Part shown: one piece after another, positions 1-64,000 of the stretch
Numbering within the stretch: the stretch's first letter is position 1
Layout: each line of letters opens with the position of its first letter
Origin: Vicinamibacteria bacterium
GTDB lineage: Bacteria; Acidobacteriota; Vicinamibacteria; Marinacidobacterales; Marinacidobacteraceae
Reading direction: 5' to 3'
Length of the DNA: 64,000 bases
Assembly: GCA_963668695.2 (NCBI GenBank)
Contig: CAXXLQ010000004.1
Location: 1,952,001 to 2,016,000, forward strand
Made by a program: the position numbers and the translations under genes
The notes under the pieces: generated by a model
Databases searched by the model: none
Told to the model about the DNA's origin: nothing
Seen by the model: the letters and a program-made list of their open reading frames with translations, nothing else

Positions 1-645
1 GCGGACATCCGCAATCGCGTATTCCACCTGGCGAGCCGTCAATGGTCGCCGCAGCCAGTTGGACATCTGCTCCTGCTTGGATAGCTCGCGGCCCTGGAAA
101 CCGGCGACCAGCGTTCGGAGGGCGATCTGGACCTTCTTGCCGTGCCCGATGACTGCCGCTGCTACCTGCGTGTCGAAGACGTTCTTCGGCACCACGCCGG
201 CCAGCCCGTAAAAGATGTCGAAGTCGTGTTTGCCGGAGTGCACCACCTTGAGCACGGCGGGATCGGCAATGAGCGCAAAGAGCGGGTCCAGTTCCTTGAC
301 TTCGAGCGGGTCGACCACCGCCTCCACCTCCGGAGCCGCCACCTGGATCAGGCCGAGTTCCGGGAACAGCCGGTTCTCGGGGATGAACTCGGTGTCGAGC
401 GCGAACTCGCCGGCGGCTCGCAGGTCCGCTACCAGCTCGTCGAGCCCCTCTTGATCCCGGACGATCCGGATGTCGCCGATCCGGTCGGGTGAGGGTCCCG
501 GAGCGGAGGAGGGCTCTCGAGCGCCGCGCCGCGAAAAACTCCGTGCGTCGTCCCGGGCCGGTCTGCCACGGACTGGCGCCACTCCCGAGGGTCGGGCGTC
601 CGATTCTGTCCGGGTCCCGTTACGCGGTGCGTTTTGTTCTTCCAA
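1..645 (-). CDS. rnd: Ribonuclease D (DEDD 3'-5' exonuclease), 5' part; runs off left edge
   Basis: Manual translation (not in ORF track): ...EFALDTEFIPENRLFPELGLIQVA...KVVHSGKHDFDIF...NVFDTQVAA...LSKQEQMSNWLRRPLTARQVEYAIADVR, the RNase D ExoI/II/III motifs. Start uncertain (TTG 645 or GTG 582). Confidence 0.88.
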   Translation of the reverse strand, partial: MEEQNAPRNGTRTESDARPSGVAPVRGRPARDDARSFSRRGAREPSSAPGPSPDRIGDIRIVRDQEGLDELVADLRAAGEFALDTEFIPENRLFPELGLIQVAAPEVEAVVDPLEVKELDPLFALIADPAVLKVVHSGKHDFDIFYGLAGVVPKNVFDTQVAAAVIGHGKKVQIALRTLVAGFQGRELSKQEQMSNWLRRPLTARQVEYAIADVR

Positions 646-746
646 ATCTCTCCGTGGATCGTCCGTCCCAACATTTCCCTCGGCGTCCGTCCCCCGAGGA
701 CCTCCGAACCGACAACAAGGGAGAAGTGTACCGCCCGAGTCGCCTA

Positions 747-1481
747 GCAGCCTGTGGGCAAAGTGGCGTGAGCGCCGAGGCTGGCCAGTTCTCCCGGTGG
801 GGGCGAGGCGCCCGGCTGACAACGCGTGAGGGAGGAATACCTGGTGTATTCCGACCGAAACGCAACGATGAGCGGCGCGCAGCGACGCGGGTAACAGCCG
901 GTGGTGGAACCCACGTGAGCGCCGAGGCCGGCGAGGCGCCCGGCTGACAAGGCGCGTGAGGGAGGAATACCTGGTGTATTTCGACCGAAACGCAACGACG
1001 AGCGGCGCGCAGCGACGCGGTTCAGCCGGGATGGATCGCCGGCCGAACGCCGCGTGGGTTCCGCCACCGGTTGTTTGGCCGGGATGGATCGCCGGCCGAG
1101 CCCCCACCGGGAGAACTGGGCCGCGTGGGTTTCATCACCGGTTGTTTGGCCGGGATGGATCGCCGGCCGAGCCCCCACCGGGAGAACTGGGCCGCGCGGG
1201 TTTCATTACAGGCTGTTTGGCCGGGATGGATCGCCGGCCGAGCCCCACCGGGAGAACTGGGCCGCGCGGGTTTCATTACAGGCTGTTTGGCCGGGATGGA
1301 TCGCCGACCGAGCCCCCACCGGGAGAACTGGGCCGCGCGGGTTTCATTACAGGCTGTTTGGCCGGGATGGATCGCCGACCGAGCCCCCACCGGGAGAACT
1401 GGGCCGCGCGGGTTTCATTACAGGCTGTTCAGCCGGGATGGATCGCCGGCCGAACGCCGCGTGACTTTGTCCACAGGCTGC
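747..1481 (+). mobile_element. Composite MITE-like element (family A) with nested copy and tandem 53/71-bp array
   Basis: TA|GCAGCCTGTGG...CCACAGGCTGC|TA; second left end at about 894; seven GGGATGGATCG units at 1028, 1081, 1152, 1223, 1293, 1364 and 1435. Confidence 0.88.
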
Positions 1482-1494
1482 TAGTCCCTGGGAT

Positions 1495-2937
1495 GTGCGA
1501 CGATATCGAGTAGTAGTTCCCGTCATCTTGGAAGAACCCGGCCTCCTCAGCGTCCTTCCCCCGGTCCTCGCCATCCTGGTCGCCCTGGCTACCCGCCAGG
1601 CGGTGCTCGCCCTGCTCGCCGGCGTTTTGTTCGGGGAGCTGGTTCTCGGTGGCGGGAACGTCTTCTCCGCGCTGGCCGGCACGGTGGCCCGGATCACCGA
1701 CGCCTTTGCGGGCAATCCCGCCATCCTTCTCTTCAGCACGCTGGTGGGGTCCGTGCTGGCGCTGATCGGATTCACCGGCGGGGTTACCGGTTTTGTGAAA
1801 TGGGTCACTTCCCGCCGCCTCGTTACGGGTCCGCGAGGGGCGCAGGCGCTCGCCCTGCTGCTCGGGCTCGGCATCTTCGTCGAGTCGAGCATCACCTGTC
1901 TCGTGAGCGGCACGGTGGCGCGCCCGCTCTTTGACCGCTTCAGGCTTTCCCGGGAGAAACTCGCCTATCTCACCGATTCGACCTCGGCCCCGGTCTGCAT
2001 CCTCCTGCCCATGAACGGCTGGGGGGCGCTCATCATCACCATCCTGGGAACGCTCGGTATCGAGAGCGGGGTCTCCGTGCTGGTGGCGAGCATCCCCCTG
2101 AACTTCTATGCGCTCGCCGCGTTGGGGCTGGCCTTTTTCTTCGGCCTTTCGGGGCGGGATTTCGGCCCCATGGCACGCGCCGAGCACCGGGCCAGGACGA
2201 CCGGACAGGTCATCCGGGAAGGCGCCCGGCCCCTTGTTTCCACGGAAGTCCTCGCACTCCCTCCCGGACCGGGAGTGCCCGATCGGGCCCGGAACATGAT
2301 CGTGCCCCTGGCGGTTCTGCTTGTCATGATCTTCCTCGGGCTGTGGATCACCGGCGAGGGCAACCTGCTCGCCGGGGACGGAGGGACTGCCGTCCTCTGG
2401 GCCGTGCTCGCTGCGGTGATAACGGCGGCCATCCTGGGAATCGCCCAGCGCGTCCTCCGGGTATCCGAAACGGTGGACCTCGTACTGCAGGGAGCCGGCG
2501 GGATGGTGCCGGTCGTCACCGTTCTCCTCGCTTCCTTCGCCATTGCAGCGGTGGCGCGGGATCTTGGGACCGGGGTCTATCTCGCGGGGGTGGCGGAGGC
2601 TGCCATGCCGGCCTGGCTTGTTCCGGCAGTGCTCTTCGTCGTGACGTCGGTGGTCGCGTTTTCCACCGGGACATCGTGGGGGACGTTCGCCATCATGCTC
2701 CCGATTGCGGTTCCGGCTGCCGCCGTGCTCGGCATCGATCTTCCCCTCGTCGTGGGAGCGGTGCTCTCGGGAGGGATCTTCGGCGATCACTGCTCGCCGA
2801 TCTCGGACACCACGATCATCGCCTCCATGGCGTCCGGGTCCGACCTCGTGGACCACGTGAACACTCAGCTTCCGTATGCGCTGCTGGGCGGGGCCGCCGC
2901 TACGGTTCTGTTCGTGGTCGCGGGGCTCCTGTCCTGA
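1495..2937 (+). CDS. Na+/H+ antiporter NhaC family transporter
   Basis: Polytopic membrane protein with SREKLAYLTDSTSAP, FSTGTSWGTFAIMLP and GGIFGDHCSPISDTT motifs; true start may be TTG near 1528. Confidence 0.88.
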   Translation: MRRYRVVVPVILEEPGLLSVLPPVLAILVALATRQAVLALLAGVLFGELVLGGGNVFSALAGTVARITDAFAGNPAILLFSTLVGSVLALIGFTGGVTGFVKWVTSRRLVTGPRGAQALALLLGLGIFVESSITCLVSGTVARPLFDRFRLSREKLAYLTDSTSAPVCILLPMNGWGALIITILGTLGIESGVSVLVASIPLNFYALAALGLAFFFGLSGRDFGPMARAEHRARTTGQVIREGARPLVSTEVLALPPGPGVPDRARNMIVPLAVLLVMIFLGLWITGEGNLLAGDGGTAVLWAVLAAVITAAILGIAQRVLRVSETVDLVLQGAGGMVPVVTVLLASFAIAAVARDLGTGVYLAGVAEAAMPAWLVPAVLFVVTSVVAFSTGTSWGTFAIMLPIAVPAAAVLGIDLPLVVGAVLSGGIFGDHCSPISDTTIIASMASGSDLVDHVNTQLPYALLGGAAATVLFVVAGLLS

Positions 2938-2978
2938 CGCCCGAAATCCACGGGGTCTCCCCCTAGAATTGGGAGCCC

Positions 2979-3842
2979 GTGTCGGAAAACGCCTTACTTG
3001 ACACCCTCGCGGACGAGGCGCGGCCCTTGTCTGACGGGACTCCGGAGCTTGTCCCCCTAGACCCCGACCATCCCGGTTTCCGGGATCCCGTGTATCGGGC
3101 TCGCCGGAACGCCATCGCGAAGCTCGCCTACGAGTACGCCCCGGGAGACCCGGTGCCCACGGTGGCCTACACCGACGAAGAGCACGCCGTCTGGAGCCGC
3201 GTCCGCGAACTCCTCGATCCGCGGCACCGGGACTTCGCCTGCGCCGAGTACCTGGAATGCGTGGATACAGTGGCGCTTGACCCCACCCGGATCCCGCAGC
3301 TCGAGGACGTGAACGCCCGCATCCGGCCGCTGACGGGATTCCGCATGTTCCCGGTTGCCGGTCTGGTCACGGCTCGGGCGTTCCTTTCGTTCCTCGCTCA
3401 CCGGATCTTTCTCGCTACCCAGTACATTCGTCACGCTAGCCGGCCGCTCTACACCCCCGAACCCGACGTCATCCATGAGTTCGTAGGCCACGCCGCCTCC
3501 TTTGCGCACCCGCTCTACGGCCGCCTGAGCGCCCACTTCGGGCGCGCCGCCCGCGCGGCGAGCGACGAGGACGTCGAACGGATCGCCCGCCTTTACTGGT
3601 TCACTCTCGAATTCGGGGCGGCCATCGAAGACGGCATCCCCAAGGCTTACGGCGCGGGGCTTCTTTCCTCGGCCGGTGAGATGGACCGTCTCCGGGAGGC
3701 GGAACTCCGGCGGTTCGACTGTCGGACGATGGCGGACACCCCTTACGACCCCACCGATTTCCAGCCGTTTTATTTCATCGCGCCGAGCTTCGGCGCGATG
3801 CACGAGCAGGTGAGCGACTTCCTGAGGACCTTCTCCGACTGA
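2979..3842 (+). CDS. phhA: Phenylalanine 4-monooxygenase (biopterin-dependent aromatic amino acid hydroxylase)
   Basis: DHPGFRDPVYRARR, TQYIRH, YTPEPDVIHEFVGH, YWFTLEFG and KAYGAGLLSS motifs. Confidence 0.93.
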   Translation: MSENALLDTLADEARPLSDGTPELVPLDPDHPGFRDPVYRARRNAIAKLAYEYAPGDPVPTVAYTDEEHAVWSRVRELLDPRHRDFACAEYLECVDTVALDPTRIPQLEDVNARIRPLTGFRMFPVAGLVTARAFLSFLAHRIFLATQYIRHASRPLYTPEPDVIHEFVGHAASFAHPLYGRLSAHFGRAARAASDEDVERIARLYWFTLEFGAAIEDGIPKAYGAGLLSSAGEMDRLREAELRRFDCRTMADTPYDPTDFQPFYFIAPSFGAMHEQVSDFLRTFSD

Positions 3843-3905
3843 TCGGCTCGGCGGTCGAGCCTCCACCGGGAGAACGGGGCCGCGCGACCTGTTCAGATGC
3901 TGCTA

Positions 3906-4620
3906 ACAGCCTGTGGTGGAACCCGGGTGAGCGCCGAGGTTGGCCAGTTCTCCCGGTGGGGGCGAGGCCCAGTTCTCCCGGTGGGGCCAGTCCTCCCGGT
4001 GGGGGCCCGGCTGACAAGGCGCGTGAGGGAGGAATACCGGGTGTATTCCGACCGAAACGCAACGATGAGCGGCGCGAAGCGACGCGGTTCAGCCGGGATG
4101 GATCGCCGGCCGAGCCCCCACCGGGAGAACTGGGCCGCGTGGGTTTCACTGCCGGCTGTTCAGCCGGGATGGATCGCCGGCCGAGCCCCCACCGGGAGAA
4201 CTGGGCCGCGCGGGTTTCACTACCGGCTGTTCGGCCGGGATGGATCGCCGGCCGCACGCCGCGTGGGTTTCACTGCCGGCTGTTCAGCCGGGATGGATCG
4301 CCAGCCGCACGCCGCGTGGGTTTCACTGCCGGCGGTTCAGCCGGGATGGATCGCCGGCCGAGCCCCCACCGGGAGAACTGGGCCGCGTGGGTTTCACTGC
4401 CGGCTGTTTGGCCGGGATGGATCGCCGGCCGAGCCCCCACCGGGAGAACTGGGCCGCGTGGGTTTCACTGCCGGCTGTTTGGCCGGGATGGATCGCCGGC
4501 CGAGCCCCCACCGGGAGAACTGGGCCGCGTGGGTTTCGCTACCGGTTGTTTGGCGGGATGGATCGCCGCCGAGCCGCCCCACCGGGAGAACTGGGCCGCC
4601 TGGGTTTCGCCACAGGCTGT
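3906..4620 (+). mobile_element. MITE-like element (family A) with tandem 53/71-bp array
   Basis: TA|ACAGCCTGTGG...CCACAGGCTGT|TA; eight right-end units at 4095, 4166, 4237, 4290, 4343, 4414, 4485 and 4555; right end overlaps the stop codon of the PP2C gene. Confidence 0.88.
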
Positions 4621-5879
4621 TAAGCGCGGATGACCAGCACCGTCTGGTCGTCGTCGGGGGCACCGCCCCGAAACCGCCGGACGCCCTTGAGGACGCTGTC
4701 ACAGACCTCGGCGGCGGGAGTTCCGAGATCCCGCTCCCGGCGGAGCAGTTCACCGAGGCGCTCCCGGCCGAAGAGTTCGTCCTCGCGATTCGAGGCCTCG
4801 GTGATTCCGTCGGTGTAGAAGGCGAGCAGGTCTCCGTCGCCCAACTGGATCACCTGCTCGAAGTACCGGGGCGACGGGAAGAGGCCCACCGGCAGGCCGC
4901 CGGCGTGGATCAACTCGATCTGGCCGCTCGCCCGGACCAGCACGGGTGGCGGGTGTCCCGCGTTGATGTGGATCAACCGGCGGAGGGGAACATCCAGCAG
5001 CCCGAAGAACAAGGTTGCGTAGCGGGTCTCTCCCACCGTCTCGTAGAGCAACTGGTTGGTGCGCCCCACAATCACCCGGAGCGTGAGGCTCGACTTGGCG
5101 AGCGAAAAGACCGAGGCGCGCAGCGCGGCCACCAGCAGCGCTGCGGGGATGCCCTTCCCCGCCACGTCGGCCATCGCGATCCCCCAGCGATCTTCTCCCA
5201 GTGAAATCAGGTCGTAGTAGTCGCCGCCCACCTGCGAACACGGTTCATAGACCGCCGCGATCTCCAACCCCTCGAGGATCGGACATTCGTGCGGGAGCAG
5301 GTCGTGCAACACCCGTCCCGCAACTTCCATCTCGGAAATGAGTTCCCGGCCCTCGACCGCCTTCTCGTAGAACAGAATGCGTTCGACAGCGGGCGCCACT
5401 CCGAGGGAGTACGAGCGCAGCATCCGAAGGTCCGCCTGGCCGAACGCGGCGGGATCCGGGGACTCGGCGACCACCGCCCCGAGGCGCCGGCCGCCGGCCC
5501 CGAGGAGCGGCGCCGCGATGGCGGAAGCCGACCCCGGGTTCAGGTCGGGATCGGAGGCCGCCGCGGCCGTTACCGCAAGCAACTCGGGCCGTCCGCTGTC
5601 GAGCACCTTCCGCGCGATTCCGCCGGAGGGGAGTTGCCCGGCGTCGGATCCCGAAACATCAGGCACCAGGCTGTCGCGCCCGCGCGCCCGCCGGCAAATC
5701 ACGGTCTGCCCATCGAGTGCGACGGAGCAGAGGGTTGCCCGGTCGCAGCGCGGGAGCACGTGGCGGAGCCCGGCGAGGATGGTGTCCGCCGTGCGTCCGA
5801 TTTCGAGGCTGCGCCCGATCTCCTGGAACACCTCGAGCAGGTGCTCGGGGCCGGTCTCCGGCGGGTCTGCTCCGGTCAT
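4620..5879 (-). CDS. GAF + SpoIIE (PP2C-type, RsbU-like) protein phosphatase
   Basis: VGGDYYD, DVAGKG, INAGHPPP, FYTDGITE and DDQT motifs; N-terminal GAF-like region. Confidence 0.9.
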   Translation of the reverse strand: MTGADPPETGPEHLLEVFQEIGRSLEIGRTADTILAGLRHVLPRCDRATLCSVALDGQTVICRRARGRDSLVPDVSGSDAGQLPSGGIARKVLDSGRPELLAVTAAAASDPDLNPGSASAIAAPLLGAGGRRLGAVVAESPDPAAFGQADLRMLRSYSLGVAPAVERILFYEKAVEGRELISEMEVAGRVLHDLLPHECPILEGLEIAAVYEPCSQVGGDYYDLISLGEDRWGIAMADVAGKGIPAALLVAALRASVFSLAKSSLTLRVIVGRTNQLLYETVGETRYATLFFGLLDVPLRRLIHINAGHPPPVLVRASGQIELIHAGGLPVGLFPSPRYFEQVIQLGDGDLLAFYTDGITEASNREDELFGRERLGELLRRERDLGTPAAEVCDSVLKGVRRFRGGAPDDDQTVLVIRA

Positions 5880-5899
5880 GGGTGGCGGCGCTGACCTTA

Positions 5900-6080
5900 G
5901 CAGTCTGTGGTGAAACCCAGGCGGCGTTCGAGCGGCGATCCATCCCGCCTGAACCGCGCCGCTTTGCGGCGCTCGGCGTTGCGTTTCGGTCGAAATACAC
6001 CAGGTATTCCTCCCTTACGCGCCTTGTCAGGCGGGCGCCTCCCCGCTCTCGGCGCTCACCCGGGTTTCACCACCGACTGC
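5900..6080 (-). mobile_element. MITE-like element (family A), inverted, lacking the 18-mer inserts
   Basis: GCAGTCTGTGG...CCACCGACTGC ends; body is the reverse complement of the family consensus. Confidence 0.85.
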
Positions 6081-6099
6081 GAGCGCCAACCGGGTTTGG

Positions 6100-6768
6100 T
6101 TAACGCATCGCGAAGCAGTAGTAGAGACCGTCGCCGCCGGTGCCCTGAAGATCGGCCTGCCCGCAGCCGCGGGAGGCGTGGGCCGAGTTCCAGGAGGTGC
6201 CGTCGTCGCCTCCGCCCGTCCGGTCGTGATGGCCGACCCGGGCGCTGCCGTCACCGGCGCTGCTCATCCAGTTGCTGCAGGTGGTGTCTCCGTCAGCCAT
6301 GAACGCCATCCCGTCCGAGGCGGATCCGGTGATGATGTCGTGCCGGTTGACGTCGTCGCCCCGGCCGCTGATGACTTCGCCCTTTTCGGAGACCGAGTTT
6401 TCCTTGCTGAGCTGGTTGGAGTCGCTATGGAGGTCGGCAAGGCTTTCCGCCACCATGACGCCATTTGCGTTGTGCCACGATCCGTCGCCAATGCGGTCCT
6501 TGGCGTTGACGCCGCCGTCGTCGGTGGTGCTCAGATAGGCGTGCCAGGCGAGGCCGCTTGCGGCGCCGGCCTCATCGGCCAGCATGGCGCAGTGGGCGTC
6601 CGCGCCGTCGAGTCCGCCGAGGTTCGCTCCGTCGCCCGGACCCCGGCTGGTCAGGAAGAAGGTCATGTCCGACTGGGCGGCGGGGACCCCTTCGGGGGCT
6701 GCGAACGAGAAGCCGAAGGCTGCCAGGATTCCGGCGGCGACGAGGCAGAAGAAGAGAGTGCGCTTCAT
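6100..6768 (-). CDS. Secreted Cys-containing lectin/endostatin-like protein
   Basis: Signal peptide; FFLTS..GANLGGLDGADAHC, WHAYLS, HDIITGS, TCSNW, WNSAHASRGC and GLYYCFA pattern of a conserved bacterial lectin-like family. Confidence 0.65.
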   Translation of the reverse strand: MKRTLFFCLVAAGILAAFGFSFAAPEGVPAAQSDMTFFLTSRGPGDGANLGGLDGADAHCAMLADEAGAASGLAWHAYLSTTDDGGVNAKDRIGDGSWHNANGVMVAESLADLHSDSNQLSKENSVSEKGEVISGRGDDVNRHDIITGSASDGMAFMADGDTTCSNWMSSAGDGSARVGHHDRTGGGDDGTSWNSAHASRGCGQADLQGTGGDGLYYCFAMR

Positions 6769-6996
6769 GGAGAATTCCTTTCCGGCACGGAAGCCGGAGC
6801 GCTCATTGTAGGGAACGCGGGCTGGTGGCTGCCGCGTGCTGCGCTTCCGCTACTGGTGGCGCGATCCGGGACCGCGGGCCAGTCTCCTCCCGGTGGGGGC
6901 CTTCAGACCGGCATCGCGCGCCGGAGACGGGCGAGACGGACACTGTCCACGCTGGGGGCGCTGGATCGATGCTCTTTCTCCGTCTGCGTCCTCGCG

Positions 6997-8085
6997 TCAC
7001 CGGAGGCGGCGGATTCCGTACCAGAGCAGGGGCAGGATGAAGATGACCCAGAACCCATAGGTGAGGATCCGGTACCCAATTCCGATCAGGTCTTCGAGTC
7101 CCGCCTGGGCCAACAGGATGGCGGCAAGCAGCACGACCGTCGAGGTTGCGGGCCGGAGCCACAGTTTGAGTTCGCGGCCGCTCTCCTCCATCGCGCGGGC
7201 TACTCGTTCGTTGACCGCGTGGATCAGGCTGGTCGCGGTCTCGATCAGGGTTCCGAACAGGATGACCTGGAAGCCGAAGAGGAGGAGCGGTGACCCGATC
7301 TTGGCCAACAGCGTGAGCGAAGGGACCGTTTCCTCCACCATCCCCGGCCCGAGGCCGGCGATCGCAATGAAAAAGAGGACCGCCGGGATGATCCCGATGG
7401 GGCCGGCCAGGACCCCGGCCACCATGGCGTCGCGCCGCGTCCGCAGGTGGTGTGCGCAAAACAGCACTGCGGGAAGCGTGCCCACGTTGTACGCCATGTA
7501 TTCGGCGCCACCCAGCGCCCAGTCGCTCGTCACCTCGCCCTGAGCGAGAGCGGCCGTGATTTCCGGTCCGAAGGACCGGAACGCCGCGATGAGCACCAGC
7601 ACGTACACCGCGTAGAGGGCGAGTGACCAAAAGGACAGGAAGTTCACGACGGTGGTGGTCCCCTTCAGGACCAGCCAGCCCACGGCGACCATGATGGCGA
7701 GTACCCCGGCGGCATACGGCAAGCCAAGCGAGCGGGAGGCGATCTCGCCGCCGGCGGCCGCCACCACGGAAACCACCACCAGCATGCACGCGAGGTAGGT
7801 GACCTCGTAGAGCCAGTTCCACTTCCCGAGGAGCTCGCGGGTCATCGTCCGGTAGTCGTACGAGCCCGACCGCCGCGCGATCTCAAACGTAAGGAAGCAG
7901 ACGATGGACCAGAGCGGCATCGTCACGAGCAGCATCCCGAGGAGTCCGCCAACAACGCCCTTGGTCAGGAAGAAGTCCACCAGCTCGCGCCCGGTGCCGT
8001 AACCCCCGGCGATGATCATGGACTGGAAGCAGAAACCCGGCAGCAGGAATCGGCGGAACCAGTCGGAACGAAGCGGATTCTTCAT
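6997..8085 (-). CDS. YkvI-family membrane protein (putative transporter)
   Basis: LLPGFCFQSMIIAGGYGTGRELVDFF N-terminal signature; about 10 hydrophobic segments. Confidence 0.75.
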   Translation of the reverse strand: MKNPLRSDWFRRFLLPGFCFQSMIIAGGYGTGRELVDFFLTKGVVGGLLGMLLVTMPLWSIVCFLTFEIARRSGSYDYRTMTRELLGKWNWLYEVTYLACMLVVVSVVAAAGGEIASRSLGLPYAAGVLAIMVAVGWLVLKGTTTVVNFLSFWSLALYAVYVLVLIAAFRSFGPEITAALAQGEVTSDWALGGAEYMAYNVGTLPAVLFCAHHLRTRRDAMVAGVLAGPIGIIPAVLFFIAIAGLGPGMVEETVPSLTLLAKIGSPLLLFGFQVILFGTLIETATSLIHAVNERVARAMEESGRELKLWLRPATSTVVLLAAILLAQAGLEDLIGIGYRILTYGFWVIFILPLLWYGIRRLR

Positions 8086-8137
8086 GGGGTTCTCCCCGGG
8101 GGAATGGCGGCCAAGAATACCCGCCGGCTCAGGGCTT

Positions 8138-8252
8138 CCCGGGGTTACGGCCGGGACCGGCGCCCCGGCGTCCTGTGGCGCGGTTCAGGCGGGATGGATC
8201 GCCGCTCGAACGCCCGGGGTTACGGCCGGGACCGGCGCCCCGGCGTCCTGTG
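8138..8252. repeat. 40-bp direct repeat flanking an internal fragment of MITE family A
   Basis: CCCGGGGTTACGGCCGGGACCGGCGCCCCGGCGTCCTGTG at 8138-8177 and 8213-8252; the intervening GCGCGGTTCAGGCGGGATGGATCGCCGCTCGAACG matches family A. Confidence 0.8.
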
Positions 8253-8259
8253 TTTCCTC

Positions 8260-8763
8260 TTAATTCGTCCGGGGCAATTCCCGGGGGCGGATCAACGCCT
8301 CGAGAGTGGCCGCGGCCGGCAGGAGTCCGCTCCAGTCGGGGGCCGGGACGGAAACGACCGCGAGGGCAGCGGTCGGGAAATGCTCGTAGCGGCCGCCGAA
8401 GCGCGCCACGAGATCTTCCATGCCGGGGTTGTGTGCCACCACCAGCAGGGGAGATGTGCTCCCGCCCTCCTCGCTCACGATTTCCACGATCTCGTCCGGA
8501 CTGGACCCGTAGAGATCCGGAACCAGGCGCAAGGCGTCCGGGGCCGCACCAGCCGCTTCCAGCGCGAGGGCGGCGGTTTCGCGAGCGCGCCGCGCCGTTG
8601 AAACGAGCGCCGTCGCGGGAATGAGCTCATGTTCCCGCAGGTAACAGCCCATGCGCGGTGCGTCCCGTAGTCCACGCGGCGCCAGGGGGCGGTCGTGGTC
8701 GCGGAGACCGGGGTGGTTCCAGTCCGACTTGGCGTGGCGGAGCAGCAGCAACTGCAACATCAC
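8260..8763 (-). CDS. sixA: SixA-like phosphohistidine phosphatase
   Basis: LLLRHAKSDW, DHDRPL, STARRARET and VVAHNPG motifs. Confidence 0.85.
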   Translation of the reverse strand: MMLQLLLLRHAKSDWNHPGLRDHDRPLAPRGLRDAPRMGCYLREHELIPATALVSTARRARETAALALEAAGAAPDALRLVPDLYGSSPDEIVEIVSEEGGSTSPLLVVAHNPGMEDLVARFGGRYEHFPTAALAVVSVPAPDWSGLLPAAATLEALIRPRELPRTN

Positions 8764-9746
8764 GCCGCTCCGTAGGCTTCCTCGACCGAGTCCGCACCGG
8801 CGAGGATCCGCGAGTACACCCCCGGGTCCACGTTGCCCCCGGTAACTACGACCAGCACCTCTTTTTCCAGGAACCTTTGGGGATCGGTGAGCAGTGCTCC
8901 GATCCCGAGGGCCCCGGTGGGCTCGGCCTTCAGGTTGGCCGCGGCAAAGAGCTTCCGCACGCCCTCGGCGATCTGCGGCTCGGGCACTTCGACGATGTCC
9001 TGCAGCCCCTGCCGGAGGATGGCCCAGTTGTTCTCGCCAAGCCGGGGAAGCCGCGCCCCGTCCGCGAGCGAGAGCGCCTCGCCGGAGTGGCTGACCAGTT
9101 CTCCGCGGCGGAGCGATGCGGCGGCGTCGTTCGCGAGAAGTGGTTCCGCACCGATTACCGGGATCTCGGGCAGCCCGGCGGAGCGAAGGCCGGTCAGGAT
9201 TCCCGAACTGATCCCGCCGCCGCCGATGGGAACCACCACCACGGCGTTTTGGCGGCGGGCCGGGGCCCAGCGGGCGAGACGCGCTGCGATCTCGACCCCC
9301 AGCGTGGCGTTTCCGGCGATCACCGCCGGATCGTCGTAGGCGCTCGCCACTTCGGCCTCGGGCAGGTCTCGGAGCAGGCGGACCACCGCGTCGTCCCGTG
9401 ACTCTTTTTCCACATCCGTCAGTTCCACCTGGGCGCCGTGGCTGCGAACGGCGTCGATCTTGACCCGGGCGGAGATGGAAGGCATCACGATGGTCGCGCG
9501 TTTCGAGAGCAGCTTGCAGGCAAGCGCGAGCGCCTGGCCGAAGTTGCCGGAAGAGGCGGCGAGGAGGTGCGGGGCGGGCGAAGTCCGGGCCCGGTGAAAC
9601 GCCGCCCGGAACTTGAAGCTCCCGGTACGCTGGAACGTCTCACTGACCAGGGTGACCCGGATGCCGAGCGCCGCCCGCAGTCTCTCGGGTTCGATCCAGG
9701 TGGTGGGGCGGACCGCGAAGGGACGGTCCGGGACGGTCAGGTTCAT
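8760..9746 (-). CDS. PLP-dependent threonine/serine dehydratase family protein
   Basis: ETFQRTGSFKFRAA, SSGNFG, PIGGGG and VVVTGGNVD motifs. Confidence 0.85.
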   Translation of the reverse strand: MNLTVPDRPFAVRPTTWIEPERLRAALGIRVTLVSETFQRTGSFKFRAAFHRARTSPAPHLLAASSGNFGQALALACKLLSKRATIVMPSISARVKIDAVRSHGAQVELTDVEKESRDDAVVRLLRDLPEAEVASAYDDPAVIAGNATLGVEIAARLARWAPARRQNAVVVVPIGGGGISSGILTGLRSAGLPEIPVIGAEPLLANDAAASLRRGELVSHSGEALSLADGARLPRLGENNWAILRQGLQDIVEVPEPQIAEGVRKLFAAANLKAEPTGALGIGALLTDPQRFLEKEVLVVVTGGNVDPGVYSRILAGADSVEEAYGAA

Positions 9747-11194
9747 GGTTCCCCCTCGGGTATCACCCGGTCCAGGATCGCATCCGGATCGGTTTCCCCG
9801 CTTTCGTCCTGAAGCTCGCGGCTGCGGTCGAGGATACGCCCGACGGCCTTGCCGGGCGCGATGTTGCGCGCCAACACGTGCCGTCCGCTGACGGCGTCCG
9901 CCGGCGGCTCACGGAACACCCCGGCCAGTTCGGCCTGCTCCCGGAAGATCGCGCCTTCCGGAAACCGGCCGGCGAGCGCCGCCTCCGTAGTCCGGCCGAG
10001 CTGATCCGCGGTCGCAACCCGCAAGAGGGCCTCCATCGTCGTCCCGGCTGCCACCACCTCGCGGGCCAGCCGGCGGTAGGCGGCCCGTTTCGCACCCTGC
10101 CGTGGGTAAAACGCCGGAGCCAGGTGGCGGCGGGTCAGCGCTTCGACCTCGTCCACCAGCGCGCGCGGCGCCCGCAACCCCTCCAGAAAACGCCTGGCGA
10201 TGGGTGCTCCAACGGCGTCGTGGGCGTAAGCCGTGATGCGTCCGCGCCGCTCCCGGGTGGTGGCGGGCTTGCCGAAGTCATGGCAAAGGGTCGCAAAGAG
10301 CAGGGCCCGCCGCGCCTCGGGGTCCTCGGGGCAGAGCTCCACGGCCCGGTCCAGGGCCAGCAGGGTGTGCTCGAACACATCCCCCTCGGGATGCCACCCG
10401 GGATCCTGGGGAATGCCGCGGAGGGCGTCCACTTCGGGCAGGAAGCGCAGGAGTCCGGTGGCGGCCAGGAACCGGAAGCCGCGCGATGGTTCCCTGCCGT
10501 GGAGGAGCTTTGCGAGTTCGTCCCGGATCCGCTCGGGGCTCAGCTCGGAGAGGTCGAGCTCGGAACAGAGGCGGTGCAGCTCGGTGTCCGCCGTAAACGA
10601 GAAGCGGGAAGCGAATGCGGCGACCCGCAGTCCGCGCAGGGGATCCTCGGGGAATTTCGTGGAGTCGGTGGCCCGCATCACCCCGGCGGCGAGATCCCGG
10701 GCCCCGCCGTACGGGTCGAACAGCTCGCCGGTCAGAGGGTCGAGCCCGATGGCGTTCAGGGTGAGATCGCGGCGCCGGGCGGCATCCGCGAAGTTCATGT
10801 TGGGATCGACGACGACCTCGAAACCCAGGTGACCCGGCCCCGTCTTCGATTCGCGCCGCGGCAGAGCGACTTCCACGCCGAGGCCCCCGATGCGCAGCAC
10901 CGGAAAGGCGCGGCCGATCCGCCGCACCTTGCCGAGCCGCCGCAGCGCCCGCTCCAGATCCCGTACCGAAAGTCCGAACACCTCGAGGTCCGGCTCGCCC
11001 GTGGGGAGGGACAGCATCCCGTCGCGGACGAAGCCCCCAACCACCACAGTGCGTCCGCCGGCGCGGCGGACGGCGAGGGCAACCCGGCGCGCGTCCCCGG
11101 CGCCGCCGGCGGCCTCATCGGGGATCGGGCCTACCGGCGCGAGTTGGAAACGGGCCGGTTCCGACCCCCCGGCGTGCTCGTCTCGCCGCGTCAA
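9743..11194 (-). CDS. cca: CCA tRNA nucleotidyltransferase with HD domain
   Basis: VVGGFVRD, RRRDLTLNA, EDPLRGLR, SPERI, HPEGDVFEHT and CHDFGK motifs. Confidence 0.88.
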   Translation of the reverse strand: MTRRDEHAGGSEPARFQLAPVGPIPDEAAGGAGDARRVALAVRRAGGRTVVVGGFVRDGMLSLPTGEPDLEVFGLSVRDLERALRRLGKVRRIGRAFPVLRIGGLGVEVALPRRESKTGPGHLGFEVVVDPNMNFADAARRRDLTLNAIGLDPLTGELFDPYGGARDLAAGVMRATDSTKFPEDPLRGLRVAAFASRFSFTADTELHRLCSELDLSELSPERIRDELAKLLHGREPSRGFRFLAATGLLRFLPEVDALRGIPQDPGWHPEGDVFEHTLLALDRAVELCPEDPEARRALLFATLCHDFGKPATTRERRGRITAYAHDAVGAPIARRFLEGLRAPRALVDEVEALTRRHLAPAFYPRQGAKRAAYRRLAREVVAAGTTMEALLRVATADQLGRTTEAALAGRFPEGAIFREQAELAGVFREPPADAVSGRHVLARNIAPGKAVGRILDRSRELQDESGETDPDAILDRVIPEGEP

Positions 11195-11210
11195 GAACCG
11201 AGCTGGGTGG

Positions 11211-11693
11211 TCAGTTGGAAGATCCGCCGGATTCTGCCCAGGCGACCGGATCGCCGATCCGGATCGTTCCGCCGTTCACCACTTCCCCGAACGCGCCGGC
11301 CCTCCAGTCGGGGGAGAGCGTCTCGCGCAGGCGGAGGGCGGCGGCGTCCATCCGTTCACATGGCTTCGTTTCCCCATGAATCAGGATCCGCGTCTCGCCG
11401 ACCGTGAGCGTGCGGCCGATGGTCTCCCGAAAATCAACGCCGGTCACCAACAGGTTGGCCCGGCGAAGCGCCGGGTCCATTTCGGGCTGCGCGGCCTCGA
11501 CCGCGGCGCGTTCCCAGGCTTCCCGCGACAGGACAGTCACCTGCCGCTTGCCTCGGGCGGGCGCGGAACCGCGGAGTCCCTCCCCGGCGATCAGCTCCCC
11601 TTCGGATCGGGGGATCATGGGTTCGCCGCGGGCTCCCTTGGCCCAGATGGCGAGCAGGCTGCCGGATTCGCGGTGACTGGATGAATCTTGCAT
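11211..11693 (-). CDS. MOSC domain protein
   Basis: RQVTVLS, RRANLLVTG, GETKPCERM and GTIRIGD motifs. Confidence 0.85.
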   Translation of the reverse strand: MQDSSSHRESGSLLAIWAKGARGEPMIPRSEGELIAGEGLRGSAPARGKRQVTVLSREAWERAAVEAAQPEMDPALRRANLLVTGVDFRETIGRTLTVGETRILIHGETKPCERMDAAALRLRETLSPDWRAGAFGEVVNGGTIRIGDPVAWAESGGSSN

Positions 11694-11882
11694 GGTGGTC
11701 TTTCGGGCGGGCGGCTCGGCCGAGCCGCAATCCTACCGCTCCACCCGGTTGCCCGGGGGTGGAATCGACCCGCCGGCGCTCTCGCGGCGAGGAGCGTCAT
11801 CATTCCCGGTCTCGGCCGGTCGCGGCTCCGGAGGAGAGCCCTCCCGGGCCGTGAACCGGCCCGCATCGAAGGAGGATTTCGC

Positions 11883-12977
11883 TTGCGCGTCGCCGCTCTC
11901 ACGTCCGGAGGAGTGGACAGCTCTGTCGCGCTTGCCCGGCTGGCGCAGGCGGGCCACGACGTGCATGCCTTCTATCTGAAGGTCTGGCTCGAGGACGAAC
12001 TCGAACACCTCGGGGAGTGTCCGTGGGAAGACGATCTCCGCTACGCCCGCGCAGTCGCCGGGCAGTTCGGGGTGCCGCTGACCGTGATCCCCCTGCAGCG
12101 CGCCTACCGGGAGAGTGTCGTCGCCTATCTGCTCGAGGAACTCGAGCGCGGCGGCACCCCCAGTCCCGACCTGTTCTGCAACTCGCGGATCAAATTCGGC
12201 GCCTTCGCCGACTGGGTGGACGCCGAGATTCCGGGCGGCCGTTTCGAGAGGCTGGCGACGGGCCACTACGCGCGGCGGGTGGAGACCGCGGACGGAATCG
12301 AACTGCACCGCGCGCCCGATCCGGTGAAGGACCAGACCTACTTCCTTTCGCGCATCAGCCTCGGCCAGCTCGAGCGCTCGTTGTTCCCGGTGGGTGACCT
12401 GCACAAGACCGAGGTCCGGGAGATCGCCGCCCAACTCCGATTGGCCCCGCAGGACCGCCGCGACAGCCAGGGCATCTGCTTCCTCGGGGGCGTTCGCTAC
12501 CGGGACTTCGTCACTGCCCACCTGGGCAACCGGGAAGGTCCGGTCGTGGACGAAACGACCGGCGACGAGATCGGCACCCACCGGGGGCACTGGTTGTTCA
12601 CGACTGGCCAGCGGCGCGGTCTCGGCCTGTCGGGAGGGCCCTGGTTCGTCGCCGGGAAGGATCCGGCGACGAACCGGGTGATCGTGCGCCGGGGCGTCGG
12701 CCGGCCCGCGAGCCGCTTCCGCCTCGAGGAACTTCACTGGATCGGGGCCGGCGCGTCCTCCGGTGCGGAACGGCTTCTGGTGCGGGTGCGACACGGACCC
12801 GAACTTGCCCCGGCCCGGGTCTGCTGGGACGAGACGGGGGCAGGGGAGGTCGTCCTCGACCAACCGGACGAGGGCATCGCCCCCGGGCAGTTCGCGGTGC
12901 TCTACCGGGGTGCGCGCTGCCTCGGATCGGGGCGGATTCAGGCGCCGGAAGCCGGCACGATGTCACGACAGGCGTAA
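11883..12977 (+). CDS. mnmA: tRNA 2-thiouridine(34) synthase
   Basis: SGGVDSSV, PSPDLFCNSRIKF, ATGHYA, KDQTYFL, DSQGICF, TTGQRRGL and APGQ motifs; start set at TTG 11883 behind GGAGG. Confidence 0.95.
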   Translation: MRVAALTSGGVDSSVALARLAQAGHDVHAFYLKVWLEDELEHLGECPWEDDLRYARAVAGQFGVPLTVIPLQRAYRESVVAYLLEELERGGTPSPDLFCNSRIKFGAFADWVDAEIPGGRFERLATGHYARRVETADGIELHRAPDPVKDQTYFLSRISLGQLERSLFPVGDLHKTEVREIAAQLRLAPQDRRDSQGICFLGGVRYRDFVTAHLGNREGPVVDETTGDEIGTHRGHWLFTTGQRRGLGLSGGPWFVAGKDPATNRVIVRRGVGRPASRFRLEELHWIGAGASSGAERLLVRVRHGPELAPARVCWDETGAGEVVLDQPDEGIAPGQFAVLYRGARCLGSGRIQAPEAGTMSRQA

Positions 12978-13558
12978 ACAACCGCCGGCGGCACGTTCTT
13001 CCAGACCACCGAACCACGCTCGACGGTCCGGAATCGCGCGTGGAGGAGCCGTAAGAACGGCGAACGCCGCCAGAAAGGCAGCGCCTGGACATAGATGTAG
13101 AAGAGCAGTTGTCCGTCGGGGGTCAGGGTGTCCAGGATCGCCTCCAGCATGCTGGCCTGTTTGTCCTCGGGGACTACGGACCAGGGAAGCGTCGCCACCA
13201 CCACCCCCACTTCGCCGACGTTTTCGCTGGCGCAGATGGAACACAGGTTGACGAGGTCGTCCACCACCACCTTCAGGTCGGGTATCCGGCGCGCGAGGGC
13301 ATGCGCGCACGTCTGGTTGAGTTCAACCGCGAGGAACGGCGTACCCGCTGGTTTCGCTGCCAGCAGATGTTCCGTGATGGCGCCATCTCCCGGTCCGGCT
13401 TCGATGACCGCGGCCCGTTCGGGCCAGCGGACCGCCTCGGCCATGGCGATACCGAGCGCCGGCGAGCTGCGCCGGAGGGCGCCGACCTCGCGGGGCCGGG
13501 CCACGAATTGCCGGAAGATGGGCGAGTCCGCCGGCGCGGTTCCGTCCTGCTTGGGCAT
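12938..13558 (-). CDS. Class I SAM-dependent methyltransferase (phospholipid N-methyltransferase-like)
   Basis: PREVGAL..SS, VIEAGPGDGAIT and VWKNVPPAVVY, typical of PmtA-like proteins. Confidence 0.78.
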   Translation of the reverse strand: MPKQDGTAPADSPIFRQFVARPREVGALRRSSPALGIAMAEAVRWPERAAVIEAGPGDGAITEHLLAAKPAGTPFLAVELNQTCAHALARRIPDLKVVVDDLVNLCSICASENVGEVGVVVATLPWSVVPEDKQASMLEAILDTLTPDGQLLFYIYVQALPFWRRSPFLRLLHARFRTVERGSVVWKNVPPAVVYACRDIVPASGA

Positions 13559-13579
13559 GCTCGCGCCGGGCGCCGTCTA

Positions 13580-13712
13580 GCAGCCTGTGGATGAAGTGGC
13601 GAGAGCGCCGAGAGCGCCAGTTCTCCCGGTGGGCGGGCGCTTCAGCCGGGATGGATCGCCGCTCGAGCCCCCACCGGGAGAACTGGGCCGCGTGACTTTG
13701 TCCACAGGCTGC
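13580..13712 (+). mobile_element. Short internally deleted MITE-like element (family A)
   Basis: TA|GCAGCCTGTGGATGAAGT...ACTTTGTCCACAGGCTGC|TA; right end completes the TAG of the CoA-binding gene. Confidence 0.85.
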
Positions 13713-14236
13713 TAGGCTCGCCTCGCGGTGATGCGCTGGGTCGTGAACCCGAGCCAGTGGAGCCTCCCCAGGTGCCGTGCGTGTTCGACCTTCATGCAGC
13801 GGTCCATGACGACTTCCAGCCCGAGTGCCCGGGCCCGTTCGGCGGCGTCGTGGTGGATGACTCCATACTGCAGCCAGATGGCCTTGGCCTTGCCGGCGCA
13901 CTCCTCGACGATGCCGGGGACCGCTGCCGGGGCCCGGAAGACGTTCACGATGTCCACGGGCTCCTCGATTGCCGCGACGCTCGGATAGCACCGTTCTCCC
14001 AGGATCTCCGACTCCCGGGGATTGACGGGGATCACTCGGTAACCGTTCCGTTGCAGGTAGAAGCCCACGAAATAACTGGCTCGCAGTTCCTTCGGAGAGA
14101 GTCCGACGACGGCTACGGTCCGGGCCTCGGTCAGCAAACGTCGGATGGCTCCGGCATCCTGGTACTGGCCGAGGTCCGGTCCCGACCCGTTCCCGGGTGC
14201 GCGGGGTGGGAGTTCGCCGGCGATTACAGGGGACAT
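13712..14236 (-). CDS. CoA-binding protein (YccU-like)
   Basis: VAVVGLSPKELRAS, GYRVIPVNP, VDIVNVFR, IWLQYG and MDRCMKVEH motifs. Confidence 0.9.
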   Translation of the reverse strand: MSPVIAGELPPRAPGNGSGPDLGQYQDAGAIRRLLTEARTVAVVGLSPKELRASYFVGFYLQRNGYRVIPVNPRESEILGERCYPSVAAIEEPVDIVNVFRAPAAVPGIVEECAGKAKAIWLQYGVIHHDAAERARALGLEVVMDRCMKVEHARHLGRLHWLGFTTQRITARRA

Positions 14237-15585
14237 GCCGCAGCCTCCTCGGTTGACGTTTCATGGTCGCCGGAAGATGTCGCGCTCGCCGCTTCCAGCC
14301 CGCGGGTCAGATCCCAGATGAGATCGTCTGGATCTTCGATCCCGATCGAGAGCCGAATGGTCCCCGGCGAAATGCCGGCGCCCCGCAGTTCGGCGTCGTC
14401 GAGCTGCCGGTGGGTCGTGCTCGCCGGATGGATCACCAGGCTCTTCGCGTCTCCGACGTTCGCGAGGTGGGAAAAGAGGTTGAGTTCCCCGATGAACCGT
14501 GCTCCGGCGTCTCTACCGCCCTTCAGGTTGAAGGAGAAGACCGCTCCCGCTCCCCGGGGAAGGTATTTGGCGGTTAGCGAGGCGTAACGGCTCCCGGGAA
14601 GCCCCGGGTGGGCCACCGTCTCGACTTCCGCCTGCCCTTCCAGGAAGGTCGCGATTCTCAGGGCGTTCGCCGTATGGCGCTCCATGCGGAGCGGCAAGGT
14701 CTCGACTCCGAGCGCGAAGAGGAAGGCGTTGAACGGCGACAGGCAGGCGCCGAGGTCCCGAAGCGTCTCCGCGCGGAGCTTCATCAAGAACCCGTACTCC
14801 CCGAAGGTGGCCTGAAACGCGAGCCCGTGGTACGCGGGGGACGGATCCGCGATTCCCGGAAACTTGCCGTTGTCCCAGGGGAAGCGCCCCGACTCCACCA
14901 CGACGCCGCCGATGCTGGTCCCGTGGCCGCCGATGAACTTGGTGGTGGAGTGGACCACGAGGTCGGCTCCCCATTCGAGGGGCCGGCAGAGGTAGGGGGT
15001 GGCGAAGGTGCTGTCCACCATGAGGGGAACCCCGTTTTGGTGCGCGACGTCCGCCACGGCCTCGATGTCGAGGACGTTGCCGCCTGGGTTGCCGATGGTT
15101 TCGCCGAAGAGCAGACGGGTTTCCGGACGCACCGCGTCCTTCCAGGCTTCGAGGCGGTCCGGGTCCACGAAGGTGACTTCGTATCCGAGCTTCCGTTCGA
15201 GATGCTTGATCTGGGTGAGGGTGCCGCCGTAGAGCGCGCGGGACGCCACCACGTGGTCGCCGGGCTGCAGCGCGGTGAAGAACGCGGCCGCCTGGGCGGC
15301 GAGCCCGGACGCAAAGGCCACCGCACCCACCCCGCCCTCGAGATTCGCGATCCGCTCTTCGAAGGCGGCCACGGTGGGGTTCATGATCCGCGAATACGTG
15401 TTCCCGTATTCCTGCAGGTTGAAGTAGGCCGCCGCCGCATCGGGATCCTCGAAGACGTAGCTGGTTGTCTGGAAGATCGGGGTGGCGCGCGCCCCGGTGT
15501 ATGGCTCGGGCCGGGCGCCGGCGTGCACCGCCCGGGTGGCAAAACCGAACCCGCGGGTTTCGGCTCCGACTTCTTTCTCGGTCAT
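14224..15585 (-). CDS. metY: O-acetylhomoserine aminocarboxypropyltransferase (sulfhydrylase)
   Basis: PIFQTTSY, YSRIMNPT, HSTTKFIGGHG, ETLPLRMERH and LANVGDAKSLVIHPASTTH motifs. Confidence 0.92.
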   Translation of the reverse strand: MTEKEVGAETRGFGFATRAVHAGARPEPYTGARATPIFQTTSYVFEDPDAAAAYFNLQEYGNTYSRIMNPTVAAFEERIANLEGGVGAVAFASGLAAQAAAFFTALQPGDHVVASRALYGGTLTQIKHLERKLGYEVTFVDPDRLEAWKDAVRPETRLLFGETIGNPGGNVLDIEAVADVAHQNGVPLMVDSTFATPYLCRPLEWGADLVVHSTTKFIGGHGTSIGGVVVESGRFPWDNGKFPGIADPSPAYHGLAFQATFGEYGFLMKLRAETLRDLGACLSPFNAFLFALGVETLPLRMERHTANALRIATFLEGQAEVETVAHPGLPGSRYASLTAKYLPRGAGAVFSFNLKGGRDAGARFIGELNLFSHLANVGDAKSLVIHPASTTHRQLDDAELRGAGISPGTIRLSIGIEDPDDLIWDLTRGLEAASATSSGDHETSTEEAAACPL

Positions 15586-16808
15586 GGGGCGTCTGCTTTC
15601 TCCGGAAGATTCAGGAATCCGCGAACGAGGGGGGTCATCCGACCCGCTTCCAGCAGGAAGGAGTCATGTCCGTACGTCGTCTCGATCTCGTGATGAACCA
15701 CGCTCTTTCGGCGGGCCTTGAGCGCCGCGGCGAGTTTTCGGGAATCGCGGGAAGGGTATAGCCAATCCGAGGAGAAGGAGAGGAGGAGGGTGCGGCAACG
15801 GAATCGGTCCACGGCCGCTTCGAGATCTCCCGCTCCGTAGCGTTTCGCCAGATCGAACCGGGTGAGCGCCCACGACAGGAGCAGATAGGCGTTGGCGTCA
15901 AACCGCCGGTTGAATTTCGCGGCCTGGTGGACGAGGTAGGACTCCACCTGGAAGTCCGCGGCGAGGAGGTCGCCGGCGAAGTCTTGCCGGCCCTGGAGCC
16001 CGCGGCCGAACTTGGCGTCCATGCCGGGCGCCGAGACGTAGGTCAGATGTCCCACCATGCGGGCGATGGCGAGACCGTGGAACGGTCGCGTTCCCTGTTC
16101 CGCGTAGCGGCCGGCGCGCCACTGGGGGTCGGCCGTGATGGCGCTCCTCGCGATCCAGCTCCAGCCGATGCCCTGCGCCGACAGGCCGGCGGTGCTCGCG
16201 ACCGCGACGACGGCGTCCACCTCGTCCGGGTAGGCCGCCGCCCACTCGAGTCCCTGCATGCCTCCGAGCGAACCGCCCGCGATGCCCCGGAGCCGCCGGA
16301 CTCCAAGTTCGTGCAGGCCGGCGCGGGAAGCACGGACGAGGTCCCCCACGGTGACCACCGGAAAGTCGGGTCCGTAGGGTCGGCCGGTGTCCGGGTTCGG
16401 GCTCAGCGGACCCGTGGTGCCGCCGCAGCCGCCCAGCAGGCTCAGGCAGACCACCTGGAAGCGACCGGTGTCGAACGCCTTGCCGGGACCGATCATGGGA
16501 TCCCACCAGCCGAGTCCCTCACTCTCGGCGCCGTCCCCGGCGCCGAACCCGTCCACCGCCGATTCGCGTCCGCCCCCCCGTCCTGCCGCGTGCGCGTCGG
16601 CCGAGAGCGCGGGGCAGATCAGGACGGTGTTTGCACCGTCCGGGTCGGGTTCTCCCCATGTTTCACAGGCGATTTCCAGATGGGGAAGGACGGCGCCACT
16701 TTCGAGAGGAAAGGGCCCGGGCGGTGTGAGGAGAAGCCGGCGATGCGGCGAAGCGTTCGCTGGTACCTCCCAGGGCTCCCGCCTGAGACGGCCGGCGGCC
16801 GGGATCAC
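15582..16808 (-). CDS. metX: Homoserine O-acyltransferase
   Basis: GWWDPMIGPGKAFDT, GGSLGGMQ, RFDANAY, SSDWLYP and YGHDSFL motifs; start set at GTG overlapping the upstream TGA. Confidence 0.9.
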   Translation of the reverse strand: MIPAAGRLRREPWEVPANASPHRRLLLTPPGPFPLESGAVLPHLEIACETWGEPDPDGANTVLICPALSADAHAAGRGGGRESAVDGFGAGDGAESEGLGWWDPMIGPGKAFDTGRFQVVCLSLLGGCGGTTGPLSPNPDTGRPYGPDFPVVTVGDLVRASRAGLHELGVRRLRGIAGGSLGGMQGLEWAAAYPDEVDAVVAVASTAGLSAQGIGWSWIARSAITADPQWRAGRYAEQGTRPFHGLAIARMVGHLTYVSAPGMDAKFGRGLQGRQDFAGDLLAADFQVESYLVHQAAKFNRRFDANAYLLLSWALTRFDLAKRYGAGDLEAAVDRFRCRTLLLSFSSDWLYPSRDSRKLAAALKARRKSVVHHEIETTYGHDSFLLEAGRMTPLVRGFLNLPEKADAP

Positions 16809-17560
16809 GACCGAAGCCACAGCGCGACCGCAAAGGCCAGGGTCGCCCCCGCTACCACGAACCGCAGGATCCGGTCGCCGGCCCGCAGGGTCAGCCGGGC
16901 GCCGACGAGGGCCCCGCCGAAGGTTCCGAGGCCGAGGGTGAGCCCGACGCCCCAATCCACCACCCCATTCATGGCGAAGACCGCGAGAGACACGATGGAG
17001 AACAGGAAGATGCAGGCGACCTTGATGGCGTTCCCGGCGACGAGTCCGTACCCGGCCCAGCTGGTGGCCCCGAGGGACAAGAACCCGACCCCTGCCTGGA
17101 CGAATCCGCCGTAGAACCCGACGACGACGAATCCCGCGAGGAGTCCCGGCCCTACCCGGGGGGTGCCGCCTTCCCTCGTGGGGGCGCTCAGGTGGAGGAG
17201 TGGGAACAGGGTGAACAGCACCATTACGATGGACAGGAAGCGCAGGAATGCGGCCTCGCCGATATGCACTGCCAGGGTGCTCCCGAGCCCCGCGCCCACG
17301 ATTGCCACCGCCCCCAGCCGGGTCATTACCGAAACCGGAATCACATCGGCGCGGCGGAAAGCCGCGGTGGCGCCCGCGGTCTGAATCAGGATTGCGAGCC
17401 GATTCGTTCCATTGGCCACGTTGTGGGGCAGACCCATGAAGATGAGCAAGGGCAGGGTGAGGAACGACCCGCCTCCGGCGACCACGTTGAGCGCCCCCGC
17501 GACGAAGCCCACCGGAATGAGCAACAGGGCGGGGAGGAGCGAATCAGCGATCGTCGCCAC
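16805..17560 (-). CDS. Sulfite exporter TauE/SafE family membrane protein
   Basis: NVVAGGGSFLTLP, ANGTNR and GFYGGFVQAGVG motifs. Confidence 0.85.
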   Translation of the reverse strand: MATIADSLLPALLLIPVGFVAGALNVVAGGGSFLTLPLLIFMGLPHNVANGTNRLAILIQTAGATAAFRRADVIPVSVMTRLGAVAIVGAGLGSTLAVHIGEAAFLRFLSIVMVLFTLFPLLHLSAPTREGGTPRVGPGLLAGFVVVGFYGGFVQAGVGFLSLGATSWAGYGLVAGNAIKVACIFLFSIVSLAVFAMNGVVDWGVGLTLGLGTFGGALVGARLTLRAGDRILRFVVAGATLAFAVALWLRS

Positions 17561-17969
17561 CTTCCGAGGTCCGGCAGAACTCGAGCGCCGCGGAGTTGAT
17601 GCACCAGCGCTGCCCGGTCTCCTCGGGCGGGCCGTCCGGGAACACGTGGCCGAGGTGGGCGTCGCATCGTGCGCAGGTCGCTTCCGTGCGCACCATTCCG
17701 AGGCTCCGGTCCACCGAGGTCGCGATCGTTTCCTGTTCCGCAGGCCGGGTGAAGCTGGGCCAGCCGCTCCCGGAGTCGTACTTGTCTGCTGAAGAGAAGA
17801 GGAGGGCGCCACAGCACACGCAGCGGTATTCCCCGGCCGCGTGGTTCTGATAGTGAGCCCCGCTAGAGGGTGGTTCGGTGGCGCCCTGACGGGTGACGGC
17901 GAACTGTTCCGGGGTCAGCCGGGCCCGCCATTCGGCGTTGGTCTTTTGGGTCTTTTCGTTGTTGCTCAT
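17544..17969 (-). CDS. msrB: Peptide-methionine (R)-S-oxide reductase
   Basis: GATEPP, YRCVCC, KYDSGSGWPSF, CARCDAHLGHVFPDGP and RWCINS motifs. Confidence 0.96.
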   Translation of the reverse strand: MSNNEKTQKTNAEWRARLTPEQFAVTRQGATEPPSSGAHYQNHAAGEYRCVCCGALLFSSADKYDSGSGWPSFTRPAEQETIATSVDRSLGMVRTEATCARCDAHLGHVFPDGPPEETGQRWCINSAALEFCRTSEGGDDR

Positions 17970-18169
17970 ACGGTATCGGGGGGTCTATTCGGCGTTGGAT
18001 CGCTTGGTGTTTGCTGGGTTCGCGATGGTTTTTGTCCTCGGCAGCCGGTGGCGTGAATCTGCCAGCGTCAACTCGCGGCGCGGAGCGCCGCAGGGGTGGG
18101 GTGCGGGGAGGAGTTTCCCCTCCCCGCGAAAAAGGGTGACGCGAAGTGCCCAGCGCTTCGCGCCACCAT

Positions 18170-18467
18170 CAGCCGGTGGGCAGAGTGGCGAGAGCGGCCA
18201 GTCCTCCCGGTGGGGGCGAGGCGCCCGGCTGACAAGGCGCGCGAGGGAGGAGCCCCCACCGGGAGAACTGGCCCGGGTGTATTTCGACCGAAGCGCAACG
18301 ATGAGCCGCGCGGAGCGGGGCAGTTCAGCCGGGATGCATCGCCGCTCGCTTCCGGAGCGGGGCGCGGGCACCGCGGAGACCCCGGAGCGGAAGGGACGGG
18401 GGACGGGGCCACTCGACCCCCATCCCTTCTGGCTCGGGAATGCCACGGGACTCTGTCTACAGGCTGC
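18170..18467 (+). mobile_element. MITE-like element, long subfamily A2
   Basis: Family-A left half plus extra GACCCCGGAGCGGAAGGGACGGGGG... module; ends CAGCCGGTGG...CTACAGGCTGC. Confidence 0.75.
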
Positions 18468-18562
18468 TTGCCGGTGGGGAAAGCGCCCGGCATCCCGGAC
18501 CGCCGGCTCTGTCGTGTCCTCCTTGCTTGCGTGATGCGGGGCGCTTTGTCCATGGGCGGTCA

Positions 18563-18798
18563 ACAGCCTGTGGTGGAGCCCGGGTGAGCGCCGAGAGCGG
18601 CCAGTCCTCCCGGTGGGGGCGAGGCGCCCGGCTGACAAGGCGCGTGAGGGAGGAGCCCCCACCGGGAGAACTGGCCCGAGTGTATTTCGACCGAAACGCA
18701 ACGCAGAGCGCCGCAAAGCGCCAGTTCTCCCGGTGGGGGGGCGGTTCAGGCGGGATGGATCGCCGCTCGAACGCCGCGTGGGTTTCACCACAGGCTGT
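18563..18798 (+). mobile_element. MITE-like element (family A)
   Basis: CA|ACAGCCTGTGG...CCACAGGCTGT|TA; right end overlaps the TAA of the small membrane gene. Confidence 0.85.
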
Positions 18799-18977
18799 TA
18801 ATCGGCGAACCAGGCGCGGCCGATGATGAGGAGCCAGTAGAGAATCAGCGAAACCACGAGAGCTCGTCCGAACTCCCGAAGTTTGTCCAGGAACCGTGCC
18901 TTGCGGGGTCCCGGCACGAGGGCGTAGATCGCGGTCGCGATGGTGGCGACGATGGCGAGGTTGCGAAACCGGATCAT
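18798..18977 (-). CDS. Small two-TM membrane protein (59 aa)
   Basis: MIRFRNLAIVATIATAIYALVPG...RALVVSLILYWLLIIGRAWFAD; two hydrophobic helices. Confidence 0.6.
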   Translation of the reverse strand: MIRFRNLAIVATIATAIYALVPGPRKARFLDKLREFGRALVVSLILYWLLIIGRAWFAD

Positions 18978-19195
18978 CGCCCGGGAGTCTGTCCGAAAAG
19001 AGGGATGGGCGCCCGCCCCATCCATGTTTCCGGACAGGCTCCCGGCCCATGATAGTGGCGCCCGCCCGGCAGCCGACCGATCCTCTCAATGGTTCGGTCG
19101 GACAAGTAGGCGGGCCGACCGGCGGGCCGACCGGCGGGCCGGTCAACTGGCCGGCTGTTGCGGGGACCGCGGTCCTGGTTCGCCTGGCGCTCGTA

Positions 19196-19574
19196 ACAGC
19201 CGGTGGTGGAACCCGGGTGAGCGCCGAGGCCGGCCAGTTCTCCCGGTGGGGGCGAGGCGCCCGGCTGACAAGGCGCGTGAGGGAGGAGCCCCCACCGGGA
19301 GAACTGGCCCGAGTGCATTTCGACCGAAACGCAACGATGAGCGGCGCGTAGCGACGCGGTTCAGCCGGGATGGATCGCCGGCCGAGCCCCCACCGGGAGA
19401 ACTGGGCCGCGCGGGTTCCATTGCAGGCTGTTCAGCCGGGATGGATCGCCGGCCGTTTCCGGAGCGGGGCGCAAGCACCGCGTAGACCCCGGAGCGGAAG
19501 GGACGGGGGCGGGACCACCCGACCCCCTTCCCTTCTTGGCTCGGGAACGCCGCCTGGGTTTCACCACCGGCTGT
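19196..19574 (+). mobile_element. MITE-like element, long subfamily A2 with duplicated right-end unit
   Basis: TA|ACAGCCGGTGG...CCACCGGCTGT|TA. Confidence 0.85.
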
Positions 19575-19751
19575 TAGCCCCGCCGCCGTCGTCGGCTCTT
19601 CGCCGGAGGGGGTGCTCCACCACTCGCAGAGCCGGACTGCTTCCCGCGCCGCGGCGGCGGCAGCGTCGCGGGACGATTCTCGAAGGTTATGATCCTGCCC
19701 GCCTCAGCGGTGGGTTTCGACCAGCGGGAGCCGCTGATCCGGGAGGAATTG

Positions 19752-20624
19752 ATGCCAGACGACGGAGTGAGGACGGAAGATATTGAGGAGGACGACGAGT
19801 GGGGAGGGGAACCCGACGAGGAGGCGCCGTCCGAAGCTGACCAGGCGGATTCCGCGTCGAGCGGGAAGCGGCGTGCCACGATTCTGGCAGCCATCGTGGC
19901 CCTTCTGATCGCGGCCGGAGCCGGTTATTGGTATTTCATTTATGGCCCGGGCAAGCCACCCGAGCCTCCGCCGCCCGTCGTGGAGGCGGAACCCGAACCC
20001 GTTGTCGAAGAGGAGCCGGAGCCGGAACTTCCTGCTCTCGACGCGAGCGATCCGTTCCTCCGGTCGCTGTTCGCGGCGATTACCGGGAACCCCGACGTCC
20101 TTGCGTGGCTGCTTGGCGACGATCTGGCGCGGCGCATTGCCGTGGCCACCGACAATGTCGCCGACGGGATTTCGCCGCGCCGGGCGCTCGCCGGGTTGTC
20201 TCCGGCGGATCCGTTTCGGGTTGTGGGTGAAGCAGAGGAACTCCACGTCCACCCGGCCGCGTTCGCCCGCTACGACTCGGTCGCGACCGCGCTCGAGGGC
20301 GCCGACAGTCCCGGGATGGCCCGGGTGATCCGCGAAGCACTGCCGATTCTGGATGCCGCCTACGCCGAGTTGGGCCGTCCCGACCGGACGTTCGTCGAGG
20401 CGCTGCTCGCGGCGCTTGACCGGCTCGCGGCCGTTCCAGTGCCCGAAACGCCCGTGCTGCTGGACGAACAGATCATGCGCTACGAATACCGCGACCCGGC
20501 GTTCGAGGAGCTTGACGACGCGAGCAAACACCTGCTCCGGTTTGGCCCCGACAACCAGGCCAAGGTCCAGGAAGCGGCCCGTGGCCTCGCCGAGCGGCTC
20601 CGAGCGGGCGGGGCGCCCTTTTAG
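19752..20624 (+). CDS. DUF3014-like membrane-anchored protein
   Basis: TM helix, Pro/Glu linker, then LPALDASD, ARYD, AYAELG, YEYRDP and KHLLRFGPDN motifs; start set at ATG behind GGAGG. Confidence 0.8.
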   Translation: MPDDGVRTEDIEEDDEWGGEPDEEAPSEADQADSASSGKRRATILAAIVALLIAAGAGYWYFIYGPGKPPEPPPPVVEAEPEPVVEEEPEPELPALDASDPFLRSLFAAITGNPDVLAWLLGDDLARRIAVATDNVADGISPRRALAGLSPADPFRVVGEAEELHVHPAAFARYDSVATALEGADSPGMARVIREALPILDAAYAELGRPDRTFVEALLAALDRLAAVPVPETPVLLDEQIMRYEYRDPAFEELDDASKHLLRFGPDNQAKVQEAARGLAERLRAGGAPF

Positions 20625-20721
20625 CACCCCGTGGAAAAAGCACCCCGCACGATTCCCCAAGGCAGTACGCGCTCCGATTCCGGCGATTTGTGCGCGTGCG
20701 GGGCGCTTTCCCCACGGGCAA

Positions 20722-21064
20722 GCAGCCTGTAGACAAAGTCACGTGGCATTCCCGAGCCAGAAGGGATGGGGGTCGAGTGGCCCCGTCCCCCGTCCCTTCC
20801 GCTCCGGGGTCTCCGCGGTGCTGGCGCCCCGCTCCGGAAGCGAGCGGCGATGCATCCCGGCTGGCCCCCACCGGGAGAACTGGCCGCCCCGCTTCGCGTG
20901 GCTCATCGTTGCGCTTCGGTCGAAATACACTCGGGCCAGTTCTCCCGGTGGGGGCTCCTCCCTCGCGCGCCTTGTCAGCCGGGCCCCCACCGGGAGGACT
21001 GGCCCCACCGGGAGAACTGGGCCTCAACGCTCTCGGTGCTCACGCGACTTTGTCCACAGGCTGC
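20722..21064 (-). mobile_element. MITE-like element, long subfamily A2, inverted
   Basis: Reverse-complement match to 18170-18467; ends GCAGCCTGTAGAC...TCCACAGGCTGC. Confidence 0.8.
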
Positions 21065-21219
21065 TCATCGAGCGAATCGCTCCGCGATCCGCACCATCGT
21101 CTTTCGCGGGGAGGGAAAACCCCTCCCCCGAGGCGCTGCGCGCCCCGAATGGAGCGCGCCAGAGTTTGGCCACCGCCTGCTAACCAGAGCGCGCCGTTCA
21201 TCGGTTCCAGTCTTATCCC

Positions 21220-21489
21220 GTGCCGGCCGTTCATTTCACGCCGAACCTTCGGCGGCACCTCGTCGTAGAGAGCGCCAGAGTCGAGGGTCAAACCGTGTCC
21301 GAAGCGCTTACCCGCGTGTTTCGCGATAACCCCGGCCTTCGTTCCTACGTGCTCGACGATCAGGGGCGTCTTCGCACCCATGTGGTCATCTATGTGGACG
21401 GGCGTCCCGTCCGAGACCGGAATGCGCTCGCCGATGCGGTCGGAGAGAACGCGGAGATCCACGTCATGCAGGCCCTGTCGGGCGGGTAA
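21220..21489 (+). CDS. MoaD/ThiS-family ubiquitin-like protein
   Basis: 89 aa beta-grasp pattern (LRSYVLDDQGRLRTHV) ending in QALSGG. Confidence 0.9.
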   Translation: MPAVHFTPNLRRHLVVESARVEGQTVSEALTRVFRDNPGLRSYVLDDQGRLRTHVVIYVDGRPVRDRNALADAVGENAEIHVMQALSGG

Positions 21490-21502
21490 TCCGGGGTTCG
21501 AC

Positions 21503-22579
21503 TTGCTCCTGCACTTGGGCACCCGCAAGGGATACCTCGCCCTCCGCCGTTTCGGGAGGGATGACTGGCGCGTCGAACGCACCGCCTTCATCGGAGATCC
21601 GGTGTCCCAGTTGTTGCCCGACCCCCGCGACGGGCGACTCTACGCGGCGCTCAACCTCGGGCACTTCGGCGTCAAGGTCCGCGTTTCGGAGGACGGCGGC
21701 GCTTCGTTCAGCGAACTTCCGGCCCCCGCGTACCGGAAAGACAAAGCTGAGTCCGAGAAGGCGCCGTCGGTAGACCTCCTCTGGTGCCTCGAACCCGCCG
21801 GGCCCGACGCCGGCTCGCTCTGGTGCGGCACGATTCCCGGTGGCCTCTTTCGGTCCGACGACGGAGGCCGTTCCTGGGCTCTGAACGAGGCGCTGTGGAA
21901 CCAACCGAGCCGCGAGCGGTGGTTCGGCGGCGGATACCCGCACCCCGGGATTCATTCCGTTCTGGTCGCCCCCGACGGCCGGCGGGTGGTCGCCGGCATT
22001 TCCTGCGGCGGCGTCTGGATCAGCGAGGACGGCGGGAAATCCTGGAGGTTCGGCACCGAGGGGATGTTTGCGGACTACATGCCTCCCGAATTGCGGGAGG
22101 ATCCGGCCATTCAGGATCCTCACCGGCTTGCCTGGTGCGACGCAGATCGACGTCGGATCTGGTGCCAGCACCACAACGGCTTCTTCCGCTCCGACGACGG
22201 GGGAGCGACCTGGACCAGCCTGGAGGTGCCGCCGTCGTCCTTCGGCTTCGCGGTCGCCGCGCACCCGGGCGACCCGCAGATGGCCTGGAGCGTTCCCCTG
22301 GTCAAGGACGAGTGCCGCGTCCCGGTGGACCGCCGGATGGTGGTGGCCCGCACCCGAGACGGCGGAGAGAGCTGGGAGCCGGTCGGCCGCGGCCTTCCCG
22401 AGCGGGACTCCTTCGCAGTGGTGTATCGCCACGGTCTCGACGTCCATCCCACCGAAGCGGTTCTCGCCATGGCCACCACCACGGGCGCGCTGTGGATCTC
22501 CGAGGATCTCGGCGACTCCTGGGATCTCGTGACCGCCGAACTCGCTCCTGTTTACTGCGTTCGTTTTGGTGTCGAATAG
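21503..22579 (+). CDS. BNR/Asp-box beta-propeller (sialidase/YCF48-like) protein
   Basis: GTRKG start; repeated SxDGGxSW Asp boxes; QDPH, CQHHNG and FGFAVAAHP motifs; no signal peptide. Confidence 0.85.
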   Translation: MLLHLGTRKGYLALRRFGRDDWRVERTAFIGDPVSQLLPDPRDGRLYAALNLGHFGVKVRVSEDGGASFSELPAPAYRKDKAESEKAPSVDLLWCLEPAGPDAGSLWCGTIPGGLFRSDDGGRSWALNEALWNQPSRERWFGGGYPHPGIHSVLVAPDGRRVVAGISCGGVWISEDGGKSWRFGTEGMFADYMPPELREDPAIQDPHRLAWCDADRRRIWCQHHNGFFRSDDGGATWTSLEVPPSSFGFAVAAHPGDPQMAWSVPLVKDECRVPVDRRMVVARTRDGGESWEPVGRGLPERDSFAVVYRHGLDVHPTEAVLAMATTTGALWISEDLGDSWDLVTAELAPVYCVRFGVE

Positions 22580-22657
22580 CCGGTATCCGGAAGGCGCCGG
22601 CCCGGGAGTGGCGAGAGCCGTCCGCAAGCGAATACACTCCGCGAATTCTGTCCCCTC

Positions 22658-24229
22658 GTGGCTCCAGCGGGTGGGGTGAACCCCTTGAACGATTTCCTGA
22701 AGACCCCCTTCCACGACCTGGTCCGGCGCCTGGATCTGAGGCTGCGGATTCTCGGACTGGTCCGGGAGTTTGCGTTCGTCGCCGGGGCGGTAGCTCTGGC
22801 GCTGTTCCTCCCCAGGCTGGTCGGCGACGGAATCCCCTGGCTGCCGGTGCTGGTGGCGGCGGTGGGAGTTGCCGCCCTGCTCTACCGCGGGCTTTCCGGG
22901 TTCCGGGCCGGTGCGGCGCTTGATCGTGCCGCTGCCGCGGGAGACCGGGCCGGAGGGCTGCACGACGAGCTCGCTTCCGCGCAGTGGTTTTCCGCCGCGC
23001 CGTCGCCGACGGCTTGGGAAGTCCACCAGATCGGCCGCGCCTGCACGCGAGCCGACGAGCTCGACGCGGCGGATCTGCTGCCCTTCCGGATTCCCCGGGC
23101 GAGCATTTGGGCCACCGCCGCGCTGGCCGCCCTCGCGGTGATCCTCCCGTTCACGGAGGGGCCACTGGTTTCGGAAGCGCTGCGGGCGCGGCTCGCGGCC
23201 GGCCTCGCCGGCAGCCTTGGCGGCGATCCGGAAGCGGGAGATCCGCTTGGCGGACCGGAGGTTTTCGAGGACACCGCGGACGCTCGCGTGGACGCCCGTT
23301 CGCCGGAGGAGATCCTGGCGGAGCTCCGCGCCGGCGAGTTGCGGCTCCCCGAGGAGTCTGCCCAGGATGTGGATGCCCTCAAGGCGGCGTTGACCGCCGC
23401 GATGGAGGAACGATCCCTCCAGGAGACGAGTGAAGAGGTCTCCGCGGCGCTTGCCGGGCTGGCCGAAGCCATGGATTCGGACTCGCTCACCGCTGCCGAA
23501 TGGCTCGAGGGCCTCTCCGAGGCGATGCGCTCCGCCAGTACGCCGGAAGAACTCCAGGCGCTGCTCGAATCGCTCGAACAGGGCGCCGAGGGAGACGCCC
23601 TCAGCGCCGCTGCGGCGGAAATGATGGAGCTCATGGAGGGTGGGTTGAGCGCCGACGAGGCTCTCCAGCAGCTCGCCGAAAACATGCAGGCGATGGATGG
23701 CCAAGCGATGAATGGTCAGGGCCAGGGAGAGGCGCAGCAGATGCCGTTCCCCGGCGATGGTGAGGGGGGACAGCCCCAGGCCGGTGAGGGCGGCGAGCCC
23801 GCCGCCGGAATGCCGCAGGGTGCGGCCGGACTCTCCGGGCAGGTTCAGATGATGGCCGCCGAGGGCCAGATGGGAGCGCCGATCCCGATGGATGCCGGCC
23901 CGGCAGGGAACATGACCGGACCAGGCGGGGGAGGCGAGTCCGAGGTATTCGGCGCCGCTACCAGCCTCGAGGTACAGCTCGAAATGGAAGCCATCCCGCC
24001 TTCCCTCGACGAAGAACCGGTGCCCGAGCAGATCATCGAGCGGCAGAGCCGCCGCGAGGACGCGACCGTCGCCTACGACTCCGTCAACACCCTTTCCGAG
24101 TACGCCGATGAGACAGTTTCCCGCACCCGCCCTATCCCTACGGGGCTCAGGCCGCTGGTTCGCGCCTACTTCCTCATGATCCGCGAGACGGCCAAGGCCG
24201 ATGCCCCCGAAGGAGCGCAAGAAGAATGA
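22658..24229 (+). CDS. Membrane-anchored acidic helical protein of the MoxR operon
   Basis: N-terminal TM helices, long E/A/Q-rich helical region, Gly-rich linker and IPTGLRPLVRAYF C-terminus; ATGA overlap with MoxR. Confidence 0.7.
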   Translation: MAPAGGVNPLNDFLKTPFHDLVRRLDLRLRILGLVREFAFVAGAVALALFLPRLVGDGIPWLPVLVAAVGVAALLYRGLSGFRAGAALDRAAAAGDRAGGLHDELASAQWFSAAPSPTAWEVHQIGRACTRADELDAADLLPFRIPRASIWATAALAALAVILPFTEGPLVSEALRARLAAGLAGSLGGDPEAGDPLGGPEVFEDTADARVDARSPEEILAELRAGELRLPEESAQDVDALKAALTAAMEERSLQETSEEVSAALAGLAEAMDSDSLTAAEWLEGLSEAMRSASTPEELQALLESLEQGAEGDALSAAAAEMMELMEGGLSADEALQQLAENMQAMDGQAMNGQGQGEAQQMPFPGDGEGGQPQAGEGGEPAAGMPQGAAGLSGQVQMMAAEGQMGAPIPMDAGPAGNMTGPGGGGESEVFGAATSLEVQLEMEAIPPSLDEEPVPEQIIERQSRREDATVAYDSVNTLSEYADETVSRTRPIPTGLRPLVRAYFLMIRETAKADAPEGAQEE

Positions 24230-25248
24230 CCCCGGAAACCGCGCTGGCCGACCCGGCTGCCGACATCGAAAGCCGGGTCCAGACGTTTCGCGATCGCCAT
24301 GACCGCATTCAGGCCGAGGTCGGCCGCGTCATCGTCGGCAATCGGGAAGTAATCAGCGGGATCATCACCTGTCTGCTCACTCGCGGACACGTGCTGCTCG
24401 AGGGTATCCCGGGGCTCGGGAAGACCAAGATCGTGCAGACCCTCTCCGAGGCGATGCACCTCAAGTTCAACCGCGTGCAGTTCACGCCGGACCTCATGCC
24501 CGGCGACATCACGGGCACGAACGTGATCCGGGAGACGGAAACCGGCGCCAAGGTCCTCGACTTCCAGCGGGGGCCGATCTTCTGCCACCTGATGCTGGCG
24601 GACGAGGTCAACCGGGCTACCCCGAAGTCCCAGTCGGCGCTTCTCGAGGCCATGCAGGAAAAGAGCGTCTCCGTCGGCAACACGACCTTCAAGCTCGAAG
24701 AGCCGTTCTTCGTGATGGCCACTCAGAACCCCATCGAGCTCGAAGGCACCTATCCGCTTCCCGAGGCCCAGATGGACCGCTTCCTGATGAAGCTCCGGAT
24801 CGGGTATCCCGACCACGATGAACTTCGCGAGATCGTGGCACGGACGACCTCGGTCGAGGAGCCGAAGGCCCGGCCGATCGTGACCCGGGAAGAGGTTCTG
24901 GAGATGCGGGACACCGTGTTGTCGGTTCCCATCGCCCGGCCGATCCAGGACTACGCCATCCGGCTGACCATGGGGACCCACCCCGGGTCGAAGTTCGCCC
25001 ACGCGCTCACGAACCGCTACGTGAAGTTCGGGGCCAGCCCGCGGGGAACCCAGGCGCTCGTGCTGTCCGGGAAATTCCGGGCGCTCCTCGCCGGCCGGGT
25101 ACACGTTTCGGCGGAGGACGTCCGGGACAGCGTCCTGCCCACGCTACGGCACCGGCTGCTCCTCAACTTCGAGGGAGAGGCCGACAAGGTGGACACCGAC
25201 GACATCCTGCGGGAAGTCATCGCCTCGATCGCGCTCCCCGGCGCCTGA
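24226..25248 (+). CDS. moxR: MoxR family AAA+ ATPase
   Basis: HVLLEGIPGLGKT, RVQFTPDLMPGD, LADEVNRATPKSQSALLEAM and ATQNPIELEGTYPLPEAQMDRF motifs. Confidence 0.95.
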   Translation: MTPETALADPAADIESRVQTFRDRHDRIQAEVGRVIVGNREVISGIITCLLTRGHVLLEGIPGLGKTKIVQTLSEAMHLKFNRVQFTPDLMPGDITGTNVIRETETGAKVLDFQRGPIFCHLMLADEVNRATPKSQSALLEAMQEKSVSVGNTTFKLEEPFFVMATQNPIELEGTYPLPEAQMDRFLMKLRIGYPDHDELREIVARTTSVEEPKARPIVTREEVLEMRDTVLSVPIARPIQDYAIRLTMGTHPGSKFAHALTNRYVKFGASPRGTQALVLSGKFRALLAGRVHVSAEDVRDSVLPTLRHRLLLNFEGEADKVDTDDILREVIASIALPGA

Positions 25249-25352
25249 CGCCCCCCCTGCCGAACGGGTGATGCCGCTCCGCACGCGCGACCCCGCGAGG
25301 GCGTGCCCCCGCTTCGGGCCGAGCCGGGGGCCGGGACGCAACGGTTGACGGC

Positions 25353-26240
25353 ATGAGCCAATCGGACACGCTCTTCGACGCCGATTTCATGGAGCGGCTC
25401 GAGTACCTGAAGCTCATGGCCACCCGGATGCTGCCGAGCCGGCATCGCGGCGCACATCGGGCCAGGAAGCGCGGTTCGGGCATTGAGTTCGCCGACTACC
25501 GGCCCTACGTGGACGGCGATGACACGCGCGACGTTGACTGGAAGGCCTTCCTCCGTCTCGACAAGCTGGTAATCCGCATCCTCGAGGAGGAGGCGGACCT
25601 GCCCGTTTACCTGTTCGTGGACCGGAGCGCCTCCATGGCGTTCGGCGACCCCCCGAAGTTCGACTTCGCCCGCAGGATGGCCGGCGCCCTGTCCTACATC
25701 GGCCTCATGAACCACGATCTGATCTCGATCGTCTGGTACGGACCGAAGATCGAGGGGTGGATGGCCCCGAAGCGGGGGCGGAACCAGATCTTCCGCGCGT
25801 TCCGGTTTCTCGACGCGGGCGACACCGGTGGCGCCACTTCGCTTTCGGCGTGTTTCCGGGCCTTTTTCGGCTCCCGCCGCAAGCGCGGCCTCGCCGTGAT
25901 CCTCTCGGACCTCATGGACGAGGAGGATCTGCTGGGGGCGTTTGACGCGTGCCGCTACCAGAAGCACGACATGTTCGTCGTGCAGTTGCTCACTCCGGAA
26001 GAGCTCGAACCGTCGCTTCCCGATGAGGCTCTGCTCACCGACAGCGAAGATGGTTCCGAGCGCCGTGTCCGGGTCACGCCGAGGCTGCTGGACCGCTACC
26101 AGCAGGCGCTCGCCGAACATCAGCAGAAGATCGAGGAGTACTGCTCCCGCTACGGGTTCGGGTTCTGCGTTGCGGACACTGGCAAGCCCTTCGAAGACGC
26201 CGTCATGTCGATCTTCAAGACGGACCGATTCATCCGGTAA
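25353..26240 (+). CDS. DUF58 domain protein
   Basis: GSGIEFADYRPYVDGDDTRDVDWK, VDRSASM and VILSD motifs. Confidence 0.92.
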   Translation: MSQSDTLFDADFMERLEYLKLMATRMLPSRHRGAHRARKRGSGIEFADYRPYVDGDDTRDVDWKAFLRLDKLVIRILEEEADLPVYLFVDRSASMAFGDPPKFDFARRMAGALSYIGLMNHDLISIVWYGPKIEGWMAPKRGRNQIFRAFRFLDAGDTGGATSLSACFRAFFGSRRKRGLAVILSDLMDEEDLLGAFDACRYQKHDMFVVQLLTPEELEPSLPDEALLTDSEDGSERRVRVTPRLLDRYQQALAEHQQKIEEYCSRYGFGFCVADTGKPFEDAVMSIFKTDRFIR

Positions 26241-26260
26241 ATCTGGTACCTCTGGACTCC

Positions 26261-28198
26261 ATGGGCTTTGCCGCCGCCCCGCTGCTGATCGCTCTCGGCG
26301 TTCTGCTGACCGCCGGGATCATCGTCGTCCTCTATTGGGTCCGGCCGGAGCCTCAGCCGGTGGTGGTCCCGTCGAATCTCATTTGGCGGCGCGTCCTTGA
26401 TGAACGCCGGCGCCGCGAGGATTTCTGGCGCTGGCTCATTTCGTTGGTGATTGCCTTGCTGGCGGGGCTTGCGGTGATCATGGCCATGGCCCAGCCGATC
26501 CCCGAGAGCGGCGTGCGGGGCGGCCGGGTGGTGGTGGTCATGGACACCTCACCGAGCATGGCGGCCGCGCTCTCCGGAGGAGGCACTCGCTGGGATCAGG
26601 CGTCCGAGCAGGTGCGGCGCATCCTCACCGGCAGCAGCGAAACGAGCGAGTTCCTGCTGCTGGACACTGCCGGAGACCGCGGCGGACGCTCTTTCACCGG
26701 ACGGCGCGAGGCCCTCGAGGCCCTCGAAGATCTGGGCCCGGTGCACGGCCGGGAACACCGCTTCCCCGATGTCGCTGATCTGCTCGAGTCCGCTTCGGGC
26801 ACGGCCCCCGCCGCTGACGTCATCTTCGTCGGGGACGGGGTGTACGTGCCCGAGGCGCCCGACGGCGTCGAGCGCATCTCCGTGTTCGAGGCGGCGCCGA
26901 ACGCCGGGATTACCGCTTTCGACGTCCGCCCGCTACCGTCCGATCCGGGTCGCTTCGAGGCGTTCATCGAGGTCGTCCGCCATCCCGCCGCGGAGGACGA
27001 CGGCGGTGTCGTGGCGCTTCAAGTTGATGGTGCGGGAGGCGCCTCGCTACGCCGGACCCTCCGGGTCGATGCCGGGACGCCGCTCGGCGAGACGGTGCCG
27101 CTGACCGGGTTCGTCGCGGGACCGGTCCGCGCCGTGATCGCGATTTCGGGAGACGACGCCTTGCCCGCCGACGACGTGGCGCACGCCTACATTCCGGCGC
27201 GCAACCGGCTGCGGGTTCTGCTCGTCGGGGGGCCGAATCCGTTCTGGGAGGCGGCTCTGCGTCTCGATCCCCGGGTGAGCCTTTCCGTGGCGCCCCCGGG
27301 TTCGGAAGCGCTCGCCGATCTCGATTTCGCCTCGGTGGATCTCGTGGTGATTGAAGGGGCGCCTCCGGAGGCGATGCCTCCGGTCCCCGTGCTCGTCGCC
27401 GCCTCGGGGAACGCCGAATGGCTCCCGCCCCGATTGGGAAACGAAACGGGAAACGAAACGGGAAACGAAACGGGAAACGAAACGGGAAACGAAACGGGAA
27501 ACGAAACGGGAAACGAATCGGGAAATGAGGAGGCGAACCTCGAAGGAGAGACCGCGACCGTAATGCTCCCGGTCGTGCGCGGGCAGACGGAACACCCGCT
27601 GCTCCGGGATCTCAACTTCGAGGATGCGCTCGCGAGAGATGTGGAGGCGTTCGATGCGGCCTTCTTCGGCGGTCAGAGTTCCTGGGAACTCCTGCTCGGC
27701 GATTCGCGGCTCGGCCTGCTGGCGGCCCGGGAAAGTCCCCTGCGCGGGCTCGCCTTCGCTTTCCCGATTGCCCGGTCCAACCTGCCGCTCCAGGCTGACT
27801 TCCCGCTGCTGCTCTCCCGCGCCCTGAGCTGGTTGACCGACGTGGAAGTGCGCCGGGTCGGGCTCGGACAGGCCCGGGTCGCGATGGCGGCGGGAGCCAT
27901 TTTCGATTCCGAAGGCCGGGAAGTGGCGTCGCGCCGTCTGGGCTCCGAGATTTCCTTCGACGCCAGCGAACCGTCGCTCTACTACGCCGCCGGCGGCGGA
28001 CGGGAAGTCGTGGTTGCGGCGAGTCTTCTCGACCGGAGGGCTTCGAATCTGAACCAGTCGGCCTGGGCCGAGGAGCCGCCGGCCACCCTGGCGCCGGCGG
28101 CGACCGCGGCGAGTGCGATCTGGCCGATACTTGCGCTCTTCGCTCTCCTGCTGATCGCCGCCGAATGGATCGCCTTCCACCGACACGCCACCGTCTGA
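26261..28198 (+). CDS. BatA-like N-terminus + vWA domain membrane protein
   Basis: N-terminal TMs with VPSNLIW, MIDAS DTSPSM, FVGDG, SNLPLQADFPLL and C-terminal TM ending AEW. Confidence 0.85.
   Translation: MGFAAAPLLIALGVLLTAGIIVVLYWVRPEPQPVVVPSNLIWRRVLDERRRREDFWRWLISLVIALLAGLAVIMAMAQPIPESGVRGGRVVVVMDTSPSMAAALSGGGTRWDQASEQVRRILTGSSETSEFLLLDTAGDRGGRSFTGRREALEALEDLGPVHGREHRFPDVADLLESASGTAPAADVIFVGDGVYVPEAPDGVERISVFEAAPNAGITAFDVRPLPSDPGRFEAFIEVVRHPAAEDDGGVVALQVDGAGGASLRRTLRVDAGTPLGETVPLTGFVAGPVRAVIAISGDDALPADDVAHAYIPARNRLRVLLVGGPNPFWEAALRLDPRVSLSVAPPGSEALADLDFASVDLVVIEGAPPEAMPPVPVLVAASGNAEWLPPRLGNETGNETGNETGNETGNETGNETGNESGNEEANLEGETATVMLPVVRGQTEHPLLRDLNFEDALARDVEAFDAAFFGGQSSWELLLGDSRLGLLAARESPLRGLAFAFPIARSNLPLQADFPLLLSRALSWLTDVEVRRVGLGQARVAMAAGAIFDSEGREVASRRLGSEISFDASEPSLYYAAGGGREVVVAASLLDRRASNLNQSAWAEEPPATLAPAATAASAIWPILALFALLLIAAEWIAFHRHATV
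27437..27532 (+). repeat. In-frame 12-bp tandem repeat encoding GNET
   Basis: GGAAACGAAACG x6 plus two degenerate units (GNES, GNEE). Confidence 0.95.
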
Positions 28199-28275
28199 GC
28201 GTTTGGGGCGGGGGCTCACAACACCTGCGAACGGTCTGGCGGTGAAGGGCAGCGAACCGGGCGCCCCCGCCCCTA

Positions 28276-28528
28276 GCAGCCTGTGGTGGAACCCGGGTGA
28301 GCGCCGAGAGCGGGGAGGCCCAGTTCTCCCGGTGGGGCCAGTCCTCCCGGTGGGGGCCCGGCTGACAAGGCGCGTGAGGGAGGAATACCCAGTGTATTTC
28401 GACCGAAACGCAACGCAGAGCGCCGCAAAGCGCCAGTTCTCCCGGTGGGGGGGCGGTTCAGGCGGGATGCATCGCCGCTCGAGCCCCCACCGGGAGAACT
28501 GGGCCGCCTGGGTTTCACCACAGGCTGC
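28276..28528 (+). mobile_element. MITE-like element (family A), 253 bp
   Basis: TA|GCAGCCTGTGG...CCACAGGCTGC|TA; near-identical to 30088-30340. Confidence 0.88.
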
Positions 28529-28699
28529 TAACGCTGGCGCTGGGCGCCGCGGCCGGGCTCCGGCCTTGCCGGACCCGTCCACCGGGGCCTTCTTCGAAAG
28601 GGGGGACACCCCCCTTTCGAGTATTCCCCCCCGCCGCTTCGCGGCGTCCGCCCTGGTTGGCGGCCCGCGGACCTGGTTCGAGAGCCGGGATCTATCCGC

Positions 28700-30088
28700 A
28701 TGACCCGGGCGTCCGGTTCGGTCCGTACCCGGATCGCTCCGTCGCCGACCGGCGACCCGCACGTCGGGACGGCCTACCAGGCGCTTCTCAACTACGCGTA
28801 CGCGAAGCGGCACGGGGGCGCCTTCTTGCTGCGGATCGAGGATACCGATCAGGCGCGCTCGACCAGGGCCTCGGAGGAAGCCATCCTGCGGTCGCTTCGC
28901 TGGCTCGGGCTCGAATGGGACGAGGGGCCCGACGTCGGGGGACCCTTCGCCCCGTACCGGCAGAGCGAAAGGGTGGAGGCCTGCCGCGAGATTGCCGAAC
29001 GGCTGCTGGGTGACGGGAAGGCGTATCGGGACTACGGGGAGGACGCCGGCGGCGCCTACGCAATCCGGCTCCGTACTCCGGCGGGCGGCCGTATCGCGCT
29101 TCCCGACCGGCTCCGGCAGGGCCTCTCCAAGGACTGGGAATCGGTGGACGATCCGGTGTTGCTCAAATCGGACGGTTTCCCGACGTATCACCTCGCCAAC
29201 GTGGTGGACGACCACCTGATGGAGATCTCGGATGTGATCCGCGGGGAGGAATGGATCGCCTCGCTCCCGAAACACCTGCTGCTCTACGAGACGCTGGGGT
29301 GGGAGCCGCCGTCCTTCTGGCACGTCCCCCTCCTCAGGAACAACGACAAGAACCGCACCAAACTGAGCAAGCGCAAGAGCCCGACCTCGATCGACTTCTA
29401 CCGCCAGGCCGGTTTCCTGCCCGAGGCGCTTCTCAACTTCCTCGGGATGCTCGCCTGGACGCGGGGGGAGGGCGAGGAGAAGTTCGCCCTGGGCGCTTTC
29501 GTCGACCACTTCGAACTCGGGTCGCTTTCGTTGGCCGGCGCCGTCTTCGACACCGAGAAGCTGGCCTGGCTGAACGGCCGCTACCTCCGGGAGGACTACG
29601 GACCCTCGGAGCTGGCCGGCCTCTTGCGGAACTGGCGGCTCGATGACGAAACGCTGGCGGGAATCGCGAAGCTGGCCCAGCCCCGGATGCGCACCCTCGG
29701 AGACTTCGGGCCGCTGGCCTCCCAGTTCTTCACGGATGAAACGCCCCGTGATCCCGACGTTCTCGCCGGAGGCGACGATGTCTCCGAAGTCGCCGAGTGG
29801 CTGTTGCTTTCGGAATGGGCGCTCGAGGACCTCCCGGAGTTCACCGCGGACGGCGTCCACCAGGCGCTTCGCAGCGCGGCGGAATCGCTCGGGGTCAAGC
29901 TCAGGAAGTTCACCCGACCTCTCTACGTGGCGATCAGCGGTTCTCAGTCGTCCACTCCCCTCTTCGGCTCGATGGTCCTGCTCGGGAGCGCGATGACGCG
30001 CATGCGTCTCCGCCGCGCCCGGGCGGCCCTCGGCGGCGTTCCCCGCCGCCGCGAAAAGGAACTGGGAATCCTCCGCAAGGGGGGCTAG
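28700..30088 (+). CDS. gltX: Glutamate--tRNA ligase
   Basis: RTRIAPSPTGDPHVGT, LRIEDTD, PYRQSER, PTYHLANVVDD, VIRGEEW and KLSKR motifs; anticodon domain present. Confidence 0.93.
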   Translation: MTRASGSVRTRIAPSPTGDPHVGTAYQALLNYAYAKRHGGAFLLRIEDTDQARSTRASEEAILRSLRWLGLEWDEGPDVGGPFAPYRQSERVEACREIAERLLGDGKAYRDYGEDAGGAYAIRLRTPAGGRIALPDRLRQGLSKDWESVDDPVLLKSDGFPTYHLANVVDDHLMEISDVIRGEEWIASLPKHLLLYETLGWEPPSFWHVPLLRNNDKNRTKLSKRKSPTSIDFYRQAGFLPEALLNFLGMLAWTRGEGEEKFALGAFVDHFELGSLSLAGAVFDTEKLAWLNGRYLREDYGPSELAGLLRNWRLDDETLAGIAKLAQPRMRTLGDFGPLASQFFTDETPRDPDVLAGGDDVSEVAEWLLLSEWALEDLPEFTADGVHQALRSAAESLGVKLRKFTRPLYVAISGSQSSTPLFGSMVLLGSAMTRMRLRRARAALGGVPRRREKELGILRKGG

Positions 30089-30340
30089 CAGCCTGTGGTG
30101 GAACCCGGGTGAGCGCCGAGAGCGGGGAGGCCCAGTTCTCCCGGTGGGGCCAGTCCTCCCGGTGGGGGCCCGGCTGACAAGGCGCGTGAGGGAGGAATAC
30201 CTGGTGTATTTCGACCGAAACGCAACGCAGAGCGCCGCAAAGCGCCAGTTCTCCCGGTGGGGGGGCGGTTCAGGCGGGATGGATCGCCGCTCGAGCCCCC
30301 ACCGGGAGAACTGGGCCGCGTGGGTTTCACCACAGGCTGC
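30088..30340 (+). mobile_element. MITE-like element (family A), 253 bp, inserted in the gltX stop codon
   Basis: TA|GCAGCC...GGCTGC|TA; its first base completes TAG. Confidence 0.88.
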
Positions 30341-30346
30341 TAGAGG

Positions 30347-30545
30347 GGGTAACGCGGCCTCCGGCCGGCATTGGTGGCGCGTAGGCTGGGAACGCCGGTG
30401 TTCACACCGGCATCCCCGCCGGAGGCGGGTAAACAGAGGGTTGCTGCCGGAACGGATGGTGCCCCAGCGGAGATGGCGTGGGGCCACCGCGTTAGAACGG
30501 CGCCCAGGCAAGGGACCGCTGGCCTCCGGCCGGCATCGCGCGGGA
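30347..30545. repeat. Cluster of REP-like hairpins (family B)
   Basis: GGGAACGCCGGTGTTCACACCGGCATC and GGGACCGCTGGCCTCCGGCCGGCATCGCG, related to copies near 41500, 55187 and 63495. Confidence 0.6.
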
Positions 30546-30625
30546 GCGCGAAACCAGTGCCGATGGTGCGGTGCCACGTCGGCCTGAGTGCTACACCCCT
30601 CTCCCGACCCCGGTTGCGCGACCGC

Positions 30626-30868
30626 TCAAGGCCGTCCCGCGTTCTTCATCGCACGCAGAACATCTTCACTGGTATCCACTGCGCCGATGGACTGCTGGCG
30701 CCGCCGGATGCGTTCGAGCAACTGCTCGGCGTCCACGCTCCGATGTCCAAACGACTCCTCGAGCCGGACGACGATCTCGGCGCTGACGGTGCGGCAGTTC
30801 AGCGCGGCGGCCTGCCGGATCTTGCGGAGTAGGCCGTCGGGAATTCCGCGGAGGACGATTCTGGACAC
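30626..30868 (-). CDS. Arc/FitA-like ribbon-helix-helix DNA-binding protein (antitoxin-like)
   Basis: IVLRGIPDGLLRKIRQAAALNCRTVSAEIVVRLE, C-terminal ..NAGRP. Confidence 0.7.
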   Translation of the reverse strand: MSRIVLRGIPDGLLRKIRQAAALNCRTVSAEIVVRLEESFGHRSVDAEQLLERIRRRQQSIGAVDTSEDVLRAMKNAGRP

Positions 30869-30887
30869 GAGGCAGCAATCCGCGGCG

Positions 30888-32108
30888 TCAGCGGATGTCC
30901 CAGCGGTACAGCCGGGACACGTCCTTCACGTAGATCCGCCCGCCGGTCACCGTCGGCTGGGCCCAGGTCTCGCTCTCTGCCACCTCGTAACGCCGGAGCT
31001 CCCTGAGCCCGGTGCGTCCGGCCTCGAAGATCACGAGTTCCGCGTCATCCTCCAACGAGAACACGATGTCTCCGGCGCGCACGAGAGCGGCGTTTTCCGC
31101 CTGGCGCGGGGCGCTTTCCCAAAGCGCCTCTCCGGAATCGAGGTCGAGGGCGAAGTACTGGCCGCTGTTCAGGTGCGAGAGCCCGAACATCACCCCGTCG
31201 CGAACCACTGGGTTCGCCATGTGGAGCGAGAACTCGCCGGTGCTCCACACGTCTTCCGTGGTCCACGCGCCACCGTTGCGAGTCGCCCGCAATGCGACCA
31301 CCCCGTTCGCCCGGCCGTTCTGGATCACGAGATTTCCGTGGAGCACCGGAGTCTGCGAGGTCGTGTTGGAAGGGGTGGTGAACGGCCGGCTCCAGAGAAG
31401 GGTCCCGTCCGCGAAGTCGACCCCGATGAAGTGTTCCTGCGTGAAGGTCACCACCTGTTCCATCCCGTCCAGTTCGAAGAGCATCGGCGACCCGTAGGCG
31501 GGTCCGTCGCCGTCCCAACTCCAGCGCACCTCTCCGGTCTCCGTGTCGAACGCGGTAAGCGCCCCGTCGTTGTGCCCGCCGACGTGGACGATGACGACCC
31601 CCGCGTGAACGAGCGGCGAGGCGCCCGTGTGGTAGAGCGGGATCACCGGGCTCCCGGGCACGTGCCAGAGCTGCTCTCCGGTGGCCGCGTCAAAGGCCGT
31701 CACCGATCCGGTCATCCCGTGGACGAACAACCGTCCCCCGGCGAACGCGGGGGTGGACTTCGGGCCCGGCCCGTGCCGCCGGGTCGCGGAAATCATCTCG
31801 AAAGGAGCGGCATACGCCGAACGCCAGCGGGTCTCTCCGGTCTCGGGATCGAGCGAGAGGAGAACCTCCTCCTCACCCTGGCGGACGAACAGCCAGAGGT
31901 TTCCGTCCACCAGGATGGGTGTCGCGTAGCCCGATCCGACCTCGACCGACCACGCTCGGGAGAGAGTCTCCGGCCAGGCCGCGGGGGCCTCGAAACCGGA
32001 CACCGCCCCGTCCCGTGCCGGGCCTCGCCACTGCGGCCAGTCCTGGGCGGCGGCGAGAGCCGGGAGCAGTGCGGCCAGCGCTGCTGCTCGGGAGAGCCTT
32101 ATCCTCAT
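30888..32108 (-). CDS. PQQ-binding-like beta-propeller repeat protein (BamB-like)
   Basis: Signal peptide, DWPQWRGPARDG, repeated AFDxxTGExxW; start set at ATG behind GGAGG. Confidence 0.85.
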   Translation of the reverse strand: MRIRLSRAAALAALLPALAAAQDWPQWRGPARDGAVSGFEAPAAWPETLSRAWSVEVGSGYATPILVDGNLWLFVRQGEEEVLLSLDPETGETRWRSAYAAPFEMISATRRHGPGPKSTPAFAGGRLFVHGMTGSVTAFDAATGEQLWHVPGSPVIPLYHTGASPLVHAGVVIVHVGGHNDGALTAFDTETGEVRWSWDGDGPAYGSPMLFELDGMEQVVTFTQEHFIGVDFADGTLLWSRPFTTPSNTTSQTPVLHGNLVIQNGRANGVVALRATRNGGAWTTEDVWSTGEFSLHMANPVVRDGVMFGLSHLNSGQYFALDLDSGEALWESAPRQAENAALVRAGDIVFSLEDDAELVIFEAGRTGLRELRRYEVAESETWAQPTVTGGRIYVKDVSRLYRWDIR

Positions 32109-32196
32109 GCCGTTTCCTCCGGATCGAGCGCCTTCCGGCGCGGCGGGTATTGTCCCATCCGGGGAATACGGCGCCGCCGACAGGAGAACCTCGCTG

Positions 32197-33792
32197 ATGC
32201 CTTTTCGGAACCGCTGGACCGGGCTCCTGCCCGCCATCGTCCTTGCTTTATCGGCCGCCGCCTGCGGCGACGGCCCCCATGACCTTCTCATTCGGGGTGG
32301 CACGGTCCACGACGGCAGCGGCGCCGATCCCTACATCGCCGACATCGCGGTCACGGACGACCGGATCACCTTCATGGGCGACGCCGATGCCGAAGGCGTG
32401 ACGGCCGAGGAAAACGTGGAGGCCGAGGGACTCATCGTGGCGCCGGGATTCATCGACATGCATTCGCATTCCCAGATCGGGCAGGAGTGGGCAAAGGAGG
32501 CGCTGCCGTTCCTCTATCAGGGAATTACGACCGTCGTCGTCGGCGCCGACGGCGGCGGGTCGCCTGACGTGAGCGACACCCTCGCCGGCTGGGAGGCGAG
32601 CGGAATCGGGGTGAACGCCCTCACCTATGTGGGTCACGGCGCGGTGCGGCGCCGGGTGCTCGGCGAGGAGAACCGCGCCCCCACCGACGACGAACTCGAC
32701 CGCATGCGGGGGCTCGTGCGGAAGGGTCTCGAAGAAGGCGCCTTCGGGCTGTCCAGCGGTCTCTTCTACATACCGGGGAACTACGCGACCACGGAAGAGG
32801 TGATCGAGCTGGCGCGGGTGGCGGCTGAGTACAAGCCCGCCATCTACGACACCCACGACCGTGATCTCGGAGCCGCTTACCCGAGCTTCGGCTACCTGGC
32901 CTCCATCGAAGAAGCCATCCGCATCGGTGAGGAGTCCGGGACCAAGGTCATCTTCAGCCACTTCAACGCGCAGGGGGCCGCCAACTACGGCCGGGCCCCG
33001 GAGGGCGCCGCGCTGATCGAGGCGGCCCGCGAACGCGGGGTGCCGGTCTTCGGGGCGCAACACGTTTACACCGCCACGCAGTCGAGCCTCCGGGCCTACA
33101 CCGTTCCCCGCTGGGCCTCGGCGGGGGGACGCGACACCATGCTCGACCGCTTCGACGATTCCGACACCGCTCGTGTCCTCGACGAGGCGACCGCCGAGAT
33201 GCTGGCCATCCGGGGCGGTGCCGAGAAGATCCGGTTCTCCGACGCGCGTCCGCACCTGAACGGGCGGACCCTCGCGGAGGTCGCCGAGGAATGGGGAGTG
33301 CCTGCTCCGGAAGCGGCGCGGCGGATCCTGAGCGAAGGGAACGCCTCGGTGATGAACATCGGCCTCTACGACCCGGTGAACACCGGCTACCTCGCCGAGC
33401 AGGATTGGATGATGACCTGTACCGACGGCCGCGACATCGAGCCCGATATCCCCGTCGGCCACCCGCGCGTGTACGGCGCCTTCACCAAGAAACTTCGCGA
33501 CTTTGTCCTCGACGAGCCGCGGATCTCCATGCCGTTCGCCATCCGCAGCATGAGCGGCCTCGCCGCCGAGTTCCTCGACCTCGACGATCGCGGCTTCCTG
33601 CGGGAGGAGATGAAGGCGGACATCGTCATCCTCGATCCGGAGCGGATCCGGGACCGGGCCACCTACGACGAACCCCACCAGTACTCGGAGGGGACTGTGC
33701 ACGTGCTGGTGAACGGCCAGTTCGCGGTCCGGGACGGCGCCCACACCGGCGTTCTCGCCGGGCGAGCCCTGCGGCCGAGTCCCGGTGGCTGA
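32197..33792 (+). CDS. N-acyl-D-amino-acid deacylase (amidohydrolase), probable lipoprotein
   Basis: APGFIDMHSH, QGITT, GLSSGLFYIPG, GHPRVYGAF and KADIVILD motifs; lipobox-like SAAAC. Confidence 0.85.
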   Translation: MPFRNRWTGLLPAIVLALSAAACGDGPHDLLIRGGTVHDGSGADPYIADIAVTDDRITFMGDADAEGVTAEENVEAEGLIVAPGFIDMHSHSQIGQEWAKEALPFLYQGITTVVVGADGGGSPDVSDTLAGWEASGIGVNALTYVGHGAVRRRVLGEENRAPTDDELDRMRGLVRKGLEEGAFGLSSGLFYIPGNYATTEEVIELARVAAEYKPAIYDTHDRDLGAAYPSFGYLASIEEAIRIGEESGTKVIFSHFNAQGAANYGRAPEGAALIEAARERGVPVFGAQHVYTATQSSLRAYTVPRWASAGGRDTMLDRFDDSDTARVLDEATAEMLAIRGGAEKIRFSDARPHLNGRTLAEVAEEWGVPAPEAARRILSEGNASVMNIGLYDPVNTGYLAEQDWMMTCTDGRDIEPDIPVGHPRVYGAFTKKLRDFVLDEPRISMPFAIRSMSGLAAEFLDLDDRGFLREEMKADIVILDPERIRDRATYDEPHQYSEGTVHVLVNGQFAVRDGAHTGVLAGRALRPSPGG

Positions 33793-33856
33793 GGGGCCGG
33801 CGCCGGTGGTGTTTGCCCGTCTGACAGAATCCCGCCTCCATCAGGAGGATCCATCC

Positions 33857-34336
33857 ATGCGCTTTTCGCGGTTCCCCGCCATTCTTGCCACTCTTTCGCT
33901 GGGGCTCGGTCTCGTAGCCTGCGCCGCCGCCCAGGACGATTCCAACCCGCGCTTCGGGATCTGGAGGCTGCGCTCCGACAACCCGCCGCCCTACCAGAAC
34001 ATCATGACCTACGCCCCCCATGGCGACGGGGGCATGAGCATCACCGTGGCCACCACGAACGCCGAGGGCAACGAGTCGGTGTGGGGCTACGCGACGATGT
34101 TCGATGGCGTCTTTCGCCCCGTGGAGGGACTCGAAAACTCCGAGACGGCTGTCGAGGTCGTTGACGAGCAAAGCACCCGGATCTCCAACATGCGCAGCGG
34201 CACCGTGTACCAGGTGATCATCAACACCCTCTCCGACGACGGCAACCGCATCGACAACGAATACGTCCGGATGGACGCCGAGGGAAAGATCACCCGCGTC
34301 ACCCACGCGATCTACGACCGCGTCCAGGAGGAGTGA
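33857..34336 (+). CDS. Secreted/lipoprotein hypothetical (beta-barrel-like)
   Basis: AGGAGG RBS, signal peptide, FGIWRL start and IYDRV end. Confidence 0.7.
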   Translation: MRFSRFPAILATLSLGLGLVACAAAQDDSNPRFGIWRLRSDNPPPYQNIMTYAPHGDGGMSITVATTNAEGNESVWGYATMFDGVFRPVEGLENSETAVEVVDEQSTRISNMRSGTVYQVIINTLSDDGNRIDNEYVRMDAEGKITRVTHAIYDRVQEE

Positions 34337-34338
34337 CC

Positions 34339-34725
34339 GTGGCTGGGGGGAACCTCACCTGGCGGTACCACCGCCCCGGCTGAACGAGCTGCAAGCGGAC
34401 GCAGGAGTTCCTTGCGCAAAAGGGCATTGCCGACGGCGCAGTTCAAAACGCCAACAAGTCCCCGATCCTGGGCGACCAGTCCCTCGCGCTCCTCGAGGGT
34501 GTGAGCGAGCTTCTGGTCGCGAAGGGCCGGAAGGTGGAGCGCTTCGACCTCACGGGCGACCGCCCGGATGACGCGGTGCTGACCGGCGCCATCGTCGGCA
34601 GCTACACGAGCCTGACCGACCTGCTGCTCGGCCGCTCGGGCAAGCTACGCGCCCCCACCATGCGGGTCGGGGACCGGCTGGTCGTCGGTTACAACCAGGC
34701 GCTGCTGGAGCAGGTTTTCGCATAG
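34339..34725 (+). CDS. ArsC/Spx-like thioredoxin-fold selenoprotein (UxxC; in-frame UGA at 34381-34383)
   Basis: AGGAGG RBS then GTG 34339: MAGGNLTWRYHRPG-U-TSCKRTQEFLAQKG...GRSGKLRAPTMRVGDRLVVGYN; same frame as track ORF 34501-34725. Confidence 0.85.
34391..34415 (+). promoter_or_regulatory. Putative bacterial SECIS hairpin
   Basis: GCAAG-C-GGAC-[GCAGGA]-GTTC-CTTGC; G-starting apical loop 17 nt after the UGA. Confidence 0.65.
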
Positions 34726-34770
34726 CCGGACTGGCCGCTCGGCGTCTGACGCGCGTACTGCCGCTCGAAG

Positions 34771-35196
34771 ATGAGCTTCGTTGAAGCGGTTAGCACCTGT
34801 CTTTTCCGGAAGTACTTCGAGTTCCGGGGACGGGCGTCCCGGGCCGAGTACTGGTGGTTTGTGGTCTTTGGCGTATCCGTGAATGTGGCCGCCGCCGTGG
34901 CCGGGATCCGACCTCTCTCGTACCTGGTGACCGCCCTATTGGTCGTGCCTCAGATGGCGGTAACGGTGCGGAGGCTCCACGACACGAATCGGTCCGGATG
35001 GTGGATTCTGCTCTACGTAGCTGGTTGGATTCCCGGGGTCGGATTCTGGGTCGGCTTGATGCCGGGCTTGGTTATGTTGTGGTTCATGATCCAGAAGGGC
35101 GACGCCTCCGACAACCGGTACGGACCCAACCCCGCTCCGGACGCCGTGCTCGGCCTTTCCGGGCCTGGCGTTCCGCCCTCACGGAACCGGGACTGA
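34771..35196 (+). CDS. DUF805 (YhaH-like) inner membrane protein
   Basis: KYFEFRGRASRAEYWWF, AVTVRRLHDTNRSGWW and NRYGPNP motifs. Confidence 0.92.
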   Translation: MSFVEAVSTCLFRKYFEFRGRASRAEYWWFVVFGVSVNVAAAVAGIRPLSYLVTALLVVPQMAVTVRRLHDTNRSGWWILLYVAGWIPGVGFWVGLMPGLVMLWFMIQKGDASDNRYGPNPAPDAVLGLSGPGVPPSRNRD

Positions 35197-35226
35197 ACCA
35201 GCAGGGTCCGTGCCCGCCGGCCAGGA

Positions 35227-35613
35227 TCAGGTGAGCGGCTGCCAGAGACCGATGATGTTGCCCTCCGGGTCCTTGACCTGGGCATAGATCCCCATGTTCG
35301 GGATCTCCGTTGGGCCCATCAAGCGTTCCCCGCCGGCTGCCTCGACGTCGCCGACGCGTTGTTCGCACGAGGGCACTTCGATCACCAGGACCGGAGACCC
35401 ACTGCCTCCTCCGTCACCACGGGGAACCATCCCTCCGTTGATGCCGCCGGGCGTCGTCGGATTCCCCTGTTCGTCCGCCGGGGTCGTGACCACGAAGGTG
35501 TAGGGCATATCTCCGGGCACATCGGAGATATGCCAACCGAACACCTCCTGATAGAACGCCGTCGCGCGCGACTTGTCGCTGAAAGGGATCTCGAAGTGGC
35601 AGACGCGGTCCAT
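35227..35613 (-). CDS. VOC/glyoxalase family protein
   Basis: VCHFEIP, FYQEVFGW, GGINGG and KDPEGNIIGLWQ motifs. Confidence 0.9.
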   Translation of the reverse strand: MDRVCHFEIPFSDKSRATAFYQEVFGWHISDVPGDMPYTFVVTTPADEQGNPTTPGGINGGMVPRGDGGGSGSPVLVIEVPSCEQRVGDVEAAGGERLMGPTEIPNMGIYAQVKDPEGNIIGLWQPLT

Positions 35614-35788
35614 GAAAGCTCTTCCTTGGGAGTAGGGAAAGGGTGTTGAATCAGCCGAACGATCCGGCTGCGGCTGTTGTTCCACGGCACCCAACGCTAA
35701 CTGGCTGCGAGGACCGGCGGCCCCTCATCGACCGGGGTTGTGAAGTCCCGCCCGAAACTCCACACTAATTCGGCTCAGGAGGAATCCC

Positions 35789-37849
35789 ATGAGAACTCTT
35801 CGCATCGCGCTTGCCGCGCTCCTGCTTGCCGGCGCCGCCTCCGCCCAGGAGACCGCGGGCGACGGCACGCTCACCGCGTCCCACATCCTGGACTGGGAAC
35901 GGGTGAGCGGCCCGGCCATCTCACCCGATGGCTCCGTCGTCATCTACACCCGCAGCCACGTGGACCAGGCGAAGGACCGCTGGGCCCCCGAGCTCTGGAT
36001 CGTGAACGCCGACGGCAGCCGGAACCGCTTCCTCACCAAGGGCTCGGGCCCCATGTGGTCGCCGGACGGGACGCGAATCGCCTTCCTGGCCGCGGTAGGG
36101 GACGGCGGGCCTCAGATCTTCGTCCGCTGGATGGACGCCGAGGGCGCCACCTCGCAGATCACCCGGGACGCTCCCACCCCGCGCGACATCCACTGGTCGC
36201 CGGACTCCGGGCTCATTGCCTTCACCCGGATGGAGGCCGCTCCCGAGGACTGGGACCTCCCCTCGATGCCGAGCGCCCCGGACGGCGCCAAGTGGACGAA
36301 GACGCCGCGGATCGTCCGGAAGATGCACTTCCGGCAGGACCGGGTGGGATTCCTCGAGGAAGGCTACCGGCACCTCTTCGTCGTTCCGGCTGACGGCGGG
36401 GCGGCGCGCCAGCTCACCGAAGGCGCTTGGCACGTGGGTTCGCGGGGCGCGGTCGGGCTTGACTACGGGGCGGGTCTCGACTGGACCCCGGACGGCAGGG
36501 GACTGGTCTTCGACGCCTCTCGCGAGGAGGACGCCGACCTCCGCTATCGGGAGTCGCACATTCACTACGTGGATATCGAGAGCGGCGCCATCCGCCAGAT
36601 CACCGAGAAACGCGGCCCGTGGGCGGGTCCCGTGATGTCTCCCGACGGCAAGCACGTCGCCTTCGGTGGCTTCGACTGGACGGAGCAGACTTACAAGGTC
36701 AGCGACTTACAGGTGATCGGGTTCGACGGCTCGGCGATGCGCTCCCTCTCGGCGAGCCTCGACCGGGACGCCAACAACCCGATCTGGTCGCCCGACAGCG
36801 ACCGGATCTTCTTCACCGCCGACGACCGCGGCTCGCGGAACCTCCACGTGGCCTCGCTCGACGGAGCGACCAGCCCGGTGACCGAGGGCACCCATCTGCT
36901 CACCGTGAACACCATCTCGGCGACCGGGGTCGCCGCGGCCACCCGGACCTCTTTCCACGAGCCCGCCGACGTCGTGGTGTTCCCGGTTTCCGACCCGACC
37001 CGGACCACGAAGGTCACCGCGGTGAACGACGATGTGCTCGCCGGGATCGAACTCGGCGAGGTGGAGGAACTCTGGTACGACTCCACCGACGGGACCCGGG
37101 CGCAGGGCTGGGTCGTCAAACCGCCCGGTTTCGACCCCTCCCAGGAGTACCCGATGGTGCTCCACATCCACGGGGGGCCCCACGGGATGTACAACGTCGG
37201 CTTCAACAACTCCTTCCAGAACTTCGCCGCGAACGGGTATCTCCTGCTCTACACGAACCCCCGCGGGAGCACCGGCTACGGGACCGATTTCGGCAACGCG
37301 ATCGACAACGGCTACCCGAGCGTGGACTACGACGACCTGATGGCCGGGGTGGACGCGACGATCGAGCGCGGCTACGTGGACGAGACCCGGATGTACGTCA
37401 CCGGATGCAGCGGGGGCGGGGTTTTGTCATCGTGGGTGATCGGCCAGACGAACCGCTTCGCCGCCGCCGCGGTGCGCTGCCCCGTGGTGAACTGGATGAG
37501 CTTCGCCGGCACCGCGGACATCGTGCGATGGGGTTACAACCGCTACCACGGCTTCCCGTGGGACAACGCCGAGAAGTATCTGGAGCACTCGCCGCTGATG
37601 TACGTGGGCCGGGTCACCACCCCGACGCTGCTGATGACCGGGGAACTCGATCTGCGCACCCCGATGAGCCAGACCGAGGAGTACTACCAGGCGCTCAAGG
37701 CGCTGGACGTGCCGGCCGAGATGGTGCGCTTCTACGACGAGTACCACGGAACCAGTTCCCAGCCCTCGAACTTCATCCGCACCCAGCTCTACATGCTCGA
37801 CTGGTTCTCGCGCTACACGCGCGATCCGGCCCGGGAGACGGATCCATGA
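35789..37849 (+). CDS. S9 family peptidase (acylaminoacyl-peptidase-like), secreted
   Basis: Signal peptide, WSPDG propeller repeats, IHGGPH, NPRGSTGYG, GCSGGG, GELDLR and EYHG motifs. Confidence 0.92.
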   Translation: MRTLRIALAALLLAGAASAQETAGDGTLTASHILDWERVSGPAISPDGSVVIYTRSHVDQAKDRWAPELWIVNADGSRNRFLTKGSGPMWSPDGTRIAFLAAVGDGGPQIFVRWMDAEGATSQITRDAPTPRDIHWSPDSGLIAFTRMEAAPEDWDLPSMPSAPDGAKWTKTPRIVRKMHFRQDRVGFLEEGYRHLFVVPADGGAARQLTEGAWHVGSRGAVGLDYGAGLDWTPDGRGLVFDASREEDADLRYRESHIHYVDIESGAIRQITEKRGPWAGPVMSPDGKHVAFGGFDWTEQTYKVSDLQVIGFDGSAMRSLSASLDRDANNPIWSPDSDRIFFTADDRGSRNLHVASLDGATSPVTEGTHLLTVNTISATGVAAATRTSFHEPADVVVFPVSDPTRTTKVTAVNDDVLAGIELGEVEELWYDSTDGTRAQGWVVKPPGFDPSQEYPMVLHIHGGPHGMYNVGFNNSFQNFAANGYLLLYTNPRGSTGYGTDFGNAIDNGYPSVDYDDLMAGVDATIERGYVDETRMYVTGCSGGGVLSSWVIGQTNRFAAAAVRCPVVNWMSFAGTADIVRWGYNRYHGFPWDNAEKYLEHSPLMYVGRVTTPTLLMTGELDLRTPMSQTEEYYQALKALDVPAEMVRFYDEYHGTSSQPSNFIRTQLYMLDWFSRYTRDPARETDP

Positions 37850-38319
37850 CCCCCACCCGAATTTCACGCCGCGCCGCCTTCGGCCTCTTCTCCCTCCTGA
37901 CCGCGGGACTCGGTCTTGCCGCCGGCTTTGCGCTGGGCCGTTCCACACCTTCTGTCCAGGGCGGCGATCTCGGCACGTTCGTCAGCACCAGCGGCACCGA
38001 GATCGAGTTGCTGCTGTCGGCATCCAACCTCGGCGGAAGCGAGATCCAGATCGGCGAGATCACCTTCCCGCCGGGCGCGAACTCCGGGGGCCACCTCCAC
38101 GGCGCGACTGAGGTCTTCTACGTGCTGGAAGGGGAACTCGAGCACGTGGTGGACGGGGTCTCCCAGATCCTGGGTCCCGGCGATCTCGGCTTCGTTCGTC
38201 CGCCGTCCGAGGTGAACCACATCACCTCGCCGGACGGAGGGCCGGTCCGAGCCCTCGTGATCTGGGCGCCCGGCGGCGAGGGGACCCGCATCGTGGGACC
38301 CTGGCGGCGTAGCGAGTAG
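37846..38319 (+). CDS. Cupin domain protein with signal/anchor
   Basis: ATGA overlap with the peptidase; GGHLHGATEVFYVLEGE...VNH cupin motifs. Confidence 0.85.
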   Translation: MTPTRISRRAAFGLFSLLTAGLGLAAGFALGRSTPSVQGGDLGTFVSTSGTEIELLLSASNLGGSEIQIGEITFPPGANSGGHLHGATEVFYVLEGELEHVVDGVSQILGPGDLGFVRPPSEVNHITSPDGGPVRALVIWAPGGEGTRIVGPWRRSE

Positions 38320-38435
38320 CTCATCGCCCGCCGGCTTCCGGCGAACCGAAGCGCCTCCGGCTTCGTAAGAGGTAGGAAACCTCGGGGTTTGGTGCGCCTC
38401 CTTCCGCCTCCACCCCGAGGCCGGAGGGGAGAGGA

Positions 38436-38634
38436 ACCGCCTATGAACAAGGTCACGCGGCGTTCGGCCGGCGATGCATCCCGGCTGAACCGCGACGCTT
38501 CACGTCGCTCATCGTTGCGCTTCGGTCGAAATACATCAGGTATTCCTCCCTCGCGCGCCTTGTCAACCGGACCCCCACCGGGAGAACTGGGCCTCACCGG
38601 CCTCGGCACTCACGCGACCTCGTCCATAGGCGGT
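38436..38634 (-). mobile_element. MITE-like element (family A variant with ACCGCCTATG/CATAGGCGGT ends)
   Basis: Body is the reverse complement of family A; both termini carry matching substitutions. Confidence 0.8.
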
Positions 38635-38639
38635 TACCC

Positions 38640-40520
38640 ATGACCCGGAGTATCCGAGTCCGTTTTTCCAGGAAATCCCGGGGCGGAGCGCCCCCTGGCG
38701 ATGCGGAGGATCCCGCCGAGGCGTCCGGGGCGGAGCTCGGCGACGCGTTCCAGGAATTCGATCCTTTCCCCGAAGGCGCTCCCATTCTTCCGGACCCGTC
38801 CCTCACCGCCGCCGAAAGAGCCGAAGCGGAGGAGGAGGCGTCCCAGGGCATCCCCACCTCCGCGGCCAGCGCCCCCTCGCCCGGCGAGCGGCGGGTGGAG
38901 GGCCGGTTCCAGGAAGCGATGGCGCGGGCCCGCAGCCGCGCGGAAGAGGCGCTCGCCCGGTCACGCGCGGCGCAGCGCGAGGCGCGGACCCGGGCCATCC
39001 GGGTCGAGGCCGGGGCTGCCCGCGAACGGGACCGCGCCCTCTCCCTCGCCGACGTTCAGGCCGCCTGTCAGCGGATCGACACTCGGCACCTCAACGCGCA
39101 GACCGCCGCGAAGGAACTCGCCGGCTTCCGCCGGGAGCGCGGGATTCCCGACTACGTCACGCCCCGGCCCTCCACCCGGGGCTGGGTGTGGCTCCTGATT
39201 GCGGTTGCCGCCGTCGAAACGACCGCAAACGGACTGCTGCTGCACGCGGCGTCCACCGAGGGGGTCGTATCGAACTGGCTCTTTGCCGCCCTGGTTACGG
39301 CGATGAATGTCGGCCTCCTCGGGTGGCTCGTGGGGGACCTGATCTTCCGCCGGATGCTCGGCGCCGGAGCCCTCCGGCGGTGGCTGCTGGCCGGAAGCCT
39401 CGTGCCCTGTCTGTTCCTCGCCGGGCTGCTTCACTTCGGCTTCGCGCACTACCGGGACGCGGTCTCGGCGCTCGACGCCTCCCAGGCCGCCGCCATCCTC
39501 GATCTGGACGATATCGACGCCACGGCGGACGAAGCGGGCGCCGGGACCGATCCGCATCCGCCGCCGCCTCTGAGTGTGGAAGAGGCGGTCACCGGCGAAC
39601 TGCGGGCCCAGTTCTTCTGGTGGCGGCCGGGTGCGAGCGTCGTGGATCACCCTGCCGATCTGCCGGCGGACGACCATTCGGCGGATGCCGTCAGGCAACT
39701 TGCCGCCGGGAGCGTCGGGTATCGGGCGGAAAACGGGGCTCTGGTGATGGTCGAGGATCCGTTCGCGGGGAGATTCGAGGGGTGGCGCTCGATGCTCCTG
39801 CTCGGAGTCGGCTTCACCGCCTTGCTGCTCGCGGCGTGGAAGTGGTTCGGCGGTCGGGAACCGATTCCCCACTTCGCCCGCCTGCACGGAGCGCGGGAAG
39901 AGACCGCTCGCGCGCTACCGGAGGAATACGAGCGATCCCTGGGCAAACTGAGCGACGAGGAGCGGCGCCACCGGCAGCGGCTCGGCGATGGGGAGTCGGA
40001 GATCCTGGCGCTCGGTAGCCGCCTCGCGGGCCTGGACGCCGCCAGGCGGCGGACGCTCGTTCGCGAGTCGGAGCTCCTGGAGCTCATCGCCGCCGCCGGA
40101 GCGAGCGCCATCGAGGACTTCCGGGAGCTGGGCCGGCAGCGGCGCCTCTCGAGCGATCCGTTCCCGGCGTTTTGGAGTTCGCCCTGGGCGCCGGCGTCTT
40201 CGCGCCGCGACGAGGAGGAAGAGTCCCGCTGGGCGGGGGATCAGGAACGGGCGCTGTTCGAGGTCATGGAGACCGCGGAACGGGTCCGCCTCGCGAACGC
40301 CGCCCATGTCGGCCGGGTGGCGCAGGCGTTTGCGGAGGCGCGGGAACGGCTCGCTCAGGCGGCGCGGATTCCGGGGGCGCGCCGGCGTCCTCCGGGCCCT
40401 CCCGGCGGCGGGCCGCCTTCTCCCCCGGGCGGGAAGCCTTTGCCCCCGGGCGCGGGGGATGTCCGCCTCGTGCCCAGTCAGGCGGGAGAATCCGACCGCC
40501 GCCTGGAGATCGCGTCCTGA
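38640..40520 (+). CDS. Uncharacterised multi-TM / coiled-coil protein
   Basis: Helical N-terminus, TMs with VETTANG, AMNVG and FAHYRDA, a further TM, then a long helical C-terminus. Confidence 0.7.
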   Translation: MTRSIRVRFSRKSRGGAPPGDAEDPAEASGAELGDAFQEFDPFPEGAPILPDPSLTAAERAEAEEEASQGIPTSAASAPSPGERRVEGRFQEAMARARSRAEEALARSRAAQREARTRAIRVEAGAARERDRALSLADVQAACQRIDTRHLNAQTAAKELAGFRRERGIPDYVTPRPSTRGWVWLLIAVAAVETTANGLLLHAASTEGVVSNWLFAALVTAMNVGLLGWLVGDLIFRRMLGAGALRRWLLAGSLVPCLFLAGLLHFGFAHYRDAVSALDASQAAAILDLDDIDATADEAGAGTDPHPPPPLSVEEAVTGELRAQFFWWRPGASVVDHPADLPADDHSADAVRQLAAGSVGYRAENGALVMVEDPFAGRFEGWRSMLLLGVGFTALLLAAWKWFGGREPIPHFARLHGAREETARALPEEYERSLGKLSDEERRHRQRLGDGESEILALGSRLAGLDAARRRTLVRESELLELIAAAGASAIEDFRELGRQRRLSSDPFPAFWSSPWAPASSRRDEEEESRWAGDQERALFEVMETAERVRLANAAHVGRVAQAFAEARERLAQAARIPGARRRPPGPPGGGPPSPPGGKPLPPGAGDVRLVPSQAGESDRRLEIAS

Positions 40521-41287
40521 ACCGTCAGGGCCTGGCCGTTTTCCTCGCGGCAACGATTCTGCCCGGGATCCTGCCCGGGCTGTCGGGTTGCGGCGGGGAG
40601 GGGAACCCATGCACCGATTGGCCGACCGGGTTGCCCCCCCAGACGGTCGTCGTGGTGATGGACGCCACCGACGGTCTTTCCCGTCCCCAGCGGGAGGACA
40701 TGTGGAGCCGGATTCGTCCGGTCGCGGAACGGGCGCCCGCCGGCTCGGTGTTCCACCTCTTCGAGGTCCGCTCGGACGCGCCCGGTGGCGTTCGGGAACT
40801 GGGGGTGGTTCGTCGGCCCCCGCATCCTTGCGAGGTCAACCACTGGTCCGACAACCCCGACCAGCGGGCCGCGCAATGGGGGCCGCGCTACCTGCGCCCG
40901 CTGCGCGACGCACTGGGGGCGATGTCCCGGGCGGCCCCGAGCGACTCCTCGGCCATCCTCCAGGCACTACAGGCCGCCGCGCGCGCCTTCGGCGAATCCC
41001 CGGAGTCCGAAGGACGGCTCATCCTGGTCTCCGATCTCCTGCAGAACGTGGGCGTGGACTTCTACCGGGGGGTCCCCGACTTCGGCCGGTTCCGCGACAG
41101 CGCCCTCTATCGCGAGGTACGCACCCGGTGGTTCGCCGGGGTCCGGCCCACCGTGCTCCAGCTTCCTCCGCGCCGCGAGGGGTCAGTGAATGAAGAGGCG
41201 TTGCGTCGCTTCTGGGCCGCGTACTTCACCGACCAGGGAATGCTGGATGTGGAGACCGCCTTCCTCCCCGTAGAAGGTGCGCGCTAG
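40517..41287 (+). CDS. vWA-like lipoprotein (probable CTG start)
   Basis: Lipobox LSGC; VVVMDATD, SAILQAL and LILVSDLLQN; CTGA overlap with the upstream stop and GGAG RBS. Confidence 0.65.
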   Translation: MNRQGLAVFLAATILPGILPGLSGCGGEGNPCTDWPTGLPPQTVVVVMDATDGLSRPQREDMWSRIRPVAERAPAGSVFHLFEVRSDAPGGVRELGVVRRPPHPCEVNHWSDNPDQRAAQWGPRYLRPLRDALGAMSRAAPSDSSAILQALQAAARAFGESPESEGRLILVSDLLQNVGVDFYRGVPDFGRFRDSALYREVRTRWFAGVRPTVLQLPPRREGSVNEEALRRFWAAYFTDQGMLDVETAFLPVEGAR

Positions 41288-41297
41288 GGGAGTGGCC

Positions 41298-41528
41298 AGG
41301 AGCGCCGGCCAGTTCTCCCGGTGGGGGCCTCCAGACCGGCATCGCGGCCGCAGGCCGCGAGACTCCCACCGCTACCTTGGCCCATAGCTGGGACCCCATA
41401 CGAGGACGGCGAAACGCCCCTTGGGTTCGTATCCGCCATCCCCATTGTCCGCAGCGACATGCGGGGAATGAAGTACGGGAGTTTCACTCCCCTGCGGGGA
41501 GCGATGCCGGTGTGAACACCGGCGCTCC
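41298..41528. repeat. REPIN-like element (family B): inverted pair of REP hairpins
   Basis: GGAGCGCCGG[18-mer]..CCAGACCGGCATCGC ... GCGATGCCGGTGTGAACACCGGCGCTCC; related to 55186-55470 and 62923-63520. Confidence 0.7.
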
Positions 41529-41530
41529 TA

Positions 41531-41766
41531 ACAGCCTGTGGTGAAACCCGGGTGAGCGCCGAGGTTGGCCAGTTCTCCCGGTGGGGGCGAGGCCCAGTTC
41601 TCCCGGTGGGGCCAGTCCTCCCGGTGGGGGCCCGGCTGACAAGGCGCGTGAGGGAGGAATACCTGGTGTATTTCGACCGAAACGCAACGCAGAACGGAGC
41701 GAAGCGGAGTGGTTCAGCCGGGATGGATCGCCAGCCGAACGCCGCTTGGGTTTTACCACAGGCTGT
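41531..41766 (+). mobile_element. MITE-like element (family A) inserted within a family-B repeat region
   Basis: TA|ACAGCCTGTGG...CCACAGGCTGT|TA; the family-B module GCGACAGCGGAAG continues at about 41773. Confidence 0.88.
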
Positions 41767-41834
41767 TAACTAGCGACAGCGGAAGCGCGTATTCCCAACC
41801 ACCGTCACATCGCCGGGCAGGCCAGCGCCGCCCC

Positions 41835-44000
41835 TTACCGCGAGAATCCGAACCGGTATGCAGCCGACACCCGCAGACTGCGCCCCGGTTGCGGGACCAC
41901 CGCCGGGAACACCGCGTAGTACTGATCCGTCACGTTGTTCACCGCGAGGGTCCAGTCCACCCCGGCGAGGGGTCCCTGATCCGGGGTGAACCGCAGGAAC
42001 AGGTCGACGATCCGGTAGCCGGGCGCTTCCGCGTCGGAGGACGGGTCGGCTGACCGGCTCGCGGCCAGTCCCCGAGTCCTGCTTCCGGCGAAGCTCGCCC
42101 GGCCGCCGATTTCGAGATCGAGGACCGGAATCCGGGTGCTCGCCATGAGGTGGAGCGCGTTGGCCGGCGCCCTTCCGAGGGGGTCTCCGGTGGCGAGGTC
42201 TTCGGTGTCGAGGAGCGAACCGCTTGCCCGCATCCGGAACCTGGGTTTTTGAAAGAGTGCTGCGCTTTCGCAGCCCCTCAGTCGGGCGTCCAGCGACAGG
42301 TTGAAGGTCGAGCCCTGCAGGATGGTGAGGCCCGTGACCGGGTCCAACTCGGGTTGGAAGGCGGGATCCGCTACGAACACCACCTGATCCACGTAGTTCC
42401 CGACCGTCTGGTCGAAGCAGGTGGCCTCGAACGACCAGGCGCCGCGGCCGCCCCGGAATCCGGCTTCCCAGGAGGTGCCCCGTTCCGCGGCAAGCGTCGG
42501 ATCGGGCCGGAACCAGTTGAGCAGCTGGATCCCGCTGCCCACGGGGAATTGGAAGTGGAGTCCGTCGGCGTAGAGCTCGGTCAGACTGGGCACCCGGAAC
42601 CCGCGGGAGGCGCCGACCCAGACGAAGGCGGCATCCGCCAGGCGGAAACCGGCAGAAGCCCGGGGCGACATCTGGCCCTCGTCGCGTCCCGCGAAACGGT
42701 CCGCGCGGATCCGCCAGTTGTCGCGCCGGAGGCCGAGCGCGAGCTGCAACCGTTCGTGGACCTCGGCTTCGCCGTAGGCGAAGGCCCCGAAGTAGGCGGC
42801 CTCGGCGTCCGGAAACTGGAGCCTGGGCGCCGCGTCCCGCGTTCCCGACTGGCGGTCCCGGTAGGCCTCGGCGCCGACGTTCAGGGTGAAGCGCACCGCA
42901 TTGCCCCATCGGAATCGGGAGCTGTTGTTCGCCTCGATGCCCACAGTTTCGAACGCGGTGTCGTCCCGGCGGGTCAGGATCCGCATGTCTTCACCGACTT
43001 CTACTGCGTTGCGGTAGCCGAGGATGGACAGATCGACCCATTCGGACTCGCGGGAGCGGGTGGTGAAGCGGGCCCTGAGCGCTTCGAAGCGGGTGTCCCG
43101 GTCCACCAGGGTGCCGGTGAGATCGTTCGCGTTCGTGGGTTCCGCCGCCAGATTGTCGAAGCCCTGGAAGGAGACTTCCCAGCGGGTCACGGCGTTCGGG
43201 GTCCAGCCGAGCTTCACCAGGGCGTTCCGGAGTTCGTCCTCGGTGTTGGGAATCGCGTCGCCGTTCCCGTCGCGGATGGGCGCGCGCGTTCCCCCGAGGC
43301 CGAAGTTGACCAGCCCGTCGAATGTCTCGCTCGCCGCGAAGGCGGAAAAGGACTGGATGAGATCACCGCCGTTCGACTGGTAGCCGACCCGGTAGCGGCC
43401 GCCGAACTCTTCCCCGGCCTTCAGCAGGTCACGCGCGCTCCGGGTGGTGAGCGACACCACTCCTCCGAGGGCGCCGCTGCCGAAGACGGCGGAGTTGGCT
43501 CCGCGGAGGACTTCGACGCGCTGGAGGAGGTCCGGGTCGGTGAAGAATCTCCCTCCATGGGCGGCGTTGAAGTTCTGCCGCCCCCCGTCCTGGCGCACGA
43601 CTACCTGCTGGTCGGCGAAACCGCGGATGTTCGGCGATTCGGTGATCCGGCGGGCGTTCCCCTGAATGGCGAGGCCCGGAATGCCTTCGAAGAGGTCGGC
43701 AAACGTGCGCGCGGCCTCCGAAGCGAGTTCCTCTTCCGTGCGCACCGCGATGGCCGCCGGAGCCGTCAGGAGCGGAGATTCGACACGCGACGCGGTGACA
43801 ACCACCGTCTCGGACAGGACGGGTAGCTTCGTCCCTCGTTCTTCTTCGGGGCACTCTTCCTCTTCTGCCTGCCGCTCCTGCTCGGTCGCCGTCTGCGCGG
43901 GAGCGGAAAGCGGAGCGAACAGGATTCCGGCAAGCAGCCAGGCCAGCCGGTTGGTAGGGCCCGGGGGACTGGATCGCGGACTATCGGCCACGGGAGTCAT
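41835..44000 (-). CDS. TonB-dependent receptor (heme/hemoglobin-type)
   Basis: ETVVVTASR TonB box, PNIRG, RVEVLRGANSAVFGSGALGGVV, FRVPSLTELY, NNVTDQYY and PGRS motifs. Confidence 0.9.
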   Translation of the reverse strand: MTPVADSPRSSPPGPTNRLAWLLAGILFAPLSAPAQTATEQERQAEEEECPEEERGTKLPVLSETVVVTASRVESPLLTAPAAIAVRTEEELASEAARTFADLFEGIPGLAIQGNARRITESPNIRGFADQQVVVRQDGGRQNFNAAHGGRFFTDPDLLQRVEVLRGANSAVFGSGALGGVVSLTTRSARDLLKAGEEFGGRYRVGYQSNGGDLIQSFSAFAASETFDGLVNFGLGGTRAPIRDGNGDAIPNTEDELRNALVKLGWTPNAVTRWEVSFQGFDNLAAEPTNANDLTGTLVDRDTRFEALRARFTTRSRESEWVDLSILGYRNAVEVGEDMRILTRRDDTAFETVGIEANNSSRFRWGNAVRFTLNVGAEAYRDRQSGTRDAAPRLQFPDAEAAYFGAFAYGEAEVHERLQLALGLRRDNWRIRADRFAGRDEGQMSPRASAGFRLADAAFVWVGASRGFRVPSLTELYADGLHFQFPVGSGIQLLNWFRPDPTLAAERGTSWEAGFRGGRGAWSFEATCFDQTVGNYVDQVVFVADPAFQPELDPVTGLTILQGSTFNLSLDARLRGCESAALFQKPRFRMRASGSLLDTEDLATGDPLGRAPANALHLMASTRIPVLDLEIGGRASFAGSRTRGLAASRSADPSSDAEAPGYRIVDLFLRFTPDQGPLAGVDWTLAVNNVTDQYYAVFPAVVPQPGRSLRVSAAYRFGFSR

Positions 44001-44125
44001 GCGCCGGAAAGGCTAGCGTGGTGGGTGCTCAGAGAGACTCTTGGGCCACCCGAAAACGGGAAGAGGCCACGTCGGGTCGGATCCAACGCGCAGCGAGAGC
44101 GTTGAAGAACAGGGATAATCCGCCC

Positions 44126-44359
44126 ATGCCCATGACGAGAGCCGATGAGAAGCGGCGGGTCACCCTTCCGGACGTGACGCCGGGAGACGTGTTCGAGATC
44201 CGCAGTCCGGGGAACGGGGATTTCTTGCTGGTGCGTCAGCCCTCGCCGGCATCGCGGGCGCGCATGAGCCGGGCCGAGTGCCTCGACGCGATGGCGAAGA
44301 ACCCGCTCAAAATGCGCCTCAACTGGCAGGAGTTGCGCCAACTCACGCGCGAGCCATGA
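44126..44359 (+). CDS. Antitoxin-like small protein (AbrB/SpoVT-like)
   Basis: RADEKRRVTLP N-terminus, ..WQELRQLTREP; ATGA overlap with the PIN gene. Confidence 0.65.
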   Translation: MPMTRADEKRRVTLPDVTPGDVFEIRSPGNGDFLLVRQPSPASRARMSRAECLDAMAKNPLKMRLNWQELRQLTREP

Positions 44360-44992
44360 TCCTGTTGGACAGCAACGTCCTCATCTACGCTTCCGAACCC
44401 GGCGCCCGCTACCGCTCTTGGGCGACCGATGTCATCGTGGACGCGGTCTCCGCTGCGGGAGCGGCTGTTAACAGCCTGTGGTGAAACTCACGTGAACGCC
44501 GAGGTCGGTGAGGCCCAGTTCTCCCGGTGGGGGTCCGTCCGACGAGGCGCGTGAGGGAGGAATACCGGGTGTATTTCGACTGAAACGCAACGAAGAACGG
44601 AGCGAAGCGGAGTGGTTCGGGCGGGATGCATCGCCGGCCGAGCCCCCACCGGGAGAACTGGGCCGCGTGGGTTTTGCCACAGGCTGTTCACGCCGTCAGT
44701 CTCGCCGAGATCTGCGTCGGTGCCGAGGATCCAGATCTGGTGGTTGCCGAAATCCGTGCGTGGGGGATCGAAATCCTTGACATCCCTGCTTCCGCAGCCG
44801 TGCTTTCGGCTCGTGCATACCGGGCCTACCGCGAGCGCCGGCGCCGCCAGTCGGCGCTCGATGCCCCGGCCACACCCCTCCCTGACTTTTTTCATCGGCG
44901 CCCACGCTGAAGTGATGGGCTACTCGCTGGCGACGGCCGACACGTCCCGATTCGCGACCTACTTTCCCCAAGTGCCCCTGATCACGCCGTGA
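44356..44992 (+). pseudogene. vapC: VapC/PIN toxin disrupted by MITE insertion and a +1 frameshift
   Basis: MILLDSNVLIY...AAVN | MITE 44471-44687 | AVSLAEICVG...PLPDFF (T6 run at 44887-44892) IGAHAEVMGYSLATADTSRFATYFPQVPLITP. Confidence 0.88.
44471..44687 (+). mobile_element. MITE-like element (family A) inside vapC
   Basis: TA|ACAGCCTGTGG...CCACAGGCTGT|TC. Confidence 0.9.
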
Positions 44993-45148
44993 TCGAGGTG
45001 CCGCGGTCCGCCCCGACCTCCATCGGGCCTTCAGTTTCCACGGCCCCAGCGACCACGACGCTATCCGTGCTCAGCGCCGAGCGGACTACGCGGAGAGATC
45101 GGGAAGCTTGGTGGTCCCGCATGGAGTGGTTCGGGGTCCGTTGCCCCC

Positions 45149-46831
45149 TCAGTACCCCATCGCGGCGCCGTCCTTGCGCGGATCCGACCCGCCCAGCAGA
45201 ACCCCGTTCTCCCAGTCGATCATGATCGCCTGGTAGCCGCCGTAGGCCCCGAACCGGGTCATCAGGGTGTGTCCCATGCGCGTCAGCGCCGCCAGCGTGT
45301 CCGGGTCCACCCCGGACTCGATGCCCACCTCGGAACCGCCGTGGCGGAAGCGCGGCATCTCTCCGGCCTTCTGCACGTGCATGCCGAAGTCGATCATGTT
45401 GAGCAACACCTGGGTGTGTCCCTGGGGCTGCATGTCGCCCCCCATGACCCCGTACGTCAGCCAGGGCTTTCCGTCCCGGAACGCCATCCCGGGCATGTTC
45501 GTGTGCAGCGCCCGCTTGCCGGGTTCCAGTTCGTTCGGGTGGCCCTCTTCGAGGGAGAAGCCGGTGCCCCGGTTCTGCAGCGCGATGCCGGTTCCCGGCA
45601 CCACGAGCCCGGAACCGAAGGTGCCGAAGAGGCTGTAAATGAGCGAGATTGCGTTCCGGTCCTTGTCCACCACCGTGAGATAGATGGTGTCGCCGTCGTC
45701 GGTCATCCCCGGGGCGACTTCGCGCGCCGCCCGCTCCGGTTCGATCGCGGAACGCCGCGTCGCCGCGTAGCGTTTGGAGATCAAGGTGTCAACGGACACC
45801 CGCATGTGTTCGGGATCGCCGAGGTAGGCGTCCCGGTCGGCGAAGGCCAGCTTCTTGGCCTCGATGAGCCGGTGCAGGTAGGCGGCGGAGTTGTGGCCGA
45901 GCCCTGTGAGGTCGTCGTAGCCCTCGAGGATGTTCAGCATTTCGAGCGCCACGAACCCCTGCGAGTTCGGGGGAATCTGGAAGACCTCGACGCCCCGGTA
46001 AGTGGTGCTGATGGGGTCCACCCAGGTCGAATCGTGCGCCGCCAGGTCGTCCCTGGTGACGAAGCCGCCCTCGGCTTCTAAGAAGTCGTGGATCGCCTCG
46101 GCGATCTCGCCGCGGTAGAAGACGTCGGCGCCCTGGTCGGCGATCTTGCGGAGCGTCTTCGCGAAATCCGGCGACCGGAAAACCTCCCCGTGTTCAGGGG
46201 CGCGTTTCCCGTCCACCAGATAGGCATCCGCCGTCGCCGGGTGGCGGGCGAGCCTCGATTCTGCGGACTTCCACTGGACCGAGATGATCTCGGAGACCGG
46301 GAAACCTTCTTCGGCATGCTGGATGGCCGGCCGGAGCAGTTCTCCGAGCGGCCGGGTCCCGAAACGGCTCACCAGTTCGTCCCAGCCGTCAAGCGCTCCG
46401 GGCACGGTCACGACGAGCGGCCCGTTCCCCGGCATCCGGGTGAGCCCGTCGGCGCGGAGCTGGGCGGCGTCGGCTCTCGATCCCGCCCGGCCGGTGGCGT
46501 TCAGGCCGTGAAGCGTCCCGGTCTCCGCCTCGTAATAGAGCGCGAAGAGATCTCCCCCGATGCCGCACATCATCGGCTCGACCACGTTCAGTACCGCCGC
46601 TGCGGTGATTGCCGCGTCCACGGCGTTTCCGCCTTCCATCAGCACGCGCAGACCGGCCGCCGAAGCGAGCGGCTGGCTGGTGGCGATCATGCCGTTCGTG
46701 GCGAGCACCGCAGAACGGCCGAGCTTCGTGTCCTTCGCCGGCCGGTCGCCCGGCGCGGCCGTGGCGCTCACGCCGAGCGCGGCGCCTGCCATCAGGGACA
46801 TGGAGAGGGGCAGGAGAACGGAAAACCGCAT
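45149..46831 (-). CDS. ggt: Gamma-glutamyltransferase
   Basis: GGNAVDAAI, CGIGGD, TVPG, PPNSQG, DTIYL, LQNRG, MGGDMQPQGH and SDPRKDG motifs. Confidence 0.95.
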   Translation of the reverse strand: MRFSVLLPLSMSLMAGAALGVSATAAPGDRPAKDTKLGRSAVLATNGMIATSQPLASAAGLRVLMEGGNAVDAAITAAAVLNVVEPMMCGIGGDLFALYYEAETGTLHGLNATGRAGSRADAAQLRADGLTRMPGNGPLVVTVPGALDGWDELVSRFGTRPLGELLRPAIQHAEEGFPVSEIISVQWKSAESRLARHPATADAYLVDGKRAPEHGEVFRSPDFAKTLRKIADQGADVFYRGEIAEAIHDFLEAEGGFVTRDDLAAHDSTWVDPISTTYRGVEVFQIPPNSQGFVALEMLNILEGYDDLTGLGHNSAAYLHRLIEAKKLAFADRDAYLGDPEHMRVSVDTLISKRYAATRRSAIEPERAAREVAPGMTDDGDTIYLTVVDKDRNAISLIYSLFGTFGSGLVVPGTGIALQNRGTGFSLEEGHPNELEPGKRALHTNMPGMAFRDGKPWLTYGVMGGDMQPQGHTQVLLNMIDFGMHVQKAGEMPRFRHGGSEVGIESGVDPDTLAALTRMGHTLMTRFGAYGGYQAIMIDWENGVLLGGSDPRKDGAAMGY

Positions 46832-46880
46832 GAGGGGAACCTCCGGACAGGCAATCCTACGTGGAGCGCGAGCGCCGGGT

Positions 46881-48629
46881 TCAGGAACGTCCGCTTCGTT
46901 TCATGATGCGGGCCCAGGTGTCCCGGAGGCTCACCGTCCGGTTGAGGACCGGAGAGTCCGCCCGGTGATCCACCGGATCGGCGACGAAGTAGCCGAGCCG
47001 TTCCAACTGGATCCGCGCTCCGGGCTCGAGGTTCCGAAGCGCCGGCTCGACCTGCGCCGGAATGACCCGCATTGAGTCCGGGTTCAGGTCGCCGGCGAAA
47101 TCACCGTCCCGTCCCGGTTCTTCCACCCGGAAAAGCCGGTCGTAGAGCCGGACCGTGGCCGGGACCGCGTGCCGCGCGGAGACCCAGTGGAGGGTGGCGC
47201 GGACGCGCCTGCCGTCGGGGGCGTCTCCGCCGCGGCTGCCCGGATCCAGCCGGCAACGGATCTCCTGCACCCGCCCGTTCGCGTCCTTGGAGAAGCCGGT
47301 GCAGGTCACGAGGAAGGCGTAGCGGAGCCGCACTTCGCGACCGGGGGCGAGCCGGTAGAACTTTCGCGGCGGGTCTTCCAGGAAATCGGCCCGCTCGATC
47401 AGCAACTCCCGGGAAAACGGCACCGGCCGGGTTCCCGCCGCCGGATCCTCCGGGTTGTTCACCGCCTCGAAGATCTCCTCTCCGTCGTCCGGGTAGTTCT
47501 CGACCACGAGCCGCACCGGGTCGAGGACGCCCATGAAGCGGGGGCTCGTCCGGTTGAGTTCCTCGCGCACGGCGTGTTCGAGGAGGGCGATGTCCACGGT
47601 GCTGTCGCGCTTCGCCACCCCGACGCGCTCGCAGAAGGTCCGGATCGCTCCCGGCGGCACCCCCCGGCGCCGCAGCCCGGCGATGGTCGGCATCCTCGGG
47701 TCGTCCCACCCCGAGACGAATCCCTCCGCAACGAGGCGCAACAACCGGCGCTTGCTGAGCACGGTATAGCTCACGTTGAGCCTCGCGAACTCGATCTGGC
47801 GCGGGACGAACTTCGCCTGGCTCTCCGCCACGCACCAGTCGTAGAGCGGCCGGTGATCCTCGAACTCGAGGGTGCATAGCGAGTGCGTGATTCCCTCGAT
47901 CGAGTCGGAGAGCGCGTGGGCGAAGTCGTACATCGGGTAGATGCACCAGTCGTCACCCGTCCGGTGGTGGCGCAGCCGCCGGATCCGGTAGAGCGTCGGA
48001 TCGCGCAGGTTCAGGTTGGGGGAGGCCATGTCGATCCGGGCCCGCAGCACGTGCGCCCCGTCGGGAAACTCGCCCGCCCGCATGCGCCGGAACAGGTCGA
48101 GGTTCTCTTCGACGGTACGGCTGCGGTAGGGGCTCTCGCTGCCTGGGGACTCGAGCGTCCCGCGGGTTCGCCGGACCTCCTCGGCACTGAGGCTGTCCAC
48201 GTAGGCCTTGCCGCGCCGGATCAGCGTTTCCGCGAACTCGTAGAGGCGGTCGAAGTAGTCGGAGGCGAACTTTCGCGGACCTTCCCACTGGAATCCGAGC
48301 CACCGAACGTCCTCGGCGATCGACTCGACGTAGAGCGTTTCCTCCTTTGCCGGGTTCGTGTCGTCGTAGCGGAGGTTGCAGGTGCCCCCGTTCTCCGCCG
48401 CCACCCCGAAGTTCAGGACGATGGACTTTGCATGCCCGACGTGGAGGAAGCCGTTGGGCTCCGGCGGGAAACGCGTGCCCACCCGGCCGGCGTGCTTGCC
48501 CGCTGCGCGGTCGGCGGCGATGAAGGCCCGGATGAAGTCGGGCGGAGAGGGCGCCGGTAAGGGTGCCGGTACGGGCCCTGGCCCGCTCACCGTTTCGCCG
48601 TCGTTCTCCTGAGTCCTCCCGGTCGTCAT
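46881..48629 (-). CDS. glnS: Glutamine--tRNA ligase
   Basis: [54 protein letters not shown] and QLERLGYF motifs. Confidence 0.96.
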
Positions 48630-49474
48630 CGCACCTCGGGCCCTCCGCGCCGATCGTCCCGCACGAAGCGGTCGCGCGCGGGCATCTTGATGCGGGGCAG
48701 CGACTCCGCGTCGAGCGCGTCTCCGGGCTCGAGAATCCCGTTCAACTGAAGGATGAACGCCGTCAGGGCGTACACGTCATCCGGAGGCAGCGTGCCGGGC
48801 GCGGCCTGCGGCATCGCGCGCCGGATGTAGTCGAAGAGCGTTGTCGCGTATGGCCAATAGCTGCCTACCGTGATGCGCCAGCTCCGGTCTTCCGAGAACG
48901 GGAACCGGTCACCGGGTACCCGGCCGGCCAGCGCTTCGAAGTCGGCGCCTTCGCCCCGGGCCCCGTGGCACTGCACGCACTGCAGCCGGTAAAGGGTCTC
49001 CCCGCGCTCCACCGAACCCCGCCCCGGAGGCAGCCCCTCGCCATCGGGGCCGATGTCGATGTCCCAGGCCGCGATCCGTTCCGGACTCGCCGCTTCCCCG
49101 AAGCCGAAGTCCGGGAGGTCGCTGATGTCTCCCAGGCTCCGCTCCCTTGCCTGCCGGAGCGCTTCGAGTTCCGCCTCGTTCAGCAGACCGGGCATCCCCG
49201 GATGGAGATCAGGCCGGGGCGGGGTGGCGGGCTCGGTGTCTCGCGCGGTGGAATCGGGGCCGAGCGCGGCATCGGAAGGGCTGGCCGGGGCCGCTGAGGT
49301 CTCGTCCGTGGACTCGGGGGAACAGGCAACCAGCAGGAGAAGGACTGCGGGAAGAACCCATCCGGGGGACGATCCGGGCGACGATCCGGGCGACGACCCG
49401 GACGAATCGCTGACAGCCGGTGGTGAAACCCACGCGGCCCAGTTCTCCCGGTGGGGGCTCGGCCGGCGATCCAT
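48626..49474 (-). CDS. Mono-heme cytochrome c lipoprotein (SorB/SoxD-like partner of SoxC)
   Basis: LLLLVAC lipobox, [20 protein letters not shown] and [21 protein letters not shown] motifs. Start ambiguous: ATG 49474 inside the MITE, or TTG 49906. Confidence 0.85.
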
Positions 49475-49903
49475 CCCGGCCAAACAGCCGGTGATGAAAC
49501 CCACGCGGCCCAGTTCTCCCGGTGGGGGCTCGGCCGGCGATCCATCCCGGCTGAACCGCGTCGCTGCGCGCCGCTCATCGTTGCGTTTCGGTCGCAATAC
49601 ACCCGGGCCAGTTCTCCCGGTGGGGGCTCCTCCCTCACGCGCCTTGTCAGCCGGGCCCCCACCGGGAGAACTGGCCCCACCGGGAGAACTGGGCCTCCCC
49701 GGCCTCGGCGCTCCCGCGGGTTCCACCACCGGCTGTTGACCGTATCGCTTCGCGCCGCTCATCGTTGCGTTTCGGTCGCAACACACCCGGGCCAGTTCTC
49801 CCGGTGGGGGCTCCTCCCTCACGCGCCTTGTCAGCCGGCCGCCTCGCCCCCACCGGGAGAACTGGCCAGCCTCGGCGCTCACGCCGGTTCCACCACAGAC
49901 TGT
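49413..49903 (-). mobile_element. Nested MITE-like elements (complete 49413-49736 plus partial 49739-49903)
   Basis: TG|ACAGCCGGTGG...CCACCGGCTGT|TG inner copy; the outer copy's end overlaps the soxC TGA. Confidence 0.85.
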
Positions 49904-51162
49904 CAACCCGCAAAGAAAACCCGCCCGTCGGATTCCACGCGCCACGGACGGATCTGGTTGAAGTGGTAGCGCGTGTAGGACCCGCGGGCCTGGAGCAGCG
50001 CTTCCCGGGTCGGCTGGACGTATCCGGTCTCGTCCGTGGCCCGGCTCATCAGGGTGGCGCCGCGGCCGTCCCACTTCCAGAGCTTGCGGAAACGGACGTG
50101 GCACTTCGGAAGCACCGGCTCCTGAAGTTCGGCGTCCTCCCAACTGTCGCCACCGTCGGTCGAGATCTCCACCCGGGTGATCCGGCCTCTGCCGGTCCAG
50201 GCGATACCCCGGATTTCCCACCAGCCGGGTCCGTCCAGTCGGGCAGGGAACGTCGGGAAGGTGATCAGCGACTTCGCGTCCAGCGTGAAGCTGAACATCC
50301 GCGCCTTCTCCCCGGGCAGGGGGTCGGTGTATTTGGAGGTCTCTTCGCGCGTCATGAACGGCCGGTCCGAAAGCTCGAGCCGGCGCAGCCACTTCACGCT
50401 CGCGTTCCCTTCCCATCCCGGCAGGAAGAGCCGGACCGGATATCCCTGCTCCGGCCGCAGCGGTTCTCCGTTCTGGGCATAGGCGACGATGGCGTCGTCC
50501 CACGCTTTCTCCATCGGAACCGAGCGGGTCATCACCGCGGCGTCCATCGCCTCCGCCAGGAACCAGGTGGCTTCGGGACGGGCTCCCACCTCCCGGAACA
50601 GAAGCTTCAGCGGCACTCCGGTCCACTCGCTGGTGCTGGTGAGGCCGTCCATCTCCTGCGGGCTCATGTCCCGGCGGCGGCCCTGGTTCTGGAACGCCGT
50701 GCCCCCGTTCCCGGAGCATTCGAGGAAGCGCAGCCGCGACTCGGCAGGAAATCGCTTCAGGTCCGCCAGCCGGAAGGTCGTCGGGCGCTCCACCATCCCG
50801 TGGATCACCAGCTCGTAGCGCTCCGGATCGATGTTGGGAATGCCGCCGTGGTGGCGTTCGAAGTGCAGGTCGGCGGGGGTCATGACGCCCTGGAGATATT
50901 GGAGCGGGGTGCGGGAGGAAGAGGAAGGCTCCAGAACCCGAACCATCCGCTCGGGTGTTTCGAACGCCGAGCGCTGCCCCACCGGGCTGGGCACCCGGCC
51001 CTGCATCTTGGTGGGGTCGTCCGGCGCCCGCGGCCGGCGCTTCGGCGCCTCCGCCGGCTGGGCGGCAGCCAGCGCTCCGGCGCCGACCGTGGCGGCCCCG
51101 ACGACTCCTGCGAGCACCTCACGGCGCGAGGGAAGCCCGCGACTCTCCCGATTGTTGGCCAT
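49903..51162 (-). CDS. soxC: Sulfite dehydrogenase molybdopterin subunit (Tat-exported)
   Basis: SRREVL Tat motif, TPADLHFERHH, FLECSGNG, SEWTGV and QNGEPLRPEQGYPVRLFLPGWEGNASVKW motifs. Confidence 0.9.
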   Translation of the reverse strand: MANNRESRGLPSRREVLAGVVGAATVGAGALAAAQPAEAPKRRPRAPDDPTKMQGRVPSPVGQRSAFETPERMVRVLEPSSSSRTPLQYLQGVMTPADLHFERHHGGIPNIDPERYELVIHGMVERPTTFRLADLKRFPAESRLRFLECSGNGGTAFQNQGRRRDMSPQEMDGLTSTSEWTGVPLKLLFREVGARPEATWFLAEAMDAAVMTRSVPMEKAWDDAIVAYAQNGEPLRPEQGYPVRLFLPGWEGNASVKWLRRLELSDRPFMTREETSKYTDPLPGEKARMFSFTLDAKSLITFPTFPARLDGPGWWEIRGIAWTGRGRITRVEISTDGGDSWEDAELQEPVLPKCHVRFRKLWKWDGRGATLMSRATDETGYVQPTREALLQARGSYTRYHFNQIRPWRVESDGRVFFAG

Positions 51163-51242
51163 GGCCCGGATTATGGCGGATTCCCGGTTAGCCTGATTGT
51201 GCTCCAGCCGAATGGCGAGCCGCGCCGGCGATCTGTCGGTCA

Positions 51243-51442
51243 ACAGTCCGTGGTGGAACCCGGGTGAGCGCCGAGAGCGGCCAGTTCTCCCGGTGGGGGC
51301 GAGGCGCCCGGCTGACAAGGCGCGTGAGGGAGGAATACCGGGTGTATTTCGACCGAAACGCAACGCAGAGCGCCGCAATGCGGCGCGGTTCAGGCGGGAT
51401 GCCTCGCCGCTCGAACGCCGCCTGGGTTTCCCCACGGGCTGT
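51243..51442 (+). mobile_element. MITE-like element (family A)
   Basis: CA|ACAGTCCGTGG...CCACGGGCTGT|TA. Confidence 0.85.
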
Positions 51443-51609
51443 TAGACCCTCCGAAATCGGGACCGCGGGATCAGCGGCATAAAGGGCATCCGGCCCGGTT
51501 CGGGGCGGTGTCTCTGCGCTGCTAAAATCGGTCGCCGCTCGCTTTCAGGTTGGGTTCCATTGGAGCCCACGCTGCTCCGGGAGGTACAGCGTCAGGAGGG
51601 AATCCCATC

Positions 51610-52557
51610 GTGAAAAGTCTTTATCCGACCCGTGGCCGCTGGCTTCTGGTAGCGGCAGCTTTGCTGCTGCTCGTTGCGGCGCCCGCTCTCGCGCAGCGGG
51701 GCGCGTTGCGCGGCAAGATCATCGACCCGGACGGCAACCCGGTCCCTGGAGTGCAGGTGTCCATCGTCCTGCTCGATGGTGGCGGGCGGCCCGTCCGGAT
51801 CGAGACCAACGACAAGGGAGAGTTCCTCCGGGCCGGTCTTCCCGTCCAGATGTATCGGGTGTCCTTTGAACTCGATGGCTGGGAACCGCTTCAGGCGATG
51901 GTCACCGTCACGAACGGGGGGCAGAGCAACATCAACGAGACCCTCTATCCCCTCCCGGAGGGAGTTCTCAGCCAGGCGCAGGCAGACCGCTTCAACGAGG
52001 CCAGCCAGGCCGCCCGGGATGCTTTCCTGGACGGCGACTTCGAGACCTCCGTGGCTGAGACCCTCGAGCTGATTGCGTTGACGCCGGATTCGGGAGGCCT
52101 GTATTTCAATCTGGCTGCCGCCTACGAGGAGACGGAGGACTACCCGGCAGCGATTGCCGCCTACGAGAAGTCGTACGAACTCGACGATTCCATGCTCAAC
52201 GCAATCATGGCGGTCGGGGATCTGTACGGCAGGCAACAGGAGTGGGAGCAGGCGCTCGCCGCCTTCGACCGCGCGATGGAACTCGTTGAGGGCAACGCTG
52301 TGAACCTGTTCAACTACGCGGTGTACGCGAGCAACGCCGAGCGGGTGGAACTCGCAGACGAGTTCTACGAGAAGGCGGCCGCCGCCGATCCCGAGTTTGC
52401 GCCGGCCGTCCTGCAGATCGGGATGGCGAAGGCGCGCAAAGAGGACCGGGAAGGCGCGATCGCCGCGTTCGAGCGATATCTCGAGATCGACCCCGACGGA
52501 GCCCAGTCGGCCATGGTGATCGAGATTCTCGACCAGCTCCGCCCGCCGGGCTCGTAA
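51610..52557 (+). CDS. Secreted carboxypeptidase-regulatory-like domain + TPR protein
   Basis: Signal peptide, LRGKIIDPDGNPVPG, TNDKGEF, then TPR helices; AGGAGG RBS. Confidence 0.85.
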   Translation: MKSLYPTRGRWLLVAAALLLLVAAPALAQRGALRGKIIDPDGNPVPGVQVSIVLLDGGGRPVRIETNDKGEFLRAGLPVQMYRVSFELDGWEPLQAMVTVTNGGQSNINETLYPLPEGVLSQAQADRFNEASQAARDAFLDGDFETSVAETLELIALTPDSGGLYFNLAAAYEETEDYPAAIAAYEKSYELDDSMLNAIMAVGDLYGRQQEWEQALAAFDRAMELVEGNAVNLFNYAVYASNAERVELADEFYEKAAAADPEFAPAVLQIGMAKARKEDREGAIAAFERYLEIDPDGAQSAMVIEILDQLRPPGS

Positions 52558-52563
52558 CCGGAG

Positions 52564-53484
52564 ATGAAACCCGCCGCCCGCCAGGAGTCCAAGCCGAGAG
52601 GCAGCGGTTGGCCGCTGCTCCTCCTACTGCCCGTCCTCTGCGCCCCCCCGGCCCTTGCCCAGGATGAGGGCCTCCGGGTCTTCATCTCGGTGGACATGGA
52701 GGGCCTCAGCGGCATCGCCCATTCCGAGATGACGTCGGCCGCCGGCGCCGAGTATGGGCGCGGCCGCGACCTCATGATGAGCGACGTGAACGCGGCGATC
52801 CAGGGGGCTCTCGACGCCGGCGCCACCGAAATCCTGGTCAATGACAGCCACGGCAGCATGCGCAACATCCGGGTGGAACAGCTTCTCCCACCCGCCCGCC
52901 TGATCAGCCACAACTCGAAGCCTTTCGGCATGATGCAGGGGCTTGATTCCAGTTTCGACGCGGTCTTCTTCATCGGCTATCACGCCCGGGCCGGCAACCC
53001 CGACGGGCTCATGGCGCATACCGGATCGGGCGCGTCGGTCCGCGAGATCCGGGTAGCGGGCCAGCCGTCCGGGGAAGGGGACATGAACGCCATGCTGGCC
53101 GCGCACCACGGTGTTCCGGTCGCGCTGGCGACCGGCGACGAAGCGTTCGTCACGGAGCTCGGCGAGCGGCTTACCGAAACCGCGTTCGTCGCCGTAAAAC
53201 GCGCCATCCGGCGCACGACGGCCGAACTCCTCCATCCGGAAGTTACGGCGGGTCTCATCCGGGAAGCTGCTTCCCGCGCGCTCGGGGCGATCCCCGAGCC
53301 ACCGCCGGCGCCCGAGTCACCCGTCGAGATCGAGATCCAGTACACCCGCCCCGATCTGGCTGAGATCGCCTCGCTGCTGCCGCAGATCGAGCGAATCGCC
53401 CCGGACACGGTGCGCTTCGAGGCCGGGGACATGGCGGAGGGCTACGCCATAATCCGCGTCCTGTACCGCAATCTGTCCGAATGA
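52564..53484 (+). CDS. M55 family D-aminopeptidase (DppA-like), secreted
   Basis: FISVDMEG, VNDSHG, MMQG, FIGYHARAG and MAHT motifs. Confidence 0.9.
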   Translation: MKPAARQESKPRGSGWPLLLLLPVLCAPPALAQDEGLRVFISVDMEGLSGIAHSEMTSAAGAEYGRGRDLMMSDVNAAIQGALDAGATEILVNDSHGSMRNIRVEQLLPPARLISHNSKPFGMMQGLDSSFDAVFFIGYHARAGNPDGLMAHTGSGASVREIRVAGQPSGEGDMNAMLAAHHGVPVALATGDEAFVTELGERLTETAFVAVKRAIRRTTAELLHPEVTAGLIREAASRALGAIPEPPPAPESPVEIEIQYTRPDLAEIASLLPQIERIAPDTVRFEAGDMAEGYAIIRVLYRNLSE

Positions 53485-55166
53485 GGAGACTCCCCGAGAT
53501 GTCCCGAACAAACCGATGTACCGGCCTGCTGGTCACTCTGGCCCTGCTGCTGGCTGCCGGCGCGCCCGCCTGGGAGGAAGAGGAAACGAAGACCGCCGAC
53601 CTGGCGGTGCCGCTCCACGAGAATCTGGGAGCGGTCAGCTACCCGGTGAGCGGCGCTTCGGAGCTGGGTCAGCAGTACTTCGATCAGGGATTCCGCCTGG
53701 TGTACGCCTTCTGGATGGCGGAAGCGCGGCGATCCTTCGACGAGGCCGCCCGGCTGGATGACAACGCGATGTCCCACTGGGGCCGGGCGCTCGCCTACGG
53801 GCCGTATCTGAACCAGGGAGATCCGCCCGAGAACCAGTTGGAAACTGCCTGGGAAGCAATCAACCGAGCCCAGGAGCTGTCCGGGGCGGCTACCGAGAAG
53901 GAAAAGGCGATGATCGAAGCGCTCGCCGCCCGCTATGCCGAGGACCCCGCGTCCGAGCGAGCGCCGCTGGACAAGGCCTACCACGACAAGGCCCGCGCCC
54001 TCGCCGAGGCTTATCCCGACGATATCGATCTGCAGGTGTTTGCCGCAGCGTCCTACATGAACACCACCCGCTGGAACTATTGGGACGATGACGGGAAGCC
54101 GCTTGACGACGGGACCGTCTGGCTGGTGAAGCAGATCGAGCGCGCCCTCGAGATGGATTCAAACCATCCCGGCGCCATCCACTACTACATCCACGGAGTG
54201 GAGGCGTCCGACGATCCCTTCCGGGCGGTCCCCCACGCGCGGAACCTGCCCCGGACCATGCCGGGCGCGGCGCACCTCGTCCACATGGGGGCGCACATCC
54301 TGATCCAGACGGGCAACTACGACGAGGCGGCCGACTTCAACCTGGACGCCGCCGCGGTGGACGAGCTCTACCTGGGGATGCCCGATCAGGAGGGCCGCTA
54401 TCCGGTCGGCTCCTATCAGCACAACGTCCACTTCGCCTGGTCGGCGGCGCAGTTCGAAGGCCGGAGCGCGGTGGCGATCCAGCAGGCCTACAAGCTGCGC
54501 GACAAGGTGCGGATCCAGGTCGGCCCCAACCAGATCGAGCAGTCGTCCCGCCCGCAGCTCTTCCTCACCATTCCCCTGTTCGCGCAGGCTCGCTTCGGTC
54601 GTTGGAACGCCATCATGAGCGAGCCCCAGCCGCGTGCCGAGTACCTCTTCGAAACGGCGATCTGGCACTACGTGCGGGGACTCGCCAACTCGGCCACCGG
54701 TGAGGTGGCGGCTGCCCGGGAACATCAGAAGCGGATAGTTGCCATCGCCGCTGACGAGAACCTCCCGGGTATGGGCCGGGTGTCCGCCAAGGACATGCTC
54801 CGGCTCGCTGCGACCGCGCTGGAGGCGGACATCGTCTCGCGCCACGATGCCGCGGAGAAAGCGATCCCGCTGCTCGAAGAGGCGGTCAACATCCAGGACA
54901 ACCTCGCCTACACGGAACCGCCGCCCTGGTACATACCCATGCGGCAGGCACTCGGAGCGGTTCTCCTCGAGGCCGGCCAGCCCGACCATGCCGAGGTGGC
55001 GTTCCGCGAGGACCTCCGCCAGTGGCCCGAGAACGGGTGGTCGCTCTTCGGTCTGCTCGAATCGCTCCGCGCCCAGGGCAAGACCGACGAGGCGAACCGG
55101 GTGCAGCGCCGCTTCCTCCGCGCCTGGAGTCGCGCCGACATCGTCCTGACCGCCGCCAGGTTCTAG
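53481..55166 (+). CDS. Secreted TPR-repeat protein
   Basis: QQYFDQG, HPGAIHYYIH, HLVHMGAHI, YTEPPPW and PENGWSLFG motifs; start may be ATG 53499. Confidence 0.8.
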   Translation: MRRLPEMSRTNRCTGLLVTLALLLAAGAPAWEEEETKTADLAVPLHENLGAVSYPVSGASELGQQYFDQGFRLVYAFWMAEARRSFDEAARLDDNAMSHWGRALAYGPYLNQGDPPENQLETAWEAINRAQELSGAATEKEKAMIEALAARYAEDPASERAPLDKAYHDKARALAEAYPDDIDLQVFAAASYMNTTRWNYWDDDGKPLDDGTVWLVKQIERALEMDSNHPGAIHYYIHGVEASDDPFRAVPHARNLPRTMPGAAHLVHMGAHILIQTGNYDEAADFNLDAAAVDELYLGMPDQEGRYPVGSYQHNVHFAWSAAQFEGRSAVAIQQAYKLRDKVRIQVGPNQIEQSSRPQLFLTIPLFAQARFGRWNAIMSEPQPRAEYLFETAIWHYVRGLANSATGEVAAAREHQKRIVAIAADENLPGMGRVSAKDMLRLAATALEADIVSRHDAAEKAIPLLEEAVNIQDNLAYTEPPPWYIPMRQALGAVLLEAGQPDHAEVAFREDLRQWPENGWSLFGLLESLRAQGKTDEANRVQRRFLRAWSRADIVLTAARF

Positions 55167-55185
55167 GAAGCGCGGGGACGCCCAG

Positions 55186-55470
55186 GAGCGCCGGTCTTCA
55201 GACCGGCATCGCGGCCGAAGGCCGCGAGACTCCCGCCGCTACCCTCGGCGATTCACCGGGCCTAACCGGGGACGGCGAAACGCCGTGGGGACGCGCGGGT
55301 GGCATTGCGCCATGCCCATTGCGCGCAGCGCCATTCGGGGATTGGCGACGGGAGTTTCGCTCCCCGCAGGGCCGCGAACGTCCCGCTACTCACTCTCACG
55401 CCGAGCGACAGCGGAAGCGCGTACTCCCTAACCACCTCACGTGGCCGGGAAGGCCAGCGCCCCTCCACCT
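55186..55470. repeat. Family-B REP-like composite repeat
   Basis: GGAGCGCCGGTCTTCAGACCGGCATCGCGGCC..GGCCGCG, GGGGACGGCGAAACG, GGGAGTTTCGC and GCGACAGCGGAAG modules shared with 41298-41830 and 62860-63390. Confidence 0.7.
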
Positions 55471-55523
55471 CGAACCCCCACAGAGCTTGGCGTAACCGCC
55501 TCCCCGCAATTGCACGCTCCCGA

Positions 55524-56578
55524 GTGAAGGTGGGAGAACGGATTACCGAGCGAGCAACAAACTCATGGCAGCGAACTCTGTTCGCTGCCGGCGTGGGCGG
55601 GGGGCAAGTGTGAAAGGGGGGCCACCGCCCCCCTTTCACAAGAAGGTAACAACAAATCGGAACTCGCCGCCGCGAACAGGAAGCTCCCGCAAGGCGCACA
55701 GTAACCAGCGGGATGCGGCGGGAGTTCCGATTTGCGGCGCGAAGCGCCGGGCGGTTCGGAAGCGGGGCTCACACTGCTGCACACTCCGACACCTGATTTT
55801 TCCGTCAACGTGCCCCGCGTCCGGACCGCTTGGCGGGTTCGGGCTCATGGCCCCGTTCGGGAACCACGTGACGGGGTCACGTGAAGGTGGGAGAAGGGAT
55901 TACCGAGCGAGCAACAAACTCATGGCAGCGAACTCTGTTCGCTGCCGGCGTGGGCGGGGGGAAAGTGTGAAAGGGGGGCCCCGCCCCCCTTTCACAAGAA
56001 GGTAACAACAAATCGGAACTCGCCGCCGCGAACGAAGCTCCCGCAAGGCGCACAGTAACCAGCGGGATGCGGCGGGAGTTCCGATTTGCGGCGCGAAGCG
56101 CCGGGCGGTTCGGAAGCGGGGCTCACACTGCTGCACACTCCGACACCTGATTTTTCCGTCAACGTGCCCCGCGTCCGGACCGCTTGGCGGGTTCGGGCTC
56201 ATGGCCCCGTTCGGGAACCACGTGACGGGGTCACGTGAAGGTGGGAGAAGGGATTACCGAGCGAGCAACAAACTCATGGCAGCGAACTCTGTTCGCTGCC
56301 GGCGTGGGCGGGGGGCAAGTGTGAAAGGGGGGCCCCCGCCCCCCTTTCACAAGAAGGTAACAACAAATCGGAACTCGCCGCCGCGAACAGGAAGCTCCCG
56401 CAAGGCGCACAGTAACCAGCGGGATGCGGCGGGAGTTCCGATTTGCGGCGCGAAGCGCCGGGCGGTTCGGAAGCGGGGCTCACACTGCTGCACACTCCGA
56501 CACCTGATTTTTCCGTCAAGGTGCCCCGCTTCCGGACCGCTTGGCGGGTTCGGGCTCATGGCCCCGTTCGGGAACCAC
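55524..56578. repeat. Three tandem copies of a 354-357 bp unit
   Basis: Units start at 55524, 55881 and 56235; contain GGCAGCGAAC-TCT-GTTCGCTGCC and GTGAAAGGGGG..CCCCCTTTCAC hairpins. Confidence 0.92.
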
Positions 56579-59012
56579 TTGGCTGGTTCACCGGCAGGGT
56601 GACCACGAATTCGGCGCCTTCGCCGACCTCCGAGCTCACCACCAGCGTGCCGCCGTGGCCGCGGACGATGTCGTGCGAGAGCGAAAGGCCGAGACCGGTG
56701 CCCTTGTCGGTGTCCTTTGTCGTGAAGAACGGTTCGAAGATCTTGGCCAGGTGGCTCGGCGGAATGCCGGGGCCGTTGTCCTTGATCCGCACCTCGATCC
56801 GACCGTTCTCCTTGCGGGTCCGCACCGCCAGTTCGGGCTGGTAGCCTGGATCCAAGTTCTCGTCCAACTGCTTGTCGAGGGTTGCCTGGCAGGCGTTCGT
56901 GACGATATTCAGGAACACCCGGCTGAGATCCTGCGGGACTGCCTCAATGGCGCCGACATCGTCACTCAGATCCTTGCGGATGGTCATCTGGAAACGGTTG
57001 TCCACGGCGCGCATCGAGTGGAACGCGAGGGCGATGTATTCCTCCAGCATGGCGTTGATTTCGGTCGGACGGCTTTCTCCGCCTTCCTTCCGCGCGTGTT
57101 CCAGCATTCCGTAGACGATGGAACTGGCCCGTTTGCCGTGGTGCACGATCCGCTCGAGGTTCCCGGAGAGATCGCCGCTGATCTCGTCGATCTCCGCGAG
57201 GGATTCTTCGGGGACGTGTTCCTTGACGGTTTCCAGTTCTGCCCTGAGATCCTCGAGGAGGTCGCTCGAGACCTCGGCGAAGTTGTTGACGAAGTTCAGC
57301 GGATTCTTGATCTCGTGCGCGATTCCGGCGGTCAACTGGCCGAGGGACGCGAGCTTTTCCTGCATGACGATCCGGTCCTGCGCCTTTTCCAGGTCCTCGA
57401 GCGTCTTCGCCAGTTCCTCGTTCTGCGCCTCGACCCGGGTGGCGAGTTCTTCGACCAGGTTGAGACGCTGGACCTCGAGGGCGTGCTGACGGAAGACTTC
57501 GAGCGCTTGCGCCATCTCCCCGACCTCGTCCTGGCCGCGGACTTCGATACGGGTCTCCAGATCACCTCCCGCCATCCGCCGCATCGCCCGGGACAGGGCG
57601 GTGAGACGGGCGATCAGGAATCGCCCGACAAAGAGCCAGAGAATCAGCGCGGCGCTGCTGATCCCCATGACGTTCAGCGCCACCAGCAACGACCGCCCGA
57701 GGTTCAGCGCCGCTTCCGACTCCCGGGTGGCGGCCAGCGCATCCACCTCGAGCCCGACCGTCAGACTCGCCACCGCCGCTTCCAGCGAGTCGGTGATGGA
57801 TTCGTTTCTGGCGAGGTACGCGAGCTGGTTCCGGAGTTCCGCGAGGTACTGCCGCCGAACCGGAAACGCGCCGAGCCCGAGCCCGAGCCCGAGCTCGTAG
57901 ATCGCATCCAGAGTCTGCCGAAGCTGCCGCGGCGCCCGGTCCCCGAGGGTGTCGAGCGCCCGGAACGTGCCGGCGGTGGCGGCCCGGAATCTCTCGTCCA
58001 GAGTCTCGACGAGTTCCAGGTCGTCCTGTACGACCACGTCGCTGATCAGGCTGCCCGCGAGGTTGCCCCGGGCGTCGATGGTGCTGAGAGCGTGCAGGTA
58101 GATCACTTCGGTCTCGGAACCCCGCACCTCGATGGGAGCCGGGTCGCCCGTGAGTTCCCTGAGGCCCGTCGCCATATAAAAGACCTGGTCGTCCAGGAGC
58201 GGTCCGATCAATTCGTTCAGCTCACGGCTCCTCTCCACGCTCTCGTCCTGAAGCTGGTTCAGGCGTTCCTGCAGAGCGACGCCGCTCTCGACCGAAACCT
58301 GGATGCCCTGGAGGTTGCCCGCCAGATCTGCAGAAAACTGCCGAAGTCCGTCCGTCCGTTCACTGGCCGCGAGTTCTGAAGACAACTCGATGATGCGCGC
58401 GGCGTTTTCCAGCAGATCGACCTCGGCACGGGGCGAAATCTCGGCGGCAGTTTCTTCACCTGAGTCGCTCGCGAGCTCACGGTTCCTGGCTTCGGCGACC
58501 AGCCGAGGCGCGGCCGCCGCCAAGCTGGTGGCGAGCTGCCCGATCTGAACCGCCCGGGTCAGGGCCGGTACGTATTCGGTATTGATTTTCCGCTGAATCC
58601 GGCCGACCTGGAAGAACGCGACGAGCGCAATGATGCTCGCCACCAGGGTGAATATGATCGCCGCACCTAGCCCTAGCGCGATCTGGACCCGGAGGCTTCG
58701 CCGTAGCGCGAACTTTCGGCGGAACCAGCCGCCCCGGTCCGGTGATGGGGATCCGGGTGTCGCTCCGTCATCGGCCGCGGGAACCGGGTCCTTGGAATCG
58801 GGGCCGTCAGCCGCCTCCTCGCGATCCCCTCCGACATCGTCGGCGGAGAGCGGCTTCCTCCCCGACAGTGCTTCCCGGAGCGCTCCGACGATCGAAAGGC
58901 CGCCCGGCTCTTCCGAATCTTCCGTGACCTCCGCCGGGGTTTTGCCGGATACCGGGCTCTCCTCGGGATCGGGTACGCCGTCGTGCCGGTCTTCGGATTC
59001 CTTTTCGGCCAT
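56556..59012 (-). CDS. Sensor histidine kinase (periplasmic helical sensor, HAMP, HisKA, HATPase)
   Basis: Two TMs, HAMP (GQDEVGEMAQA), AHEIKNPLNF, LNIVTNA, DNGPG, FEPFFTTK and GTGLGL motifs. Confidence 0.93.
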   Translation of the reverse strand: MAEKESEDRHDGVPDPEESPVSGKTPAEVTEDSEEPGGLSIVGALREALSGRKPLSADDVGGDREEAADGPDSKDPVPAADDGATPGSPSPDRGGWFRRKFALRRSLRVQIALGLGAAIIFTLVASIIALVAFFQVGRIQRKINTEYVPALTRAVQIGQLATSLAAAAPRLVAEARNRELASDSGEETAAEISPRAEVDLLENAARIIELSSELAASERTDGLRQFSADLAGNLQGIQVSVESGVALQERLNQLQDESVERSRELNELIGPLLDDQVFYMATGLRELTGDPAPIEVRGSETEVIYLHALSTIDARGNLAGSLISDVVVQDDLELVETLDERFRAATAGTFRALDTLGDRAPRQLRQTLDAIYELGLGLGLGAFPVRRQYLAELRNQLAYLARNESITDSLEAAVASLTVGLEVDALAATRESEAALNLGRSLLVALNVMGISSAALILWLFVGRFLIARLTALSRAMRRMAGGDLETRIEVRGQDEVGEMAQALEVFRQHALEVQRLNLVEELATRVEAQNEELAKTLEDLEKAQDRIVMQEKLASLGQLTAGIAHEIKNPLNFVNNFAEVSSDLLEDLRAELETVKEHVPEESLAEIDEISGDLSGNLERIVHHGKRASSIVYGMLEHARKEGGESRPTEINAMLEEYIALAFHSMRAVDNRFQMTIRKDLSDDVGAIEAVPQDLSRVFLNIVTNACQATLDKQLDENLDPGYQPELAVRTRKENGRIEVRIKDNGPGIPPSHLAKIFEPFFTTKDTDKGTGLGLSLSHDIVRGHGGTLVVSSEVGEGAEFVVTLPVNQPSGSRTGP

Positions 59013-59016
59013 CCCG

Positions 59017-60237
59017 TTACCGCAGTGAGGTGAGCGGCCTCAGGGTCCCGTCCGCCTCGATCCGGGTCAGGAAGACGCGGTCGGAACCCTGCGTGTCTCC
59101 CGGGCCGTAGGTGAGTGAGAAACCACCGAAATCCAGATTGCGGATGGTCGTGAGGGTCTCCAGAAAGCCGGCCCGGGTGAGATCCGGACCCGAACGTTCC
59201 AGAACTTCTCCGGTAAGGCGCGCCGCGATGTACCCCTCAAGAGATACGAAGCTGGGTTGTGCGCCCCTTTCCTGCCGGCGGAGCGCTTCGCGGTAGTCGC
59301 GCACCACTCGAAGCGAGTTGTCCTCGGGGAAGGGGACGACCTGAGTGATCAGCACCCCCTCTCCGGCCGAACCGAGGTCCGCGGCCAACGCTTCGCTGCC
59401 CACGAAGGAGATGTTCATCAGTAGGGGAGTGAAGCCGATTCGCCTCGCCCAGCGCACGAACTCGCCCACGGGGCGATACGCCCCGATGATGATCACCGCC
59501 TCGGGCTGCGCCCGGCGCAGTTCGAGCACCGCGATCTTGATGGCCGTCGTGTTGCGTTGGTAGGCGGCCACTCCACTCAACTCCAGCCGCCGCCGGGCCA
59601 GCGCCATCCGCACGCCGGTGAGCCCCGCGTTGCCATAGGAATCGTCTTGATAGAGGACGGCGATACGGGAAACACCGAGGTCCTCGGTGAGCCGCTCGAC
59701 CATTTCGTCGGTTTCCTGGAAGTAGGAAGCGCGGACGTTCACCGCGGTCGGCGCCTCTTCCGGCTCGCGCAGGAACTCCGCTCCCGTGAACGGGCCGATA
59801 TACGGGGCCCCGGCCTGGGCTGCTACCGGCTCGACCGCGCGGGAAGTCGGGGTTCCGACCGGTCCGATGAGCGCGAAGACGTTTTCTTCCTGCAGTAGCT
59901 GGCGGGTGTTCGTGAGTGCGGCCTCGGGCTCGTACCCATCATCGAGCGAGACCAGTTCGAGCCGCCGTCCATGGACGCCGCCCTGGCGGTTGATCTCGGC
60001 GAACGCGGCCTGGATACCGAGCCGCATGCCTTGCCCGAGGGCGGCGGCAGGGCCGCTGAGCGCTGCCGACTGCCCGAAGAGAATGCGGTCCGCACTGACT
60101 CCGGGCGTGGCGGTCTGATCCTGGGCGGATGCGAGCGGCGACGGTCCGACGACCGCCAGCCCCAAGAGGCACAGGACCCGAATCCAGCGGACCCGAGACA
60201 GCAAACCCGAAACCGGCTTCCGCCTCGAACCGCACAT
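59017..60237 (-). CDS. Periplasmic binding protein type 1 (Leu/Ile/Val-binding-like)
   Basis: GQSAALSGP, GGVHGRRLELVSLDDGYEP, VGTPT, RASY and YQDDSYG motifs. Confidence 0.9.
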   Translation of the reverse strand: MCGSRRKPVSGLLSRVRWIRVLCLLGLAVVGPSPLASAQDQTATPGVSADRILFGQSAALSGPAAALGQGMRLGIQAAFAEINRQGGVHGRRLELVSLDDGYEPEAALTNTRQLLQEENVFALIGPVGTPTSRAVEPVAAQAGAPYIGPFTGAEFLREPEEAPTAVNVRASYFQETDEMVERLTEDLGVSRIAVLYQDDSYGNAGLTGVRMALARRRLELSGVAAYQRNTTAIKIAVLELRRAQPEAVIIIGAYRPVGEFVRWARRIGFTPLLMNISFVGSEALAADLGSAGEGVLITQVVPFPEDNSLRVVRDYREALRRQERGAQPSFVSLEGYIAARLTGEVLERSGPDLTRAGFLETLTTIRNLDFGGFSLTYGPGDTQGSDRVFLTRIEADGTLRPLTSLR

Positions 60238-60251
60238 AGGTCGTAGGCTGG

Positions 60252-61412
60252 CTAACCGCCGTGATAAGCGAGCGTCAGGCAGGTGATGTCATCGGATTGG
60301 TGCTCCCCGCCCGAGAACTCACGAACCGCATCGAGGACAGCCCGATTCATCTCCTCCGGCGACTTCTCGGCAACACCCTCCAGGATGTTTTCGAGGCGGT
60401 AGTTTTCGAACAACTCCTTGTTGGGAGCTTCCGCCTCGGGGACCCCGTCGGTGTAGAGGAAGATCCGGTCCCCCGGGTCGAGCTGCACCGTAGCCTCGGA
60501 GTACGGGAAATCGGGCATGACGCCGAGCGCGATGCCCTGGGTGCTCGGCATCTCCCGCGGTTTCTCACCGGAACGCACCAGATAGGGAGCGCAGTGGCCC
60601 GCGTTGGTGTAGGTGAACGAACCGGTCGTCGTGTCGAAAATCCCGAAGAGCAGGGTGACGAACATCGCCCGCTCGTTTTCTTCTCCGAGCAAATTGTTCA
60701 CCTGGCTCAGCGCCTCGCCCGGAGAGAGGGCGCTCACGGCGTTGCCCTTGACCAGGGTCCGGCTGACCATCATGAAGAGCGCCGCCGGCACGCCTTTGCC
60801 CGAAACATCGGCCATCACGATGCCGAGCCGCTGCTCCGGGAGATGGAAGACGTCGTAGAAGTCGCCCCCGACGTCCTGTGCCGGCGTCATGATCGCGTGC
60901 GTTTCGCACGTCGCGGTGGAGGGAAACCGCTGCGGCAGGATGGACATCTGCATGTCGCGGGCGACCCGAAGCTCCTGATGGAGCGCGAGAAGTTGGGCTC
61001 GGTGCTTGAGCGCCTCGCGCATCATGGCGAGGTGGGTCATGGTCTTTTCGATGGTGAGCTCGAGGTCCTTGAAGTCGATAGGTTTCGTGACGAAATCGAA
61101 AGCGCCCCGGTTCATCGCGGTCCGGATGTTCTGCATGTCGCCGTATGCCGAAACCACCACCGCCCGGCACTTGGGGCGAATGGTGCGCAGTTCGTTGAGC
61201 AGGGTCAGACCGTCCATCCGCGGCATATTGATGTCGGTCATGATGAGCTCGATTTCCTGATGCTCCTCGAGAGCCTCCAGCGCCTGCACCCCGTCGTGGG
61301 CGAATACGAAGCGCAACTCGTCCGTGCGGATCCGGCGGCGAAACCGCTGGCGGATCAGCGTCTCGAGATCGGGTTCGTCGTCGACCACCAAGATCGTGCA
61401 AGGTTCAATCAT
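60252..61412 (-). CDS. Response regulator receiver + SpoIIE/PP2C phosphatase
   Basis: ILVVDDE, TDINMP, KP; VGGDFYD, DVSGKG, TNAGH, YTDGVPE and DDIT motifs. Confidence 0.92.
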   Translation of the reverse strand: MIEPCTILVVDDEPDLETLIRQRFRRRIRTDELRFVFAHDGVQALEALEEHQEIELIMTDINMPRMDGLTLLNELRTIRPKCRAVVVSAYGDMQNIRTAMNRGAFDFVTKPIDFKDLELTIEKTMTHLAMMREALKHRAQLLALHQELRVARDMQMSILPQRFPSTATCETHAIMTPAQDVGGDFYDVFHLPEQRLGIVMADVSGKGVPAALFMMVSRTLVKGNAVSALSPGEALSQVNNLLGEENERAMFVTLLFGIFDTTTGSFTYTNAGHCAPYLVRSGEKPREMPSTQGIALGVMPDFPYSEATVQLDPGDRIFLYTDGVPEAEAPNKELFENYRLENILEGVAEKSPEEMNRAVLDAVREFSGGEHQSDDITCLTLAYHGG

Positions 61413-61528
61413 GAACGCCAATTATCTCACTTCGGGGCGGCCCGACCGACCGGACGGTTCCGGCGACGGTTGAAGTGTCCATCCCGTTCCGTTAGGTTGT
61501 GATCTTCCTTGATGAAGAGGGGATCCCA

Positions 61529-62854
61529 ATGACAGATACGCAACTATCGCGCCGCCGTTTCCTCGGAGCATCCGCTGCCGCCTTCGGCGCCGCGGCAATT
61601 CCCGGAGGAGCTTTCGCGGCGGCAGCAGCGCAGCGGGCCGTGCCGGCCCTCCCGCTTGGGGATCTCGCTCCTCCCGTGGGCCCGGGCGAGGACTACTGGT
61701 GGAAAGTGCGTTCCCAGTTCAACGTCGTCGACGGGATGGCGTTCATGAACAACGGCACCCTGGGGCCGAGCCCCCGGGTGGTGGCGGACGAGGAGGCGCG
61801 TATCTACGCCGAGATCGCCGCCGATCCGACGAGCGGGAACCGGCGCGACGAGCTCCACGAGCGCCGGCAGACACTCGCCGCCTTCGTGGGCGCGGAGCCC
61901 GACGAAGTCACCTATACGCGCAGCACGACCGAAGGGATGAACATCTTCGGGCGCGGCCTCGACTGGCGCGAGGGCGACGAAGTGCTCATGTGCACCCATG
62001 AGCACAACGGCGGCATCGAGCCCTACATCCACTCGCAGGAACGCTACGGGGTGGTGATCAAGTGGGTGGACGTTCCGGTCCCGCCGGAAAGCAAGGATCA
62101 GATCCTCTCCATCTACGAGAAGGCGATCGGTCCACGGACGCGGGCGATCATGGTGAGCCACATCACCTACGTCACCGGCCTCCTGATGCCGGTGAAGGAA
62201 CTCGCCGAGCTCTGCGCCCGGAGGAACCTGCTGCTGACGGTGGACGGCGCCCACCCGCTCGGCATGATGGCCCTCGACATGCGGGACTTGGGCTGCCACC
62301 ACTACGCGGGCGCCGGCCAGAAGTGGCTGATGGCGGGCACCGGAACCGGCCTGTCCTACATCCGGCGGGACACGATCGGCGACATCTGGCCCCTGATCGG
62401 CGCCGGGTCCTACCGAGTGGAGGGGGAGCGCCGGTTCCGTGAGGATTCCCGGAAGTACGAGAACACCGGGCAACGGCATATGCCGAGCCAGTTCGCCTTG
62501 GTCAAATCGGTCGAGTTCCAGAACGTGATCGGGCAGGATCTCATCGAGAAGCGGGTGCGCATGCTTTCGCGGCGCCTCAGGGAAGGGCTCAGCGAGATCC
62601 CCGGGGTCAAGCTCTGGACCGCGATGGGCGACGACCTCGCGGTCGGACTCACCCTGTTCTCGGTCCACGACCTCCCGATGGCCAACGTCCAGCAGGGCAT
62701 CATGGATCGCGAACGGGTATTCATCCGCACGATGAGGACCGGAAACCTCAATGGGGTGCGGGCCTCGACCCATCTCTACAACATGCCGCACGAGGTGGAC
62801 CAACTGCTGGCGGCCGTCCGTCACATCGCCGCCAACCCTGCGGACTACATGTAG
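61529..62854 (+). CDS. Tat-exported class V PLP aminotransferase (cysteine desulfurase/isopenicillin epimerase-like)
   Basis: SRRRFL Tat motif, NNGTLGPSP, RSTTEG, VDGAH, GQKW and RASTHLYN motifs. Confidence 0.88.
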   Translation: MTDTQLSRRRFLGASAAAFGAAAIPGGAFAAAAAQRAVPALPLGDLAPPVGPGEDYWWKVRSQFNVVDGMAFMNNGTLGPSPRVVADEEARIYAEIAADPTSGNRRDELHERRQTLAAFVGAEPDEVTYTRSTTEGMNIFGRGLDWREGDEVLMCTHEHNGGIEPYIHSQERYGVVIKWVDVPVPPESKDQILSIYEKAIGPRTRAIMVSHITYVTGLLMPVKELAELCARRNLLLTVDGAHPLGMMALDMRDLGCHHYAGAGQKWLMAGTGTGLSYIRRDTIGDIWPLIGAGSYRVEGERRFREDSRKYENTGQRHMPSQFALVKSVEFQNVIGQDLIEKRVRMLSRRLREGLSEIPGVKLWTAMGDDLAVGLTLFSVHDLPMANVQQGIMDRERVFIRTMRTGNLNGVRASTHLYNMPHEVDQLLAAVRHIAANPADYM

Positions 62855-62958
62855 GGCGTACTACGTGGGCGCCGTCCCCGACTGGGTCCGCGTGATTGGC
62901 GGTGGGAGTTTCGCCCCGCTAAGGAGCGCCGGTCTTCAGACCGGCATCGCGGCCGTAG

Positions 62959-63272
62959 GCCGCGAAACTCCCGTCCTATTCAGACTTATGGCACCGAGCT
63001 AACCGGGGACGGCGAAACGCTCGGCTGGCCACCGCCGCAGGCGGACGAAAGCCCCGCTCTATTCAGTCTCATGGCACCGACCTGATCGGGGACGGCGAAA
63101 TGCTCGGCTGGCCACCGCCGCAGGCCGCGAAACTAACGTCCTATTCAGTCTTATGGCACCGACCTGATCGGGGACGGCGAAACGCTCGGCTGGCCACCGC
63201 CGCAGGCCGCGAAACTAACGTCCTGTTCAGTCTTATGGCACCGACTTGGCCGGGGACGGCGAAATGCTCGCC
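62959..63272. repeat. About four tandem copies of an ~82-bp unit within a family-B element
   Basis: GCCGCGAAACT..CGTCCTATTCAGTCTTATGGCACCGAC..GGGGACGGCGAAA(C/T)GCTCGG repeated. Confidence 0.85.
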
Positions 63273-63410
63273 CGATCGCTGCCCCCAGGGCAGCGACGCT
63301 CCTCCCTTCACCCTTGCGGCTAGCGACAGCGGAAGGGGGTGCTCCCAACCACTCTCACGTGACCGGGAAGGCCAACGCCGACCCTCCCCTATCGTTTCCC
63401 AAGCCAGGAT

Positions 63411-63771
63411 CGGCCCGGTGACGTGGGCGCCGGCCTCGACTGGGTCCGGGCAATCTGCGAGATTGGCGGTGGGAGTTTCGCCCCGCTGCGCGGGGCGATG
63501 CCGGTGTGAACACCGGCGCTCCTTCAACCAAACTGGGAAGCGCCCCACACTCCCTCTCCAACCCCGCCCATCCCGGGCGGAGCCGCCTGCCAACGCGCGC
63601 TTTCCGATCCCCGCTACGGCCCGGTGACGTGGGCGCCGTCCCCGACTGGGTCTGCGTAATCTGCGAGATTGGCGGTGGGAGTTTCGCCCCGCTGCGCGGG
63701 GCGATGCCGGTGTGAACACCGGCGCTCCTTCAACCAAACTGGGAAGCGCCCCACACTCCCTCTCCAACCCC
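63411..63771. repeat. Two direct copies (period ~206 bp) of a family-B REP module
   Basis: CGGCCCGGTGACGTGGGCGCC...GCGATGCCGGTGTGAACACCGGCGCTCC...CTCTCCAACCCC at 63411 and 63617. Confidence 0.85.
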
Positions 63772-63830
63772 GTGCACCCTCGGCAGACCCGTTACCGCAC
63801 GTTCCCGGATGAAATTTGGGATGACGGACT

Positions 63831-64000
63831 GCCGAACGAGCAACAAACTCATGGCAGCGAACTCTGTTCGCTGCCCGCGTTATCGGGGGAAAGTGTGAAA
63901 GGGGGGATTCTCCCCTTTCACAAGAAGGTAACGACGAATCGGAACTCGCCGCCGCACGCCGTAGGGCGGGCAAGGGAGTTTCGATTCGCGGCGCGAAGCG
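63831..64000. repeat. Dispersed diverged copy of the 357-bp unit's 5' module
   Basis: CGAGCAACAAACTCATGGCAGCGAACTCTGTTCGCTGCC...GTGAAAGGGG..CCCCTTTCACAAGAAGGTAAC matches 55551-55670. Confidence 0.85.

Follow-up and report, generated by a model that had tools for sequence, protein, structure and literature searches.

The 64,000-nt stretch analysed here (the window) carries 51 exact matches, on both strands, to an 18-nt unit, CCAGTYCTCCCGGTGGGG, with T at base 6 in 44 of them and C in 7. The original prediction had counted about 50 copies with C or T at this base, and its list of positions agrees with our match coordinates; none of 100 dinucleotide-preserving shuffles of the window held a match. 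Genome-wide (4.1 Mb, G000, a sponge-associated acidobacterium), there are 1,444 exact copies (1,288 T-form and 156 C-form), along with 122 copies carrying another single mismatch and 65 with two. As many as 1,219 of the 1,444 occupy a few fixed sites in MITE-A, a hairpin-forming MITE of ~185 nt with long terminal inverted repeats and ~650 copies: the main sites are S39+ (199), S45+ (372), S76- (292), S122+ (57) and S156- (264), and the minor ones S28+, S36-, S128+ and S140-. A second repeat, the REP-like palindrome family B, holds most units outside MITE-A. A MITE-A copy with no unit at any site (184 nt, 893..1076, + strand) was read and used as the query against the unit-deleted genome, yielding 803 HSPs and ~650-fold coverage; as single-stranded DNA it is predicted to fold into one long hairpin (-67.7 kcal/mol, z -7.7).

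This empty copy lies in a MITE-A composite (785..1402; match list and reading) with a unit at 785 (+, S39) and tandem right-end modules of 70-71 nt, of S156 type, bearing reverse units at 1102, 1173, 1243, 1314 and 1385. A similar right-end tandem array follows a MITE-A at 3944..4594, with units at 3944 (S39) and 3969 and 3987 (S45 double, T then C) and reverse units at 4116, 4187, 4364, 4435, 4506 and 4577, two modules at ~4240-4340 being empty. A short MITE-A derivative (13617..13686) combines a 17/18 unit at 13617 (+) with an exact one at 13669 (-). Three neighbouring MITE-As could be compared with the sister species G001: the copy at 18198..18271 (S39 C-form at 18198, +; S76 reverse at 18254) is absent as a whole from the orthologous place; so is the one at ~18563-18806 (units spanning 18601..18738: S39 C-form at 18601, S76 at 18657, -, and S122 at 18721, +), where G001 has the empty site gcggtc|aatcgg; and the copy at 19234..19405 (S39 at 19234, S76 at 19290, -, and S156 at 19388, -) has in G001 an empty S39 and an S45 double instead. 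A reverse-oriented MITE-A (20866..21020) carries units at 20866 (-), 20936 (+) and 20985 and 21003 (-, double), the first of which is displaced by 6 nt in G001 (S122 versus S128). On either side of gltX, MITE-As at 28320..28502 (upstream; absent at the same place in G001 and G004) and 30132..30314 (downstream) share one arrangement, an S45 double (28320, 28338; 30132, 30150), S122 (28433; 30245) and S156 (28485, -; 30297, -). The remaining units comprise a single S45 unit in a reverse-oriented MITE-A (38573..38590, -, flank AC, equal to GT), a MITE-A at 41569..41629 (+) with S39 at 41569 and an S45 double at 41594 and 41612, a MITE-A (~44468-44695) within an otherwise open reading frame (units in 44515..44661: S45 single at 44515, S156 at 44644, -), a seven-unit cluster from the match list (49439..49865; + at 49439, 49510, 49608 and 49792; - at 49657 and 49675, a T+T double, and at 49848), and a single S39 unit (51281..51298, +) in a MITE-A at ~51243-51445. 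In family B, one element is filled (41309..41326, +, GGAGCGCCGG|unit|GCCTCCAGACCGGC) and two are empty (55187..55235, +, GGAGCGCCGG T CTTCAGACCGGCATCGCGGCC...; 62924..62975, +), as predicted, but the element at 6878..6898 (+), also listed as filled, carries a 20-nt variant, CCAGTCTCCTCCCGGTGGGG, and not the exact unit.

Reading empty and filled copies side by side bore out each of the predicted MITE-A sites. S39 is empty near 924 (GAGGCCGG|CGAGG) and filled at 19234, a net gain of 19 nt; S45 (GAGGC|GCCCGG) holds head-to-tail doubles at 3969/3987, 28320/28338, 30132/30150 and 41594/41612; reverse-oriented units sit in GGAGGAATAC (S76; 18254, 18657, 19290) and in CCGAACGCCG (S156; 1102 and other places); and S122 is occupied at 18721, 28433 and 30245. 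The alleles had been described as clean, and both states do exist, but they are not pure insertions, since target bases change: on the top strand of S76, AAT|A becomes AGC[unit]C, and at S156 GAAC becomes GAGC[unit]. Each filled site has a net gain of 18 or 19 nt with 1-3 target bases replaced, the ends of new copies are sharp and constant, and the inserted stretch is effectively a 20-mer, CCAGTTCTCCCGGTGGGG followed by GC. Among the targets are short palindromes, GGC|GCC (S45), CCCG|CG|CGGG (an AcrB-family gene, see below) and CCGG| (S39, S76 and family B, where the target is the CCGG|T step). Junction bases form a fixed signature particular to each site, a pattern that would also result if MITE copies traded ready-made alleles. 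In G000, 69 of 75 single units at S45 have GT after them, and empty and double alleles have GC; the rule is looser in G004 (28:15) and G001 (9:6). The double itself is a fixed haplotype, T+C or T+T.

The unit is far better conserved than its host repeat: eight of nine other 18-nt MITE-A segments tested were much more variable, the ninth, CCCGGCTGACAAGGCGCG, being fairly conserved. Several sites mirror each other across the MITE-A hairpin (S28/S156, S45/S140), and in predicted folds inverted unit pairs form 18-20 bp stems, the S39 unit of the copy at 19234..19405 pairing with its S156 unit. A 1.65-kb IS5-like insertion sequence encoding a DDE_Tnp_1 transposase has termini matching those of MITE-A (CTAGCAGCCTG), and we found no unit-like sequence in it at up to 4 mismatches. 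Sister species show clean empty sites for MITE-A itself. MITE-A spreads separately from the unit.

Occupancy was surveyed across 336 full-length MITE-A copies. Of these, 88 were empty, and nearly every combination of filled sites occurred, with almost independent occupancy between sites (phi = 0.02-0.38). Association with sequence was limited to the junction (Cramer's V 0.97-0.99 at S76 and 0.98 at S156): 1-3 junction bases alone were linked to occupancy, and SNP backgrounds only 4-12 nt away were common to both states. S122 is tied to one MITE subfamily. Twelve copies with identical bodies (~115 columns; bodies and gene calls are crude) showed eight different state combinations, and nearest neighbours of at least 97% identity agreed in state at 0.58-0.66, against a chance expectation of 0.51-0.56. 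Haplotigs 99.3-99.7% identical differed at 4 of 82 units compared, with SNPs inside MITEs not raised (35/7,910 versus 1,650/250,109 outside). At the preferred sites, gains far outpace point substitutions.

Of 41 related genomes, 21 carry the unit, which among the genomes searched is confined to one Vicinamibacteria-like family; its exact sequence is common to five genera in which the MITE flanks have diverged. Between G000 and G001, three sites were precisely filled in the former and empty in the latter, two showed the reverse, and two differed in position. One orthologous MITE exists in three states: G001 has it empty, haplotig C1 has a single unit and haplotig C4 a double. Several genomes hold many MITE-As but hardly any units (MITE-A marker/unit counts: G010 93/11, G007 51/8, G012 31/8, G020 52/1, G000 630/1,444). 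Copies in G010 are mostly decayed (4 exact 20-mers versus 33 with 1-3 mismatches). G020 has a single exact copy, which fills S76 of a MITE of the G020 type and shows the same junction; the only other unit-like copy found there has 2 mismatches and occupies another site. In other genera (G018, G019), homologous MITEs have S39 and S140 filled and S156 occupied by a degenerate unit.

One insertion lies outside repeats, so the predicted confinement to repeats, true of all 51 copies in the window, fails for at least one copy in unique coding DNA. In an intact, full-length AcrB-family transporter gene (ACR_tran, 802 bits), the unit is present in frame in G000 (both haplotigs) and G001, encoding PHRENW, one of the six-frame peptides listed in the original prediction. 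At this point the orthologues of four outgroups (G004, G008, G010 and G018) lack exactly 18 nt, which polarises the AcrB unit as a gain in unique DNA. The junction (CCCG|CG|CGGG to CCCG|unit+GC|CGGG) follows the same rule as the repeat sites. At the other loci compared, the same MITE is missing in G004 and G008, and polarity by outgroup was obtained for AcrB only. With a length of six codons and, as predicted, no stop codon in any of six frames when its 18 bases are read through, the unit can survive inside genes.

These findings support the view that the unit is a separate entity that has repeatedly entered other repeats; its behaviour is that of a mobile DNA unit, among the smallest known. 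We rate it slightly more likely than not that the unit is a mobile DNA module of very small size, working in effect as a 20-mer that includes the following GC. Gains fall mostly in both arms of the MITE-A hairpin, at the five main sites and the positions mirroring them, and at family-B CCGG|T, and only rarely in unique DNA. The ends are constant whatever the donor or target flanks, which suggests that a trans-acting DNA enzyme recognising the unit or its ends performs the step, and the source would be existing DNA copies and not RNA. The main mechanistic alternative is a templated copy-choice where hairpin or palindromic DNA breaks, and short-patch exchange among the many MITE copies is a probable further source of mixed states. 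Against a mobile module, the number of filled sites did not correlate with a copy-age proxy (Spearman 0.04), and searches for reverse transcriptases and RAYTs gave no candidate enzyme (RAYT profile PF01797, 0 matches in G000). A free inserter is further disfavoured by the location of 99% of units in repeats: only 10 of 1,299 runs had both flanks unique and 20 had flanks with at most 2 hits, most of these resembling diverged repeat copies. Unique DNA is thus hit less than expected of a free inserter with short targets, so homology or structure must matter. The recurrent insertion originally proposed therefore stands as regards independent entry into repeats, but the suggested sources do not: a reverse transcriptase profile (PF00078) had no match in G000, G004, G008, G018 or G019; G019 carries units yet has no match to the IS110 profile PF01548; and for an excision scar of a larger element the window offered only two orphan prefixes and two orphan suffixes, none paired.

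A lesser but real possibility is that filled sites arose illegitimately once or a few times and were then copied among MITE-As by very short-patch ectopic gene conversion, with concerted evolution keeping the unit identical. The constant junction signature of each site, the fixed S45 double, the concentration in repeats, the restriction of S122 to one subfamily and the decay of units where they are few, as in G010, all fit such shuffling, but conversion tracts would have to stop on either side of the unit within ~4-12 nt, and the haplotigs that differ by four unit states show no SNP excess in their MITEs. Moreover, the AcrB gain had no paralogous template yet obeys the same junction rule, and G020 has S76 filled, the only other unit-like copy found in that genome being one with 2 mismatches at a different site. 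Selection for the unit as the binding site of a nucleoid, regulatory or transposition factor, whether a host or an element protein, with MITE amplification spreading it, appears unlikely: it would account for exact conservation across five genera despite diverging MITE flanks, and for the predicted stems of inverted pairs, but leaves the origin of identical 20-mer indels unexplained. MITEs with identical bodies have or lack units almost at random, MITE-A thrives nearly unit-free in G010, G007, G012 and G020, where units decay, and the insertion sequence sharing its termini has nothing unit-like.

Descent from one ancestral, fully filled MITE with later precise deletions, which the original prediction had named as its refuting scenario, is very improbable. 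Although the G018 and G019 MITEs already carry S39 and S140 units and a degenerate S156 unit, deleting 18 nt fails to restore the empty sequence at S76, S156 and single S45, and the occupancy, haplotig, sister-species and AcrB data do not fit, the last making the insert a gain. The three states at one orthologous MITE, the species rich in MITE-A yet poor in units, and a unit in G018 nested within another, after the inner CCCGG, argue against it as well. An adapter, primer or assembly error is scarcely credible: the assembly does hold duplicate haplotigs, which differ from each other by many 1-nt indels, but we found no support for an artefact, the 21 genomes with the unit are separate assemblies, and the stretch recurs in independent read sets (20 of 24 listed public runs, from 7 studies). 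Three DNA runs, each from a different study, have contigs spanning the repeats, with summed word depth of 10^3-10^5 on repeats versus ~10-240 on neighbouring unique DNA.

Among known systems, yeast mitochondrial mobile GC clusters and Rickettsia palindromic elements are 30-150 nt long and palindromic, in organelles or obligate intracellular bacteria; like the present unit they are short, G+C-rich and nested or in frame in protein genes without destroying them, but their sequences are unrelated to it. MITE-A is a typical MITE; the unit differs in lacking terminal inverted repeats and target duplication, in removing target bases, and in being ten times shorter than MITEs usually are at their smallest. 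REP/REPIN elements (with RAYT transposases) and enterobacterial mosaic BIMEs occur as hundreds to thousands of short intergenic copies, frequently in inverted pairs forming hairpins and in modular mosaics with other motifs. The unit shares their copy number, hairpin-forming inverted pairs and mosaic modularity (REPIN as described in PMC3116915) but is not an imperfect palindrome and occurs also singly and in direct tandem; the PF01797 search found no Y1/RAYT gene in G000. The original prediction knew of no described class; going by passages that cite the primary work, the small dispersed repeats of cyanobacteria, SDR1-8 of Nostocaceae and above all SDR5, come nearest (Elhai et al. 2008, Genome Res 18:1484, as cited in PMC5861425, PMC4390886, PMC2884548 and PMC3116915) and are a close precedent. 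As these passages describe them, SDRs are units of 21-27 nt, dispersed, sometimes tandem and thought mobile, and SDR5 inserts between the third and fourth base of the palindrome HIP1. The likeness, judged by description and not by sequence or structure, lies in a dispersed, sometimes tandem and putatively mobile unit of ~20 nt, in precise insertion at defined short sites, several of which are here short palindromes, and in there being no known enzyme or mechanism for either, as far as these passages go. Compared with SDRs as so described, the present unit comes from another phylum, is 18-20 nt long, is not itself a palindrome, replaces 1-3 target bases, and has sites documented in several states, turnover at strain level and an in-frame insert in a conserved protein.

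Within the window, the unit CCAGTYCTCCCGGTGGGG, a fixed 18-nt word with T or C at position 6, has 51 exact copies (44 with T, 7 with C), and none of 100 shuffles of the window produced a match. When the examples quoted in the original prediction were read in the sequence, all were as described except the copy at 6878, which is a 20-nt variant, and self-complementarity was, as claimed, limited on reading to CCA..TGG. The genome-wide count that it had proposed returned 1,444 exact units in the source genome (G000; 4.10 Mb, 67.5% G+C, the window being C4:1952001-2016000), 723 forward and 721 reverse, with no replication-strand bias along contig C4. These units form 1,161 single, 134 double and 4 longer runs; repeats hold 99% of the copies, and both 40-nt flanks are unique in only 10 of 1,299 runs.

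An adapter or assembly artefact is excluded, the unit being present in other assemblies and in independent public read sets. Of 41 related genomes from other assemblies, 21 contain it; the segment at window 17800-21400 is present in 20 of the 24 listed public runs (7 studies), contigs from three DNA runs of three studies cover the repeats, and summed word depth is 10^3-10^5 for the repeats versus ~10-240 for adjacent unique DNA. RNA run X15 also yielded contigs on the repeats, which are not assignable to transcription of any given copy. The unit is genuine DNA and is conserved far above its host repeat: exact units (1,288 + 156) compare with 122 other one-mismatch and 65 two-mismatch forms in G000, while eight of nine control 18-nt segments of MITE-A, the main host repeat, had broad mismatch spectra, the exception, CCCGGCTGACAAGGCGCG, being fairly conserved.

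We characterized this host repeat, a hairpin-forming element of ~185 nt, by searching G000, with all units deleted, using the empty repeat at window 893-1076 as the query. The ~650 copies recovered constitute one family, and 1,219 of the 1,444 units lie inside these matches at discrete positions, which we denote by coordinate and unit orientation: S39+ (199 units), S45+ (372, doubles included), S76- (292), S122+ (57) and S156- (264), with S28+, S36-, S128+ and S140- as minor sites. MITE-A folds into one long hairpin (-67.7 kcal/mol, z -7.7) in which S28 is opposite S156 and S45 opposite S140, so that each of these pairs represents the same site in two homologous arms. The remaining 225 units are located in part in extra MITE-A right-end modules and otherwise mostly in family B, a REP-like palindrome (GGAGCGCCGG T CTTCAGACCGGC...) that carries them at the CCGG|T step in one arm or the other; the family B copies at window 55187 and 62924 are empty, as originally noted.

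MITE-A itself is a genuine mobile element: orthologous places in G001, a sister species, include clean empty sites, and neither of the two copies that flank gltX in the window is present in G001 or in a second relative, G004. It has the terminal inverted repeats and the size of a MITE, a target-site duplication not being resolvable from the junctions read. Its termini, CTAGCAGCCTG, match the ends of a 1.65-kb IS encoding a DDE_Tnp_1 transposase of ~460 aa (G000:C4:1825962-1827543 and C4:800298-801218; loci L172-L180), whose ends read CTAGGAGCCTGCGCCGCAG, the first 11 bases matching those of MITE-A. This IS is the likely mobilizer of MITE-A. The IS is present in G000 and multi-copy in G001, G004, G008 and G018; its family, PF01609, had no match in G009 or G014, and the IS contains nothing unit-like at up to four mismatches. 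There are 15 pairs of MITE-A ends located 0.5-6 kb apart, and no autonomous partner was identified in 8 of 10 such loci that were fetched, their ORFs being ordinary genes without a transposase domain. Of 499 classified MITE blocks, 203 were 'far' from called genes, but these counts are too noisy to use, the calls coming from a crude GC3-based choice of ORFs that covers 60% of C4.

Several details of the repeats were observed in passing. Across the genome, the CCGG on the left flank of S39 often reads CTGG, TTGG or TCGG (for example, at window 785, 3944 and 41569), the pattern expected of deamination of methylated CCGG; this is a hint of both a CCGG methylase and hypermutable SNPs within the repeats. 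Just beyond a MITE-A block, at window 3860-3879, there is a decayed reverse unit, CTCCACCGGGAGAACGGGG, directly after the stop codon of a biopterin-dependent hydroxylase gene. At window 44360-44990, a MITE-A copy (~44468-44695) falls within an apparently uninterrupted small ORF; a second small ORF precedes this one, and the two possibly form a toxin-antitoxin pair.

The 18 nt of the unit do not account for the whole difference between filled and empty alleles. Read in the unit's own orientation, GGC|GT|TCGG becomes GGC|unit+GC|TCGG at S156, unit+GC stands in place of TT at S128, and CCGG|TAT|TCC becomes CCGG|G+unit+GC|TCC at S76, whereas S39 and family B give up a single base and end up 19 nt longer. 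The arriving entity is best described as a 20-mer, unit+GC, swapped for 1-3 target bases. At S45, where the empty site reads GGC|GCCCGG, the state of the site and the bases that follow go together: in G000, empty sites are followed by GC in 312 cases and by GT in 2, single units by GT in 69 and by GC in 6, and double units by GC, with 77 in the T+C and 51 in the T+T arrangement. The GT:GC ratio after single units is looser elsewhere (28:15 in G004, 18:3 in G008, 9:6 in G001). Simple slippage was rejected, as no deletion of an 18-nt stretch from the single or the double S45 allele, tried by hand, restores the empty sequence; so was quasi-palindrome correction, the flanks of S39/S45 and S76 not being complementary on reading.

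The states of the sites vary nearly independently of each other and of the sequence around them. Among 336 full-length copies of MITE-A, a family with a mean pairwise identity of 91%, 88 are empty, almost all combinations of the five sites are seen, and pairwise phi between sites ranges from 0.02 to 0.38. Association of state with sequence is confined to the junction bases (V of 0.97-0.99 at S76 and 0.98 at S156), filled and empty sites share SNP backgrounds at a distance of 4-12 nt, and S122 is the only site bound to a subfamily. Twelve copies with identical bodies (about 115 columns) display 8 state combinations, and nearest neighbours of at least 97% identity agree in state at 0.58-0.66 versus 0.51-0.56 expected by chance. 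The number of filled sites does not correlate with a proxy for the age of the copy.

Turnover is also apparent between closely related sequences. In G000, contig C1 (144 kb), contig C3 (31 kb) and both ends of C4 are near-duplicates of other C4 segments at 99.3-99.7% identity (including C4:9354-148038 versus C4:3775642-3913787); they are separated by many 1-nt indels, fit the 9.3% 'contamination' figure of the assembly, and resemble either haplotigs of strains assembled together or an overlap at a contig end. Comparison of these haplotigs revealed 4 differences among 82 units, namely, one S45 site single versus double, two S45 sites empty versus single, and one S76 site filled versus empty, all four with the usual junction signature. 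SNP density was not raised within the MITEs (35/7,910 inside versus 1,650/250,109 outside). In 400 kb of G001, at ~95% identity in syntenic blocks, 12 units are common to the two genomes, three sites are precisely filled only in G000 and two only in G001; one orthologous MITE is filled at S39 in G000 and has a double unit at S45 in G001, and one unit is offset by 6 nt. The MITE at C4:353543 shows three states, being empty in G001 and carrying a single unit in haplotig C1 and a double in C4. These differences are not polarized by G004 or G008, because neither has the MITE insertions concerned.

Firm polarity comes from one locus, an intact AcrB/AcrD/AcrF-family gene of 1,051 residues (G000:C4:393184-396339; ACR_tran, 802 bits) with the unit in its middle. 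Both G000 haplotigs and G001 carry this copy, which is missing from the orthologues of G004, G008, G010 and G018, each shorter by exactly 18 nt at the same position; with four outgroups lacking the insert, the change is a gain. Of the unit-encoded peptides that the original prediction proposed to look for in conserved proteins, PHRENW is the one inserted here: the G000 protein reads ...RRRHGGEPG-PHRENW-RDAAIAG... and that of G004 ...RRRHGGEP-V-RDAAVAG.... In G008, the target is the palindrome CCCG|CG|CGGG, the central CG of which gives way to unit+GC. Another of these peptides, PVLPVG, constitutes residues 7-12 of MnhE in G000, encoded by a C-form unit within mnhE (PF01899; G000:C4:2611232-2611777, L195:33-578, minus strand). 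This unit is exact in G000 and G008, with equal lengths, contains a 12-nt internal duplication in G001 and G004, and is diverged in G010, where the length is as in G000; the MnhE of G009 is exactly six codons shorter, its site reading GC|GT|CCGG. The MnhE unit looks like an old insertion, the N-termini being too variable for certainty. Two further candidates for units at unique sites, C4:1898242 and C4:2418788, were set aside, as both appear to be diverged family B or related repeats. Descent from one filled ancestor with later deletions is excluded or unsupported across these data.

Relatives of the G000 GlnRS bear the names of Acidobacteriota or Vicinamibacteria MAGs. Among the genomes searched, the unit is restricted to one family. 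It is present in all 15 other genomes of the genus and in 5 of the 9 that represent six further genera of its family, and was found in none of the 16 that represent two other families of the same order and none of 400 in a phylum-wide sample; the exact 20-mer is absent from the viral contig collection searched. We set counts of a MITE-A marker (CCGGCTGACAAGGCGCG, at most one mismatch) against those of the unit, obtaining 630 and 1,444 in G000, 426 and 675 in G004, 375 and 588 in G008, 292 and 630 in G001, 38 and 88 in G009, 22 and 67 in G014, 93 and 11 in G010, 51 and 8 in G007, 31 and 8 in G012, and 52 and 1 in G020. Genomes rich in MITE-A but poor in units thus exist, and MITE-A therefore does not depend on the unit. 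Unit-like copies in G010 are mostly decayed (4 exact 20-mers versus 33 with 1-3 mismatches). The sole exact unit of G020 sits at S76 in a MITE of that genome's own type, with the same junction as elsewhere, AAT|A -> AGC[unit]C. G018 and G019 have a homologous MITE with units at partly different sites, and a unit of G018 has a second one nested within it, immediately behind its inner CCCGG. In two loci of G018, which belongs to another genus, L090 (C1:758400-758900) and L088 (C1:61900-62500), units also occur in 44-nt and 92-nt tandem modules belonging to family B-like repeats.

Of the enzymes named in the original prediction, neither reverse transcriptase nor IS110 tracked the unit. Templating by a reverse transcriptase found no support, with no PF00078 match in G000, G004, G008, G018 or G019 and matches in only 3 of 26 genomes (G001, G017, G022). 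The link to IS110 likewise failed for want of co-occurrence: PF01548 was found in 11 of 26 genomes, with 10 copies in G014 despite the low unit count of 67 there, and is absent from G011 and from G019, which has 56 units. RAYT (Y1 transposase, PF01797) had no match in G000, in a search in which control genomes gave matches. No parent element was found within the window, where a search for split units returned 2 orphan prefixes of 46 and 2 orphan suffixes of 53, none paired, and where no Rfam family reached its gathering score. An origin from a tRNA or att site was rejected, the best match of the 20-mer to 58 ARAGORN genes being 12 nt with one mismatch.

We lean towards the view that the unit is an independently mobile module. 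Rare non-homologous insertions would create unit sites, including those in genes, and a fast process, enzyme-driven or conversion-like, would subsequently fill preferred structured sites. We think that an activity recognizing the unit and short-patch allele exchange both act. Conversion as the main driver, with ready-made alleles swapped in very short patches among MITE copies, would fit the site-specific junction signatures, the fixed T+C double and the concentration of 99% of the copies in repeats; the gain in the AcrB-family gene occurred without a paralogous template, however, and therefore cannot be explained by homologous conversion, and we consider this account the less likely of the two. 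An insertion activity is favoured because the ends are sharp and constant whatever the flanks, because a gain occurred at a unique site, because the haplotig differences are clean, and because activity is lineage-specific, with decay elsewhere. We infer the enzyme and the chemistry of insertion, and only tentatively suggest a novel DNA-based machinery, without reverse transcriptase or RAYT, that would recognize a 20-nt duplex or oligonucleotide of fixed sequence and paste it into DNA with structure or palindromes, removing about two bases. If such a machinery exists, the unit would be the smallest actively mobile DNA element characterized; at six codons, and stop-free in any frame, it would be 'safe' in genes and could also lengthen proteins, as with PHRENW in the AcrB transporter and PVLPVG in MnhE.

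The unit does not have the defining features of REP/REPIN elements, MITEs, retroelement-templated addition or uptake sequences. REPs and REPINs have a RAYT gene, an imperfectly palindromic unit and an inverted doublet as the mobile form; the present unit is not an imperfect palindrome, is common as singles and direct tandems, and resides in a genome, G000, without a RAYT match. MITEs are 50-500 bp in length with terminal inverted repeats and a target-site duplication, unlike this unit of 18-20 nt, which lacks terminal inverted repeats and replaces target bases. DUS/USS arise by point mutation and recombination, not as indels, across coding and non-coding DNA, whereas what separates filled from empty sites here is an indel of 18-19 nt at fixed positions, 99% of the copies lying in repeats. 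Retroelement- or telomerase-like templated addition is not supported, PF00078 having no match in five genomes that carry the unit (G000, G004, G008, G018, G019). Among the papers searched, nothing relevant emerged on acidobacterial, sponge and MITE topics.

The closest precedent, as far as passages citing its description convey, is the small dispersed repeats (SDRs) of Nostocaceae. According to these passages, SDRs are possibly mobile units of ~20 nt (quoted range about 21-27 nt), SDR5 inserts precisely within the palindrome HIP1, and SDRs were not found in HIP1-rich cyanobacteria beyond Nostocaceae (Elhai et al. 2008, as cited in PMC5861425, PMC4390886, PMC2884548, PMC3116915). Our unit resembles SDRs, as there described, in mobility, seen here in orthologous positions of related genomes that differ in whether they carry it, in precise insertion at fixed sites in other repeats (here MITE-A and family B), and in palindromic target centres (here GGC|GCC and CCCG|CG|CGGG, although with no single common target). 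The unit, of which there are 1,444 copies, falls at 18 nt (20 with the constant GC) slightly under their length range; unlike SDRs as so described, it occurs in another phylum, differs in size, is not palindromic, replaces target bases, and has multi-state sites and in-frame insertion into proteins.

To our knowledge, no enzyme or mechanism is known for the multiplication or movement of ~20-nt DNA words in bacterial genomes, and how such words spread has been an open question since the description of cyanobacterial SDRs. The present lineage is unusually tractable, combining one sharply defined unit and few fixed target sites with several complete sister-species genomes containing 8 to 1,444 copies, strain-level haplotigs with changes in progress, and one polarized gain in a conserved gene. 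These features together put the responsible activity within reach of a search. The unit also represents a route to 6-residue inserts in proteins, and serves as a warning to annotators that hypervariable 18-nt indels in the repeats of such genomes are biological. As a separate observation, G000:C4:2803874-2826790 is a unit-free stretch of 23 kb that matches itself at offsets of ~350 nt with 90-94% identity, a putative very long tandem array or giant repetitive gene.
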